64,000 nt of DNA from Negaprion brevirostris (lineage: Eukaryota). Positions 1 through 64,000 of this stretch are shown in pieces. How positions within the stretch are numbered: the stretch's first letter is position 1; each line of letters starts with the position of its first letter. The translations under genes were made by a program, and so were the position numbers. Location: positions 10,685,715-10,749,714 of the forward strand of contig JARDVH010000121.1 in assembly GCA_030324005.1 (NCBI GenBank), given 5' to 3'. The notes under the pieces are model-generated. The model had not been told where the DNA came from. It did not search any database and saw nothing but the letters and a program-made list of their open reading frames with translations.

Positions 1-802
1 CCATGTTGACATTTATTTTCTCATTTCAATAGCCCTTGCGAACTTATTTCATTGGCGCTGCATTTACCCATACTGCCTGTTTATGCACATGAATGATATA
101 TGCAAACGATCCCTGGAGTAGCTTACGTTTAATTGCCAGCAACGTTGTTTAGAATTTGAAATCTATGGACAACAAGGTTTGTACGAATGACAAGATTGTG
201 CACATAAATAATGTTTCTTCTTGATGTTTTTTCCTATTTGTTATTCACCGAAATGTGTGATTGACATTGACAAAAATCTCAGTTTGTATTCGAGATTGTT
301 TAAAGTGCAACCTGTTGCCAAATTGTTTTCGTCGGATTTCACTATTGGATAGATTGGAAACATAACATGGAGAGTTTCCTATTTCCCAGGACCACGTTCT
401 GAGTCTTACTAATATCCTGCTGCAGCAGAGAATCAATGTCCATCCAAGAAGATTCTGTACCACAAATTTGACAAAACATCTACAACGTCCACATGTCCTC
501 ACTTCATGTCTGTGTATGCTGTATAAAAAATTAATGCAACCGCATTTCTATGATTTTGTAACTACGTCGTCATGTATCTATTTTCTGGCTGGTTGCTAAA
601 AATTAATAAGTGTTTCTTCTTCCGATTATCCATGGATTTCAAATACTAAAAACGTTATTGCAATTAATTGTGTTTATGAGCTAATGTTTTCAATTGAGCA
701 TCAATCTCCAATATCTATATTATTGTTATCCACCTGGAAGTAATATATCTGCAGTTGAAGTCTAAAAATTGAAAAATAATTTTTAAAAACCGGCTATTTC
801 GG

Positions 803-829
803 AGGAACAGCTGAAGAAGAAAGATAAAG
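803..829 (+). pseudogene. Degenerate 27-nt micro-exon copy (EEQLKKKDK) with non-canonical splice sites
   Basis: ctatttcgg|aggaacagctgaagaagaaagataaag|ggggca. Same length, phase and peptide class as E2/E3/E5, but GG replaces both AG and GT. Confidence 0.55.
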
Positions 830-942
830 GGGGCACGTTAAAATGCACATTTCGTTTTATTCCTCCCATATTCCATATTGCACAAAATTGCTTCATTCGT
901 GGCTTGGGAAGCTGCACACACATTTAGAAGCAAGAGTTTCTC

Positions 943-1012
943 CACACACGCACACACACAGACACACACACACACACACACGCACACACACACGCACATA
1001 TACATACACACA
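943..1012. repeat. (CA)n microsatellite, imperfect
   Basis: cacacacgcacacacacagacacac... seen directly. Confidence 0.95.
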
Positions 1013-2384
1013 CTACCTCACTACCGACGTTTCATAATTCCCCTCCACTGCTTAATTTCAGCTCTCCCCATCGCAAGGTCCAGCTTAACTCCCAGTCAGT
1101 TGCTCCCACCCCTATCTGTGTCCTCTCACCATTGAGCATCTCCCCTTGAAAAAAGAATCAATGCTTCCTATTTGTAAACCCATTGGACGTAACCTATAAA
1201 TTGCAGAATGTTTCTCAGTCTTTTTTAACCAATATTTTCCTTCATGCTTTCCATTCGTGACTGTGACTGTTCAGTCCCTTTTGCCCCTGTGTTTTTCCAG
1301 TACGGGCAAATGTTTTTTGTTCCCTTTCCATCTACTCCAGTGAGTAAAGACACAAAGGATCTCACGTTAAAATGTTTCCCAATATCTTTGTTAAAAACAA
1401 TTACTTCATGAACTACTGCCAGGTAAGGGGTCAAAGATCAAGTTACCCATGGTCCTCCGATTTTCATACTTGCAGAATTAGTCTGGTTATTTTTATATTT
1501 TTGCTTATTTTCCATGGACTTTAAATCACCCTCTTCATTGCAATTTAATACTGGTCCCTGGCTGGTTTTGAAAACAATTCCCAACCTTCTGGGCAAACAC
1601 AAATCTTTGCAGAACTGCTCACCCTTCTGTTCAATTTAACGTTAACTTTCATTCACTCAGTTAGCCACTGATGGTGCGTCATTTTGGTGGATTTCTTTTT
1701 CTGTTTTTTTTCAACTGAATATATCTCAATGGAATCGATAATTAACTCTCTGATGCTAAAAGTTATTTGCCCATGGCTTTCCCTTTAACATATCTTCCTA
1801 TTCTCCTTTTGCCAAAGATGGTAATTGTCCATTAATGATTAAAAACATCCTTTCAAACACGAATTTCCCGCCTTCAAACAACACCCTAACTTTGTTGATC
1901 TTTTTCAATTATGTATTTATGAAGCAACGTCTCATATAAGATTCAAGGGTACAATAAGCTTCATCGAGGTTTATTGGAGACCTTATTATTCTAAGATCTT
2001 TTGCATAATGCAATCAATGAACTCATCCTTCAGGATAGCTTCCACCTTGAATTGTCCAATTCAGGTCAGGGTTCAAATCTCACAAGTTTATTGTTGGACA
2101 TTTCCTGAAACCCTCATTCTTTTTCTTTATACTCTATGTCGTGGCGATTGTCAGAGGGTATAAAGAATATTACAACGCATGACGAATTTGTTTGGCTATT
2201 TATTGAATATGAACAAACTTCTTCAGAATTTGCCCCTCTGAACCACAACCATTTCTTACTATAGAACTAATTTTGTCCTTCCCTTTCAAGGAACAACCTT
2301 TTTTTCATAAGTCTTGTTTTTCAGAAATATGCTACGTATTGAATACCCATGCCTGAGCTATTGCCGCAAGATAGCCATGATTCC

Positions 2385-2468
2385 TGTAATGACCAAAGCC
2401 GGGATTCGAACTCCGGGACAGTGGGGCCGTGAGTCAACAGTGTTAATCACTGTGTCACCATGCCACCC
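2385..2468 (-). mobile_element. tRNA-derived head of an HE1/V-SINE-like SINE, truncated
   Basis: Reverse complement reads gggtggcatggtgacacagtgattaacactgttgactcacggccc...gagttcgaatcccggc, with A/B-box-like motifs and similarity to the other copies. Confidence 0.75.
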
Positions 2469-2619
2469 ACGTCTTGAAGGTTTTGATCTGTATGCTCCAA
2501 AATGACTGTTTTTTTTTTCTCTGCCGCATTGCTATGTTCCTATCTTTCCTGTAACTTTCTATTTGTAATCATTCAATTGCTGCCCTACTCCACAAGTTGA
2601 CCACATTTTCCCCACAGTA

Positions 2620-3330
2620 TGTATTGTGATATATGATAATAACAAAATGTGACCTTATATGCCCAATGCCAATACCTTCTGGCCCAACTTACAGTTCTCA
2701 AGTTATCAGCTATTCGTCTCTGCTTTTGGTCATAAACTGTGCAATATTCTGCCACATAGCATTTTGCTTATACCAAAAAATGTGGTTGCTATCCACGTCA
2801 GCAAACATCGCTGAATCATTCCCCTCCAACTTCAAGATCTCCTCTCCGCTCACTCCAGAAAGTGAAGGTAGTCTTCAGGTATCATGTTCGTGCTTGAAAA
2901 GATCACTGTCAATTAAACCATCTTAAAAGATCTATCCGCTACTCCAAAAGCACACTTATAGCAGCCTCCTGCAATTATGTTCCCTGCCCAAGCGTGTGTG
3001 GTGAATTTACTCATCCATCGTGCAGTCTCGTCTCAATTCCAAACAAGCTAAAATAACTTGTTGGACAGTTAAAAGAGCTAAGTCTCCTTAAACTCCACCT
3101 TCGAGATCCACATATTGACATCTCTACCAATGACAATCTCTTCAGCCTTACCACAGACGACCACAGAAGGGGCACAAATGGAACATTGTTTCCAATTAAC
3201 CATTCGCTTTCCCGATTTTCTGAAGTTCGTAGGTTAATTCATAAAATTCTAATTGATTTCCTTGAAGCTGCAGACAGTTATGACAAATTAGGCTGCCTCT
3301 GAGACCACATGATCTACAACAAATCGTCGA
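2620..3330 (-). mobile_element. Highly decayed Ty3/Gypsy-like pol fragment (RNase H to integrase zinc-finger region), tentative
   Basis: Minus-strand remnants ARWMSKF...GNIIA and GISKM...NCKLGQK occur in the order expected for RNase H and the H2C2 finger; many stops and frameshifts. Confidence 0.35.
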
Positions 3331-3503
3331 CTCTAAAGCTTTTGTCTAATTTTTTATTTAACTGACCAGTTTTCAAGTTCATAATATTACTCAGTGACCA
3401 TCCGTATGCATATTAGAGTCGAATTAGACACGATATAAATGGCATGTCAAATACCAAGAATTGATTTAATGTCATGTTAAGTCATTGCTCCATCTTATGG
3501 GTA

Positions 3504-3504
<1 letters not shown>

Positions 3505-3536
<32 letters not shown>

Positions 3537-3539
3537 TGT
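3505..3539. repeat. (TG)n microsatellite
   Basis: Seen directly. Confidence 0.95.
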
Positions 3540-4692
3540 TTGTCTGAAACTATAGACCTGAAAAATGGAAACCCACAACACGTTGACTCGACACTTGTTC
3601 CTATCAGCAGTCTGAGACTGATTTGTTTTTCATAATCCTGTTGCAATACTTCACCAAGAGATAAGCTTTCCAACTTAACCTCTCCGTTTGACTGAAAATC
3701 TTGATTCTATCCACACCGGCCCCGCCCCGCACGCGCCGCTGNNNNNNNNNNCCCCCCCCCCACCCCCCCCCCCCCCCACCAAACCATCATTTTAAGATGG
3801 TCAGGCGAACAAACGTACAACATGACTGCGCTCTCATGCAAATAGCGTAGAATTTCACTCCACCATCTGAAGCAATGACTTCACCTTACCATAGCCGATT
3901 ATACCATGTTCCTTTTAATTTCTGAATTTGAGATTTTCCATAAATCCTAAAGTTCTGAATAATCAGAAGTCATCTTTCACAATTGTTATTTTTTATTATT
4001 AGTTATTTGTGCCCCTTGACACACAATAGGATAATTAAAATTGATAACCCGATGATGCTTTGCTCTGAATCTTGTAAATTCTACATCGTGATGTTTACAG
4101 TGCATTTGGAGAGATGGCTCGTGCGATCACTTAAGGTATTCTTTGGCCAAAGTGATTACATTGTTTAGCCTAGAAATAATATGGAAATCTAGAATACTAT
4201 AACGTGTAATTCATGCCTTTGCATTTAAGAGATTATATAGACTTCAGTCCGGNNNNNNNNNNNNNNNNNNNNNNNNNNNNNNNNNNNNNNNNNNNNNNNN
4301 NNNNNNNNNNNNNNNNNNNNNNNNNNNNNNNNNNNNNNNNNNNNNNNNNNNNTTTGGATTCAACATTATTGATGACAATTAAACATTGTAACCATCAAGA
4401 GATTAAAATCTGATGCGTGCAATATGTATTACCAAGCAATATCGCCAAATTGATTTTTTAACTCATCCCATTTTGTCAAAACGAAATTACCTTGCTGTCG
4501 AATAAAGAACCCATTCTTCAGTCTCATTGACTTCAATAGAACTTAATGTTAGGCGTGATGCAAATTGTGTGGCGAATCCCGTTGTACCATGTCAGCTCAA
4601 GTTTCCAATCGTGTCAATATTGTACTTTCCATCCCGTTGCACTCTAATTCTGGAATATCGTTCGTCTTGTTTCTTATTGTTTTTTTCATTAG

Positions 4693-4728
4693 GAATAAAA
4701 GAGCTCCAAGAAAATCTATCATTTGCAG
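4693..4728 (+). CDS. Micro-exon E1, 36 nt, (G)IKELQENLSFA
   Basis: ttgttttttcattag|gaataaaagagctccaagaaaatctatcatttgcag|gtgaga. Confidence 0.85.
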
Positions 4729-5299
4729 GTGAGAGGGGAGATCAAACCGTAGGATTATGCTCTTTAATCGATGCAGGATTCAACACGAATGAGGATGAAA
4801 TCATTTAAGACAATTCCAATTTCCAAACATTGGAAAACCTTCGATTGGGTATGGCAGGAGATGCAATTCCATGTGTAATGGGTGCATTCATGCCCAATTT
4901 TATCACTAAAAAGGGACAGCACAGAACATACGAGTATAATTATCGCGCTCGGAATTGATTGTTGACAGGATCATAGATTACGACGGCAGTACCCCCTCCT
5001 GACCTGAATAACTACGCAACTACCACATGATCAAGCTCTCGAGAAGAGTGGAGTACCAAAACTCCAGCTATTTTCGGAAGCAAACCAAACAATACCCTTC
5101 CAAATATGATATGCACCCAAGCAGTTTACGTGAGACAAAATCTGAGTCAGCCCGACCACCAGCCTCATTCCATTAATACCACTGAATTATCGCGCCCTAA
5201 ATCCGAGAAGCTCCAAATCCCCACTTCCTCCTGATAGCTCCAAAGCCGATATGGAATGCTTGGCTGCCTTCTGAAAGAGCACTGAAGTTTCTGACCACA

Positions 5300-5900
5300 A
5301 AACAACTTATTCTCATGGCCCAACTATACACTGACCCAACTGCACATCTAACAATTTCATCCACATCAACTTCCTCCTCAATAACCTGTCCATTCTCACA
5401 TCATTATATCTGAAGCAATCTACCCAACTACCCAACTATCCAAAATTCCTGTACCCACTTAAGCATTTCACCGCCTTACCTATACACAAAACCCATGTAT
5501 CTACGAAGATCAAATTACTGTCCAGGCACCTACCTTGTCACAGAGCTGACGACAAGCATCACTGAAATACACATGTCCCTACGTAATTCGTTTGTGCCGA
5601 CATTTACACAATTCAGCCATTCACCCACTCACCCAATGATCCTTCCACTCATCTACCGGTAACCCAAGTACAAACTTCATCCATTTACGCAACAACAAAA
5701 TTAATCCATTTCATCCAACTTCACAAAAACTTAGCCACCTCACCTGCTCACGCACCGACTCAGCTTATGTATTTACCCACTTTAGCAGCTTACGCATCCA
5801 TCTAACGATCCGTCTACCCCAATCAAACATGAGTTAATTCATACAATCATTCCGTCATTTTTTCAATAAATGGTCCAATGAACGTTCACTCGCCCGTTCA
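5300..5900. repeat. C/A-rich low-complexity degenerate simple repeat (acccac/catcc motifs)
   Basis: Strong G depletion on the + strand with recurring cacccact/ctaccc motifs. Confidence 0.55.
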
Positions 5901-6296
5901 TGAATCGACCCTCAATTACTCGATCTTTAAGATTAAGTTCTTGTCCATTTCTAATTTCCATTGAACTTTAGTGGAAAGGGACTGCCTTCGCATCATCGCA
6001 CTCCATACCATGTGGTACATTCAAAATTTATCGTAGAGGGGAACAAAATTAAACCACACCATCGGAATGAATGAAGAAGAATCTCGTTTGAAGTTCCAAT
6101 GCTGTGTGACTGGGAAAAGGTTAGTCAGTGTTCACTTCGAACGTTGTTCAACTTGTGAAACGGATTATGGATGTTTTATTTCTATCTCATTGGCTGTGCA
6201 TGCTATTCGGCCTATTGTTTTCAACATAATTTGCCCCAGTTCTCAATGTAAATATTTTCTCCCGCTAATATTGCCGTTCTGGCTTGTTTGTCATAG

Positions 6297-6323
6297 AAAA
6301 ACAACTGGAGAAGAAAACAAAAG
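6297..6323 (+). CDS. Micro-exon E2, 27 nt, EKQLEKKTK
   Basis: cttgtttgtcatag|aaaaacaactggagaagaaaacaaaag|gtaagg. Confidence 0.88.
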
Positions 6324-6908
6324 GTAAGGGTCTCAAATGCGGAAATGCATGTTTTAACTGTCGTTAAGCCAAAAAGTAAACATGCATTTCTTAAGCCCGT
6401 TGTATAATTTCAAGTTCATTTCTTTAAAACTGGTTAACATTCGAGTGTTTCCATTCTATTTATATATGTTTGAGTGCAGTTTTTCAATATTAATTCCACA
6501 TTAACACATTCTACTAGCATGTCTTTACAATACCATAAGCCCTTTTTGTCTCCTCGATGCCATCACTAACACAACCTTTGTCTTAGAACCAGAGCGATTT
6601 GGTCACTCTTGCCTTTGCTCGGACCAATCTATGACTGACTATTCTGTCCCACTGTCTCCAGCACCTCTCCAATTACAATTCTTCCCATACTTAATCTCCA
6701 AAGATGAGTCCCATGAACAGGAAATGTTCAATCGTGTTCCATTTCCACAGATTCTGCATTAAAAATAGGGCATCTAAACTCAAAATAACCTATTAAACCA
6801 GCAACATACCGTCATGTCCAGCAAGTACCCACACCCACACGATCATTTTTTGTCAATTAGCAGGACAATGGGTGCTTTCGATGAAGATATCCCAGGAGGT
6901 AGAAGAAA

Positions 6909-7252
6909 GGGCGGCACGGTAGCGCAGTAGTAAGCGCTGCTGCTTCACAGCTCCAGGCTCCTGGGTTTGATTCCCTGCTTGTGTCACTGTCTGTGCGGCG
7001 TTTGCACATTCTCCTCGTGTCTGCGTGGGTTTCCTCCGGGTGCTTCGGTTTCCTCCCACAGTCCAAAGATGTGCAAGTTAGGTTGATTGGCCATGCTAAG
7101 GAATTGTTCCTTAGTGTCCAGGGATACGAAGGTTAGAGGGATTAGTGGGTAAGTATGTAGGGATTTGTGGGTAGGGCCTGGGTGAAATTGTGTTCGGTGC
7201 AGACTCGATGGGCCGAAGGGCCTCTTTCTGCACTGTAAAGTTCTAAGTTCTA
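6909..7252 (+). mobile_element. Full-length HE1/V-SINE-like tRNA-derived SINE
   Basis: gggcggcacggtagcgcagt...gggtttgattccc head, V-domain core tctgcgtgggtttcctccgggtgcttcggtttcctcccacagtccaaagatgtg, CR1-like tail gatgggccgaagggcctctttctgcactgta. Confidence 0.92.
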
Positions 7253-8387
7253 ATATATTGCCTCCTTTGAAATGAGTCACAGTGTTAAGCTTGCCAAGTA
7301 AATCACCCCTGAAACTTCGCTATATTGTGCTGTGACGTGTGACACAGTATATCACCAAATCAAATGAGGAGTATCTTAATTTGTGCTCCGAACCTAAGTG
7401 GCTCCTCCATAGCCCCCTGTAACTTCTTGGGCGTTGCTATCTATTTCTAGATGCGATCCTCCAGCCGGAAGCGTGGTCATTTTTTTATATTTGATATAAA
7501 ATCGGTGAGGCTGCCAGCATATCAATTTTATGAATTTTTTTTAATTCCCTCAATCAATAGCGAAATGAGTTCTTTTAAAATTCACCGAAAAATAGTAAGT
7601 TGCAGTAGAAAATAATGCAAATTATCCAGTCCCACCTCTGCTGACTTTTCCAAAATTCAGGTGTGCTTAATTTTTTCAGCCATAAATGCAGAACCCCTCA
7701 TGCACGGCTGCTAGCATATGTCTTGTCCACAACCCACTAAGCACATTACAGTGAAATATGCTTAGAACTTTCAACTGTCATACGGAGTCGAATGATGTCC
7801 TCAAGGTAATTTGTGAATGATTTTCAATCCATGGTCATTAGGATTTGGTCTTCGATACCTTCTCACCTTGAATTCAAGTGCTTGATGTTATGTAACCTCC
7901 TTAATTCCAAGGATTGAAATTCCACGGTTTCACATTTCTTCGTCTTGACTTTATTCCTCATTCATGCTAANNNNNNNNNNNNNNNNNNNNNNNNNNNNNN
8001 NNNNNNNNNNNNNNNNNNNNNNNNNNNNNNNNNNNNNNNNNNNNNNNNNNNNNNNNNNNNNNNNNNNNNNTTCTCATAATTGCGCGTTAGATATTTAAAA
8101 ATCCCTGGACGTTGGCGTCTCTGCCTAAGTGTGCCAGCCATTATCCAGCAACCGTTATTCTCGAAACACGTTTCGAAATGGACGTACCTTCTTTCAATAA
8201 CTTTGTATTTGCACACCAATTTCTGTCTGTTCGTTCACAATTTTCGACGCCATGCCCTGTACAGCAGATTGCCGTCCATAACAATTTACCAAAATTTCAC
8301 AGAATCACATAATGTATTACATAGTTCGTTGTCCTGCCCACTTCAAATGCCTGGCTTTCTTATTTTGTAATCAGAACCTCTGTACTA

Positions 8388-8705
8388 GGTAGCACTGTGG
8401 ATAGCACTGCTGCTTCACAGCTCCAGTGGTCTGGGTTCGATTACGGGCTTGGGTCACTGTCTGTGTGGGGCTTGCACGTTCTCCTCGTGTCTGCGTGGGT
8501 TTCCTCCCACAGTCCAAAGATCTGCGGGTGACGTTGATTGGTCATGCTAAAATTGTCCTTTAGTGTCCTGAGATGCATAGATTAGAGGGATTTGTGGGTA
8601 AAATATGTAGGGACATGAGGGTAAGGCCTGAGTGGAATTGTGATCGGTAAAGACTGGATGGCCCAAATGGCCTTTTCTTCTCTGTAGGCATTCTGTGATT
8701 CTACG
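8388..8705 (+). mobile_element. HE1/V-SINE-like SINE
   Basis: Same head, core and tail as the 6909-7252 copy. Confidence 0.9.
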
Positions 8706-9269
8706 ATACGTCTAATGCCACAGCTTTTAGAAAACAAAATTGTTACCGACACACAGTGAAGCTAATGAGACTGCTCAGGTTCCAAACGTCTCAAAAGCCC
8801 ATCGTTTTATTTGCTACATAGTCGATTTATTATTCTTACCGTAATTCTACGTTTTGGTCTGTTAATTTCTTCTCCATATGCCTTTGGCATTGTTTTCGAA
8901 GATTATCAGAAAGTGAACGTTTGAAGTATCTGGCTCATATTATTTTTCTTATTTTATATCAAATGATTCAATCAATTTCAGAGACGTTATTTGCGTTTAC
9001 AGATCTGTGTATGTGCTGATGAACTCACAATTCGTTTTTCCAGCAATTGGATTTCCTTCCGTTTAACATTCTGTAAGGCATCAGTTATTTGGACTCTGTC
9101 ACAAGATGGACTATCCGTACTTAGCAAAACCCAAATGCCGTTGTAGAACTTGAAGAGAAGACAGAAGCTCTTGGAGAAACAGGTGAGGGATATAATGCAA
9201 ATTATGAAAAAAAATATCGCCATCGGCAAATTGGATTTCCTGTATTTGGAAGTTGTCACCATTCATTGT

Positions 9270-10110
9270 ATACTGCTTCCATCGAAAATAAAAATGGTCA
9301 AGGTGTACAATTTGAGAGAAGACGTAACAATGTTGGCAGATAAAACCAAATGAGAACCAAAGATGTTTTACCGGTACGTTAAAAGCAGTACAAAGTAGAT
9401 ACAACTAAGGGAGAGGTAGGGACTACCAGCGATATGCATGCAAAATCAGGAATTGATTCAGAAACTGTTTTGAACCATGAGGGTTCTCGACATCGAGGGT
9501 AGTCAGACTGGAAGGAGAGGGATGATTCAGGCATCCCAGTGACAGACTGGTAATCTGAAAAAATATGGACAAAATGCACAGTGAGAGTGGAAGTACAGGA
9601 AGCTAGCTTCCTTGAAGGTGTACAAATTACGAAGGCCAGATGCATTTTCTGTTGTCAGATTACACCAAGGAAGAGATCGAGAATGCCCTGAACATGATGT
9701 CCTTATTCTGAATATTTCCAGGTACTTTACCAGAGTATTCACAACGTGCAAATTTGTAACACTATTCCAACACAGAGGAAATGATAGGACAGAAAACCGT
9801 AGATCTGTCATGTTGATTTCAGTGATGGAAGTTTACTGAAGACCATTCTGACAGACAGGTTGGATTGTCACTTTGAAAGGTGCAGATTGATCAGGAATAG
9901 GCAGCATGGTTCGTTTGAGGAAGATCATGTCTTACTGACCTAATCGAGATTTTTGAGGAAGTAACACCAAATATTGATCAGGGTAATGCATAGTGCATTA
10001 TCTACTCCGATTTTCGCAAGAGATCTGACAAGGTTTCACATAGCCAAACGGCCAAATGGTGAGATATAGGGGAAGGTGGCAGTTTGGGATCAAAATTGGT
10101 GCATCTATAG
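9270..10110 (+). mobile_element. Decayed CR1-clade LINE ORF2 (RT region) fragment
   Basis: Typical CR1 segments cagcatggttcg...agatcatgtcttactgacctaatcgagatttttgaggaagtaaca...gacaaggtttcacat; frameshifted. Confidence 0.8.
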
Positions 10111-12029
10111 GCGGGACTTTATATGCCCAACCCAAAAAAGGAAAATCCCGCTCCAAGGCAATGGCTCATCCATTGTAAGCCTCTTGCCCGTTCCGATTCT
10201 ATAGTGGCTGGGGCAGTTGAATTCTGGCGAAAGTGTTGGCTGATGTTTTTGCAAATATAAAACAGCTGGGATCTATGTTAATTGTTCTGTAGATTAATGA
10301 GTTAGATTGAACTGAGGAACTTGTGCTTGACACAAAATAATCACTACACCGTCGATAGGGAAGAAGATAGGTTTCGATTCTTGAATTATTTCAATGGTTT
10401 AATCAATGGAATTTAACTCAAAAAACTGAGGCAAAGCAACGGAATGATAAATTGAGTGCTTTCGAAGCTTCGATTGCACATACATAATTCTATTAAATAA
10501 TTTGTGCACATTCATTTTTGAAATATAAAGTGCAAGCAATCTGCAACATGGAACCGTCAAAAGCCATTGAACACCTAACACTTACTTCAGCATTCGATTA
10601 GTTCATTAGTGATCGCAAACATAACTCAAATTATTTGCTTCCACACAATATTATACCAACATGAAACAAAATGCTTAGTTCTACTTCTCCGAAGCACAAT
10701 TTATACCTTATTCCAAGGTTCTTGTGGTAGAAAGCGTAGAACTGTTCAGAGTTCTGCTCTCATTCGTGTCAGGAAGTTATTTCCTCTGTCTTCCTGAACT
10801 GTCGACTGGTTGTTCAAGGTAACAGTCCCCGTTATTGTTTCCTCCTACGGAAATGTTTGAATATCTCGATGATATCACTCACGAGTCCTTCACAATCAGT
10901 GGATTGGAAAGGATGTTTTTTCTGCTAGATGTTTTACTACTTCAGCAAAACATTGCCGATATTATCCCTGAGCTCAGATGGAGATGATCAATTCCTCATT
11001 CAAGGTAAATTTGACCAAATAAAACAGAAACAAAAATTGTGTACCCCCATAACTACGGAAAGCTTTAATTCTGCCTAGTCCACAACCTTCCCTTTCACGT
11101 TCGATTAGATAAATTATGAAACATTGCCACCATATTCTGGAATATAGACCTTTCCAGTGAACATCAGGATAGAATTTATTTTTCGGTAGCATTGACAATG
11201 TATGCCTGTATTGCTGCGGAATATATAATCAGTTCAGTGAATGCGTGAATTGAACATTCAATATGCTGAATAAAGATGGACGTGGATGGTTCACATGTCG
11301 ATTCCAAGGTCCTGATGAAAGCAACGTTTGCTTCTGTTTCATTATTCACTCATGGCAAATGGGCGTTGCTGGTTCGGCCAAATTTAATGTGCATTGTCCT
11401 TTTGAAGGTTGTGGTGAGCTCCATTCTTAAATAGTTACAATCAGTATAGTGTTGGAAGACATAGAGTGCTACTACATATGAAGCAGAGAACGTGCTTTCC
11501 TCGATTGCAAAACGATAACCGGTGTTACTCTAATTTCTGCCGAATTGATCGAGGAAATATTTCTCATCACAATTAAATTGTGCTGCAGAAGTTTGTATAA
11601 CATCTGAGAATCAAATAGCACAATTCTATGTGTTTCACAAGAATTTAGCAACAAACAGAAAACAATAAAGTAAGGCCTATGATTTCGAAATGAGGGAGAG
11701 ATATCTAATAAACTGCATTGCATTACACGCTGATTCTCAATTTCATCAGGCATTCAATACCATTGACTTCAACTGTTTGAATGCAGGTCCTTGATGAGGC
11801 ACGTCAGTGAGTTGTCCATCCTGCTTTGTACACGCATGCAAAAGCTAACATGCAAACCTCTCGTATGGGCAGTTTACTAACGAGAATCACAATGCAAGTA
11901 TGTACGAGAAAGAACGAGCATACAGAACAGCAGGTTTCCTTGTATTTCTACCACATTCTCCCTCAAACACTATGATCTCGCCATTTCCTCACAGTCTAAA
12001 AGCACTCCTGAATCTTGCGCCCAACGGAG

Positions 12030-12380
12030 ACAAGCCAGGCGGCTAGTTTGGCATCACATCCACAAACAGTGCGTCCTGTCACCACTTTTCACAGAATGCA
12101 GTCCAGGAAAGCACCACAGTTCCTTCGGCAGTATTATCCAAACCCATGGTCCTGTACAATGATGGAGCATTGGCTGGAATTTATGCTCCAAAACATTCAA
12201 CATCCTGATTTGCAAATATATTCCTTCACAATTTGTTGAGTCAAAATCCTGAAACTCTCCCTCAAACAACTTGGTGGAAGTACCTTGGAATGCAGATCGT
12301 CACTACATTCTCAAAGGAAATTAGGGATGGACAATAAATGTTGGCCAAACCACCAAGGCACAAACACTTTGAATGAATAC
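12030..12380 (+). mobile_element. Old non-LTR LINE 3' end, family undetermined; related copies at about 11335-11460(-), 30960-31160, 47220-47340 and 55560-55800
   Basis: Shared motif gtcaaaatcctg...ttctcaagggcaattagggatgggcaataaatgctgg, in diverged form, at several places in the window. Confidence 0.65.
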
Positions 12381-12478
12381 AAGCAATATTGAAAAGGGTG
12401 TGTGCATTTTCTTTTAGAATACTGTACTCAATGTCTCTTTCTTAAGCCATATCTTACATTCGCCATTTACACCTGCAG

Positions 12479-12505
12479 CACAAAACTTACTCAAGAAAGA
12501 CAAAG
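12479..12505 (+). CDS. Micro-exon E3, 27 nt, AQNLLKKDK
   Basis: catttacacctgcag|cacaaaacttactcaagaaagacaaag|gtagta; the donor is weaker, but the peptide matches the ..KKxK class. Confidence 0.78.
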
Positions 12506-15390
12506 GTAGTATCATTATGTTATTAAAAAATGTATTTCCAAAAACATTCAGATTTGATAGAAGTATTTCCCGTTGCTGCTGATCAAGAAGGTGCCCATCA
12601 TTAACTTTAAATAATGCCCTGCCTCGGTTTTAGCAAAGGATTGAGGCATTATTCAGTTCGAAGTTCATTTCTGTCTACGGAAGGAATTCTCCCAAACCAC
12701 AATTCCCGTCACCCTCCATATTTCACATGATAGGTTTACCTAATTATTAAACATCCTTGGACATTAAGGGCTATCCATCATGGTCAATCCACCAAACAAT
12801 TTTAAGCGCATGAAACCGATGGAACCCCTCTCAGACAAGATGCAAATTCTGCACTAAAAGCCAGCAGAATCGGACTGGGGTCTTGGTATTGAGAGGCAGT
12901 CCTATAACTACAGTGCTAGTATTCCTCCGATAGAATTGTCCCAATCACATGGAGGAACTGCATAAATATACATTCATTTTCACTCAGCAGGCAATATTTT
13001 GCCTTCAACTGACTATGTTGTATTCGTTGTTCACTGTGCTCTCACCTCCCGATTGGAAGGATGAAATTAAAAGTTGGTGACAGTTTTGCTGACAACTTAA
13101 ACCAATCTTCAGGTGCCTTTATCTTTAGTGAGCTGTTATGTGAAAGGTCCATTCCCTTTTAATCTGACCTGTCCGTTCTCGTTCCGTTGAGGATTCTAAT
13201 GAATCTCAACAAAGGCTCCCGAAAGTAAGCAACACGATTGCACTAACAATGGAAACCACGTTGCTATCTGACATTCAATCAAAGACTTGAGATTTTCCCT
13301 CTTTTTTGGCAGGGCGCCATTGGCATNNNNNNNNNNNNNNNNNNNNNNNNNNNNNNNNNNNNNNNNNNNNNNNNNNNNNNNNNNNNNNNNNNNNNNNNNN
13401 NNNNNNNNNNNNNNNNNNNNNNNNNNNNNNNNNNNNNNNNNNNNNNNNNNNNNNNNNNNNNNNNNNNNNNNNNNNNNNNNNNNNNNNNNNNNNNNNNNNN
13501 NNNNNNNNNNNNNNNNNNNNNNNNNNNNNNNNNNNNNNNNNNNNNNNNNNNNNNNNNNNNNNNNNNNNNNNNNNNNNNNNNNNNNNNNNNNNNNNNNNNN
13601 NNNNNNNNNNNNNNNNNNNNNNNNNNNNNNNNNNNNNNNNNNNNNNNNNNNNNNNNNNNNNNNNNNNNNNNNNNNNNNNNNNNNNNNNNNNNNNNNNNNN
13701 NNNNNNNNNNNNNNNNNNNNNNNNNNNNNNNNNNNNNNNNNNNNNNNNNNNNNNNNNNNNNNNNNNNNNNNNNNNNNNNNNNNNNNNNNNNNNNNNNNNN
13801 NNNNNNNNNNNNNNNNNNNNNNNNNNNNNNNNNNNNNNNNNNNNNNNNNNNNNNNNNNNNNNNNNNNNNNNNNNNNNNNNNNNNNNNNNNNNNNNNNNNN
13901 NNNNNNNNNNNNNNNNNNNNNNNNNNNNNNNNNNNNNNNNNNNNNNNNNNNNNNNNNNNNNNNNNNNNNNNNNNNNNNNNNNNNNNNNNNNNNNNNNNNN
14001 NNNNNNNNNNNNNNNNNNNNNNNNNNNNNNNNNNNNNNNNNNNNNNNNNNNNNNNNNNNNNNNNNNNNNNNNNNNNNNNNNNNNNNNNNNNNNNNNNNNN
14101 NNNNNNNNNNNNNNNNNNNNNNNNNNNNNNNNNNNNNNNNNNNNNNNNNNNNNNNNNNNNNNNNNNNNNNNNNNNNNNNNNNNNNNNNNNNNNNNNNNNN
14201 NNNNNNNNNNNNNNNNNNNNNNNNNNNNNNNNNNNNNNNNNNNNNNNNNNNNNNNNNNNNNNNNNNNNNNNNNNNNNNNNNNNNNNNNNNNNTGATCATG
14301 GTAAATGCCACTGAGTCGAGCAAAATGCCCATGATTACGAGAAGACACCCTGGGTCAGATACTCTGCCAAGTAGTCGGTTTCTATGACTGGTCACATTTC
14401 ATTTCCTTTTCGATGAAGGTCAATTAAACAACTTCTCAAGCATATACCTAACAATGTATAACGGGACATCAAGAGAAGTACGACCATTGAAAAAAAATGG
14501 ATGTTGTGGGTAGCTTAAAAGCAATGAATTGTGAATATTCTCAGAGCATGAGAAAGGTGTAGAAGGCACGCTAGATCAGAATGGGAAATGACAAGAATAA
14601 CAGTAAGCTTCATATTCCCTGTCCATGACAAAAACGTTTTTGTAAGTTACGGATCGGCTCATTGGAACATATTACTAATATCATGTCATTTGCCTTTATA
14701 ACCTAATCGCCATGTAAAGTATTGCGCCTGCTATTGTCAAAGTGTAAGGGATAATGAAGGTCATATTATTTTGTAACTATGCATTTTCAATCTCAATCTT
14801 GAACATTTCAGATAACCAATGCTGACAGCGGAATTCCTGTAGCGAGTTCCAATATTCAGTGAATCTATCTAAAAATAACGTGTTGGGTTACCACATCTAA
14901 GATGCTGGCAATAAATGTTAGCTTACCTATATGTTACAATCACTGGCAACAAACAAATATTTTCTCAGTATATCCACAAGACTTTGATAATCTAGCACCA
15001 GAGTTTGTTCAGGCCTTAACCCATTATGTTGAGTGAATTTTAACTGTAGTCTTAAAGCCTTGGCCTCATAATCCATCCCGTTTATATTGATGCTAATATG
15101 GTGCATCATATGTTTGAGCCCACAAATCGAAAAAAATTCTGACGTATGTGGCCACAGTTGCCCTATTATTCCATTTCTGATCTACCAGCAATGAAGCTGT
15201 TACATTCTTGTCTTTTTTTGTCCCACAGTCCCGACTCAAACTGCGTTAAGAACCACATGGCTTGTGTTGCTTGCTAGACATCCTGTTGCCCTGCGTCAGA
15301 TTAATGTCTCTTTGGATTAAACTTGAGATTGTGAGAAACATGTACAAGACATACATCTGGTAAGTTATGTGCAACGTTCGTTTTGTCCAG

Positions 15391-15426
15391 AACTGCAAGA
15401 AGCAAACAAAAGTCTAGATGAAACAG
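15391..15426 (+). CDS. Micro-exon E4, 36 nt, ELQEANKSLDET
   Basis: ttcgttttgtccag|aactgcaagaagcaaacaaaagtctagatgaaacag|gtacct. Confidence 0.83.
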
Positions 15427-15889
15427 GTACCTAAATGAAAAAAAAATTAGTTAACGGTGAAGACTTTCTTTGTCTTTACATACACTTAGGTTTTATACCA
15501 GATGGTCATTTTGTTTTTGAAATAGACGTCATGGGTGGATAAATTGCTGTGCCTGCTCTCTCTTTATTCTTTGGAAAGTGCGTACATTTTGTACTAGACC
15601 TACGTTCTTGTGGGATAAGCAATCATGATCTATAAGCAAATATTCCANNNNNNNNNNNNNNNNNNNNNNNNNNNNGTTAACTTAACGATTCAACGCACAC
15701 CCTTGCTTTGAAGTAAATCCTCAACCGTCCTTTGAATATTTCAAATGGTCTGTCCCCATGTTATCTACCTCTGACAATCGCCATCGTGGAAGCAGTGCCT
15801 CATTTTCTACTTCCCCAAAAATATTTCGTTATTTTGCCACTGAAACAAATATTTTAAGCTAACCTTTTCTTTACAATATGGACTGTGAT

Positions 15890-16959
15890 TCCTTTCGTGC
15901 AAGGGGTTTGGAAGCAGCAGAGTTCGTCCACTGTGTCCAAGAGAGTACTTATTGAGTCAATATGCAGATATTCCAACACGGTAAGGGGTTATCTTAGAGC
16001 CTGTTCTGGGGAATGTGGGAGCATTTTTGGACGAGTAATCACAATTCTGTGAGATTCAAAATACTTATAGAAAAGGATAGAAGTATTCCCAGACTGAAAG
16101 TAGTAAACAGGGAGAAAGCAAACTGTAACAGTATTAGGAAAGAACTAAAGAATCGAGACTGGAGGCTGCTGCTTGAGGGTAAATCCACCTTCAATAGGTT
16201 GGAGTCTTTTGGAAGGCAGATGGTAACAATTCAGAACAAGTACGGCCCTGTAAAAAAAGGATAAAGATTGCACAATTTAGGAACTGTAGATGACAAGACG
16301 GATTGTGAGCTTTATGAAAAAGAAAAAGGGAGGCATACATGAATGTAAGGAAATTGAAAACGGATAACCCTCTTGAAGAATGCAAAGTTGGCAGGAAACA
16401 GTCTAACTACGGGCGTAAGAGGGCAAAATCAGTGGTGAAATGTAGTTGGCAGGCAGAGATAAGGAGAATTCCACGGCTTTTCATTTGTGTTTAAGAAAGA
16501 AGAGGGTAACTAAAAAAAAGGTGGTTCAACTCAAGGACAGTGGAGGGAATCTGAGTGTGGAGCCAGGTGAGGTGGGTTAGATCATTAATGATTACTTCGC
16601 ATCGGTATTCAGAAAGGAGAAGGATGTAGCGGATGGTGAGTGTAGGGAGGAAGATGTTGATGTTCTAGGACATAGTGGAATTAAATGGGTACTGGAGGTT
16701 TTGAAAAACATTAAGGTCGCCCCTAGGGCCAGATAGGGTCTATCACACAAAACTGATATAGTTGATGAAGAAATTGTTGAGGCCTTGGTCAACTTTTTCA
16801 CATCCTCTTTAGCAACGGGCGAGATACCAGAAGACTGGAAACTGGCAAATAGTGTTCCTCTATTTAAGAATGGCAGAAGAGACAATCCGGAAAATTACAG
16901 TCCTGAGACCCTTATGTCAGTAATGGGGAGTTGTTGTTTTTGAGAGTTTTTAGGGGACT
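15890..16959 (+). mobile_element. Decayed CR1-clade LINE ORF2 fragment (end of endonuclease to pre-RT region), ending at a gap
   Basis: Remnant peptides EHF.TSNHNSVRF, LN.YFASVF, GEIPEDWKLANSVPLFK.G.RDNP.NY. Confidence 0.85.
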
Positions 16960-17058
16960 NNNNNNNNNNNNNNNNNNNNNNNNNNNNNNNNNNNNNNNNN
17001 NNNNNNNNNNNNNNNNNNNNNNNNNNNNNNNNNNNNNNNNNNNNNNNNNNNNNNNNNN

Positions 17059-19300
17059 NGGCTGAGAACAGGCCCAGTAGCCTTATGGTTATTGTACTAG
17101 GAAGACATGTAATCAATTCGCCTGAGGGAGGGTGGAAGATGATGCTAAACAACAGAAAAGAACCTTGTGTAGCATCCATGGGCAATGGATGTTCGAGCAG
17201 TTAAGAGAGAACCTCGACCAGGTTAGCATAGTTCTGTCCTGGATCATGATGAACTGATTAAACACTTGTACCGGGGTAAAAGATACCCCAATTACGGCAA
17301 CTGACCAGGATCTGGTCTAACGATAGCTGCAGAGGAACCCCGGGGACCGCACGAGAAATGGTGTTGTGTATCCCAATAATATTAAAATATAAGTTTGGGT
17401 TGTGACTTTTTGAAACCAAAAATATAAGGATCATTAAAGCAGGGATGTGGGTGGGATATCAGGGGACACGACCATGTGTGGTTGAGAAAGGAGGAAAGCT
17501 CATCGAGAAATATGAACACACAGACAAATGGTCATGTGCCTATAAGCAGTGTTTGGCAATCAACATGTCCTGTGTGGATTCAGAAGAACCACTGACCAAA
17601 ATTGAACACTGGAAATTTGATATTTGGGAAGAGATGTCACCTTACGGGGGGAGGGAGAATATTCCATTTCAACTTCTCCAGACATTTACTGGTATGGGGT
17701 AGCCATAACAACAACCACACTGTCTTTTGCATTAAACCACACATACCCGCTAGGTTAGGATTAATTGAGATAGTAGGCATACACAGAAGAGAGAAAACAC
17801 TAATAAACTCGAGCGAGGAATTGAGACAATGCTTGAAAGAAGTGATACTGAGATAACACTCTACCCAACAAAGTTCAACAAATTCGGACACAATTGATCA
17901 TAGCACACAAGACCTTTGTCAAACTGGTGCAACAAACAGGGGAATTAAAAAAAGAATATTAGTAAAATTAGATGCACTGCATGGTGGGAGGACCTCTAGG
18001 ATTGAGGTTCAAATGTCCAAAGCCACCCATGGGTCCGCATTCTGTCACATCTGTCGTTAATAGGAGTCCTACTTATGGCAGTGTACCTAACCATCCTCAC
18101 GTTTAAATTTGCCCGATGGCAGAAGGAATTTCTGCAACACGTGGACTTGACAAGGGCCATCCGACATCAGAAAAGGCTCGACAATCAGGAATTTGCAGGA
18201 TGGCAGAAGGAATAGAAGGAATTTCTGGAAAACGTGGACTTGGCGAGAGCCATCCAACACAAGGAAAGGCTCTACAATCAAGAACTTTGATGCTCTTCCA
18301 TCTATATTGTAATATTTACAGTCATTTTTTATTCTGTACTGTTTGTTGATTTGTATATACCCTATTAATGTATTTTTTATTCTTATTTCACTTCATTTAA
18401 ATTTGTTGGTACTATTCTGGTTTAGGGATGATACAATCGACCCTGGATTCAGGATACTTGTTTGTTGAAATGATTTGGTAAGGATTGCGTGATCTAGCTC
18501 GCAGAGGCTCACTGGATGAAGAGGAGGGAGTGTGGTAATATAATCAGGGCCCAGGTTCAAGGCTGATTAAATTCAATATCCTAAATTAAAGAATTGGGCA
18601 TATTAACATCAAACACAGTCAAACCTCAGGAAGGCCAATTGTACAAATACACAAACGTGTCTCGGCCAATCCATCAATCACCCATCAAAGATCATTGCAC
18701 CCTATGGGGACCCAGCAGGAGATCGTAGCCCCCCATTGAAATGCAGTGGCCTATTGTTAGAAGCCCAAATCGCGACCAAACTTTCTGTCACTTGCAGTTC
18801 CTGCAGTTACCTTATCTGGCAATAGAATACATGTAAACAACACCATGGAGATGGACACCTGGGGCCTGGTCCCACTGTCCTGTCAGGCAGACATGAAGAA
18901 ATCCATTGGGCATTGGAACACCTTCCTGGCACCTCATTGGCTGCAAGCCAGAGAAGTTTCTGGAAAGGCAGGCAGGGGGATAAAGGTACACATTTCAGGC
19001 ACACCAGCAACGAAGGCTCGACGAGGGAGGTGACCTTGACCATCTGGAAAACTGACCAGACAAGGAAGGAAGGACAAAGCTGCCATGAAGACTCACCAGA
19101 TGATGGACCAGAGGGACTCAAAGAATCGGGCTGCAGTTTAACCAAACCATATATGCGAGCAGCATACTTCAATCGGGGGTATCCTTGTATTTTATGTGGG
19201 TAATTTAGAGTTAATAGTGATATTATTAATAAACTTATTGAACCTCTACTACTGTTTGTCCTTTGTCCATCTTGCAAATAAGGGCACCGCGGTAAAACTT
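17059..19300 (+). mobile_element. LTR retroelement/ERV-like relic: decayed internal region, polypurine tract and 3' LTR (about 18531-19300)
   Basis: PPT gaagaggagggag (18518-18530) directly before TGTGG; AATAAA at about 19228; Cys spacing of a decayed CX2CX4HX4C knuckle at 18043-18084. Confidence 0.6.
18115..18288 (+). repeat. Two-copy tandem repeat of about 85-90 bp inside the LTR element
   Basis: gatggcagaaggaat...acgtggacttg...gccatcc.aca...aaaggctc.acaatca.gaa occurs twice. Confidence 0.85.
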
Positions 19301-21821
19301 TGGAGTAAGCAAACTGGTTGAAACAGTCTGACAATTAATATGCACAACAGTGGGTCAGTGATTCTGGGGAGCAAGTGGGTAGTGAACGAGGGTTCTGTGA
19401 TTCTGGGAGCATTTGGGTAGAGAATGGGCAGCCTGGACACTGACTGTTGCTTGGCTAGAGGCAAGCAGCATTCCTTAAAAGTTCTGGGGATGCCTCAGAA
19501 CGGGCCTAAAAGTCGGATCAGAAACACTCCCAGTTTCAAGTTCACCCAGCATTCGAGTCAAAATTGTAAAATAGGGCCTGACATTGACTACACGTTAAAA
19601 AGCACCCATTGGCAATAAAACACTTTGCCAAATGACAAAGAAGACAATAATTTTGCACAGCTCTTGATAATTGTTATTCTGCATTATCCAAGATCGGGCC
19701 TGTACAATAAACGTACATTAAAACGTAATGCCATCCTGTCAGTGCTATTTTAAAGTAAAATGCCACACTCCATTTGACGTCTCATGTTAGGCTCAAAAAT
19801 AAGGACATTCAGTTACTTCCTTTCAGACACTCACGATAGCACAGCAATTGTGCAGTTGGAATGGAGAATTAGCCCCAATGAGTATATTATTTCCGTGGTG
19901 GCAGGGGGAGGGTCAGCATCAAAAACCAAAGTGAATCAATGGCAAGGCCTCGGCAGAGCGCATTCTTCCAACTTCAACGTATTAGCACCCGAATGGGAAG
20001 AGTAAAAATGGGGAGTGAAAATGGGCTTCTGGCATTTGAACATAACAATTCATCCGTTATGAAATCAGCTGCGAATTGTCCGTTCCCATCCCATATTCTC
20101 GAACGGATTAAAGGTTGTATATATTTGGTTGCACTTTCATCAATGGACTGAGACAAATGTCCGAACAATCCAACTCAATGACTAACAAAAAGCGAGAACA
20201 TTTAAACATAACAACTTAAAAATAACAAAACTGACCCATTATATCATTGCAGGAAGTATAATATCCATTTGCATCATGTCTAAACTGCACTTTAATGTTA
20301 ATTACTTCAATCTCACCGCATTTTGCTTAAGTTATCCTTCTCGGTATTGAAAACTTGTTGGTCTCCTAACAGCCGTAATATTCACGAGAACAGAGCTCCA
20401 ATGTGCTATTATTCTTTTATGTGACAAATTCGATCCTAAGTGTGTGCCTCCACAGATTAGCTGTAATATTGGGACCGTTCCTGTTTGCTTGATGAATCCA
20501 CCAGAGCAAGAGTTCTCTGTAGAAATCACACAAAAATTTTTGCCCTGTTGCCTGTTAAAAATCTTCGAGAGGATCACATCTTTCTTTCTGTTTGCATGCT
20601 AAATCATGTCATTTTACATGTTATCTACAACTGGAAGGATGCAGAAATCTGGGAACCTTACTCTGTGTACTTTAAGTGTCATTCTATTAATGACACTTAA
20701 TCAAGAAGTTGGGCAGGACGCATGGACTTTCCTCAGCAAAGTCATTGTGCAACATTTCCGAATGGACATCTAACACGTTGAGATCAGAACGAATGCGATG
20801 TTAGTTTTTTTTTGTCAATGGTGACTTACTGAGGAACGAACTTGAGCCTCTCAAAATCCTAGTCTCATGTTTATTTGGAAAATATATATATATTTCCATG
20901 TATGTTACATCTGTTCTGCAGTGATAATCGGGAATGTCCAGAAATTACGTGCCTTTTGCAAGAGTTGGGCCCACTAAACAAATCAATCGTTGTCAGGTTA
21001 CATAAAATTATTATACTTGCTGACACGCTTCGATTGGCTATTCCTAAATCTCTTGATTACAGCTCCGCAGACTGTTGGCAATGGCAACTCCAGATATATT
21101 CAAACGAAACTTAAAATTGATTTCAAAGAGTATCAACTAAGACATTCTAACAATAATGGGAGAAGGTTTACTGTGAATGATGAACTTAAATATCTAATTG
21201 GCTGAATATATTTAAAACGTATGTAATTAGATATTGGACAGTGCATTGTGTTAGTGAGAGAAGGTGAAGAGGAGGGCAAACATGACGTCTCAGCTTGTTC
21301 AAAGTCGGAACAGGATGGAACAGCCAAATGGCTGAGTACTAATATCAGTTTTAATCTTCAAACTTCATTTGTTTGTTCAGAAATGCATTGAAATCAATAC
21401 AATTCGTTTTCTGCATACGGATGCCCCAGGCAAGGAGACCCTATTGTCCATTGTCTATGTCCAAGTAAGCAAAATCTCATTTTTGTATCGCTGATCGTAC
21501 ATTGAATTCAATTCAATGAATTATCACTCCCGGATTGGGCGAACTTGAAGGTTTAAACAAGTTCACTTAGCTCTAGTTACTCGACAGACGAGAGGTGGTA
21601 GACNNNNNNNNNNNNNNNNNNNNNNNNNNNNNNNNNNNNNNNNNNNNNNNNNNNNNNNNNNTTCTTTGCTATTTTTACCATTACCAGTAATTAATTACTG
21701 TATTCACAGAAACATATCATCAGTGTACTTTACTCAATTTTATAGATTACTACTGCATCTTATGAATGTAACACTGCGATTTAGACGTAATATAACATCT
21801 CACTTTCCTATTTGAGCACAG

Positions 21822-21848
21822 AACAGAGCTTGGTTAAAAAAGAAAAAG
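21822..21848 (+). CDS. Micro-exon E5, 27 nt, EQSLVKKEK
   Basis: tttcctatttgagcacag|aacagagcttggttaaaaaagaaaaag|gtaaga. Confidence 0.88.
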
Positions 21849-23922
21849 GTAAGAACCTAAAAATTATACATAATTAGTCTTATGAAATATTCGTTTCCAA
21901 TTGCTTGAAAGATTAACATAAAACAGTTCTGAGGTTGCCAATTGTAGGATCTAAGAACGAAATTTGAGAAGTTAAACATTAATGCAGTTAACGGCTAAAT
22001 AATACCTTACAAGAGAAGGAAAAAACCGTGTTGATACGACTTCCTGGTGGCAGGTAGCGGAAGACAATGCCCTAAGCATGGATTAGGCCATTTCTGCAGA
22101 TTTCTGTGTTAGGAATTAGCTTGCTGCAAGCCAGAATCTAATTCCAAAGATTTTCAAGAATGCTGTCTTTGTTCAAATTCCAACGCAAAGGTGTTTTAAG
22201 GCATAGTTTTTTTATATTTCCTTTGAACGAATCTTTCAAACTTTTAGAAAGAATGCTTCTAGCTCTCATCAAAATAAAATAATCGTTTATGCACATATGA
22301 TTACTTAGTTCTCTAATTGTGACAAAAATGTGTTTGCAACATGCAATAAGTATGTTCGCAAGTGTTTGCTCCATCACCCGTCAGAGCAACGCTTTAAACG
22401 ATGGAAAATAACTCTTTAAACATCACGTTTTACACTGTTACATTAATTTACCAGATATAAGTACATATTCAAATATAACAATAGGGTGACAGACCAATAG
22501 GTGGGGGGTGGGGGGGAGGAGGTGGAGGCAGGTACACAGACAGAAAAAGTGACATATAGGCAGGCAGGTAGTCAGGAAGACNNNNNNNNNNNNNNNNNNN
22601 NNNNNNNNNNNNNNNNNNNNNNNNNNNNNNNNNNNNNNNNNNNNNNNNNNNNNNNNNNNNNNNNNNNNNNNNNNNNNNNNNNNNNNNNNNNNNNNNNNNN
22701 NNNNNNNNNNNNNNNNNNNNNNNNNGAATGAATGCTTCAGTGACCAAAAAAAAATCCATGATATTTGTTTCCTTATCAGTCATTCCTGACTTTCAATGAC
22801 TTTTGATCAATTAGTTGCACGATATACAAGCCAACAAGAGTATGGTTATAGGTAAGGGTGCCTCATAACATCGGATGCTCAGCCCAGAGTTCTAACAAAC
22901 ATTCTAATGGGTTCCCTTAAAGATTACTGTCTAATCGGACTAACTGGTGACATCATGTTTGGCCAGCTCATCTCTGCCAGACAGTGAATAAACCCTACTC
23001 AGGACATATGCTAAGTGTGCAATATATTCCTTCCAACCAAAACTTTATTCATAAATATTTCATATTTCAAATGTTCAAATAATTTCCCGAAATATGTCTT
23101 CATCCTAATTTTTTTTACTGTGATTACGTAGCAATTAACTGTTTTTTGGCCAAAGCGAATCCTTACAATCAATAATAATACTTTCGAAATATCAGCATAT
23201 GCAGCTTCCAATCATAATCACTCGTTTGATGAAGTATTACATCTGATGTGCGTCAATTTTTTCTTGTAGGCTCATAAGCGCATTTTAAAATCATTTTGCT
23301 GAATGTTGTCAGTTCTGTCAGTGCCGTAATATCTAATGTTTTAAATTCTTAACACTCTTTTAGGGATTCTATTTACACCATCAGTATTTAAAAGACCACT
23401 TATTATGTATGTTTTGTTCAGTCTTGTAACTTGAAATCTATAATCATTGAACCTNNNNNNNNNNAAGAATGAGGCATTTGCATCTCTAACTCTATCCATG
23501 TCTGAAAAATGTCCATTCACATAAAAATATCGATTTCACCGTCAACTCATTTCATCTGAGTTGCTGCAGATTGCCACTTCACATCAATCTGCTTGATTCT
23601 AGCAGCGTGCAAACTCCAACACGTTTCGTTCCGGGGCCGATATCAAAGCTTAAGGAAATTTCAGTGATCACTGAAAACGAGTACCAGAGTGTTGGGCCCC
23701 AATGCAGGCAGTTTTCCTTCAAGAGAAATGGAGTTAACCATTTGTAACATTCTATCATTGAGTGCAAAATCACACCCCATTGCCTTCTTGTGATTCACAG
23801 GTTTGCACATTGATGCAAGTCTTGTGTTCAATTCTTTTGGATCCACCCACAAATTTGGGATCTGTTGTAATTTTACCAACAATTTGAAAATTTATGAAGG
23901 ATTCTATTTTCTTTCATTACAG

Positions 23923-23958
23923 AATGCTCTGCCTTGAAAGACGCACTTACTGAAAAGA
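23923..23958 (+). CDS. Micro-exon E6, 36 nt, ECSALKDALTEK
   Basis: ttttctttcattacag|aatgctctgccttgaaagacgcacttactgaaaaga|gtgagc. Confidence 0.85.
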
Positions 23959-24181
23959 GTGAGCACCCAGAGAATACCGTGTGAAAATGCATACCTATAA
24001 TTGCTATCAATTCAGTGCAAAATACTCTGCAGTAGTTGTATGCAATTCCTTATCATAGAAATTTTAACACAATTAATTATTTAAACTACAGTTATTCAGC
24101 TGAATAAAACCTTCGAATATGACCAAAAATCAATCATTTAATTGCTACAATAATTGCTGTTGACCTTTCCCTCTCGGCCAG

Positions 24182-24208
24182 ATAATGCCTTATCTCAAAA
24201 AGAAAAAG
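24182..24208 (+). CDS. Micro-exon E7, 27 nt, NNALSQKEK
   Basis: cctttccctctcggccag|ataatgccttatctcaaaaagaaaaag|gtagga. Confidence 0.85.
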
Positions 24209-25607
24209 GTAGGAGTGGCACGACTTTTCAGCGATTGTTACTCTCTATCTAGTGTTGTAGTTCTATTAATGATACGCTCTCCCTGTTTCTGTTATGTGAC
24301 TTTTTATGATCCGTGTAATAATTTCTTTATTATTGGCTTTCTTTAAGTTTGCTTCTGAACAATTGTTGCTGTACATATTTACGGTTGTTTTATCTGTGCA
24401 AGCTTAATTTATTTTTGTCTTTCGCAGTTGTATATGTTGTATCATTGTATCATCGGTTGAATTCCCTGTGGTGTCCCTGAAATATTGAGCAACTCGGATG
24501 ATTTTGCAACATCATTCACAAAACATTTCATAGGGTGCTCTCCGAATAATTTGATAGTAAATTCTATCCAAGAGCCAACCAAGGAACAGTTGAAACTATG
24601 CAGGACAGAGTTATGCAGATCACGATATGATTGAATTTCACATAGTTTGAAGTAAGGCATTGTACATCAAAGTTTAGAATTTTAATTCTGAAAGAGGACA
24701 CAGCTGAGGACAGAAACGTACGAGTAGCTACAGTGACTTATCAAACATTTTAAGGAATAGACAAGCAAAGATGCAACTGCAAACATGTTAAGGAACACTA
24801 CAGAAAACTGAAAGCAGGTATTTCAGCATCAAATAAAAGAATCAAAGCTGCAGAAGCTACAATGCCGTGTGATATTAAAAATAGTAATCATTATGGTCGG
24901 ACGTTTAAGGAACAGACAAGGGGATGCTGTTTTCTCCGGCATAGAAGTTAGCCTTTAGATCTCCTTCCTTCTAAGAAAAACAATTAAATTAGAGGACTTG
25001 AAGAATTTAAGGCAAAGGTGAATAGTTAGTCGGTGTTTCTGAAGGTTAAAGTCAGATCAGAAATAAGCTAAGTGTTGCGACAGCCTCAGCAGCTGGGTGA
25101 ACTGCTGGTGATCCTAATTCGCGTGTTCATATATGCGGAAGCACAAATAAATAAATGCTTTAAACCGATTTGTGCTTATACAAAGGTACACTTGCATATA
25201 CATATTCTATTAAGAGAATACATAGAGCCAAATTTACACATACAAATAGATAGCTAAATTTGCCATTAGGACATATAGAGAATCAGAAAACAATAGACAA
25301 ATACCCTCTGATAATAGTTAGGTCGATGGGTGAATGGCTGGATGGGTAGACAGACGGACGGACAAGTAGACCATCTATACTGTCGATTATGTATAAATCT
25401 AGAGCTCCATAACAAGGTACTGAACAAATTAAAGAGTCCGTCTTGAACAGCGAATGCTGAATTTAGTTTGACGTTCCGGTGATGGGAATATGACTGGGGT
25501 GAGCTGTCAGTATTCGTCCAATTTAATAAATGGTGTACACGCAAACTCACGTTCAGTAGAGTATAAGATAAATATTCTTAACTATTGATTGAACACAACT
25601 ATTTTAG

Positions 25608-25634
25608 AACTCAAGAGATGTGCTGAACAAGGCT
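25608..25634 (+). CDS. Micro-exon E8, 27 nt, ELKRCAEQG
   Basis: caactattttag|aactcaagagatgtgctgaacaaggct|gtaagt. Confidence 0.78.
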
Positions 25635-25661
25635 GTAAGTAATAAAGTATCAGTTGCTTTA

Positions 25662-25855
25662 ACCAAAAGAAAAAAATGCGGGAAAGTCTGAGCAGGTCTG
25701 ACAGCTTCTGTAAGGAGAGAAAAGAGCTGACGTTTCGAGTCCAGATATCCCTTCAGCTTTGACGAAGTGTCATCTGACTCGAAACTTCAGCTCTTTTCTC
25801 TCCTTACAGTTGGTGCCAGATCTGCTGAGATTTTCCACCATTTTCTCGTTTGGTT
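25662..25855. repeat. Palindromic element with about 95-bp inverted arms, Penelope-terminal-repeat-derived
   Basis: Left arm ...ctgtaaggagagaaaagagctgacgtttcgagtccagat pairs with right arm atctgactcgaaacttcagctcttttctctccttacag...; a single arm recurs at about 54275-54372. Confidence 0.85.
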
Positions 25856-27979
25856 TCAGATTCTAGCAGTAATTTGCTTTCATTATATGATGTCTATGCT
25901 TTACTTTGCTCGTCAATAAGACGTTACTTGATACTTCATGTTCGTCAATATGATGCTATCTCGTTTAACGTTTTGGTAATTTAGTAGAGACAGACATTTG
26001 TTAATGCCACTTGGAATGCTTCAGTACTGTTCGTTTCAATAATTCAGTGAAGGTTTTGGTTTGGGAAGAGCGAGCTGCAATTTTNNNNNNNNNNNNNNNN
26101 NNNNNNNNNNNNNNNNNNNNNNNNNNNNNNNNNNNNNNNNNNNNNNNNNNNNNNNNNNNNNNNNNNNNNNNNNNNNNNNNNNNNCGAGCTGCAATTTGGT
26201 ATTTCTGGTATTCCTAGTAAAACCAGAAATAAATACCAAATACAGATACCAGTGTTTCTGGTACTTATTGTGATGCAGTCACTATTAGTCTCATTGTACT
26301 TGGACGAATTGTTTTCCTGATGTTATCAATCAAAATAAAACGTCATTTCCGTGCTCGTTCTGGAAAGGCCAATCCAACATATCCTCCATGTCAATGGGTA
26401 ACATTACCTCCTGTAAATGTGACAATTCACTGCGAGAAATCGAATCCCACTCAAATAATGTCTTGACCGTGGAAGAAAAAGGTAAAAGAAATTCAACTTA
26501 CATTCACTCCGTAAGAATTGTGTTAAATTACAAATCCAAATATTAAGTGGCAATTCAACATTTCAGTCCAGTGAATTAGAGAAGCAAAATGAATGATTCT
26601 GCTCGCTATGTCTCAATGAAACTTTAAACTTGAACCACGACGACCCTGTCAACTGATCGGAAAGGATCGCAAAACTATTTTTGAAATGCACAGATCATGT
26701 GACTGCCGAGTATCACCGGCAGCAGATATCCCTCAATAAAATTATAAAGCGCTGAGATTTGTGGGAGGTTGTTTTTTTTCATAAAGCAGTTAGCTTGTGT
26801 CCCAGTTTAATGGGGCTTCGGCAGAGGAAAAAATAATAATTCTGTCAGAAATGTCGAACTTCTTACAATGTATCAGCGGAAAACTAAACTACGCAGAATT
26901 AGATGATCCAAACAACAAGCGCTAACCGTAAGGGACAGTGCTGAAACTTTCTGATTCGAAGTCTGTTCAACTTACAAGAAACGACGGTTGTCGTAGTCTG
27001 ACAATTGCGGCACTTTATCTACCACATGTCTTACGCAGTGCCTGTCACTGCCTCGCATTAGCATCATTCTCGGAATTTAACCAGGAGAATAATCATCTGT
27101 ACCATGAGCCAATATTGATTCCTCACCTGATAATATTTGGTAATAAACTTGGTATTGAATGGCTGGTGTTTGAGCAATTGTGATAGGAGCATTTGCTCTC
27201 CGACCACAGCAGCGGCTGCGCAAAATATGCTACCGTGGCGAGCTCGAGACGTCATGAGATCCTGAGCGGCCCTCCGTAAATGTCTGCCTTCAAACAAAAA
27301 TTCAGTGCGCTGTAAGTTTTCTGGACATTTTTTCAATCAGATGATTTATACTTATAAGATGGATACGAATTAATAAACAACTAAAGAGCTCAGGTTTTCT
27401 TCAAATCCTCAAGAGGTGCGCAACCTGGAGAAATGGCATTATAATGCAATCAATTACAAAGACCAGTTTCACTCAAGTATCAATTGTAACATGATAGCTA
27501 GAGTACGATTTTTTATATAGATTTTAATCGATATATAAATATATAAATCGCATCATGAATAACGTAAATGATGCCCTTCTATCAGGCGTTATGCGATAAT
27601 TTTAACGTCTATCCGAGGGACAGATGCAAGTCTTCATGAAAAAAATCATAAGAAACAACGAACTTCGAAAGGGCAGCATTGCCTCCAGAAGTGACGAACT
27701 GCAGAGATAGCCTAGACGTGTCTGTTCAACGGAGTCACAACTGCCTTACTAATTGAATAGCGGACACAGCCTCGGATGTAAATGTTAGGTGTGTGTTTCT
27801 TGCATTTCCTTTAAATTTATTTTTCATTTTAATTTTTCATGTAATTCACAGGAGCTTTCCATGCATCTCATGCTCTTCTGGTCAAATTTCAAAAAAACAA
27901 TGTGCAGCTGCCTCAGTATATTTATTTTTGCTTCTCTTAATGTTACTGAAAATCAGCTAAACGTGTGTTTCGTCCACAG

Positions 27980-28006
27980 CATCCGAGCTGGAGGAAACGG
28001 AAAATG
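27980..28006 (+). CDS. Micro-exon E9, 27 nt, SSELEETEN
   Basis: gtgtttcgtccacag|catccgagctggaggaaacggaaaatg|gtaaag. Confidence 0.82.
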
Positions 28007-29549
28007 GTAAAGACAAAATACATCGTGATCAATTTATGTCTTCACCAACTTTCTGCAGTGTAAATACATGCAAAATCTGCTTGGGCATAACTAAGCAAAG
28101 ACAACACTGAATTCAAAATAATGGTGTTAAAATACAGTTAACTTTTCCTTCTGAAACAACAAACAAACCTTTAACACAGTTGTGTAGTATGGCATCCAAC
28201 GCACTTCGGTGAATCGCCCAATAACACTATATTGGCAGGGAAAAGACTCGGAGGTAATTTGAAGCCTTGACAATAGATTGGTACTAATGGCGGTCTTAGA
28301 TACGGAGAGACATGTGGAGGAGCAGAGACATGCATGGAAAGAATAAAATAATACTTATACCATACCAACATAATCATTCGGGATTACTGTCACAAACCCA
28401 AATATATCCAACCCTTTTGTAAGTTATATTCACTTCGCATATGGATACATCTTTTTGCACGTACTGTCTTTTTGATTATCACAAATTGCATCTGTGCCCC
28501 ATTTTCACTTCCATTTATTTTCATTTGTATTTCATGTCTACGGATTTTAAATTAAACAAACTTGCCCTGAAGACTCATTATGTCTTGCTCGAAGTCACAC
28601 ATTTGCATTTACATAGTTGTTAGCTACATTTCAAGAAAATTATACTGTTGGTCAAAAGTATTTATGCACCAAGCAACAGCCAAAGCCTGGGAACTACTGA
28701 TAAGAAATGTGTAACAATGTGTAATATGTGCTTGAAGTCACGACAGAAAGAATCATAGAATCAGAGCGTCCCTACAGTGCAGAAGAAGACTATTCGACCC
28801 ATCTACTTTGCATTAAAACAATCCCACCCAGGCTCTATCGCTGTCATGTCCTATCCATGTACCGTGATGACATTCAGGCCAATGCAGCCGGCATGAGTTG
28901 CACCCAATCCACCAGCTTATAATTTACCAAAACCGGTATGGATGCACAAAGTCAATTGCATGATCATATGTCAGATTCACAGTTCCAACTTTCTAAGCCT
29001 CCTCTGCCAGCGTTTCTGAAATCCATGAAATATATCACGTGGATACGTAAGAGCAAGAACTTCCTATTGCACTAGCACCTACAGGTGGTGATTACAGCTC
29101 TGCCTTCAATGTCACCATTACTACGAAACTCATCTCCAATCTCCATGGTCTCAGCTTCTCCCACCATGACTGGATCCTGAACTTCCTAATCCACAGACCA
29201 CAATCAGTAAGGATAGGCAACAACACCTCCTCCATGATCATCCTCAACTCCCCTGTCCCACAAGGCTGTGTGCTCAGACCCTCCTATACTCGTGTGACTC
29301 TGTGGCCAAATTCCCGTCCGACTCGATTTTCAAGTTTGCTGTTGACATCACCATAGAGGGTCGGGTCTGAAAGAATGACAAAACAGAGTACAGGGATGAG
29401 ACAGAGAATCCGATGAAGTGTTATGACGAAAAAGATATCTGCCTCAATGTCAACAAAAGGAAAGAGATCATCATCGACTTCAGGATGCGTAGTGGAGAAC
29501 ATGCCCCAGTCTATATCAATGGGGATGAAGTAGATATCCATAAAATCTA

Positions 29550-29860
29550 TAGAACCCTTAAAGTGCAGAAGATGATCATTCGCCCCATCGAAATTGCACT
29601 GGTCACAATCCAACTCGGGCATTAATCCCATAACTCATACAATTGCCCCACTGATCCCCCGGATACTACAGTCAATTCATCATGAGCAACGAACCTAACC
29701 ATCACATCTTTGGACTCTGGGAGTAAACCAGAGCACCCGGAGGACACCTACGCAGGCACGGGAAAATGTACAAACTGACAGTGAACCGAGGCAAAAAATG
29801 AATCTGTGTCCCTGGTGCTGTGAGGCAGGCTGCTAACCACTGTACTACCATGGCACTCCA
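29550..29860 (-). mobile_element. Diverged HE1/V-SINE-like SINE nested in the Rex1-like LINE
   Basis: cacatctttggactctgggagtaaaccagagcacccggagg...tgtgaggcaggctgctaaccactgt. Confidence 0.8.
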
Positions 29861-29952
29861 TTATTTGAAATAATAGCGACCTTCATGTTTTTAGGTGTCC
29901 AGTTCCCCCCAGTGGCGACACTGTAATTAAGAAAGCCCACCAACACCTCTAC

Positions 29953-30384
29953 CTGAACGGCAAATTGCGCGGAGGGTGTGGAGAGTCTGCAGAAGGATCT
30001 AGATAGGCTGAGCGAATGGGCCAGGAACTGGNNNNNNNNNNNNNNNNNNNNNNNNNNNNNNNNNNNNNNNNNNNNNNNNNNNNNNNNNNNNNNNNNNNNN
30101 NNNNNNNNNNNNNNNNNNNNNNNNNNNNNNNNNNNNNNNNNNNNNNNNNNNNNNNNNNNNNNNNNNNNNNNNNNNNNNNNNNNNNNNNNNNNNNNNNNNN
30201 NNNNNNNNNNNNNNNNNNNNNNNNNNNNNNNNNNNNNNNNNNNNNNNNNNNNNNNNNNNNNNNNNNNNNNNNNNNNNNNNNNNNNNNNNNNNNNNNNNNN
30301 NNNNNNNNNNGGCGGGGCAGGCTCGAAGGGCTGGATGGCCTACTCCTGCTCCTATTTCTTATGTTCTTATGTTCTTATGTTCTT
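29953..30384 (+). mobile_element. Young 5'-truncated CR1 3' end (spans a gap) nested in the Rex1-like LINE
   Basis: ESLQKDLDRLSEWARNW before the gap; ggcggggcaggctcgaaggg...cctactcctgctcct followed by a (tatgttct)n tail after it. Confidence 0.88.
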
Positions 30385-31610
30385 CTCAAAAGGCTAAGGA
30401 AATTTGGCATGTCTGCTACGCCTCTTACCAACTTTTACAAATGCACCATGGAAAACATTCTTTCTGGTCCTATCACAGCTTGGTATGGCTTCTGCTCTGC
30501 CCAAGACTGCAAGAAGCTACAAAAGGTCGTGAATACAACCCAATCCATTATGCAACGCAGCTTTCCATCCATTGGCAATGTCTACACTTGCTGCAACCTC
30601 AGAAAAGCAGCCAGCATAATTAAGGACCCCACACACCTTGGGCAAACTCTCTTCCATGTCCTTCCATTGGGAGAAACGTAGACATGTCTGAGGTCACGTA
30701 ACAAGGGAGTTAAGAACAGTTTATTTTCTGCTGCCATCAGACTTTTGGATGGACATACATTAAGTCGATCTTTACCTACACCCTAACAATTACTGTAAAC
30801 TGCAAACTGCATTTCCTCATTTCCTTCTCCATGAATGCTATGTTTTTCCTGTATAGCGCGCAGGAAACAATACTTTTCACTGTATTACTGATACCTGTGA
30901 CAATAATAAATCAAATTTAATCAAATCAACTCACCTGCCAATTGCTGTCCAACTCACGCGCTGTTCTGACCGGAAGTGCCTACTACTCACTGGGTCAAAA
31001 TTCTAGGGCCCCCTGTCTGGCAAAATTAGTTGTGTTCCTGAGTTGCGTGGAGTTCAGTAGTATTGGCAGGCGGCTCATCACTGTCTATTGAATACAAATA
31101 GCAATTACGGATTGCCCAACTTGTTGCCTTATCAATGGATTTTCACAATCCATGAATGACTTAAAAGTATTTGAACATTGTGGCTCTAATTATGCGCAAT
31201 AGCATTTGCATATTAAACACATGGGAGATTCATCTCCCCAGCTGTTCCCCTGGGTACCTTCAAATCGGCTAATCGAATGTACGATCATTATTCTTGTGTT
31301 TAGGAGGTACAAACCAACTTCAAATATCTACTCATTGTATTTCGTAAGTGTGCCGTCTGCAATGTGATAAATCTACCCAACAATTCAATGAAGTTCAGGC
31401 TTAATCTTGAACATAACCTGCCCTGATAATTCAATAACCAGCACAGCTGGACAGAAATTGTACATGATTGTTTAGCCATCTCGGTAGAAATGTCAGAATC
31501 ACTATATCGTGATTTAAATTGATCAGGTAAAAATAATCTGAGCTCCCAAGTGCACAGCAAAGAATCTGAAATGAAAACAAGTCTTGAATTAACATACTAT
31601 TTATTTTCAG

Positions 31611-31646
31611 AGGTGGTAAGGCTGAAGGAATTGTTGGAAGAATCAG
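31611..31646 (+). CDS. Micro-exon E10, 36 nt, EVVRLKELLEES
   Basis: ctatttattttcag|aggtggtaaggctgaaggaattgttggaagaatcag|gtaatt. Confidence 0.87.
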
Positions 31647-32543
31647 GTAATTATGTTCAACAAGTAACTACTTCCAATGTAGTCAATGAGCTCAAAATTT
31701 TAATAGCGAGTAATGTATGCAACAGATGCCACTCTAGGGCTCCAATTAGTTTGCGTCAAGTGTGTGTGAATGCCAGCCAATAATCGAGATACTCTTATGA
31801 ACCTGACACTAGACAGGAAACAAACAAAAATCAAATGACTCAGGAACCCTATGCATGTCGACTTCCACCTGTATACGAAAAAATNNNNNNNNNNNNNNNN
31901 NNNNNNNNNNNNNNNNNNNNNNNNNNNNNNNNNNNNNNNNNNNNNNNNNNNNNNNNNNNNNNNNNNNNNNNNNNNNNNNNNNNNNNNNNNNNNNNNNNNN
32001 NNNNNNNNNNNNNNNNNNNNNNNNNNNNNNNNNNNNNNNNNNNNNNNNNNNNNNNNNNNNNNNNNNNNNNNNNNNNNNNNNNNNNNNNNNNNNNNNNNNN
32101 NNNNNNNNNNNNNNNNNNNNNNNNNNNNNNNNNNNNNNNNNNNNNNNNNNNNNNNNNNNNNNNNNNNNNNNNNNNNNNNNNNNNNNNNNNNNNNNNNNNN
32201 NNNNNNNNNNNNNNNNNNNNNNNNNNNNNNNNNNNNNNNNNNNNNNNNNNNNNNNNNNNNNNNNNNNNNNNNNNNNNNNNNNNNNNNNNNNNNNNNNNNN
32301 NNNNNNNNNNNNNNNNNNNNNNNNNNNNNNNNNNNNNNNNNNNNNNNNNNNNNNNNNNNNNNNNNNNNNNNNNNNNNNNNNNNNNNNNNNNNNNNNNNNN
32401 NNNNNNNNNNNNNNNNNNNNNNNNNNNNNNNNNNNNNNNNNNNNNNNNNNNNNNNNNNNNNNNNNNNNNNNNNNNNNNNNNNNNNNNNNNNNNNNNNNNN
32501 NNNNNNNNNNNNNNNNNNNNNNNNNNNNNNNNNNNNNNNNNNN

Positions 32544-32715
32544 CAACCTAACCCGCACATCTTTGGACTGTGGGAGGAAACCGGAGTACCTGGAGGAAAC
32601 CCACGCAGACACGAGGAGAACGTGCAAACTCCACACAGGCAGTGACCTGAGCCGGGACTCGTACCCAGGACCCTGGAGCTATGAAGCAGCAGTGCTAACC
32701 ACTATGCTACATCAC
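32544..32715 (-). mobile_element. HE1/V-SINE-like SINE, 5' half (remainder in gap)
   Basis: cacatctttggactgtgggaggaaaccggagtacctggaggaaacccacgcagac. Confidence 0.88.
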
Positions 32716-33226
32716 AATACCTTACTTTGACAAACAGCTTAAATCTGTGATCTCCACTTGTTGATTCTTCTGCTAATGACTGATTTCCCTATAACTCTTA
32801 TACAGGTTCTTCATAATTTGCAATTATGAATTCAATTTCGGCTCACCCATTCATTAAAGTTCCTCATGCCCCATGAACACTTCTCTCCACAATTTTTCAC
32901 TGCCTCCATATCTTTCATATTGTCTGGTGCACAAAATTTTGGGGGAAAAAACACAAGCAAATGTGTGTTTTCTCAGGTTGAACATAAATATTTTGTTTTG
33001 TACTCTATTGTCTCAATTCAATAAGCCACTTTGCAACAACGCCTTCATAACTGCATTATCCTTCCACTTCTAGTAACTTATCCGCATATACGCCACCAAC
33101 TCCTGCCCCAACACCAATCATGCTCCCAACTGCTGCACCAAGATTAACATCCATAATATACGTTCCAAAGTACATAGAAATAAAGAGTAGGAGTAAGATT
33201 TTTGCACCCACAACCCCCCCCCCCTT

Positions 33227-33528
33227 CATAGAATTATAGAATCCAACAGTGCAGAAGGAGGCCATTCGGTCCATCGAGTCTGCACTGACCACAATCCCAC
33301 CCAGGCCTTATCCCCATGCATCTACCCCAGCTGGCCTCCCTGACGCAGGGCAATATAGCATAGCCTAACCCACACATCTTTGGACTGTGGGAGGAAACCA
33401 AAGCTGCTGGAGAAAACCCACGCAGACATGGGGAGAATGTGCCAACTCCACAGAGACAGTGGCCTGAGGCCGGAATTGAACCTGGGTCCCTGGCACTGTG
33501 AGGCAGCAGTGTGCCACCATGCCGCCCC
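33227..33528 (-). mobile_element. HE1/V-SINE-like SINE
   Basis: Complete tail-core-head on the minus strand, ending ccaccatgccgccc. Confidence 0.9.
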
Positions 33529-34253
33529 AATTGCTTGTAACAATTACAGGAACATAAATGCAAAATACCATGGATATTGGAAATCTAAAACTTTGCAGGT
33601 CATATAGCCTTTTGGAGCAAAAAACGGCTTGATGTTTCAGATTTCTAAATTACAGTAACTGGATTAATTTCAACATGGTATAAATTTGTTTCAATGGAGC
33701 TGATATCAATTTACTGTTTCATTTAGTCAGTGAAGTCACCATACTCCTAGAATGAACCGAATCTCACCCCCAACTCACCCCCCAACCTCACTTTCATGTC
33801 CCCCACCAACCTGACCTGGCCTCATGCTCCCAGTCTGAACCCCACCCCTGATGTGTCTCCCCCTCAAAATGTCAGAACCCCGCCCATTGTCCAAATCCCC
33901 ACTCTCCTGTAATCTGAAACCCCCACCTCCCTGATGTGTGAACCGCCCCACAATTTCCAGCTCAACCTCCTATGTCCAGATTTCACACATTCCCACCCCA
34001 CCCCAGTCACTGATGTCTAGATCCCCCCCCCCCCAACAAGTCCCATTCACTTATTTTAGAAACTTAATTTCTTCCTTTCAGTGGGACCTTTAAACTCACC
34101 CTCTTTACAGCAGCTCGTGCCATCAAAAAGGTAAGTGTGTGTGGTGGAGGGGGGTTGGGGGTGGGGTGGGTTGGTGGCAGAAAGGAGTCTCATACTTCAA
34201 TCTCTTCAGTCTCATCTGGCCTGAGTCAGGAAGGCCGAGTGAGACATGTGGTT

Positions 34254-34311
34254 AGAACATAGAACATTACAGCGCAGAACAGGCCCTTCGGCCCACGATG
34301 TTGCGCTGACC
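34254..34311 (-). mobile_element. CR1-type 3' tail adjacent to a gap; near-identical copy at 38943-39008
   Basis: agaacatagaacattacagcgcagaacaggcccttcggcccacgatgttgcgc.gacc at both sites. Confidence 0.75.
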
Positions 34312-34430
34312 AATTAAGAAAAAAGCAATNNNNNNNNNNNNNNNNNNNNNNNNNNNNNNNNNNNNNNNNNNNNNNNNNNNNNNNNNNNNNNNNNNNNNNN
34401 NNNNNNNNNNNNNNNNNNNNNNNNNNNNNT

Positions 34431-34742
34431 TATAGAATCCAACAGTGCAGAAGGAGGCCATTCGGTCCATCGAGTCTGCACTGACCACAATCCCACCATA
34501 TCCACATAATCCCATGTGTTCCCCTAGCTAGTCCCTTTACGTAAAGGGACAATTTAACATGTCCAGACCACTAACCCACAAATCTTTCGACTATGGGAGG
34601 AAACAGAGCACCCGGAGGAAACTCACGTAGATACGGGGAGAATGTGCAAACTCCAGGCAGACGGTGACCCAAAACGGGAATCAAACCCGGGTCCGCTGCA
34701 TTGTGAGGCAACAGTGCTAACCACTGTGCCAAAGTACCACTT
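34431..34742 (-). mobile_element. HE1/V-SINE-like SINE
   Basis: Tail matches the 33227 copy; core and head present. Confidence 0.85.
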
Positions 34743-34794
34743 CTGTTTCTCTTTGCAATAATGTCATTACGTCAGGTTGCAACTTGTGTTACAT

Positions 34795-35140
34795 GGGTAG
34801 TATGGTGGCACAATGCTTAGCACTGCTGCTTCACAGCTGCAGGGACCTGGGTTCGATTCCCTGCTTGGGTCACTGTCTGTGTGGAATTTGTACATTCTCC
34901 TCCTGTCCGCGTGGGTTCCCTCCAAGTGCTCCGGTTTCCTCCCACAGTCCAAAGATGTGCAGGTTAGTTTGATTGGCCATGCTAAAAATTGCCCTTTAAA
35001 GTCCTGAGATGCATAAATTAGAGGGATTAATGAGTAAATATGTAGGGATATGGGGGTGGGGCCTGGGTGGGATGGTTGTACAGATTCAATGGGCCAAATG
35101 GTCTCTTTCTGCACTGTAGAGGTTCTGTGATTGCTATGAT
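34795..35140 (+). mobile_element. HE1/V-SINE-like SINE
   Basis: Full head, core and tail. Confidence 0.9.
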
Positions 35141-35260
35141 AACATCTCATCATGTTGCCTACCAATTGTGCTGCTACATTAGGGATATTCAAAATATTTG
35201 CTTCCACCTCTTTTGAATAATGGAGCGATGCAAGGAATTTGAGCGGCACTGCGGCACAAT

Positions 35261-35700
35261 GCTTAGCACAGCTGCCTCACAGCTCCAGTGACCCGGCTTT
35301 GAATCCCCGCTTGGGTCTCTGTCTGTGTGTGTTTTCTTCGGTGCTCCAGTTTCCCCACACACTCCAAAGAGGTATTTTGAATATCCCTAAAGTAGCAGCA
35401 CAATTGGTAGGCAACATGATGAGATGTTATCATAGCAATCATAGAAACTCTACAGTGCAGAAAGAGACCATTTGGCCCATCGAATCTGCACAACCACACA
35501 CTCCAAAGAGGTGCGAGTTTGGTTGACTGGCCATGATAAAGTGCCCCTTACTGTCCGGGGATGAATAGTTTAGAGGGATTAGAGGGGTAGATAGTGCGGT
35601 GATGGGTATAGGGCCTAGGTGGGATAGCTGTCGGTGCAGACTCGATAAGTCAAATGGCAGCTTCTGCAAGATAGGGATTCTATGATTATATGACTTATGA
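35261..35700 (+). mobile_element. HE1/V-SINE-like SINE interrupted by an inverted templated insertion (35374-35493)
   Basis: Head at 35261-35373; the body resumes at 35494 after a 19-bp direct repeat. Confidence 0.8.
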
Positions 35701-36184
35701 CCAACTGAAAACATATGCTTACCTTGGTCTTAAATGGCAAGTACTCAACTGTAAACAGTGGACACTCGTTCTAAACCGATTCCATTAAAAACACTCAGAA
35801 CTTTACATCTGTCAATCAAGTCTACTCTTATTATTCCAAGCTGAAGTAGATTCAAGCCGAGCCCATCCAACCCTTCCCTTCCAACTGCCTGCACATTGGA
35901 GACATTATAATAAATTGCTAATATATTGTTTTCAGTAAGATAAAGCTCCTGGAGTTCCATTATAAATATTCTTCCAGTCCTATCCATTCTTTACACTGCT
36001 GTGCATTCTATAACTCCGCCAACTTAATATCCATGATTGGATGTTCCCTTTCATTCCATTGCTATCAGGTGTTGGTGAGTTGCTTTAGGAAATGCCTTTG
36101 AAAGAGCAATCAGAGCACTGCAACAGTATTTTATGTTTTGACATTTTCTCACATATCATAAAAAACTCTCGCAATTGTATCGAA

Positions 36185-36765
36185 TTTGGTTTGATTTACC
36201 GTCATTTGATTTGCTTTAATTTGATTTATTATCGTCACAACTATCGGTATGCAGTGAAGGGGACTGTTCCTTGTGCATTAAACTTACAAAGCATATCGTT
36301 CATACCGTACATTGGAAAGAAGGGGAGGAGAGGATGCAGATTGTATTGTTCAGTCATAGTTAGTCTGTAGAGAAAAATTAACTGAATTTAATGTAGGTCA
36401 ATTCAAAAGCATCAGGGAAGACGTTATTCTTGAGCCAGTTGCTACGTGATCTCAGACTTCTGTATCTATTTTTCTGACACAAAAATGTAGGAGAGATTGC
36501 ATCTGGGATGTGGGGTTCAATAACTATGCTGGAAGCTTTTCGAAGGCAGGGGGAAGTATATACGGAGTCAATGGATGGCGTGCAGTTTTGCGTGATGGAG
36601 TGGGATGTGTTCATAACCCTTTGTGGTTTATTGCGGTCTTGGTGAGAGCAGCAGCCATACTAAGTCGCGATACATCCCGAAAACATGCTTTCAATGTTGC
36701 ATTTGATTAAAAAAAAGATGAAACTTAGAGCAAACATGCTGAATTTTCTGAGCTTCCTGACGTGA
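36185..36765 (-). mobile_element. Rex1/Babar-like LINE 3' fragment
   Basis: Reverse complement resembles 30385-30930 (RKLRKFSM, CNIESMFSGCI, SIDSVYTSPCLRKASSI) with a gattt tail. Confidence 0.8.
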
Positions 36766-39700
36766 TTGTCTCTTCCCCCTTTGTCAAACTGACTACTATC
36801 TTGATCCGGATATGTCTTCTTCAAAAGCTTCGCCACCATTCTGGTAAACTTTGCTAGTCTGTCTTTCAGTGGCATATTTCGACGTACTGTTGGAAGGATG
36901 TTATCGTGTTTGCAAAACTTTTAGTCTCCTGGCACTAAGTCCCAAAAAAATGAGAAAATAAAATCGATTCCTCCTGCAATCTCCGAATGTGCTCCGAACC
37001 TTTTATATGTGGCTGTGTTGTCAAGTCTCTTTTCTCCTCATCGATCACATAAACACGTTTTCTGAGTCGTCATTGTTTCAGTCGACATTTAATGCACTCT
37101 GAATGTACATATTCCGTCTTCGTAATTCGTGGGGATATACCGTGAAAATGATCGTAGTACCTCTCCTTAAATACAATCATCTTTTTAACAGTTAGCTCGT
37201 CTTCTCAATCTCTGATGTCAATGAATCTGAGCAGATCCATTCTATTCACAATCTCCAATAAGTTATGCTTCATCGGGATATTTGTTCTGAACTTTTGAAT
37301 TGTGAAGCTACAACTCATGAAATATGGATTGATATCCTGCTNNNNNNNNNNTGACTACTAAACCACGTGGTCCTATTCCATTCTCAAGAACGACACCCAG
37401 AGATGATTTCTTTCCCACATGGCTAAAAACATACTGTTAGAATTGAAACTATTGTATATGCCTTGCAATTCTTAATACTTTCCTTGGTAACTTGTTCCTC
37501 CACATTTTCTTCACTATTTGCTGGCATTGGAACTAGAATGAGCACATTTTGCCCACCCTCTCCACATTCTTCGTCCTTACCTTTAACCAACATCCGCTCA
37601 TTTAAATGTGCAGGGCACTCCCTCTCTTCTCTCAGATCACGACTACGTTCCCTTTAATCAATACTGTCGGCTCCCATTTTTGTTCCTTCCCATCTTTCCT
37701 GAAAACCTACTTAAGAGAAACATTTAATGCCTAACACATTGCTTCTTTGATTCACATTCTTTTAACACGACATAAATTTGTCACCTGGTTCGCTGCATGT
37801 ATCAATGCCAAGTGCCCAAATCCTACCACTGGTCTTTCTCTAACAACACCAAACACGCTGCAAAAAAATACACTCGCACACTACCCCAGTTCTATTGATG
37901 TTGCTTGAGAGTAATGACTTTAAATCGCATTGTCTTAAATAATATTTTTATTGATTCCCCCACACCTTAAATTATCCCAAAATGTTGTAGATAGAGAGGT
38001 AGATCTGCAATGCCCATCAGCCAAGCAGCACAGGTCTTTTCTGTGAATGTTATAGTCTGATTTTCTTTGTGTTTCTGCTTCTCAGTGCTCCAGAATTGAA
38101 TATCAAAAATCCAGCTTTGCGTCGCCGAGATCCTTCTCTGCTTCACTCTGCTCACAACCTCCACTGTTGTGTTTCTACTAGGGCTATTTTCAGTCTTGAC
38201 ATGCTTCTCATTGATCCATATCCGCTTCAACAATAATCCTGCTGTGCGCTGCATGGACCGTGCAAATCCTGACATTAACCCCAGCATTTTGCGCATAAAT
38301 TGTGGGTGATGCTATCATTGAGAATGGAAATGTTTCTGGAGCCTCCTTCTCCTACAGTAAATTCCTAATTTGCCTATCACATGACTGAATATAGTAAGAA
38401 TTGGGAGTCTAATCACACCTGTTCATAAAAAGTTGTTTTGATTCTGATCCTTGCCATGCATAGCGTTATGTGTTGCGACTTCACGAGGTAAACAAGCCGG
38501 TGGTGGTATGCTGAATACCATTCTTGTTGTTCTATCTAGTACACATGTAGAACTATTAATGAACGGATTAAATCTGATGACAGCCTGTAGAACATACAGG
38601 AGCTATGAGGTTACACCTAGTGTATAAACAAAGTTGGTCTGCTAATGATGGCTCGAAGCATCTCAGGGATGGGCCGTTTTAAACTGTTGTGCCTGTTCAG
38701 AATCGTGCTCCATAATCTGCTGGTAATGTCACAAACAGGGCAGATGCTGTGTTCAGAATGAAGAGTGGTCTTTGCTCCATAAGCAATAAAACTGAAACTT
38801 GTTACCGTTGTACCGTCCAAATATTTGCCTTAGAAATGTATTTTTAATGAACAATATGTGGGAGGCTTCAGCCTCGAGGTGGTACTCTCACCATCTGCTG
38901 CAACCCGTTCTTTAGCTCTTCACGACTCGATCAGCACAGTAATAGAACATAGAACATAGAACATTACAGCGCAGAACAGGCCCTTCGGCCCACGATGTTG
39001 CGCCGACCAGTTACAANNNNNNNNNNNNNNNNNNNNNNNNNNNNNNNNNNNNNNNNNNNNNNNNNNNNNNNNNNNNNNNNNNNNNNNNNNNNNNNNNNNN
39101 NNNNNNNNNNNNNNNNNNNNNNNNNNNNNNNNNNNNNNNNNNNNNNNNNNNNNNNNNNNNNNNNNNNNNNNNNNNNNNNNNNNNNNNNNNNNNNNNNNNN
39201 NNNNNNNNNNNNNNNNNNNNNNNNNNNNNNNNNNNNNNNNNNNNNNNNNNNNNNNNNNNNNNNNNNNNNNNNNNNNNNNNNNNNNNNNNNNNNNNNNNNN
39301 NNNNNNNNNNNNNNNNNNNNNNNNNNNNNNNNNNNNNNNNNNNNNNNNNNNNNNNNNNNNNNNNNNNNNNNNNNNNNNNNNNNNNNNNNNNNNNNNNNNN
39401 NNNNNNNNNNNNNNNNNNNNNNNNNNNNNNNNNNNNNNNNNNNNNNNNNNNNNNNNNNNNNNNNNNNNNNNNNNNNNNNNNNNNNNNNNNNNNNNNNNNN
39501 NNNNNNNNNNNNNNNNNNNNNNNNNNNNNNNNNNNNNNNNNNNNNNNNNNNNNNNNNNNNNNNNNNNNNNNNNNNNNNNNNNNNNNNNNNNNNNNNNNNN
39601 NNNNNNNNNNNNNNNNNNNNNNNNNNNNNNNNNNNNNNNNNNNNNNNNNNNNNNNNNNNNNNNNNNNNNNNNCCCATCTATGCCCCCCTCACTTTCACCC

Positions 39701-40599
39701 CCGCTACTCAGGATCCCACCCCCCCCCCCCTCTGAATCAGTTTAAATGGTTCGGCCATGAACGATAATTGATGCACAGTGAAGTCTCCACTCAGAGATAT
39801 TTTGTACTTTGAATATTTATTTCAACGTGGCTTTAAACATATTGGCATGTGGATGCAACAATGAAGGTAGACCGTTAAGTGGTCATCAGTAGCAGTTATA
39901 TCAGTCGATGCTCTGCCGTTTCTTCATTACCCAGCCTGCAGAACACTATGCTCCTACCTCTTAATGGGTTTTAGGAGCTTTGGTTGAAACTTTCTTTTTC
40001 AAAAGACTAAACAGCAGTGTTACCAAGGCAAGAGGCTTTCAGCTTTTTGATTTTTTTTGTTTAAATAATCAATTTGATTTAGGCAGTTAGATACCAAGAA
40101 TATATTAAATTTAAAGCTAATGGTTTTGACAACCTAGGACCACTCCTTTTGTGGGAAATATTGATATGGCATCACAGATATAAAAGAAGGGGGCAGCGAG
40201 ACAAAATGAGAGGGCAACTACCATGTCATAGCTGACAGCACTTAACTCAAAGCCCCATCTAGACAGTAATGGTACAAAAGAAGAAAGAAGAATCCACAGA
40301 GAAGGCCCAAAATACTCCAGAAAACGCAATTTAGAGAGTAGTTAAATTATTTATTTTTGTTAATGCGTGGGAATTGTATTAACTTGAACAGCATGCCATT
40401 AGAACTTGTTCTGTTGAGTCTGTTAGTAGCCTCGGTGAAGCTGCTTTCTCTTAGTTAGATAAATAGATAAATGATTTTAGACTGAGTGTCAGGGATTTAT
40501 TTTGTATTTAGAAACAAGTAGTTTCTGATGAGCAGGTTAGACTATTTCACATACATGTTTTACAGATTATGGGGCGAGGTACTCCTCTTTGGTGTTGTT

Positions 40600-42070
40600 G
40601 TTGTGATTCCTCAGAGATGAGAACTATTTCCGCTTTGCAAAAATGATCATTTTTCTGGTATTTCCAAACATTACAGCAGTGACTCCCTTTTCAGCAGTCA
40701 ACCCATGGATAACTCACAGTTATCCACTTCTCCAGCTTCCACCACAAGAATGTTAAATATGCCATCACCTACAAACAAGCCTTGCGTATACAGTGGACCT
40801 GTTCGAACTAAGAGAAACGCGATGGACATCTTCAGACCTGAAGAACGTCCTCATAGGAGCGGGATACGATTTACAACCCATCCAGCGAATGTTCCAAAGT
40901 GCCTCTACGAAATACTATAACACCCTCCTCAGGAGACAGATACAGGACAAGAACGGCAGTTTCCTCGTCATTGTTCAGGCCTTCCCCAGAGCAGAGAAGC
41001 TGCGCCTGTCTTTTTTGCAGTCTTCAACACGACGCCAATTAGACAAACCTTTGCCAAGTGAATCCCTGTATCTTCGTTACTCACCTTCAAACAACCACCT
41101 CAAACAAACCATCGTTTGCAGCCTTCAGGACAACAGCGATTGTGAAACCACACAGTCCTGCTACGGTAACCACCGAAGGACATCCCAGATCATCGATCAA
41201 GTATAACTATCACACGAGGAAACACCACCTACCAAGTACACAGTAAGTACTCATGTCACTCGGCCAATGTAGTCTACCATATATGCTTCAGGAAAGGATG
41301 CCACAGGGCGTGGTATATCAGCGAAACCGTCTAGATACTATGGCGATGGGTGAACGAAAGCCACACAGCAACGGCCAAGGAGTCGTACTCCCTCCCAGTT
41401 GGGGAACACTTCAGTTGTCAAGGACGTTCAGTCTCCGATCTTGGAATAACGCTTCTGCTAGGCAGTCATCCAGGCGCATAACAATACAGAATCGCGGAGC
41501 AGAAACAAATGGACAAGTTCCACATGCATTAGGGCGGCCTTAACTGTAATCTTAAGTTCCGATCACGGCTAAATGCAACCCCACCATTTTGTTTGATGGG
41601 AGAAGAATCTCACTGACTGTCCTGTTTTAACAGCATGCACACGTTGATTATGGGTGACGATCACTCCACCTGATTTATGTTGCACTGCGTTTCACAACAT
41701 CTCATTCTTTGATTGTTTATAATTTTCTCTCGGTCTTAATTTATAAGTTCTTAGGTCATTCCTGCACTTATTATTCAGCTGTTGAAACGTTGCATATACT
41801 GATTACACAACTGTTTGCATTTCTCGATTAGCGCTCGTGATTACTTGTGAAGCCTTGTTATTCAGCCTGTCTGCACTGTCTGTACTTATCCTTTGATACT
41901 CTGTCGCTACTCCACCAATGTAATCTGTGTCTGCATCTCGCTTCACTTCACCTAACGAAGGAGCAGTGCCCTGAAAGCTTGTGATTTCAAATGAGCACAT
42001 TAGTCTGTAACCTTGTGCTGTGTGACCACTCATATTGTCCACCCTAGTCCAACATCGGCATCTGCACGGC
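40600..42070 (+). mobile_element. Penelope-like element relic (C-terminal region, GIY-YIG endonuclease and terminal repeat)
   Basis: YSCHSANVVYHIC and WYISET remnants at about 41248-41330; terminal motif cctaacgaaggagcagtgccctgaaagc at about 41950-41980. Confidence 0.8.
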
Positions 42071-42517
42071 ATGCCATTTCAATGTTCGCAGAAGAAAACG
42101 GTCTGAAAAGAGTACAAGAAAAACGTTGATATGCTTCAGACGTTGAATCAGAAAGCGAACTCAGCTTCTGTCGCATAAGAGAGGGTTATCGCGTGGGCTG
42201 CTGGCCTAATGTTTCAAGTCGTCTCTCAAAATAAACAACGAGGATGTTCAATCATGTTACTATCCACCTTGCATTAGTAACCAATCCCAGCCCGTACTCC
42301 CTCATAGGCATATCATCTTCCAAAATCTATCACTGGAAGCTGCTAGGAGACTGCAAGAAGTGATACAAGCATCACTGGGTTTTTGTTATGAAGAGGAAAG
42401 ATAAAGTAAGAGATAATTACACATTCTAAATTGATTCAAAACAGTGGTTTAACGGAAACCTAATGAGCCAAGAACGACTTATTTTTGAAACGTTTGCATT
42501 ATTTATCTTTCTCATAG

Positions 42518-42544
42518 AACAAAACCAAAAGCAGAAGGAGAAAG
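42518..42544 (+). CDS. Micro-exon E11, 27 nt, EQNQKQKEK
   Basis: tttatctttctcatag|aacaaaaccaaaagcagaaggagaaag|gtaaga. Confidence 0.88.
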
Positions 42545-44360
42545 GTAAGAATATCCCAACAAAATAAAATGGCTCTTATTTTGTTGACACTGTCCATGAA
42601 AGACCGTTGATCCCCCCTCAATAATGCTCCCAAAAGATTCGATCGATATGTGGGGAATTTTCACCATGAGACTTTAAAAAATATGCACGAAAAGTCCAAC
42701 CAACTATTAAAATGGATGACTTGTTTGTAACCCGCTAAACAGAAACTACATGGAGAAAATCTCAATGTGCCTCCATTGTCCTAATGTTCATTATAATAAT
42801 CGGAAAATATTTCTCAACAGGTTGCCGTATTCCTGCCTCTATTTGTGTCATTATTCGTATGCAGGATTTTTCGAAGCCATCTCTATTTCTTAAGTGCCAA
42901 TTTGACTATCAGTAGGCCTCATGTTATGCTACAGAAACATATTTCATCCTAACATCCGGTGTCTTCTTTTTAACCTGGGTTAATGCAATCTGGTTATTTG
43001 AGTGTGCTATCCTGAGGTTCATAAGAGTGGGGTCTCATAGATTGATTGACAGGAAGAGTCGTGTCACTGGGTGTGGCCAGGCTCACACAGACAACCAAGT
43101 TCAGTTGCTGCTTGGGACCTCGAGGAAAACGTAGTTATCTGTCTCTTTCACTTCTCTAGAGATTAGAGTCTGCAAAAGAACAAAAAATAAGAGTATTTAT
43201 CTGAAGTTCTGCTATTAAAGATAGGGCTGTCTGTAGAGTGTGTTGCATGGCCGTTGGAATACATGCATGTTTGTATTTCTGTCCAGAAATGTTAGGCTGG
43301 AAGTTTAGCACCCACAAAATCCGAATGTTTTGTGCTAGCTGATGCTGAAGGGTGATTTATACTGTGGATAACTGCTGGAAACAGTTTAAAGTAAGGCAAT
43401 TTAAAAAGTGACATCATTCGGAAGCCGATAATTGATACATTAAGGATAGATATTCACTGGGGAATGATTAAAGTTAAGTGGATTAGGTCTAGCTGAATAT
43501 TCCTTTTTGTTAGATGTTGCGGTTATGATCGACTAACTGGATTTCTTCTTCATTGTGCTGGTACGGTGGAACAGTGGTATTGGCAGTGGACAAACGATCC
43601 AAAGATAGTTCGCTGGGGATATACATTTGAATCCTACTTTGGGGATCTTTAGTTTTGAATTCAAACATAAACGGTGATGTTAAATTTGTTGTTTACGGTG
43701 AGCCGCTTTTGGTTCACTAATATGATCTGGAGAAATAACCTGGTATATTTAATTAGTCGATCCAACACTTAACTCCAAACTTACTGCAATGGGGTTAATT
43801 AAAAGTCCTTTCTATGAAAGGGTCTAGCAAATCAGTCAGTTCAACAATGTATATGTGTGTGTGTGATTTTTCCGGATTCATTTCTCATTCTACACAATCC
43901 ATGATAAAAATATCCAATCTCTAATTCCAACTTGTTTCCCACACTTAACTGTTCCTTTTCTGATTTTATAAGCATGTCGTGCTTCAAAGACTGGGTTGTG
44001 TGAAAAGTGTTTCCACTACTGTCATGAAAATTCTCATAACAAGTTAAATTTGTTTTATTTCAATTGACAAATCTTCTTCCATTTCGGAGATACAACAAAT
44101 GATCAGATGGTACTAAACATGAATGATTTCAAAAGAAAGATGTAGTTCTGTACAATTTAATAATTGAACTGAAAACACACTTGTAACAAATTATTTTTGG
44201 TGCGCGTTTCAGGAACCCATTTTCTTCAACCTGCCAATTAATGTTTTTTGTATCATTTGTGCATTTCAACAGTGGGACGTTTATCTGGGTTACAATGTGA
44301 AGAGATTAGATGTTACTATATAATTTAATACTATAAATGCCAGTATTACCTCTTTTTTAG

Positions 44361-44387
44361 AATTCAAAATTCTTTTGCAAAACTGCA
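44361..44387 (+). CDS. Micro-exon E12, 27 nt, EFKILLQNC
   Basis: acctcttttttag|aattcaaaattcttttgcaaaactgca|gtaagt; positional counterpart of E8. Confidence 0.78.
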
Positions 44388-44614
44388 GTAAGTATAACAA
44401 TCGGAATAATCGTGACACTATCGGGACACTTTCTCCAACATTTTGTATATTGCCGATTTGTTGTTGAATTGAAACGTATGCTGCGGCAAAAAAAGTCAGT
44501 AAATGTGAATTTCTAGCAAAAGTGCTATAATAAGTTTTCAGCTGAGATCATTATTAATGTGAGATGGATGGATAGCGCGACTGATGAGTTGAGGTGAAGA
44601 AAAGTAGGATGCAC

Positions 44615-45176
44615 GTTATGTGCAGTATACAGTCCTGGAAAGACTATTTGCAAAGAATAGGAAGGACTATTACTTACATGGCGAAAAACTGCAGCATGCG
44701 ACGGTGCAGAGGGACCTTGGGGTCCTTCTGCATGAGTCGCAAAAACCCAGCCTGCAGGTGCAGCAGGTGGTCAGGAAGGCGAATGGGATGCTGGCCTTCA
44801 TAGCGNNNNNNNNNNNNNNNNNNNNNNNNNNNNNNNNNNNNNNNNNNNNNNNNNNNNNNNNNNNNNNNNNNNNNNNNNNNNNNNNNNNNNNNNNNNNNNN
44901 NNNNNACGGAGTTGAGGAGGAACTTCTTCACTCAAAGGGTGGTGAATCTCTGGAATTCTCTGCCCGTTGAAGTGGTGGAGGTCGCCTCGCTAAATATATT
45001 TAAGACGCGGGTTGATAGATTTTTGATGGGCAAGGGGATCAAGGGTTATGGGGAGAGGGCGGGAATGTGGAACTGAGCCAGGACAGATCAGCCATGATCT
45101 TATTGAGTGGCGGGGCAGGCTCGAGGGGCTAGATGGCCTACTCCTGCCCCTATGTCTTATGTTCTTATGTTCTTAT
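44615..45176 (+). mobile_element. Young 5'-truncated CR1 3' end (spans a gap)
   Basis: VQRDLGVLLHES...QVQQVVRKANGMLAFIA; FFTQRVVNLWNSLP; (tatgttct)n tail. Confidence 0.92.
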
Positions 45177-46659
45177 ACACGATTGTTGTGTTATTGAATT
45201 TGTTTGAATCTATTGGAATCCACTGAAAGGATAGTATTACCATCCAACCTCGTTATAAATGGTTCATGTGCAGTGATGAAAGAATTGCATTCAGACGATG
45301 GATGGCGTTCAGGGAACGGGTAGGACGCGAGGCACCGAACTTGCTACCATAAAGATCTGATTGGGCCAAAGGTGTGGTGCATATTCGGCAAACGGATGTA
45401 ATTGCACCATTGTGAAATGAAGTGCAAGTCATGTTGGTACGGTTCGAGAAGATAAGGGACAGAAATCCTATGCCGATCATAACCACTGCGATAGACCAGT
45501 TTGGAAAAGGAGCCACTACTTGCGCCAGAAATATTTTGCAATGCGTGAGATATAATGCAGATCAGTGAGGACAGAGAGCGCGCGTTCCCGACTGAGACTA
45601 TAAAGGATTAAGAAAAAAAAAAGTTGCATGTACTGGTCACTGTGGAATACAGAAAATCCTATCCGTATTTCATGGGTATTGAAATTCTAAGGTTGAAGGC
45701 AGCATACAACTTTTTTACAGACATGGATGAGTAAAATGGAGGACTTCATGAGAGGGTAGATGGCAGATGAAGGAAAGTTGAGTGATGTAGAAATAAGATG
45801 ACTGATTTCTAGTTTAAGTGAAGAAATATACACATAGACTGTGACTATTTGGAGGGCTAGAATATGGACAACGTGCATTGTTACTAGTACAAATGGTAGG
45901 ATGACCGTGGTTACAATTACGAAAATGTTGTTCTGGAAAGTGGCTCAATGTCGCTCTTTAGCTATTTTGATGGAATTATTGTTGCTCAAAGCCGGGATAA
46001 TGTAATCATTCAAATCAATGTCTCATTATAACATGTTTCTGGGAATTCAGCAAGCTTCATTAGCAAATTATGTATGAAACATATAGCAAATTCTAATATT
46101 GTAGAATCATTGCATTGTGTCATTTCTTATTGACTTGTGCAAGGAAGACGTATAGCTGGTATAATGCAGATGTTTAAGACAAAATAAACAACTAATTGGG
46201 TAGTTCTAACAGGGGAGATAAGCTTTAGTATTAGAGAAAGATCAAAACAAACGTTATGCATCTCAATGAATTTCTACTCATAACAAACACTGCCCCAATG
46301 TCAATTGGGCAAAGAGAAACTGGGATTAGAGTCATGTGTTAGTAACCAGCAAACGCATGTATGGGCAGTGCAATTTTCCTGTCAGCGTATCACGTCCCAA
46401 TGATATTTTTCATGAACATTTCAAATACAATTTGGCTGAAAAAACAACCGAGGTATATTAAAACACACAATTTATCTTTCATACCTAACCGAAACACATC
46501 AGTTTTAAGAAGATTAAAAGATGAGTGTGAGAATTTCAAGTGTTCTCTGAATGTACAGTGCTGCCACCAGTTGATAATAATCTTCTTAAGATTGGGATGT
46601 GAAAATGAACGAGGGACGAGAATAAAGAAGCATTTAAAAATTAACAGCATTTGGCCGAC

Positions 46660-47180
46660 CAAGCCTCATGGACCATTCATTATGATAAAATCAAATTACT
46701 GCGAATGCTAGAACATTTATCATGGCTGATTTTCTATCTCTATCTAAATCATAAGAAGTTCTCTCCCCTACAATATTTGCTGTCCACAAGTCTATCAATT
46801 CATTTTTTAAAAAATATTCAGTGATCTGAACTCCACAAAATGACTGACCGTAAGACATGGGTGTATGGCCTCTTTTAGTAGCTGTGAAGTTGATCTGCAC
46901 TGCGTGGAATTCAAGTTTATTACTTCTTAGATAAGGAGACAAAAACTGCACACGATACTTCAGGGCCCTGTAAAGCTGCAGCGAGATTGCCTTCCTCCTG
47001 TACACAAAGAAACTCTCAATGAAGCCCAATAATCCATTTGTCTTCCTAACTGCTTACTGTATCTGCCTGCTTCTTTTCGACTGGTGTGCAGGGGGACCCA
47101 TGTTCTTTTGTATATCAACAGTTCCCAATATATCACCACTTAAATAATGTTTGGCGATGCTCTTTTTCCCTTACACCTAT
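46660..47180 (-). mobile_element. Decayed CR1 3' fragment
   Basis: Minus-strand LQLYRAL..YRVQFLSPYLR remnant. Confidence 0.65.
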
Positions 47181-47777
47181 CTAATTTATGCAGCATTTGA
47201 CATGCACTTTCATGTGAAATGGACTCCGTCCCTAACAGCACTATGTGTGCACCTATACCTCAGTGTCCACAGCGGTTCGAGAAGGCATCTCACCACTACC
47301 TTCTAAGGGGTAACTAGTGATGGGCAATAAATGCTGGTAAATGAAATATAACTTAATATTTCCTCTTAACGAGGCTGGCCATCGGTGATTTCTGATGGAA
47401 ACGAATCTGTTTGTATTGTGTCATTCACAAAGGATTAATGTGTATTCATGCGTATTCAAGCTAGGTCGATGAGGCTGGGTACAGATTATTTGTAAAAACA
47501 TGTATTCACATGTGGGAATTTTAAATGATTTGAAAGATTTAATGATGGGGATGTCGGCCTGCAGTTACATAATCATCAGCGCCTCCCCCACCCTCTGGCC
47601 GCAGCTTACCAGCCATGGGGCAGAGAAAAAGATAAGCAGTGTTGAATGGCAATGAAAACGATGTGGTCTGTCGAAAAAGTGAAAACTAGCATCTAATTTT
47701 CTATTAAATCGAAATCGATGAGAGAGGGACCAGCACAGCACATGGGGCTCAAGAGTTCTCTTTCCGTTGTTTTGCAG

Positions 47778-47804
47778 AGGAAGACATAGAGGAAAAAGAA
47801 TCAG
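47778..47804 (+). CDS. Micro-exon E13, 27 nt, KEDIEEKES
   Basis: ttccgttgttttgcag|aggaagacatagaggaaaaagaatcag|gtaaat; counterpart of E9. Confidence 0.87.
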
Positions 47805-49088
47805 GTAAATGACAATAGCTAATTCCAATGCTCCTCAACCGTTTGGAAGAATGTGTGTGAAATCCCATTAACGGAAAAGATTGAAAGGAATGAGCAAACC
47901 AATCTTTCAGATCTTCTCTCTATCCAGTAAGTTAGTCCAAGACCGTTATTTACTGTTGCAATAACCCGTTAGACTGTTGGTATTATTACTATTGTAATAA
48001 TAATAGCTATGATTCTCATCATTACCATCATTCTTCTAGACTAACATTAGAATATCATATTACTGAGTAAAATTAAAATAGTTTACCAAGCAGAATTATT
48101 GTGATCTTTGTAAAAATCCTGAATTGTTCAGTAAAACAATATAACTGCTGAACTGTAGGTCTATCCTAGTTCTGTCCTGCAGGACAAAGACACAAAAAGT
48201 GGCTAAAATCCCATTTAGAATTTTAGCCATCGACATGAATACTCGATATTTCCGTATCGTGCCGTCAATTGAGATGTATATAACAGACATAGCGACTGGT
48301 TTGGTACACATTCATATATGCCCACATAGAAGTTCAGTCTTTAAGTGTTCGTGGTATCTCAGCTAATTTTGCCAAGAACATGAGGTTAGGACGCACTCCT
48401 CGAATAAATTCAAAGCTTCGATAACATTTTGGTTGGCGTGAAATTTGCGGCCAACAACTACTCTCTTATTTGCAATTCCTGCTGCACAATGTTGAGAGCG
48501 AAGCAAAATGGAAAGTTGATGCAGCAACCTGTAACCGAGGAAGTTGACATTGTTCCAAATGTCCTCACGGGTATTTGTTGCAGGATTCCAGTTAGAGGGG
48601 ACAACAGGTATTTCCATTCAAGATTCATCGCTGTGCTTGGAATAATAGCAATGCCATTCAGATAAATGCTTGATTCAGTCGTGAAGGAGCCGACATCTTG
48701 CAGATAGGCGTTACTTCAATGCGCAGTATGCCCTTGAAACTTGCAGTACAATTTCAGTGTGAAATTATTACATGCTAGAAAAAAAACTCTAGAAACGGAA
48801 ACATTCCACAGCGTCCGTCTCAGCATTATTGTCAGTAGTGCAATCCATTTTTAAAATAGCAGGTTAGTCGCTCGCCATCGCTGTACCTTCCTGTGAGTAA
48901 TCCATTTGTTTCAGCAGAACACTTTATAAATACTTGAAGTGTTTTGCAATTCCTATGAAGAGCCTTGATTGATAAATAAATTTGCAATGACAGAGAGTAC
49001 AAAAGATTGTCAATAAACTCGTTATTTTTAAGCATTGAAGATCAATGTGGTTGAATACCACATGTCCCTTATAATAGAGAATGAAGGC

Positions 49089-49272
49089 CAAAGATGTGCG
49101 GGTTAGGTTGATTGGCCATGCTAAAATTGTCCCTTAGTGTACTGAGATGCGTGGATTAGCACGAAAAGTATGTAGGGATATTGAGGCAGGGCCTGGGTAG
49201 GATTGTGGTCGGTGCAGATTCGATGGGCCAAATTGCCGCTTTCTGCAGTGCAGGGTTGCTATGATTTCTGTG
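49089..49272 (+). mobile_element. HE1/V-SINE-like SINE, 3' half
   Basis: ccaaagatgtgcgggttaggttgattggccatgctaaaattgtcccttagtgt... Confidence 0.85.
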
Positions 49273-52200
49273 AAGGCTACAGTGCATCGATAGGTTTACT
49301 TGGTAAAACCGAATGTCTTCTCGAAAATCCATCAATTAATTACCAATTTTTTTTCTATATAATTTACTAACTAATAGCGATAGAGAGAGAGTGTTATGTG
49401 CACTTGGATCCAAGATTCAGGATTCAGAAACGGATAGGTCAAGGAGCATTGCAGCCTACCTAACAACAGTTCGGATAGGCGTGCTGTTCGTTAGGCAGGA
49501 ATTAACAATGCCAGCTGAAATGGATGTTTAGAAACGGAAAACAGATTGCAAGCTTTTTTCATGTTAAATTCTATCGGCTTGACCGAAGCGGTGCAGACAG
49601 CATGTGATCAATGCATCATTACTCCTTGTGCTCTTCCAGAAAAATGCTAATACCCAACTAGTAAAAGTATTAGTAAGTAATTTGTCGCCAAGTATGGATG
49701 TCAGCGTGTGGGACAGTAGAGTTTTAGGTATTTGGCAGACTTTGAATTTTCAAGCATACTTTTCTTAGACTCCGCACCAGAGTGTTTTTTTTTCTTTTTG
49801 TATGAAATCTATTTCCTCTGATCAATCAGCAGCTAAAGTTCATATTTTATGCTTCTGTAAAGCGCAAACATATAGTGTGTATTTTAAAACAAACAAAAAA
49901 TTGAGGTGAATTGCACATGAAGATTCAATCTAATTGCAATAATACATTGCAGGACCTGTTCTCATTACAGAACAGAAAATGATTCTAAAACAGGAACCTG
50001 TAGAAATCCCGAATGACATGGCCATCAAACCAATATGAGCGTCGCTTAAAACAACCAGGCAACAACTTAACTATATAAGCTTTTCATGCAATTTTCGGTT
50101 CTCCGGGCACAATTCCAGCATTTATTATAACTTTCCAGAGGTGAGAGTATTGATTTGAGAAGAAGTTGTTACGCTGGAATAAACCAATCTTCCATGAAGG
50201 GCAGACATACAATTGTTTTGTTCAGAGCACAGCAGCAAAAGTAAAATGTGGTTGCACCTAACGCATGGTGAAAGACAGCATAAAATATCCATAGGAGAAT
50301 TTCAGAAATCACTAGCAAATTAAATGTAAATATTAATGGAATTTTGTTACCGTAACAATTTCTTGGAACGCGGTCGTGGAGGAAAATTTAAATTATGCTG
50401 TAAAGAACTTTCTCGACTTGTGTCTTCTGAGTCCAGCCAGAAACGTGACATTGCTGGACCTGTGTCGAGCGATAAAGCAGGGCAAATGGACTGAGTTAGT
50501 GCGTGTGAATGTTTGGTTAATTGCTATCATCGTACCATAAGGGTTTAATGCATGACGGAGAACAACAATGATAAAACTAAAGAAGAAATTTAAAACTAAA
50601 AGAGCGCTGTTTTCAGGGGGCTACAAGTGGACCTCACAAGAGTAAAGCAGAGGCAAATATGCTTCGGAAAATCTATTAACGAGGAATTGCCTTCGGAGAA
50701 GAATTTCTGTAGGAAGAATTTGGATAGATCCCTGCACGATCGAAAGTTTTGAAAAATAAATCCAGAATCAATAATTGGCGAGGGAGATAGAAACATAAAA
50801 AATAGGAGATGGAGGAGACCATTCTGTAACATTATCGAGTCGTGCACGTATGCAAAAAGTCCCTCTGTCCCATTAGCAATTTACGCTGTATGTTAGATCT
50901 TTTCGCCGTGTTCTTCCTATCAAATTGAGTCATTTCACACTTTGTTGAATTGAACCTCATTTACCAATACACCAAAATGACAATTTCAGTTAAAAAAAAA
51001 TCTCATAGTTCGCAATGCAGCCCTGATTCTCATTATCCGAAACTTGAAGTTGTGTCCTGTGCGCCAAAGTCTAAGTAATGAACATATTTCACAAATATCA
51101 TGCATCACCACACTCCGAGAGAAAGGCTTGCGAGAAAAAAAAAATCTGGTGGAAAAAACAACACGGTATGTCACTTTTAGAATGAATTAAGGAGAACAGG
51201 AACACGTTTATAAAAATGAGTTGTTTCCTGCGAATCAAAGGGGATCAGTGGATGAAGTCGTAGAAAATGTAAATGGACAGAAGTTGAACTTATATGATTT
51301 TAAGAAAAGCATTCAGCAAAATGAATTAAAAATGCGGTGTAAGAAAATTAAGGATCATAAATTTGGAAGGTCAATGTCAGCTTAAAACGAAAAACTAGCA
51401 CTTAAAGACACAATGCAAGGAACCATAATGAATGGTTAGTTTGTTCACATCATGTATCTATTCGTATGGTTGACAGTTTGTGTTTGATCGTGATTTAGTG
51501 TGTGCATAAGTGTGTGTGCATGCATGCATGCGCGTGCGCGCAGTTGTACATGTGATTTCCATATTGGGATACAGATTTTAAAAGCTGCATCAGTGTCCCG
51601 AAAATACCAATCTACATGACATGAACAGTTGGCAGAACTGACGGCTGAAATATAGCATAGATCTTCAGATCAATCAATTTGACAGACTTGATTGAAAGGG
51701 CAATATACATGAACGGAAAAGTCCTAAAATCTGTGCTTACAGAGGCTGAGTTGATGATATATATTCAGAGATCTTTGAAGTGGCAGCTATTATTGTGANN
51801 NNNNNNNNNNNNNNNNNNNNNNNNNNNNNNNNNNNNNNNNNNNNNNNNNNNNNNNNNNNNNNNNNNNNNNNNNNNNNNNNNNNNNNNNNNNNNNNNNNGC
51901 AGTCAGCAAATCATGTTGGCGATTTGGCTGCACAGAGGAATTGAATGCCAAAGCTAGAAATTTATGGTGAAATTTTCTGCACAGAATTAGCCCAGAATTA
52001 AACGATTGGATCCAGACTTGGTCACTCTGGAAATGCACGAATGTTCCTCTGAAGAGACTTCTGATATTTTCCTAACAAAATTTGCTGCGTCATATTTATC
52101 AATGCTGAACTTCAGTGATCTTGCTCTGCCAAATTTGNNNNNNNNNNTATTTAACATCCCCCAGGAATTGTTTGCCACATTACACAGATTGACTATCCAT

Positions 52201-52544
52201 GCATTTACATATAGTCTTTTCATTTGCAAACTCCAACCAGTTATTGAAAGTTGTAAACACCCGTATTTCAAGCACTAAACGTAGTGGAGTACCTCTCCCC
52301 CATGTGGTCCTCTGAACAGTTAATTCCTGCCCCATTCTGTCTGGCTTGAAGCCAGTTAGCAACTTGCATTGCCTTTTTCCTCGTAAACCCACGTGGTCAG
52401 AATTTCGATCACATAAATTAACGTTGTTTGAAAATACTCCTGCTTAGACTCTCGTTGTCAAAGGGGTTTTGGATAATATGGACCATCTTCCATTCATTGG
52501 GACCGCCTGCGGAAATCAACGAGATGTCAACAAATTATTGAGTT

Positions 52545-52845
52545 CCTTCAATGCAGAAGGAAGATGTATCATCGAGCCCACCCACCCTGTCTCTCCAACA
52601 GAACATCCAGCCAAGATCCAATCCCGCCTTATCCCCATTACTCACGTATGTACCATTCTAATCACTGTAATCTGTGCACCTTGGACACGAAGACCCAACT
52701 TAGCATGGCCACTGGACCTAACCTGCACATCTTTGGACTTTGGGCAGAAATCAGGGCACCCGGAGGATATCCATGCCGGCATGGAGCGAAAGTGCAAACT
52801 CCAGACAGTCAGCCACTTAGGACGGAGCTGAACCGCCGTATGGAA
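52545..52845 (-). mobile_element. Diverged HE1/V-SINE-like SINE
   Basis: cctaacctgcacatctttggactttgggcagaaatcagggcacccggagg. Confidence 0.75.
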
Positions 52846-52859
52846 GCAATTCCATCTGC

Positions 52860-53400
52860 GGTGGAATTGTTACGAGTGTGAAGAACGTTGAAGATCAGGA
52901 CCTCAGACCCAGCAGATGGCTCTTGATCGACAGAGCAGTGGTGGTGCATGCCTTTCTGCAGGACTCGGGTATATCTGCAAAGCACAAAACGCACTCAAAA
53001 CCCTCGAGAAGCAGTACCAGCGCATTCTTCCCAAGGTCAGGAATGTCTATGTACAGAATCGGCGTACTTATTCCGGTTTTTCACTGAGGCCAGCATCCCC
53101 AGCACTGTGGTATTGACAATGCTCAATCAGCTCTGCTAGACATGACAAATCGTTCGCATGCTTCACACAGAACTATCACAGTTGTTACCCGTCTCAGAGC
53201 TTTTGGAGGGTAAATGAGCTGAAAGAAGATAGCAGAAAAACTTCAAGGATACATTCAACTCCCCTTGAAATTGTGCAACATCACAACAGGCACCCGTGAA
53301 TTCGAGTTCCAAGACCATCTACGCTGAAGGAAAAGCAATGAGAAAGAAACCGAGTACTTCATGTTTCATTGCCTAAAACGCCTAAATGACATGCGCGCCT
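52860..53400 (+). mobile_element. Decayed RTE-clade LINE C-terminal fragment
   Basis: LKTLEKQYQRILPK, EASIPSTVVLTMLNQLC and IVRM remnants, typical of the RTE post-RT region. Confidence 0.6.
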
Positions 53401-54234
53401 GCGGGAATCCCAAGTACCTTTTCCTCCGACTATCGGCTTATCTGCGATCGAGAAGGTAGGCTTCGTGCTTGACTCCTCCTTCACCTGAGAATTCATTTTC
53501 ATTGTGGAAAGTCATTCTCGACTTCAAGAGACTGTCTAAGGAAGGGAAAAAGAATCATAGCCGAGTCTCCCTGAAGCAGCATTCAATATGCATGTTTTAT
53601 TATAATGTTCATAATGTTCATTCCAGCTGGAACATCTCTATTTTAATAGCTTACAATAACAGGAGGTTCCCGCAATGATTTTTTTCTTGTACGCATTGGA
53701 GTTGTTTGGATACATGCTACGAGGTTGTCCCCTTTTTCTAGGCAGTCTGTAACTGGCGTCATAGTCTTACACAAAGTTTCTAGCTATTGAATGCTGGAAC
53801 ACGGACAACGTTATTTGCCTGGTGAGTTGTTGCCCCTTCGGAATTCTCCACACAACAGGATTTTGTACTATCTGGCTGTGAAAGAACGACAGATTTCTAT
53901 GTGCTTAAACTATTTAAGTAAATTCGTGATTATGCCGATTTACGCCTAAAGATCACTCTTGGCCGTCTTCAATGATGGATCAGTAACGAAAAGTTGGTTG
54001 TTACGCTTTATTCCGTTGTTCATTTTTTGTTTGTTTGTTTTCGTATTTGTTACCCTCTTATTTGCTTACGATAAACAATCGCGAGGATTATTGATTTTAT
54101 TATTGAAACATGTGGTCATTCGGTCCCATTGTCACAGTGCTGGCTTTCTGAATGAGCCAATCATTTCAAACCACTCCAATTTCTACTCACATTGGACGAA
54201 ATCTCCTTCCTTTTCAGATATAAAGCCAATTGTC

Positions 54235-54660
54235 ACAGATAAACGCAAAATGCTACGGATGCTGGAAAATAAGAGAAAAACAGAAAAATGGTGGAAAATC
54301 TCAGCAGGTCTGCCAGCATCTTTGGAGAGAGAGTAGAGCCAACCTTTTGAGTCTAGAAATGACCCTTCGTCACAGCTGAGAAGAAAGAGAGTCAGCAGAG
54401 CTTTATACAATGTGATTAGGGAGGGGTGTTGGAATTGCACAAAGTGAATATAAATGAGCATGTAGAATGCTGATAAGGTGTTTAAAGTTTCCATTAAGTG
54501 ATCAGAATGGGTTAATGGCAAAACAAAGTTGCAGCTTGGTAATGGACTCTCTATGTAGTATGGTACTTAACCTGAAGAAGGGACGTAGGATGGAAAGAAG
54601 GAGGGTGATAAAATGGAGAATGGGATCAAATGTAAAGTAATCCAATTACCATTTGAATAA
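54235..54660 (-). mobile_element. Penelope-derived fragment sharing an arm with the 25662-25855 palindrome
   Basis: aaaatggtggaaaatctcagcaggtctgccagcatc...gagtctagaaatgacccttcgtca. Confidence 0.65.
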
Positions 54661-55141
54661 ATCGAGTGAACCAAACTTCACCGCGACATTTTTGGAAGAC
54701 ATTTGACCTATTCAACCCTTCACTGCGTGGAAGTTTTTTATTCACATGTCTGCATTGCTGATTTGGTAATTAAATTACACCTGCACACCTTTGTTTTCGA
54801 TTCTTCCACTGGTGGTACAGGACAGTACAGTCGAGCAGTGATTGGCATTGTTGCTTTAGGGCGCCAGGGACCCGCGTTCAATTCTGCCTTCAGCAACTGT
54901 ATGGATTTTGAATGTTGTCGCAGTGAATCTCCTCCTGATGATTCCGTTCTCACTGTAACTTTCCTCCGGATGCTCGTGTCTTCTATAGTCCAAAGGTATA
55001 CGAACTGGCTGGATTAGCCATGCTAAACTGCCTTTCAGCGTCCGAAAATTGTAGATTAGGGGATTTAGCTTTGGATAAAATCTGAGTAGAGCTGTATTGA
55101 AGGGTCTGTGCAGATTCAAAGGACTAAATGGCCCCTCCTTT

Positions 55142-55143
<2 letters not shown>

Positions 55144-55188
<45 letters not shown>

Positions 55189-55210
55189 ATATATATATTT
55201 ATATATACAT
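55144..55210. repeat. (TG)n followed by (TA)n microsatellite
   Basis: Seen directly. Confidence 0.95.
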
Positions 55211-55510
55211 ACCCCCACGCCCTTCCCTCATTGATATTTTTGCATTTGCATCTTCATTTTCTGATGAGACTGCTGTGTGGATATTTCATCACGTGCTATT
55301 ATTTAACTATTGGTTAAACGTTCACGAGTAGTGTAATACCCCCAGTATGACCAGTTCCTTTAGGCCACAAATCATGTTGGCGCTGTCATCATGTTATTCG
55401 GAAGTTCGCTTTTCAATATGCATGGCTTGCTTACTTGAATTTCCTTACTTTGTCCAATTATGCTTTTTTTCTTGTATTTCAAAGTGGTGTCACCCATGTT
55501 TCGTTTTCAG

Positions 55511-55546
55511 AGCTGGAAGCTTTGCAGAAGAAAATTAATGAGTTAG
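55511..55546 (+). CDS. Micro-exon E14, 36 nt, ELEALQKKINEL
   Basis: tgtttcgttttcag|agctggaagctttgcagaagaaaattaatgagttag|gtgagt. Confidence 0.9.
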   Translation, partial: SWKLCRRKLMS

Positions 55547-56327
55547 GTGAGTTGTTGGATCTGTACACTATTGGAAATCATACCTTTCCGTCCAATCACC
55601 CACCACGCAGACTTGGAAACATATCGGCCGTCCCTTCATTGCTGCTGGGTCAATATCCTGCAACTCCCTCCATTGCAGCAATCTGTGTGCGCCTACATCT
55701 TAGGGATTGCATTTCGCGAAGGCATCTCAGCACCAATTTCTCAAGGGTTTGTCAGGATGGACGAAAAATGCTGGTCAACTAGCAAGCCCCACATCCCATC
55801 AATTGCTGTTGCTTTTGGAATGACGACTGCACAGTACGCCATTGTGGCATTGTGTTTTTGTCGGAAAAGAAGGCGACACTCAATTTGTTTCCAGTTACCT
55901 TCATGTTCCCAATACAGTGAGAAAGATCACATATTAGCTAAATAAAATACATTTTGAAGCATGTGACAATGTATTTAATCCCATCTCCATGTCTCAATCA
56001 TTCATCCCTTGATCGTTGAAATCTATAATGAAACCTCGACGAATCTAACGTTAATGCTTCCCCTATAGTGTGTTGCTTGTTATTATTGCGAATTTTTGCA
56101 TTCCTTTATTAGTGACCACACTTAAAAAAGAGCGGCCTCTCATCCACCCTCACGTTAAGCCATTAGCTCCGACCTGACTCGGCGAATGGTGGAACAACTG
56201 GATCAATTTTTTCTTTCGTGGCGCTCAGCAATTTTTAAAGTCATTTGCGAGGCACTTACTTGCGCAGAGGCAGCGAATTCAACGCCATGTCCGATTGAAC
56301 GTACGTCCTTGTTTTACAAATTAACAG

Positions 56328-56345
56328 AAGAAAAGATAAAGGCTG
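56328..56345 (+). CDS. Micro-exon E15, 18 nt, EEKIKA
   Basis: cttgttttacaaattaacag|aagaaaagataaaggctg|gtgaga. Confidence 0.7.
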
Positions 56346-57473
56346 GTGAGAACGTAATTGTAATTTCTTTGAGTCCAGCATACTTACTGTTTGCTTGTAT
56401 ATATTGTTGTTTTCTTTCAACTGCCTTTTTGCTCTCTTCTTTTGGACCCTATCAAAAACACTATGTCGTTGTCAAAAGCAGATTATATTTGAGGAAAACT
56501 TACTTAAAGATTGATATATTGTTGGAAAGTTTTTTTTCAAAGGAGGAGAGTGAAACATACATGTTTGAACAGATGGATGGGTTAAGAATGTTGTACTCAC
56601 GATATATCCAGATATTCACAGGGTTCACTCTGGAATTTCAAATCCAGATCCCTTCCTTATGCTCCCATGAAGTAACTTCCGCCATTTTCTCGACGTCTAC
56701 GAATGCAATTTTATACAGGAACCTACCTCAAAGCGCAAAGACAAACAGACACTTGTACCGCTTAATTTGAGACGTATTATTTGCTGGTTATTATGGTGTG
56801 GCGGGCCAACAATGTCTCAGATCAGAGTTGAGTGTGATCACCCATCCACAGAGGACGCGGGTAACATGCATTGATCTCCTTATTTGAAAATGGAAATTTA
56901 CCATGACTTTTAACCGCAAGCAACAAGGTCAACTCTGATCCTGAAATCTATGGTTTCGAATCACGCTCTGGCGACTTCGGGCAATAATGCAGGTTGACTT
57001 TTCCAGTCCGATACTGCAAAAGGGGTGTTGTGTTCTTGGAGATGTCTTCAATCGGATTTAGCATCGGATTTAGTTTCAGACGACGAATCATTGGGAGTAC
57101 CCTCTGACTTTGATGTTCCTGGTAGCCTGCGCCGATATACAGCTGCAATTGAAACTGCACACTTAAACCAGCTGATTGAGATGCTGTGCTGTTTTCTGAA
57201 TACTGTGATAAGCCGATTGGCTGCCTCTTTTTGGCACATGACACCTGCGTCTGCATTTAAAACAACGAATCCATTGACTGTTATGAGGAGGTTAATGCCA
57301 ATTTATAAAATAGGATTTATGTTAGTTCTTGCCTTCTCGGCCATCAATTTATGCGGTCTCTGTTATTGATATTATTTTCTGACGGTCTGCAACTTGCGCC
57401 CGGAGCAGTGTGAAAATTAAAGTGCCACAATCTGCGCAGTTTAAAAATATTCACGTTTGTATAATTTAAACAG

Positions 57474-57500
57474 ACGAAATAAGTCTTGAGAAAATGAGAG
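57474..57500 (+). CDS. Micro-exon E16, 27 nt, DEISLEKMR
   Basis: tttgtataatttaaacag|acgaaataagtcttgagaaaatgagag|gtatgt. Confidence 0.72.
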
Positions 57501-57719
57501 GTATGTGTTTCTTGTACATTTTCCATGTTTAAATTTCCAATGGAGAGCGAGAGTGATTGATTGTTTCAGAGCAGGAAGGCAGCAATGGAAATAAATGATC
57601 AAAATGTGCAATTGTTGCACGTGCATCTGTTTCTTTTTTTTGTCGATAGTTAAATCCAGACTGCGCTTCTGATCGATAGCAAAGAGCATTTCAATTAAGA
57701 TAAGAACTTCGGCACTTCC

Positions 57720-58025
57720 CAGGGTGGGAATGTTAATTTCTACGGGACGTGCGATTAAGGCAAAAGGAGGAAAGTTTAAAGGAGTTTGAGAGATTTTCTC
57801 TTTTGCGCAGAGTTTGTTAAGTACTTACAACGCAATGTCAGAGGAGATGGTGCAAACAGATACAAATGCAATGTTTAAGAAGCATTTTTTCCAGGTACAT
57901 GAATAAGAGGGAATAGTAGGAATCATATGGAGGCAAAATCTACTTAGTTCAGAGAGGCGTCATTTGCGGGCACAGGTTTGGTGGGCCGCAGGGACTAACC
58001 CTGTCCTCGTGCTCTGTTCTACTAT
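57720..58025 (+). mobile_element. Decayed CR1 3' end; further decayed CR1 pieces at about 51240-51720 and 58500-59180
   Basis: ggaggaaagtttaaaggag...gtgggccgcagggactaaccctgtcctcgtgctctgttcta resembles the CR1 3' region. Confidence 0.55.
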
Positions 58026-60162
58026 CCGTTCGACGGCAGGGCCTGGCGCGTATAGGAATAGGAAAAGCATCTTGACCCGGAAGATTGGGATAGGGGTTAT
58101 GAAACAAAATCTCTACCAGTTTCTCAAAAAATGTGAGTTGCACTCTTACTGTTTTATCCCCTTTCGCTTGGGAAAATCCTTTATATATTATACAAAATTC
58201 CCTTTAGGAAAGTGATATCTGAAGTATGTTGACATACTTTCAAACAAAAAGTTCCCTGCAAACAACAAAGATAAAAATGTAAATATCCCACCAAGGAACA
58301 TTGTGAATTCAATTGTATTCTTCTGGTCATGTTGATGAGGAAAGCAGCTTCCACACCCACTCCATGAATTTCCGTCTTGATCTGAATAGACATCGATTTT
58401 GAGAAATGACTCACCGGTCTGTATAAAAAGAAAATGAGAATCCTGGGTAAGAACGGTTTATCCAAATCGGCATTAAGACAAAATAGCATGACTGAAGACA
58501 GCGAATGCTGGCAAATGTTCATTCTGAAGCTTTATTCGAATGCTACCAAATTTGGAGGAGGGAAAGCAGTGAGAATTGTTCAATTCGTCTTTCATATAAT
58601 ATATAAACTAATAGAGCGGTCGGCAAGCACCAGAAATATAGTCATATAGCAAAGTGCATTTCATGTGTCATGCATTTTGATAGAAGGGATATAGAAAGCA
58701 ACATAACTTTAATCGCAGAGTAGCAGGCAGAAACAAAAGAGCAGGGACATCGATCTGTGAAGATGGCAGAATAGTTTGACAGTAAGTAGCAACGTTAATC
58801 AGCGGTATTGCGCATTAAACAAAGGAATTTATGGTGCACCATTCGAGAAATCTGGCCAGGCCCCAATTGGAGCGTTGTGTCCAGTATCGAGCAGCACATC
58901 GTGGAAGGATGTGAACGTCCTCGAGAATGTGCAAAAGAAAGTCAGAGAGGTTCCAAGGCTGCAGCGCTTTAGTTTAGAGTTAGGTTATAAAAGACGGGAT
59001 TGCATCTGTTTGCAGTAAAGAGTAATGACAGAAGATCCCGTAGGAATACAGGAGATTTTGACGGATGTTGATGAAGTAGAACAGAGAAAATGTTTCCGAT
59101 TGAATGATATCACGTGGGCAAGCAGAAACCGATCTAACAGTACGGCGCGTAACGCAGGGGGATTCAAGGACATTTCAGCCTTCCTTAATCAATGAGTGGT
59201 AATAGGGGTGGGAAAAGAGGAGTGGTGGGCTGGTGATGGACGACTTGTGAATGAAATGATCAGCCCTTAGAGGAACCAACACTGCTAGCCTTTGAGAAGT
59301 TCAAAAGCACTGACCCGATTCATCTGTGGAGAGCCGACATTGACTCAATTGCCTAAATGTCGCTTTTGTCTTGCAAGAAATACCATATCATTTCGGTCAA
59401 CTTCATTTCTACTCTTCTCTGTTTGAAAGAGTAGAATCCGAGTTTTTGTAAACTCTCGAGATGATAGAAGTCTCTTGTCAAGTATTGGAAGTAATCTCGG
59501 ACTCCCGTGTGCGTGTGAATTTTCTCTCCCAGATATACAGTTTTGTAGATTGCCTTCTGCCACAGTGTGGAGTTTTGAAATCGGTTGATATATGTGATCG
59601 CCAACGAATTGCCTGGGTGGATCCCGTCCGATTTTCTTTTCACGAGAATTTAATGGAAAACAATTTGGAATAATGATAATGAATGCATGAACATACTGAA
59701 TCACAGTATCGACAGTGCACAATTGTTTCTTCCCATCAGTCGGTAATGCATTGACAAATGGACGCAGATTTAAGGTTTTAAGAAATATAGGCGCGCATAT
59801 ACACACATATTGAAAAATGACTTTACATTTAATGTATGCATTCTAAAAAAAAGGGTCATGGAGAACGTGTATGGCGGCTGCGTACTATATTCCAATCTCC
59901 AATCCGACTGAAAAATCGGCACTGTCCACAAAAAAAACGTTATAGGTACCAAAATGTGCTGTCTGAGATTCATTTCACCCCTTGAAAATGTGTCAAAAAT
60001 TCAAGTTATGACTGCGTGTGATGCAACGGACTTTTTTCTTTACATTGGTGCTGCTGGTACACTTGTCAGTTGTTAGATCACGATCCAGCAATTAATACGA
60101 CGAAAGGTATACACAAGTAGTAAATTTTCGTAATGGAGTTTTTTTTTCTACTTATTTCACAG

Positions 60163-60198
60163 AGTTAGAGAAAATGAGGGCGGACAGCCTAGCTTTAG
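60163..60198 (+). CDS. Micro-exon E17, 36 nt, ELEKMRADSLAL
   Basis: ttttctacttatttcacag|agttagagaaaatgagggcggacagcctagctttag|gttagt. Confidence 0.85.
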
Positions 60199-62980
60199 GT
60201 TAGTTAACACAGTGGATCCTTGTTCGCGTTTCCAACTCCCACATCCACTCTCCTCCCCACTCCCGCCCCCACTCGCTGCAACATATTCACGTTTTTCCTG
60301 TCTTCTTGATATTGTTTTTATTTTGGTTTCGTTCAGCGGTAAAAGGGGGGCTTGTCTGCAACCTGCATTTAACTCATCGAAATCACCCTCCCGAAATCAA
60401 CAACGTTATGGTGATCACTAATCTTACCATTAATGTCACCATCACCAAAATATTTCAGGCCGCCGTGCCTTAATGGCACGTCTTCAGCTTGCATCCCTGT
60501 TTATTCCTTCGAAAGCGATGTCGTTCAGCGTGCATTTTGTACATTACAATTGTGGACTTTTGATTGTAAAACGATTGCAGATACACTCATCAGGAACAGC
60601 ATCATAATTAACTGCAAATTATTCAGAACTTCTTGTTGCCAGGTTCTGAANNNNNNNNNNAACATATTTATAGATTATGAACTAATTCTGGCCTTGCCAG
60701 AGACTCTCAGATACCAACAATAAATTACAAAAGAAAGTGACGGAACAATGTTTGAAATGTGTGTGGTCCAATTGGAAATCTGTCACGCGAGCATGAATGG
60801 GCTTGAGGAATGGAAGAAAACTAGGTAAATGAAAATGTATGCAGATGAAGTTACATCTGCAACGTTTATAAGTGCAACGATGAGTGGCCAGTAAATTAAT
60901 ACAAACCACGTACTTATATCTGCATTACATTTCGCACGCGGCTGCACACGAGGACTCATCGGATAATTGCAATGCATATGTGGTTGACAATGGCGGAGCA
61001 AGCTGCTGGAAACACAAACTGATTATTGGGCTGTACAAACTGCGGAATTCTCCGATGTGAGCAAGACAGGAGAATTTAGCGCTCAACCAAATCCCCATTC
61101 TTAGAAAAGTCCAAAGAATCACAGCCGCAGATAATGGCATGAAATACTGGTCAAAATTAACTAGTCGAGAAAGAAAAGAATATACTGAGTCTTCATTAAA
61201 CATTCTATTGCCCAGTTGGACGAATATTGGTTTTGAAGTTCCGTCCTCCATCGGTTACATCTGGCTGCACCTTAAAAGAGGCGCTAAGCATCACCAGAAA
61301 CATTATCTCAGGCATTGCACAGGAATTTCCTTGAAAGTTCAAACTTTGGTTGCTAATAATTTTGCACAGAAAGTCATGGATAATGTGATCGAAATTGGCG
61401 ACTTCGATCCAATCACTTAGCAACAGAGTTAGGAAGTGTTACAATGCAGAGGTTGATCTCTGTTTGAGGCATAATGCTGAATCCTCCAAAGAGGAACTGG
61501 TCATCTCATAATCTTTTAAAAGTGTATGGAAAGGTGAACTGTCCTTCAATATTGTTTATTGGTTAACGAATAGAATTACCTGAAACTCACTTTAAAATGA
61601 ACATTTAACTTCTTTAAGGGAACTTTAACTAAACAAGGAACATATCGAATAAGATTCAAGCATAAATTATGTTCAAATAAATGCAATGCCCATTCATTAA
61701 TATAAAAAATGCGATAATGGAAATCAGTCACTCTGAAAAAAATATATACAACCAGCATTTGTGTTTTTTGGAACTTCCTGGAGTATCATGGTTGATTTCA
61801 CTGTGTCTACGTTCTTTCTGATTTGGTACATTTCACTGGTTAGATGGTGCACTGTCTTAAGAGATATCTGAAGCTGGCAGAGTGGAGAGCTGCGGTCTCC
61901 CTCTCGGGACTTGAAACGTGGAATTTGCTATATCTTGTTCCCCCCGCCCCCTTACACTTTATTTTATACCTGTGCTGACATATCAACTTCCCAGTAGTAG
62001 GATTGGCATGATTTTCTCAACATTATCACATTCAAATATTACAGGTTCGTGGTAGCTTTGTGCTTGCTTCAAACTGATTGGGCGATTTAAAAAAAACACA
62101 GATTGTCTTATCAAAGCTATTGTTTGACTTCTGATACAAATGTTTCAGACTGGATTCTGTATGCTTTGCATTTTAATCCTCCAAGCTCTGAAACAAGCAT
62201 TAGTTTTTAAAGGGACTATGCAATGTTTTTCGTGTCTGTCCTCCAGCATTTTCCAATTCTTTACATTTTTTAATGTCGAATTGCAACTTCACAAGTTTAA
62301 ATTAGCCACAGCAGGCAAATTCGGAAGTATTAAAACTCCTTATGAGTAATTATTTCGAAGCGACCACCGAACCAATACCTTCTCCAAACAGTAAGCCCCA
62401 GAGTACTCCAATCCACAGATTGCGTTGTCAACAATACCGCCAACTAATGCGCAATCAGGCACTCGGACTACCCGCCCCATTACATGCAGGATAAACAACA
62501 TACGCAGAGAACTCCTGATCCCAAAAATTACCCCAATGCCATAACAACATCTCACTACTTTTAAGACACCTTCTTCCGAAAACTCTACGCCCCGACTACC
62601 GTATAAATAACAGGCAACGCACCCAACATCGCCAGGACCCGACCAACCGCAAATTACCCTCCATCCACAGCTGCAACTAACTCGTATCCCCTTTCAACAC
62701 CAGACCTGATAGCACGCATAAGATACAGTGGTTTGCGCGCAATTTTCACTCTACTGCACAAGGTAGATTTTGACATTTGCATTGTAGTAACTTCCGGTTT
62801 GAATCTAAGGTTTGAACATAAATATCCTAAACTCGGGTATACCGAAATAATGTATGAACATCTGGTGAAGAGAAGTAAATAATTACTTTAACGGAATCAC
62901 AGGGCCAGAAAAACAAAGCGCGGAAGGAGGCCGGATCTGCCAAATTTAAACGTGTTTACTTTTTTTTCAAATAGTACAAA

Positions 62981-63106
62981 GGGCGGAGTTTTAACGGCAC
63001 GTATGTCCAAGTTTCGTACGATACCGCTCGAGGCCAACGGAGAATGCTGTTCTCCAAGCCCGGCCGGTCCACGGAATCAGACGGCGGTGACGGTAAAATT
63101 CCAGCC
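62981..63106. mobile_element. Short GC-rich MITE-like element with imperfect terminal inverted repeats; similar element at about 10109-10229
   Basis: Starts ggcggagttttaac; the end gtaaaattccagcc reverse-complements to ggctggaattttac. Confidence 0.5.
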
Positions 63107-63654
63107 AAAGTATTGCAGTTTGACTTGAGACATGCAAGTCACTTATTCCAATGGGACATATCTAATGGCTTTGCACAATATTCAATCGCATCTGATGCCA
63201 CGCACTGATGTTGCTAAATCGTTGTCTTCCTGCATCAGTGTAATGAAATTATCATGTAACCATTTATCGCTTTCTTGCGGATCAAGCTACACTGTCATAC
63301 CTCAATGCGGTCTATGTCAATCTACTCCGCAATCCCTCTCAACAATGTCCAACTTGCATCTTCCCGAAACGAAGCCATCATCCTGCTGCACTTAAGAAGA
63401 GATTTTCGTACTTCATAATGACTTCATTATTTCAATTGTTCATAACGATTTAGAAATCTGATGGTCCCAGATATTTCTTTCAAGCATCAATATCAATTTG
63501 CCCTAACGCCTTCAATGTATGAATTCCGTCACCAATAGGTAACTGGTGCAAATATTTGCATTCAACCTATGATAACAGCGGATAAATTCAGAGGCACAAC
63601 TGTTCATTCATTTTGAATAAATGTGCAATCATCGTTTAAATATTCTTTGAACAG

Positions 63655-63681
63655 AAGTGACGTTCAATCAGAAACTGAAGG
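63655..63681 (+). CDS. Micro-exon E18, 27 nt, EVTFNQKLK
   Basis: tattctttgaacag|aagtgacgttcaatcagaaactgaagg|gtgagt. Confidence 0.82.
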
Positions 63682-64000
63682 GTGAGTGAAATAAATCATT
63701 TCGAAATCGATTTTGTGTTTTTTTTTTGACTGCCCTTTGAAATATTATAAAAACTGGTTAAGCAAAAACATTACTTTGTAAATGAAGGGCATTCAGAAAA
63801 ATGCAGTGCATAACCGTGAAACAATGATATGTAGGAGGACCATTAAGTAACGGCAGAAAGGCAGGATGAGTTTAGAAAACTGCCGGGAATGTAAAGGTTA
63901 TCACTTACGTTCCTGCAACTTTAACAGATAAAAATATAATAACTTGAACATTGAACCGACTCCGGACAATATTCTAAAAGAAAATAACAATACGAATAAA

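Follow-up and report, generated by a model that had tools for sequence, protein, structure and literature searches.

A shark sequence that very likely forms the middle of a half-million-base gene with over 100 mini-exons

The stalk of CD23 (FCER2), a type II membrane protein that ends in a C-type lectin domain, is made of a 21-residue, three-heptad repeat encoded by one 63-nt exon each, and the rods of TRIM proteins are antiparallel. As outlined in excerpts of two papers (PMC4046983, PMC8813856), the chicken BG genes (BG0 and BG1-13; zipper protein) have signal, Ig-V and membrane exons, then 13-36 exons of 21 (24) nt, with a 3'UTR exon last; the BG tail acts on actin-myosin, and the second of these sources speculates about free B30.2 partners for it (PMC8813856). 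Butyrophilins, in the portions of PMC7348870 and PMC8813856 drawn on here, are described as having Ig-V and Ig-C domains, a membrane segment, a short heptad region and a terminal B30.2 domain.

We have analysed a 64,000-nt stretch of shark DNA (the window, on scaffold C121) which, to judge from its sequence, is very likely the middle of a half-million-base gene with 100-plus mini-exons. In a splice-site scan of the window with approximate weight matrices, the + strand gave 10 matches at 27 nt and 7 at 36 nt, the − strand one at each length. Filtering for phase-1, stop-free and Pro-free segments rich in E/K/Q/R/D/L left 16 coiled-coil-like candidates of these two lengths on the + strand, a count that may include an alternative acceptor and a repeat-derived candidate, compared with none on the − strand and a mean of 0.2 (maximum 1) in 40 block shuffles of the window. 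The same filter applied to six other lengths divisible by 3 returned no candidate on the + strand. The resulting set (Table 1) comprises 16 firm and two plausible exons that together make 540 nt, are free of stops and occupy 0.9% of the span. The exons at 9147-9182 and 12479-12505 were missed by the plain splice scan and recovered by the exon profile; among the differences listed in run X3, none lies within 9126-9203, around the former. The third-class exon at 44361-44387 resembles exons at window-relative positions -86504, -68908 and -3402.

Two further segments were considered. That at 7122-7148 was rejected, lying inside a SINE-like repeat for which the region shows 48 overlapping copies, and that at 10978-11004 is doubtful, its acceptor being weak and its inclusion breaking the 36/27 register. 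The preliminary description had proposed a hidden micro-exon coiled coil of a chondrichthyan, with coding sequence below 1% of the span and no stop, and had suggested the minus-strand and shuffle comparison reported above; the strand, shuffle and profile controls bear this proposal out, and its end points, 4693 and 63681, coincide exactly with exon borders. Its count of 18 segments totalling 531 nt holds up less well: the array itself stands, but a 531-nt set requires the rejected and the doubted segment, this being one 18-segment combination of that total and not necessarily the original one.

Table 1. Predicted exons of the window, the array that contains them and its terminal exon (positions relative to the window)
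Feature	Position	Strand	Remarks
36-nt phase-1 exon, 12-residue unit, type A	4693..4728	+	AG/GT, profile score 26.3
27-nt phase-1 exon, 9-residue unit, type B	6297..6323	+	profile 39.4
36-nt exon, type A, weak acceptor	9147..9182	+	profile 31.1
27-nt exon, type B, weak donor	12479..12505	+	profile 28.9
36-nt exon, type A	15391..15426	+	profile 25.5
27-nt exon, type B	21822..21848	+	profile 35.3
36-nt exon, type A	23923..23958	+	profile 23.1
27-nt exon, type B	24182..24208	+	profile 21.0
27-nt exon, acidic variant	27980..28006	+	profile 21.1
36-nt exon, type A	31611..31646	+	profile 31.7
27-nt exon, type B	42518..42544	+	profile 38.3
27-nt exon, third class, ends in A before gtaagt	44361..44387	+	splice scan, outside repeats
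27-nt exon, acidic variant	47778..47804	+	profile 29.3
36-nt exon, type A	55511..55546	+	profile 40.3
18-nt candidate, plausible only	56328..56345	+	weak acceptor; one similar 18-nt candidate at +160068
27-nt candidate, plausible only	57474..57500	+	profile 13.5, acceptor -3.2
36-nt exon, type A	60163..60198	+	profile 29.6
27-nt exon, type B	63655..63681	+	profile 20.1
Array containing the entire window	1..64000, reaching beyond both ends	+	exon profile
Terminal B30.2/SPRY exon	+266,064 to +266,584 (C121 about 10,951,778-10,952,298)	+	acceptor and stop read directly

The micro-exon candidates continue past both ends of the window, so that what had been taken for an 18-exon tail or stalk is rather the middle of a predicted array of 109 exons over 538 kb, encoding 1,121 residues with no stop and a single Pro. 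The most upstream exon found (window-relative -270,994, 36 nt) has an in-frame ATG near its start, which is possibly the start codon, and the final 27-nt exon is at +261,602. With a leave-one-out profile, 71 of 2,971 27-nt and 66 of 2,457 36-nt candidates on the + strand score at least 16, as against 1 of 2,805 and 1 of 2,355 on the − strand, that pair being an inverted duplicate. Adjacent exons alternate in length in 81 of 108 cases (53.4 expected; 0 of 10,000 shuffles as high), and the 27 neighbours that do not alternate break the register in many places. None of the 5,886 junctions that exon skipping could generate creates a stop, while reading 98 exons in the other two frames brings up stops in 67 and in 51 of them. 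Array exons have a median pairwise nucleotide identity of 48% (maximum 85%) and vary least at second codon positions. Undetermined bases (N) make up 9.4% of the gene and about 6.3 kb of the 54-kb interval upstream of it.

A 36-nt and a 27-nt exon together encode 12+9 = 21 residues, or three heptads. Across 38 such A-B units the a positions are hydrophobic in 95-97%: all three take L/I, while the d positions take L/M, A/T and K. The regular block of the array has a hydrophobic period of 3.54. E-K/R pairs sit at g-e', where 40 pairs are attractive and 10 repulsive (0 of 5,000 shuffles as high), although the units are descended from one another and the statistic thus describes one repeated ancestral pattern, not 38 independent cases. 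Because these charge pairs attract, the predicted register favours parallel, in-register pairing of the rod, most simply as a dimer.

The terminal B30.2 exon is intact and in phase with the array. It matches Pfam SPRY (E 1.7e-15) and not Pfam PRY, and its closest solved structure is BTN3A1 (PDB 4n7i, E 3.6e-24), with further matches to pyrin, TRIM21 and TRIM7. Orthologues exist in two shark orders, Scyliorhinus torazame GCB75680.1 (71%) and Chiloscyllium punctatum GCC29430.1 (64%), both of which are B30.2-only models with no rod. A downstream B30.2 exon had been anticipated as one of two options and is present at +266 kb; the other, a CD23-like gene with a C-type lectin, falls because the final exon of the array is this B30.2 with its stop.

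Scaffold C121 bears six such B30.2 exons, and a seventh lies at 93.46 Mb on C84, the scaffold on which 17 of the 28 MHC class I matches fall (none of the 28 is on C121). Paralogues on both scaffolds also have a predicted rod of 27/36-nt phase-1 micro-exons, 21-nt exons occurring only in some, and keep one-to-one orthologues across shark orders. In a quick, midpoint-rooted tree, most of whose outgroup rows are without names, one branch (SH-aLRT 100) separates 15 family B30.2 rows from 9 BTN, 19 TRIM and 16 unlabelled rows. CpG is retained over the cluster (observed/expected 0.65 vs 0.29), a separate epigenetic oddity that weakly hints at low germline methylation and perhaps at germ-cell use.

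Homologues are found in sharks, rays and chimaeras, namely in Callorhinchus (XP_042192744.1, XP_042191566-8), Scyliorhinus canicula (XP_038671249.1, XP_038672306-10, XP_038668997.1), Leucoraja (XP_055510696.1) and Narcine (XP_069775384-90). These RefSeq/GenBank records have automated names and are mostly 5'-partial. In the C84 paralogue, four predicted exons in a row align end to end with residues 230-270 of XP_038672306, one junction residue apart. Of the seven internal indels that distinguish isoforms in four species, five measure 9 residues and none 12. All seven family models scanned contain only SPRY, with no RING or B-box. The 12+9 pattern is clear in only two of seven models (8 and 3 pairs; the others 1, 1, 1, 0 and 0), one pair also appearing in 1 of 14 TRIM controls, and blastp of the rod against the stored homologues gave no match at E 1e-3. 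The gene belongs to an unnamed chondrichthyan coiled-coil-B30.2 family visible to automated annotation only in pieces. The earlier label 'unannotated' does not wholly hold, as there are relatives in the form of partial RefSeq models called TRIM-like, BTN-like or 'nuclear-pore anchor-like'. The literature searched yielded no published description of such a family, a whole set of very large genes that annotation has missed or misnamed.

The reading that we prefer, at a probability of roughly 0.55, is a cytoplasmic coiled-coil rod without an ectodomain that would serve as a length-adjustable tether or scaffold for paired B30.2 heads. The exons of the array would be spliced together into a parallel rod at least 1,100 residues long (~170 nm), holding the heads at a set distance, with runs of non-standard 27-nt exons forming stutters or hinges. 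With all exons in phase 1-1 and all skips stop-free, exon skipping would change only the length of the rod and leave the head unharmed; such an exon grammar would make rod length tunable by splicing with exact junctions. The stable orthology of the paralogues suggests that the head binds a fixed cellular partner and not a changing pathogen ligand. The family may have grown by exon-plus-intron and whole-gene duplication, perhaps out of an MHC-linked B30.2 gene.

The preliminary description raised the possibility of an immune-type receptor; with neither an Ig exon nor a convincing membrane exon found, that reading lacks support. Searches for Ig-V, Ig-C and RING/B-box in 1,726,804 non-N bases (1.73 Mb, gaps outside the search) were negative (best E 0.32; Ig-V 2.2, Ig-C 0.88), with five spiked controls at E 7e-17 or better (V controls 6e-38 and 2e-20; C without a spiked control), and no V-set was seen among 150 scored of 927 candidates from C121 6.2-11 Mb. 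These results make it unlikely that we are dealing with a BG/butyrophilin-type membrane protein, whose cytoplasmic tail would be the giant rod and whose membrane exon, alone or together with Ig exons, would lie in a gap or far upstream. At seven gene starts no membrane exon was convincing; there were a few weak signal-like candidates, and one such candidate also came up on the control strand. Neither Ig nor membrane exon was found between the head-to-head pair whose starts are 14.5 kb apart (1.7 kb N). Assembly gaps do occur in every 5' interval examined, and a 100-nt exon could fit in one. The membrane-protein reading also draws on the match to BTN3A1, the MHC class I matches on the scaffold of the C84 paralogue and the micro-exon principle shared with BG tails, as far as the excerpt of PMC4046983 describes it. 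The hydrophobic starts of Callorhinchus XP_042192744.1, where basic residues follow, and Leucoraja XP_055510696.1 would be in keeping with a membrane anchor or signal; against this, the N-terminal 328 residues of the former have a best E of 7 in this genome, a search of low power, and a hydrophobic start in a Hemiscyllium model falls mid-orthologue, so that such starts can be prediction artefacts.

Slightly less likely again is a much larger transcription unit, about 1.5 Mb long (9.41-10.95 Mb), of which the array would form the distal part. It would have two terminal B30.2 exons used alternatively, and the upstream one (10.36 Mb) could be passed over in splicing because all exons are phase 1. 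Such an arrangement would leave the rod mechanism intact but would alter the gene boundaries. Strand and phase are shared, the 54 kb from the upstream B30.2 to the first exon compares with array introns of up to 40.8 kb and a like layout on C84 (56 kb), and neither a distinct promoter nor a distinct first exon emerged; yet the first exon found has its in-frame ATG, though Met occupies that site in 4 of 47 type A exons, and the RefSeq models of relatives start within the rod and end at their own B30.2. We regard as improbable a sensor of TRIM type that lacks a RING, in which an antiparallel rod would carry B30.2 domains at both ends and recognise repeated pathogen surfaces: the structural matches to pyrin, TRIM21 and TRIM7 and a multigene cluster with one possibly MHC-linked member are set against the lack of a RING or B-box in the searches above, charge pairing that suits a parallel rod, a B30.2 clade separate from the 19 TRIMs, and stable orthology across shark orders. 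A decaying 5'-truncated duplicate or chance set of pseudo-exons might account for some weak splice sites and for the promoter and start exon not being seen, but is hard to credit given 137 profile matches on the + strand and 2 on the −, old exons that still keep frame and core positions, and intact B30.2 orthologues in two orders.

Beyond the tether or scaffold, we entertain, as a doubtful extension, a 4.7-Mb germline-hypomethylated cluster in cartilaginous fishes whose giant genes, possibly single transcription units reaching 1.5 Mb and ending in alternative B30.2 exons, would use hundreds of frame-neutral micro-exons to encode splice-adjustable molecular rulers, forming an Ig-less third branch beside BG, whose tail is long and without B30.2, and butyrophilin, whose tail is short and has one, and providing a natural example of the free B30.2 partners speculated about for BG tails (PMC8813856). 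The predicted repeat is like that of the CD23 stalk in having 21 residues and three heptads, but uses two exons per repeat and leads to a B30.2 end. TRIM proteins with B30.2 (TRIM21, TRIM7, pyrin; shark TRIM39-like and A33-like) likewise join an intracellular coiled coil to this domain, whereas the predicted shark protein has no RING/B-box detected, a far longer micro-exon rod, a parallel-type charge pattern and a separate B30.2 clade. With butyrophilins, as the cited excerpts portray them, it shares a heptad region followed by a terminal B30.2; it differs in a rod of more than 1,100 residues, in the missing Pfam PRY match and in a B30.2 that a quick tree places outside the 9 sampled BTNs. The chicken BG genes, on the same partial accounts, resemble it in building a long coiled coil from many tiny in-frame exons and in forming a tandem family that extends to other places in the genome; BG has an MHC-linked member, and one shark paralogue may be MHC-linked too. 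The shark gene differs in its 109 or more 36/27-nt exons, its B30.2 end and the lack of any Ig-V or convincing membrane exon in the sequence searched. The unnamed chondrichthyan models belong to the same B30.2 clade or are direct orthologues, and share the coiled coil upstream and 9-residue isoform cassettes. Two designs known apart, the BG micro-exon rod and the butyrophilin B30.2 head, would thus be combined here, and because cartilaginous fishes are the earliest-branching living lineage of jawed vertebrates and one family member may be MHC-linked, the family bears on the origin of BG and butyrophilin tails.

A scan of the window for AG-exon-GT segments, made with approximate splice matrices, found ten 27-nt matches on the + strand against one on the − strand, and seven 36-nt matches against one. 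With a peptide filter added, 16 candidates stood on the + strand and none on the − strand, against a mean of 0.2 (maximum 1) in 40 shuffles, so the strand and shuffle comparison proposed in the preliminary description favors the micro-exons it reported. That description had claimed at least 18 exons from 4693 to 63681. Both end points are exon borders in the splice scan, and 16 firm exons plus two further plausible ones are retained (540 nt, without a stop); a candidate at 7122-7148 was dropped as part of a high-copy SINE-like repeat, and one at 10978-11004 is doubtful. Candidate 54218-54244, with a weak GC donor, is also doubtful and is still counted among the 109 exons of the full array. High-copy SINE-like repeats (8388-8709, 32544-33531, 34430-35196 and others) mimic 15- and 27-nt exons on either strand, and the 15-nt matches were discarded as SINE. 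Two of the firm exons, 9147-9182 and 12479-12505, come from an exon profile. Over 8750-25600, contigs from one DNA run (X4) are near-identical, with 0-4 differences per contig among those listed, and contigs from another (X3) diverge by about 3-5%; among the X3 differences listed, 17 fall within 8856-9257, and the stretch 9126-9203, which surrounds exon 9147-9182, has none, a weak indication.

The window exons are part of a longer candidate array, which together with a terminal B30.2 exon we call the rod gene (coordinates are window-relative, signed outside the window). A wider scan of 664 kb gave 62 and 51 matches on the + strand against 7 and 4 on the − strand. The exon profile, trained on + candidates, scored leave-one-out and covering 864 kb, selected 71 of 2,971 27-nt and 66 of 2,457 36-nt segments on the + strand, against 1 of 2,805 and 1 of 2,355 on the − strand, and this sole − pair is an inverted duplicate. 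Between −270,994 and +261,628 the array holds 51 exons of 27 nt and 47 of 36 nt from the profile, 98 in all, plus 11 other 27-nt exons, with introns of median length 3.6 kb; from 20 extra candidates, one of 27 nt (-48275) and eight of other lengths were kept out of the catalog. Exon lengths alternate at 81 of 108 neighbor pairs, against 53.4 in shuffles, and the remaining two frames carry stops in 67 and 51 of the 98 exons. Joined, the 109 exons would encode 1,121 residues with one proline and no stop, and none of the 5,886 possible skip junctions creates a stop; since stop-free reading is built into the filter, what carries weight is that the candidates favor one strand, come in two lengths and alternate, and that the other frames contain stops. 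Further exons are probably missing, because 9.4% of the 537,575-nt span is N. The inverted duplicate (one 36-nt and one 27-nt exon, -354,463 to -352,816) lies in an upstream paralogue and holds the only − profile matches scoring at least 16. Identical 27-nt exons 1.3 kb apart at -378,099 and -376,778 come either from an exon duplicated recently together with its intron or from a repeat in the assembly.

A B30.2 exon had been predicted downstream of the micro-exons, and one is present: a phase-1 acceptor at +266,064, in phase with the array, opens a B30.2 exon closed by a stop codon. It matches Pfam SPRY (E 1.7e-15) with no match to Pfam PRY, its closest solved structure is BTN3A1 (E 3.6e-24), and a structure and cluster atlas returned generic SPRY clusters only. 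Two in-frame acceptors lie six bases apart at this exon (L052:2064 and 2070). Just 3' of the cluster, open frames at +289,245 to +291,112 (L054-L055) resemble a Myb/SANT-like, Harbinger-type gene.

One 36-nt (type A) and one 27-nt (type B) exon together encode 21 residues. Across 38 such A-B units the three a positions are hydrophobic in 97, 95 and 97%, and at the three d positions stand L/M, A/T/L and K, the last in 31 of 38. The regular block has a hydrophobic period of 3.54. In a parallel arrangement, 40 g-e' pairs are attractive and 10 repulsive, exceeding all 5,000 shuffles, a result that counts as one conserved pattern since the A-B units share ancestry. With a coiled-coil rise of 0.1485 nm per residue, we infer a parallel rod ~170 nm long. 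Runs of other 27-nt exons interrupt the register and may form hinges.

For the start of the gene, the preliminary description had suggested a check for Ig exons upstream, as in BTN or BG genes. A search of 1,726,804 bases with Ig-V, Ig-C and RING/B-box profiles gave no match (best E 0.32), whereas five spiked control domains were all recovered at E 7e-17 or better. Blastn among the paralogous 5' intervals gave repeat-like matches only, and the N-terminus of a Callorhinchus homologue had no match in the Negaprion brevirostris genome. An in-frame ATG lies near the start of the rod gene's first found exon, and likewise in the first exon at 7.124 Mb; as a start codon it is suggestive only. Candidate exon -280362 was dropped, as it reads as part of a LINE reverse transcriptase. 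The sequence 5' of the first exon also contains, at -292,600 to -288,500, a unit of about 1.9 kb in three diverged tandem copies.

Intervals 5' of the rod gene and its paralogues
Interval	Length	N content
5' of rod gene	54 kb	about 6.3 kb
9.39/9.41 Mb, C121 (scaffold carrying the window)	14.5 kb	1.7 kb
7.12/7.14 Mb, C121	16 kb	7.2 kb
Two intervals on C84 (second scaffold)		

The rod gene belongs to a family. Five B30.2 paralogues lie on C121 (6.23, 8.31, 8.81, 8.85 and 10.36 Mb, the last broken by a 10-N gap) and a sixth at C84:93.46 Mb, all six at 35-39% identity; the C84 gene has a second array just downstream. Stretches sampled from 6.2 to 10.95 Mb contain the same 36/27 exons, some genes with 21-nt blocks, and two head-to-head pairs. 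Two paralogues, at 7.14-7.32 Mb and 9.43-9.54 Mb, begin with matching exon blocks and continue with 21-nt single-heptad blocks, a layout that points to duplication of whole genes and to a BG-like segment. MHC class I matches number 17 of 28 on C84 and 0 of 28 on C121, and a class II search gave no informative match. Those at C84 81-101 Mb lie amid a dense B30.2 field with some V-set exons, probably an extended MHC with TRIM/BTN genes.

An initial homologue search at E 1e-20 yielded none of 133 candidates. The closest single-domain library matches are chondrichthyan (Callorhinchus, Scyliorhinus, Leucoraja, Narcine, Cetorhinus, Chiloscyllium, Hemiscyllium, Rhincodon); the Callorhinchus model (1,697 aa) is named 'nuclear-pore anchor-like' and the others TRIM-like, A33-like or BTN-like. 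No member outside cartilaginous fishes was found among the about 35 matches, of some 165, whose names were looked up. In a fast phylogeny of 59 B30.2 domains, built without the C84 paralogue and both direct orthologues, a branch with SH-aLRT 100 separates 15 family rows from 9 BTN and 19 TRIM rows, and Scyliorhinus XP_038668997.1 is paired with the paralogue at 8.85 Mb. Orthologues of the rod gene's B30.2 in catshark (71%) and bamboo shark (64%) are B30.2-only models.

The clusters also retain CpG. CpG o/e is 0.65 over 1.08 Mb inside them and 0.29 over 0.23 Mb outside. For three repeat queries, two of them related SINE-like copies and thus not independent, CpG decay affects 39-46% of sites within the clusters and 66-71% beyond them, with similar non-CpG divergence (0.11-0.14 against 0.11). 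The domains span about 6.2-10.9 Mb of C121 and 93.36-93.53 Mb of C84, with edges near 6.2 and 93.53 Mb respectively; because the final 45 kb of the rod gene is already CpG-low, the match to gene bodies is inexact. This pattern suggests low germline methylation over megabases, and expression of the cluster genes in germ cells would be a guess.

In our preferred reading, to which we assign a probability of roughly 0.55, an N-terminal attachment point would hold a cytoplasmic parallel rod, the rod would set the distance of paired B30.2 heads from it, and exon skipping would adjust its length. Predicted splicing has indirect support. On XP_038672306, residues 230-270 are covered end to end by four successive exons predicted for the C84 paralogue (24, 27, 27 and 48 nt), neighbors being separated by a single junction residue, and more exons match this protein in order upstream. 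Seven internal isoform indels, a count excluding one 16-residue N-terminal difference, comprise five of 9 residues (seen in 4 of 4 species), one of 6, one of 7 and none of 12; RefSeq isoforms of this kind would rest on RNA alignments. Against this count the lack of any blastp match of the rod peptide to stored homologous proteins and a 12+9 pattern clear in only 2 of 7 family models. That the exon array is dead or arose by chance is scarcely credible.

A membrane anchor hidden in the rod protein is a less likely reading. Two homologous models open with a hydrophobic stretch that would fit an anchor, and the non-N sequence at seven gene starts in five intervals gave no convincing membrane exon. 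Rather improbable, and compatible with a rod, is a single 1.5-Mb transcription unit with alternative ends; one phase is common to all exons, so the array could run on from the upstream gene past its B30.2. A TRIM-type sensor is very improbable, given the absence of RING/B-box matches in the bases scanned and the stable one-to-one orthology of the paralogues. Because of that orthology we favor a fixed cellular partner for the B30.2 head over a pathogen-sensing role.

The rod gene would work as though a BG tail had been fused to a butyrophilin head. BG and butyrophilin genes have Ig exons and TRIM genes a RING/B-box, whereas the rod gene locus matches neither and a domain scan finds SPRY alone in 7 of 7 family models. 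As described in PMC4046983 and PMC8813856, BG genes carry 13-36 exons that are 21 or 24 nt long and lack a B30.2, in contrast to the 36/27-nt exons and B30.2 end seen here. We found no published description of this chondrichthyan coiled-coil-B30.2 family, in a search of largely open-access literature; the portions available of PMC7348870 do not mention such genes, and those of PMC10115646 mention neither B30.2 nor butyrophilin. The family appears to combine two known designs, a BG-type rod and a butyrophilin-type head, in an apparently undescribed way. Its nearest functional model would be the zipper protein derived from BG, for which PMC4046983 describes an action on actin-myosin.

Follow-up and report, generated by a model that had tools for sequence, protein, structure and literature searches.

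Two alternating types of microexon in an approximately 540-kb gene of Negaprion brevirostris, predicted to encode a long coiled-coil rod with a terminal B30.2 domain

The window analysed here, a stretch of 64,000 nucleotides from Negaprion brevirostris (contig JARDVH010000121.1, C121 below), lies over its whole length (1..64000, + strand) in the middle of a microexon gene of approximately 540 kb, gene B, which is located at about 10,414,700-10,952,300 of the contig and contains approximately 127 phase-1 microexons followed by an intact B30.2 exon. Beyond the window, gene B continues for about 270 kb on the 5' side and for 200 kb on the 3' side, where it terminates in a B30.2 domain. The terminal B30.2/PRY-SPRY exon (L041:2064-2584, + strand) is located 202 kb past the window end, matches SPRY with an E-value of 1.7e-15, and has BTN3A1 as its best match among solved structures (E 1.5e-24). 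The preliminary description of this DNA had not named the nature of the gene, that is, its extent beyond the window and its terminal B30.2. Gene B is one of six such genes across 4.7 Mb; genes A and B are arranged head to tail on the same strand, and genes C and A are head-to-head, with their outermost microexon candidates 9.2 kb apart.

The candidate phase-1 microexons of the window are all on the + strand. Exons of 36 nt, here called X, were found by the trained model at 4693..4728 (score 16.2), 9147..9182 (17.6), 15391..15426, 23923..23958 (last base A, donor gtgag), 31611..31646, 55511..55546 (28.7) and 60163..60198. Exons of 27 nt, found by the same model and called Y on the basis of gene-A profiles, are located at 6297..6323, 12479..12505, 21822..21848, 24182..24208 and 42518..42544, the class A of the preliminary description, at 27980..28006 and 47778..47804, its class C, and at 63655..63681. 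All five class-A exons exist as described, but two of them (6297 and 12479) are upstream of the range 15391..55546 in which they had been placed. Two 27-nt short-X exons, the former class B, were added by hand: 25608..25634, the most diverged member and the only gene B exon with a terminal T, and 44361..44387, whose last base is A. Against the class-blind threshold of 4.7, the latter scored 4.1 and the former failed, below the listed band. Both contain Cys, as had been noted, but not as one shared residue, the Cys being at position 5 in 25608 and at position 9 in 44361. Skipping of exon 27980..28006 would join a T to AG and create a stop codon. The catalogue of the window is completed by an 18-nt phase-1 exon found by the trained model, an irregular module (56328..56345), and by a weakly X-like 27-nt exon added by hand on its splice score (57474..57500), while an uncertain 39-nt candidate with a proline (53171..53209; score 4.2 vs the threshold of 4.7) was excluded and, if real, would disrupt the X-Y alternation. 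The exon order that had been proposed (36,27/36,27,27,27/36,27,27,27/36) holds, with all 11 segments AG...GT-flanked, in phase 1-1 and on the + strand, and the flanks quoted for them (acceptor ttttag and donor gtaagta for B, donors gtaaagacaa and gtaaatgacaa for C) are exact.

The signal for such exons was well above that of the opposite strand. A fixed filter returned 98 rows on the + strand vs 10 on the - strand in 464 kb, overlapping lengths being counted as rows, and the trained model returned 225 exons vs 9 at the same threshold in 1.07 Mb. The catalogue of gene B includes 14 exons added by hand, four were removed by hand, and broken exons were left out by design. Runs of N are present in seven of the ten introns between 15391 and 55546 and could conceal exons; none of nine intron frames matched Pfam. 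The sequencing run X1 covered the introns evenly and behaved like DNA, and is evidence on expression in neither direction.

These segments are likely exons of one gene and represent two alternating types of phase-1 unit, not the four classes (36, A, B and C) distinguished earlier, because A and C belong together and B is a 36-nt exon in shortened form. The X exons are hydrophobic at positions 2, 5, 9 and 12 and the Y exons at position 4. When profiles trained only on the neighbouring paralogue, gene A, were applied to gene B, the A and C exons of the window were assigned to Y and both B exons to X, of which class B is a 27-nt short form. Exons in B position were X-like in 10 of 13 cases (6 of 9 among those found by the class-blind model). 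Gene B has 73 exons of 27 nt, 47 of 36 nt and 7 of other lengths; its final catalogue contains no 21-nt exon, two doubtful 21-nt matches having been dropped from it, and five 21-nt candidates are found in the 5' part of gene A. Alternation was seen at 98 of the 119 joints of gene B, whereas 20,000 shuffles that kept the length pattern averaged 72 and never exceeded 91. The other 21 joints do not alternate, and a relaxed search of 17 X-X gaps filled almost none of them. We regard this two-type exon grammar as highly probable.

The grammar is matched by the geometry of a coiled coil. The helical arithmetic put forward earlier, in which 12+9 = 21 residues make three heptads and 9+9 = 18 residues a heptad plus a hendecad, is sound: X plus Y keeps the heptad phase, and short X plus Y adds one stutter (3-4-4-3-4), which is predicted to shift the twist of the rod slightly. 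Over the window from 4693 to 55546 the core spacing follows 3,4,3,4 and is interrupted only by two 4,4 steps, each of them in a B-C pair. When the 127 exons of gene B are joined, they give 1,276 residues with no stop and three prolines, with a hydrophobic period (spectral peak) of 3.51, and of 3.52 for the window from 4693 to 55546. The heptad periodicity runs on across the exon joints and was much weaker after the exon order was shuffled, the spectral power of the joined frame being 62 vs at most 32 in 60 shuffles. The architecture of gene B is predicted, with little doubt, to be a long coiled-coil rod with a B30.2 domain at its end.

It had also been proposed that the gene grew by duplication of multi-exon blocks. 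Such duplication was seen directly in gene A, where collinear intron matches of 65-77%, up to 2.9 kb, span exons and neighbouring exons resemble each other (r 0.26, p 0.001), but its trace in gene B is weak. Over the whole of gene B, neighbouring exons showed no excess similarity (r 0.006, p 0.45) and, of three Mantel tests, two did not reach significance, whereas the identities of X and short-X exons were correlated over seven gene B blocks (rho 0.82, p 0.002). The introns of the window have indeed lost their similarity, since self-comparison gave 51 matches, none linking two exons.

The preliminary description went further and had four classes copied as (36+27) and (36+27+27+27) blocks, each class inheriting its own intron flanks. 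Class B is real as a family, with seven members within 131 kb, and is coherent in several respects: Cys occupies position 9 in 5 of 13 exons in B position and in none of 60 others, the donor gtaagta is found in 5 of 13 vs 4 of 114, and TA at +6+7 in 5 of 8 gtaag donors in B position vs 4 of 32 (p 0.008). Furthermore, gtaaa donors are in excess at the C position (4 of 8 vs 13 of 119, p 0.011), clustering of nine window exons separated A from B (p 0.005), and seven 36-27-27 runs are found within about 140 kb. However, two of these runs are without a fourth exon in the catalogue, and class C was not recovered as a cluster, its members scoring as Y and one of them grouping with A. The flanks alone did not recover the classes either (10-nt flanks, p 0.14; 100-nt flanks, p 0.095), and the ttttag acceptor was not enriched in B (3 of 13 vs 10 of 114, p 0.13). 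Class-specific flank signal is limited to donor positions +3..+7, with none at -40..-7 (p 0.64) or at +8..+40 (p 0.22); at +41..+100 a class difference of 0.004 was seen (p 0.023, one of five tests). Much of this donor signal has a simpler source, because +4A+5G is found in 18 of 19 exons without a terminal G, whatever their class, vs 103 of 216 with one, so that most of the B donor is due to the exon not ending in G. Compensation between -1G and +5G is known (PMC11732430) and has been reported to reach +7/+8 (PMC8283771), and the class-specific donor pattern largely follows from it. The four-class version is improbable as a whole.

Relatives of gene B are found in other cartilaginous fishes. 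Orthologues of its terminal B30.2 were found at 72%, 65% and 53%, and the database models XP_042192744 (chimaera, 1,697 aa), XP_038671249 (catshark, 945 aa), XP_069797411 (ray) and GCC29430 (bamboo shark) belong to the same B30.2 group as the shark gene and, where long enough, have the same module pattern, but they are automatic predictions with generic names, and all except that of the chimaera are shorter than the gene B frame. In an unconstrained parse, the catshark model contained X-y-x-y-X runs and alternated at 40 of 46 joints, and the ray orthologue alternated at all 6 of its joints, compared with about 0.45 in shuffles and 1/4, 0/0 and 2/7 in TRIM-type coiled coils; the chimaera model is less regular (27/46 and 17/24). 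A single-sequence structure prediction for the catshark protein has helix throughout its X-y-x-y runs, which is weak evidence given its mean pLDDT of 55 and unfolded B30.2. Among isoform pairs in the relatives, 5 of 7 differ by exactly 9 residues; since dropping just one 9-residue exon would put the helix out of register, X-Y pairing is not absolute. When the B30.2 exon by itself was the query, the proteins retrieved were all distant and mostly TRIM-like, at no more than 36%. In a B30.2 tree with midpoint rooting only, 22 rows of the microexon family, picked by family-profile score, were separated from 19 BTN, TRIM and other rows (4 BTN, 15 other) by a branch with 100/100 support. One 'zinc-binding protein A33-like' entry in a shark skin-mucus table (PMC10707392) was set aside as evidence. 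The ESM Atlas has long SPRY-only clusters (1,579 aa, score 0.91), which are no more than a lead.

Most of the relatives' database models are short (129-460 aa), which would also be expected if the array were a decaying relic in which most microexons are unspliced and only short 3' transcripts are made. In line with that, pN/pS is about 0.8 in eight duplicated pairs of gene A (31 vs 8 changes), so constraint on the rod sequence is weak, and the omission of broken exons from the catalogue could favour an appearance of integrity. Yet splice sites and frame are kept in 127 exons whose introns can no longer be aligned, the B30.2 exon remains intact, some database models reach 945 and 1,697 aa, and the pattern is common to catshark and ray. 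Decay is consequently a very unlikely explanation.

The 5' end of gene B bears on the place of the protein in the cell. Its first exon was not found in the 53 kb between the B30.2 of gene A and the first gene B microexon, a region interrupted by N runs as long as 3.3 kb, and first-exon searches of genes A, B, C and the 8.8 Mb gene gave candidates, none of them conserved between genes. No first exon between A and B, together with their head-to-tail order on one strand and exons that are all in phase 1-1 and joinable, would fit a single transcription unit of approximately 1.5 Mb in which either of two terminal B30.2 exons could be used, giving a shorter and a much longer rod. On the other hand, the 5' exons of gene B resemble by eye the 5'-type modules of genes A, C and the 8.8 Mb gene, as expected of a separately duplicated gene, and the gap before the first microexon, of 53 kb in gene B and about 63 kb in the 8.8 Mb gene, is well accounted for by a promoter plus a first intron. 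We consider a joint unit to be improbable, to the same degree as the four-class version.

A secreted or membrane-anchored protein, with a signal or anchor exon and either a collectin-like stalk bearing an extracellular B30.2 or a butyrophilin-like tail, is rather unlikely, but less so than a joint A-B unit. It is suggested by the skate model XP_055510696 and the chimaera model XP_042192744, both of which begin with a hydrophobic stretch, and the N runs in the 5' 53 kb of gene B leave room for such an exon. However, the skate stretch ends at a would-be acceptor, and the T-rich acceptors here read as in-frame hydrophobic starts, so these starts may be annotation artefacts; a signal peptide based on the two models was set aside as possible acceptor read-through. 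The 5' searches of gene B gave no convincing hydrophobic (signal or transmembrane) exon. Between 2.2 and 11 Mb of C121, outside the N runs, there was no match of butyrophilin-type IgV or IgC: neither a shark BTN IgV nor PF22705 had one, compared with at least 34 and at least 24 matches elsewhere, respectively, and neither Ig nor a clear signal exon was seen in the 9.2 kb between genes C and A. RING and B-box were absent by eye from the + strand frames of at least 70 codons in the gene B 5' region, and from all seven family models scanned, which may be 5'-truncated.

Parts of this organization are known from other systems. According to PMC5043582, PMC5938342 and PMC4046983, the chicken BG (B-G) genes and the soluble 'zipper protein' also have a coiled-coil tail encoded by many tiny exons with a split first codon, and BG likewise has a heptad register kept across exon joints, exon skipping, a tandem multigene cluster and multi-exon repeats, of three exons in BG0 and four in BG1, the latter of which expands and contracts. 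Repeat units with copy-number change correspond here to the collinear duplications of gene A and the weaker trace in gene B. The BG exons, in the same sources, are of 21 nt (some 18 or 24), number 13-37 per gene, and follow an IgV and a transmembrane exon, with no B30.2. In contrast, gene B spreads about 127 exons, of 27 or 36 nt and of two alternating types, over 540 kb and has a terminal B30.2; the 21-nt heptad tail without B30.2 and the single IgV plus transmembrane exon that are hallmarks of BG were not found in it, there being no Ig match and no anchor found. Butyrophilins such as BTN3A1 share with gene B heptad repeats followed by a terminal B30.2, but have Ig domains, a membrane anchor and no more than a few heptads (PMC4046983). 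The shark's own BTN-type Ig exons are mainly on contig C84, and the B30.2 of the microexon family is on a separate branch from BTN. The PRY-SPRY TRIM proteins, from which the database names TRIM39-like, TRIM58, TRIM69-like and zinc-binding protein A33-like are taken, share a coiled coil followed by B30.2; unlike the microexon family, their coiled coils give no X-Y module parse. Our literature search found no description of a microexon-B30.2 gene family.

The explanation that we prefer as a whole, with a probability of roughly 0.7, is that the alternating X and Y exons of the approximately 540-kb gene encode a long coiled-coil rod with a B30.2 end, likely two-chain and in the cell interior, spacing a pair of binding heads. 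The array may have grown by unequal crossing-over of even-numbered blocks of exons, X-Y pairing being held by selection on the helical register, while introns eroded and splice signals were retained. Less well supported is the form of the product: at the coiled-coil rise of 0.15 nm per residue, a parallel dimer would be about 190 nm long and could carry a B30.2 recognition head as its spacer or scaffold, in the manner of a butyrophilin or BG tail that is far longer and has no anchor. That it is a cytosolic dimeric scaffold is a tentative proposal, somewhat short of even odds.

More tentatively still, these genes may form an undescribed family of cartilaginous fishes that predates the shark-chimaera split, made up of giant genes (0.5-1 Mb and well over 100 exons each, six in 4.7 Mb) in which the exon type would directly specify coiled-coil geometry, duplication or paired skipping would tune the length and twist of a 200-nm-scale rod, and the B30.2 would serve as a sensor in a protein devoid of Ig, membrane and RING parts. 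Since chicken BG genes already have repeated exon blocks in a coiled-coil tail, the principle is not new; what is new is the scale and the two-type code, with about 127 microexons over 540 kb and an exon type that sets helical register and stutter places. The six genes are a multi-megabase B30.2 gene cluster whose annotation in related species consists mostly of short, generically named models. They offer a natural series for asking whether selection keeps register, and not sequence, through exon duplication, and a case for how the spliceosome copes with more than 100 consecutive exons of 27-36 nt.

All eleven segments that the preliminary description had set out as a series of 36-nt and 27-nt exons were found on the + strand in the order stated, AG/GT-bounded and in phase 1-1, with the quoted intron flanks correct, although two exons of its class A (6297 and 12479; exons are named by their start in the window) fall upstream of the range that it gave. 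Beyond the window the same microexons run on for ~198 kb and cease ahead of an exon of 521 nt whose acceptor is in phase 1 and which contains a stop codon; this exon encodes a B30.2/PRY-SPRY domain (Pfam SPRY E 1.7e-15; best solved-structure match BTN3A1, E 1.5e-24). A neighbouring same-strand paralogue (gene A) terminates in a B30.2 exon of its own, 325 kb upstream of the window, and the gene crossing the window (gene B) therefore spans ~540 kb from its first detected microexon; its first exon was looked for and not found. A fixed filter over 464 kb returned 98 rows on the + strand versus 10 on the - strand, and a trained class-blind model over 1.07 Mb returned 225 + strand exons at a threshold that nine - strand exons also reach. 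Both class B exons of the window score below that threshold, and a 39-nt candidate at 53171 scores as high as one of them. The 225 matches, less 4 doubtful and plus 14 hand-added exons, form a catalogue of 127 putative microexons for gene B (73 are 27 nt long, 47 are 36 nt long and 7 are of other lengths) and 108 for the 475 kb model-scanned part of gene A. N runs are present in 7 of the 10 introns of the window series. Intron 15427-21821 holds, at 16000-19350, a decayed stretch that is LINE-like by eye, followed by 2.3 kb within which 74 nt are directly repeated (18121-18287); the frames tried from 16000-19350 gave no Pfam match.

The three classes into which the 27-nt exons had been divided reduce to two exon types. 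The 36-nt X exons (n=95) are hydrophobic at positions 2, 5, 9 and 12 in fractions of 0.84, 0.84, 0.91 and 0.68, and the 27-nt Y exons that come next after them (n=77) are hydrophobic at position 4 in 0.91. Class C resembles Y, and class B resembles X cut to its initial nine residues. When scored by profiles built from gene A alone, all A and C exons of the window (five and two) come out as Y and both B exons as X, so that the order 36,27,27,27 reads X, Y, short X, Y. Throughout gene B, 98 of 119 joints alternate; 20,000 shuffles that preserved the length pattern averaged 72 such joints and reached 91 at most. The other 21 could reflect exons that were overlooked, spurious exons or true breaks; of 17 X-X gaps, hardly any were filled by a search with relaxed criteria. 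Class B holds up as a sub-family; of its seven members (-86.5 kb to 44.4 kb), five carry Cys at position 9, and both window members contain Cys as claimed, but at different positions, 5 and 9. Position, flanks and X score place exon 25608 in this sub-family, of which it is the most diverged member (30-48% DNA identity to the others). It is the sole exon ending in T, and joining it to 95 of the 127 exons would give a stop codon; its next exon, 27980, gives none, which lends modest support to the 25608-27980 joint. Because skipping 27980 would join 25608 to 31611 and create a stop, the two exons are either tied together or their separation truncates the protein.

Joined in order, the 127 gene B exons would encode 1,276 residues with no stop and 3 prolines, and the hydrophobic period of this frame is 3.51 (power 62, versus at most 32 in 60 exon-order shuffles). 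With core positions set by exon type, several of them polar (Lys at Y7), the core spacing over window 4693-55546 is 3,4,3,4 throughout, plus two 4,4 steps, one per B-C pair. The arithmetic proposed earlier, with 21 residues as three heptads and 18 as a heptad and a hendecad, holds; the 18-residue unit amounts to a single stutter. Joints of the X-X, x-X (short X to X) and Y-Y kinds would yield core spacings of 2 or 6, which would give selection a reason to keep X-Y pairing.

Named relatives of the gene B-group B30.2 exon come from cartilaginous fishes only (72% identity in Scyliorhinus torazame, 65% in Chiloscyllium punctatum, 53% in Narcine), and B30.2 paralogues were found in catshark, skate, basking shark and chimaera. 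When database protein models, which are automatic predictions, were parsed into modules without constraint, 40 of 46 joints alternated in catshark XP_038671249, X-y-x-y-X runs included, as did 6/6 in a ray orthologue, 3/3, 5/7 and 7/10 in three other models, and 27/46 and 17/24 in chimaera; three TRIM-type controls gave 1/4, 0/0 and 2/7. Isoform pairs among these automatic models differ by exactly 9 residues in five of seven cases, by 18 at the start in one and by 6 in one; skipping a single exon would shift the register, and X-Y pairing is therefore not absolute. Folded from its sequence alone, the catshark protein is modelled as helical along the X-y-x-y runs, with low confidence (pLDDT 55, B30.2 unfolded).

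Growth by duplication of multi-exon blocks, as proposed for the window, is borne out for the family, and for the window itself it is only traced. In gene A, nine exon pairs show 69-89% identity over 175-835 bases, flanks included, collinear matches of up to 2.9 kb extend across exons, and the likeness of two exons extends to their neighbours (r 0.26, p 0.001). For gene B as a whole the same neighbour test is null (p 0.45), with a marginal result near the window (p 0.042), and no intron similarity is left in gene B beyond about 30 bases, as had been expected of old duplications. Among seven gene B blocks the identities of X and short X correlate (rho 0.82, p 0.002); the two remaining comparisons show no correlation (p 0.24, 0.11). 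Near the 5' end of gene B, at 268 kb and 248.6 kb before the window (stretches L074 and L076), two pairs of 27-nt exons similar in sequence each enclose a very short intron (103 and 113 nt), likely the product of an old block duplication. In gene A, about 353-355 kb upstream of the window (L065), a 456-nt inverted duplication of 95% identity carries a complete microexon copy on the opposite strand.

The claim of class-specific intron flanks fared less well: flanks alone fail to recover the classes of the nine window exons. Similarity within classes exceeds that between classes at donor +3..+7 (p 0.0003), is marginal at acceptor -6..-3 (p 0.057) and is absent at -40..-7 and +8..+40. Most of the class B donor pattern follows from the last exon base, which is not G in 8 of 13 B-position exons; across genes A and B, 18 of 19 exons not ending in G have +4A+5G regardless of class, the known 5'/3' compensation. 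Such compensation is described in PMC11732430, and its reach out to +7/+8 in PMC8283771. Some donor likeness may be left from shared descent, as suggested by TA at +6+7 in 5/8 versus 4/32 gtaag donors. The ttttag acceptor attributed to class B is not enriched (p 0.13); tttag occurs in 5/13 versus 13/114 (p 0.02).

On the window's contig, JARDVH010000121.1 (C121), where the window occupies 10,685,715-10,749,714, six related B30.2 exons are spread from 6.2 to 10.95 Mb; another contig, C84, has one more. A genome pattern search with one exon type gave 32 matches versus 6 for a control, 18 of them in that C121 interval and always on the strand of the next B30.2 exon. Further family-type microexon patterns occur at C84:84.7-93.5 Mb, where they and the family B30.2 exon sit in the company of numerous other B30.2 exons and BTN-type Ig exons, and on several small contigs, so that the family occupies at least two large contigs. 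Gene A would span ~950 kb (C121:9,409,140-10,361,200, stretches L163 to L068) if all + strand microexons belong to one gene. With 108 microexons catalogued in the final 475 kb, it may contain up to about 200; five candidates of 21 nt, the size of BG exons, lie in its 5' part (9.509-9.540 Mb). It lies head to head with a further family gene, gene C (- strand), their outermost microexon candidates being 9.2 kb apart (C121:9,399,912-9,409,140, L162 and L163); a candidate first exon between them at 9,408,034 combines a favourable start context with a gtaagt donor and lacks signal-like sequence. The B30.2 exons of gene A (L068, C121 ~10,361,018) and of the 8.31 Mb gene (L122) are interrupted by short N gaps, and the one in gene A therefore appears frameshifted. 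A Na,K-ATPase alpha subunit gene has exons at L060:3536-3802 (-) and nearby, ~190 kb beyond the B30.2 exon of gene B.

Butyrophilin-type IgV or IgC domains had no match on C121 between 2.2 and 11 Mb, and RING, B-box and Ig families of Pfam are absent from all seven family models scanned. In a midpoint-rooted tree with rows picked by profile score, a 100/100 branch splits 22 family B30.2 rows from 19 BTN, TRIM and other rows. A literature search aimed at the family gave no description among the matches listed, most subscription papers lying outside its reach. Already known are the tiny exons of BG genes, 13-37 per gene with three- and four-exon repeats (PMC5043582, PMC5938342 and PMC4046983); new here are the two-type exon code, the positions at which stutters fall and a test of whether flanks are class-specific. 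A rod and a B30.2 head are well supported, and we infer the dimer state, location and ligand of the rod protein. Most likely, the gene B product is a parallel two-chain coiled coil, which would be ~190 nm long and bear a pair of B30.2 heads. The nearest functional precedent is a soluble BG tail of chicken, the zipper protein, which regulates actin-myosin interaction (as described in PMC4046983); the rod would act like a butyrophilin or BG tail, unanchored and much longer.
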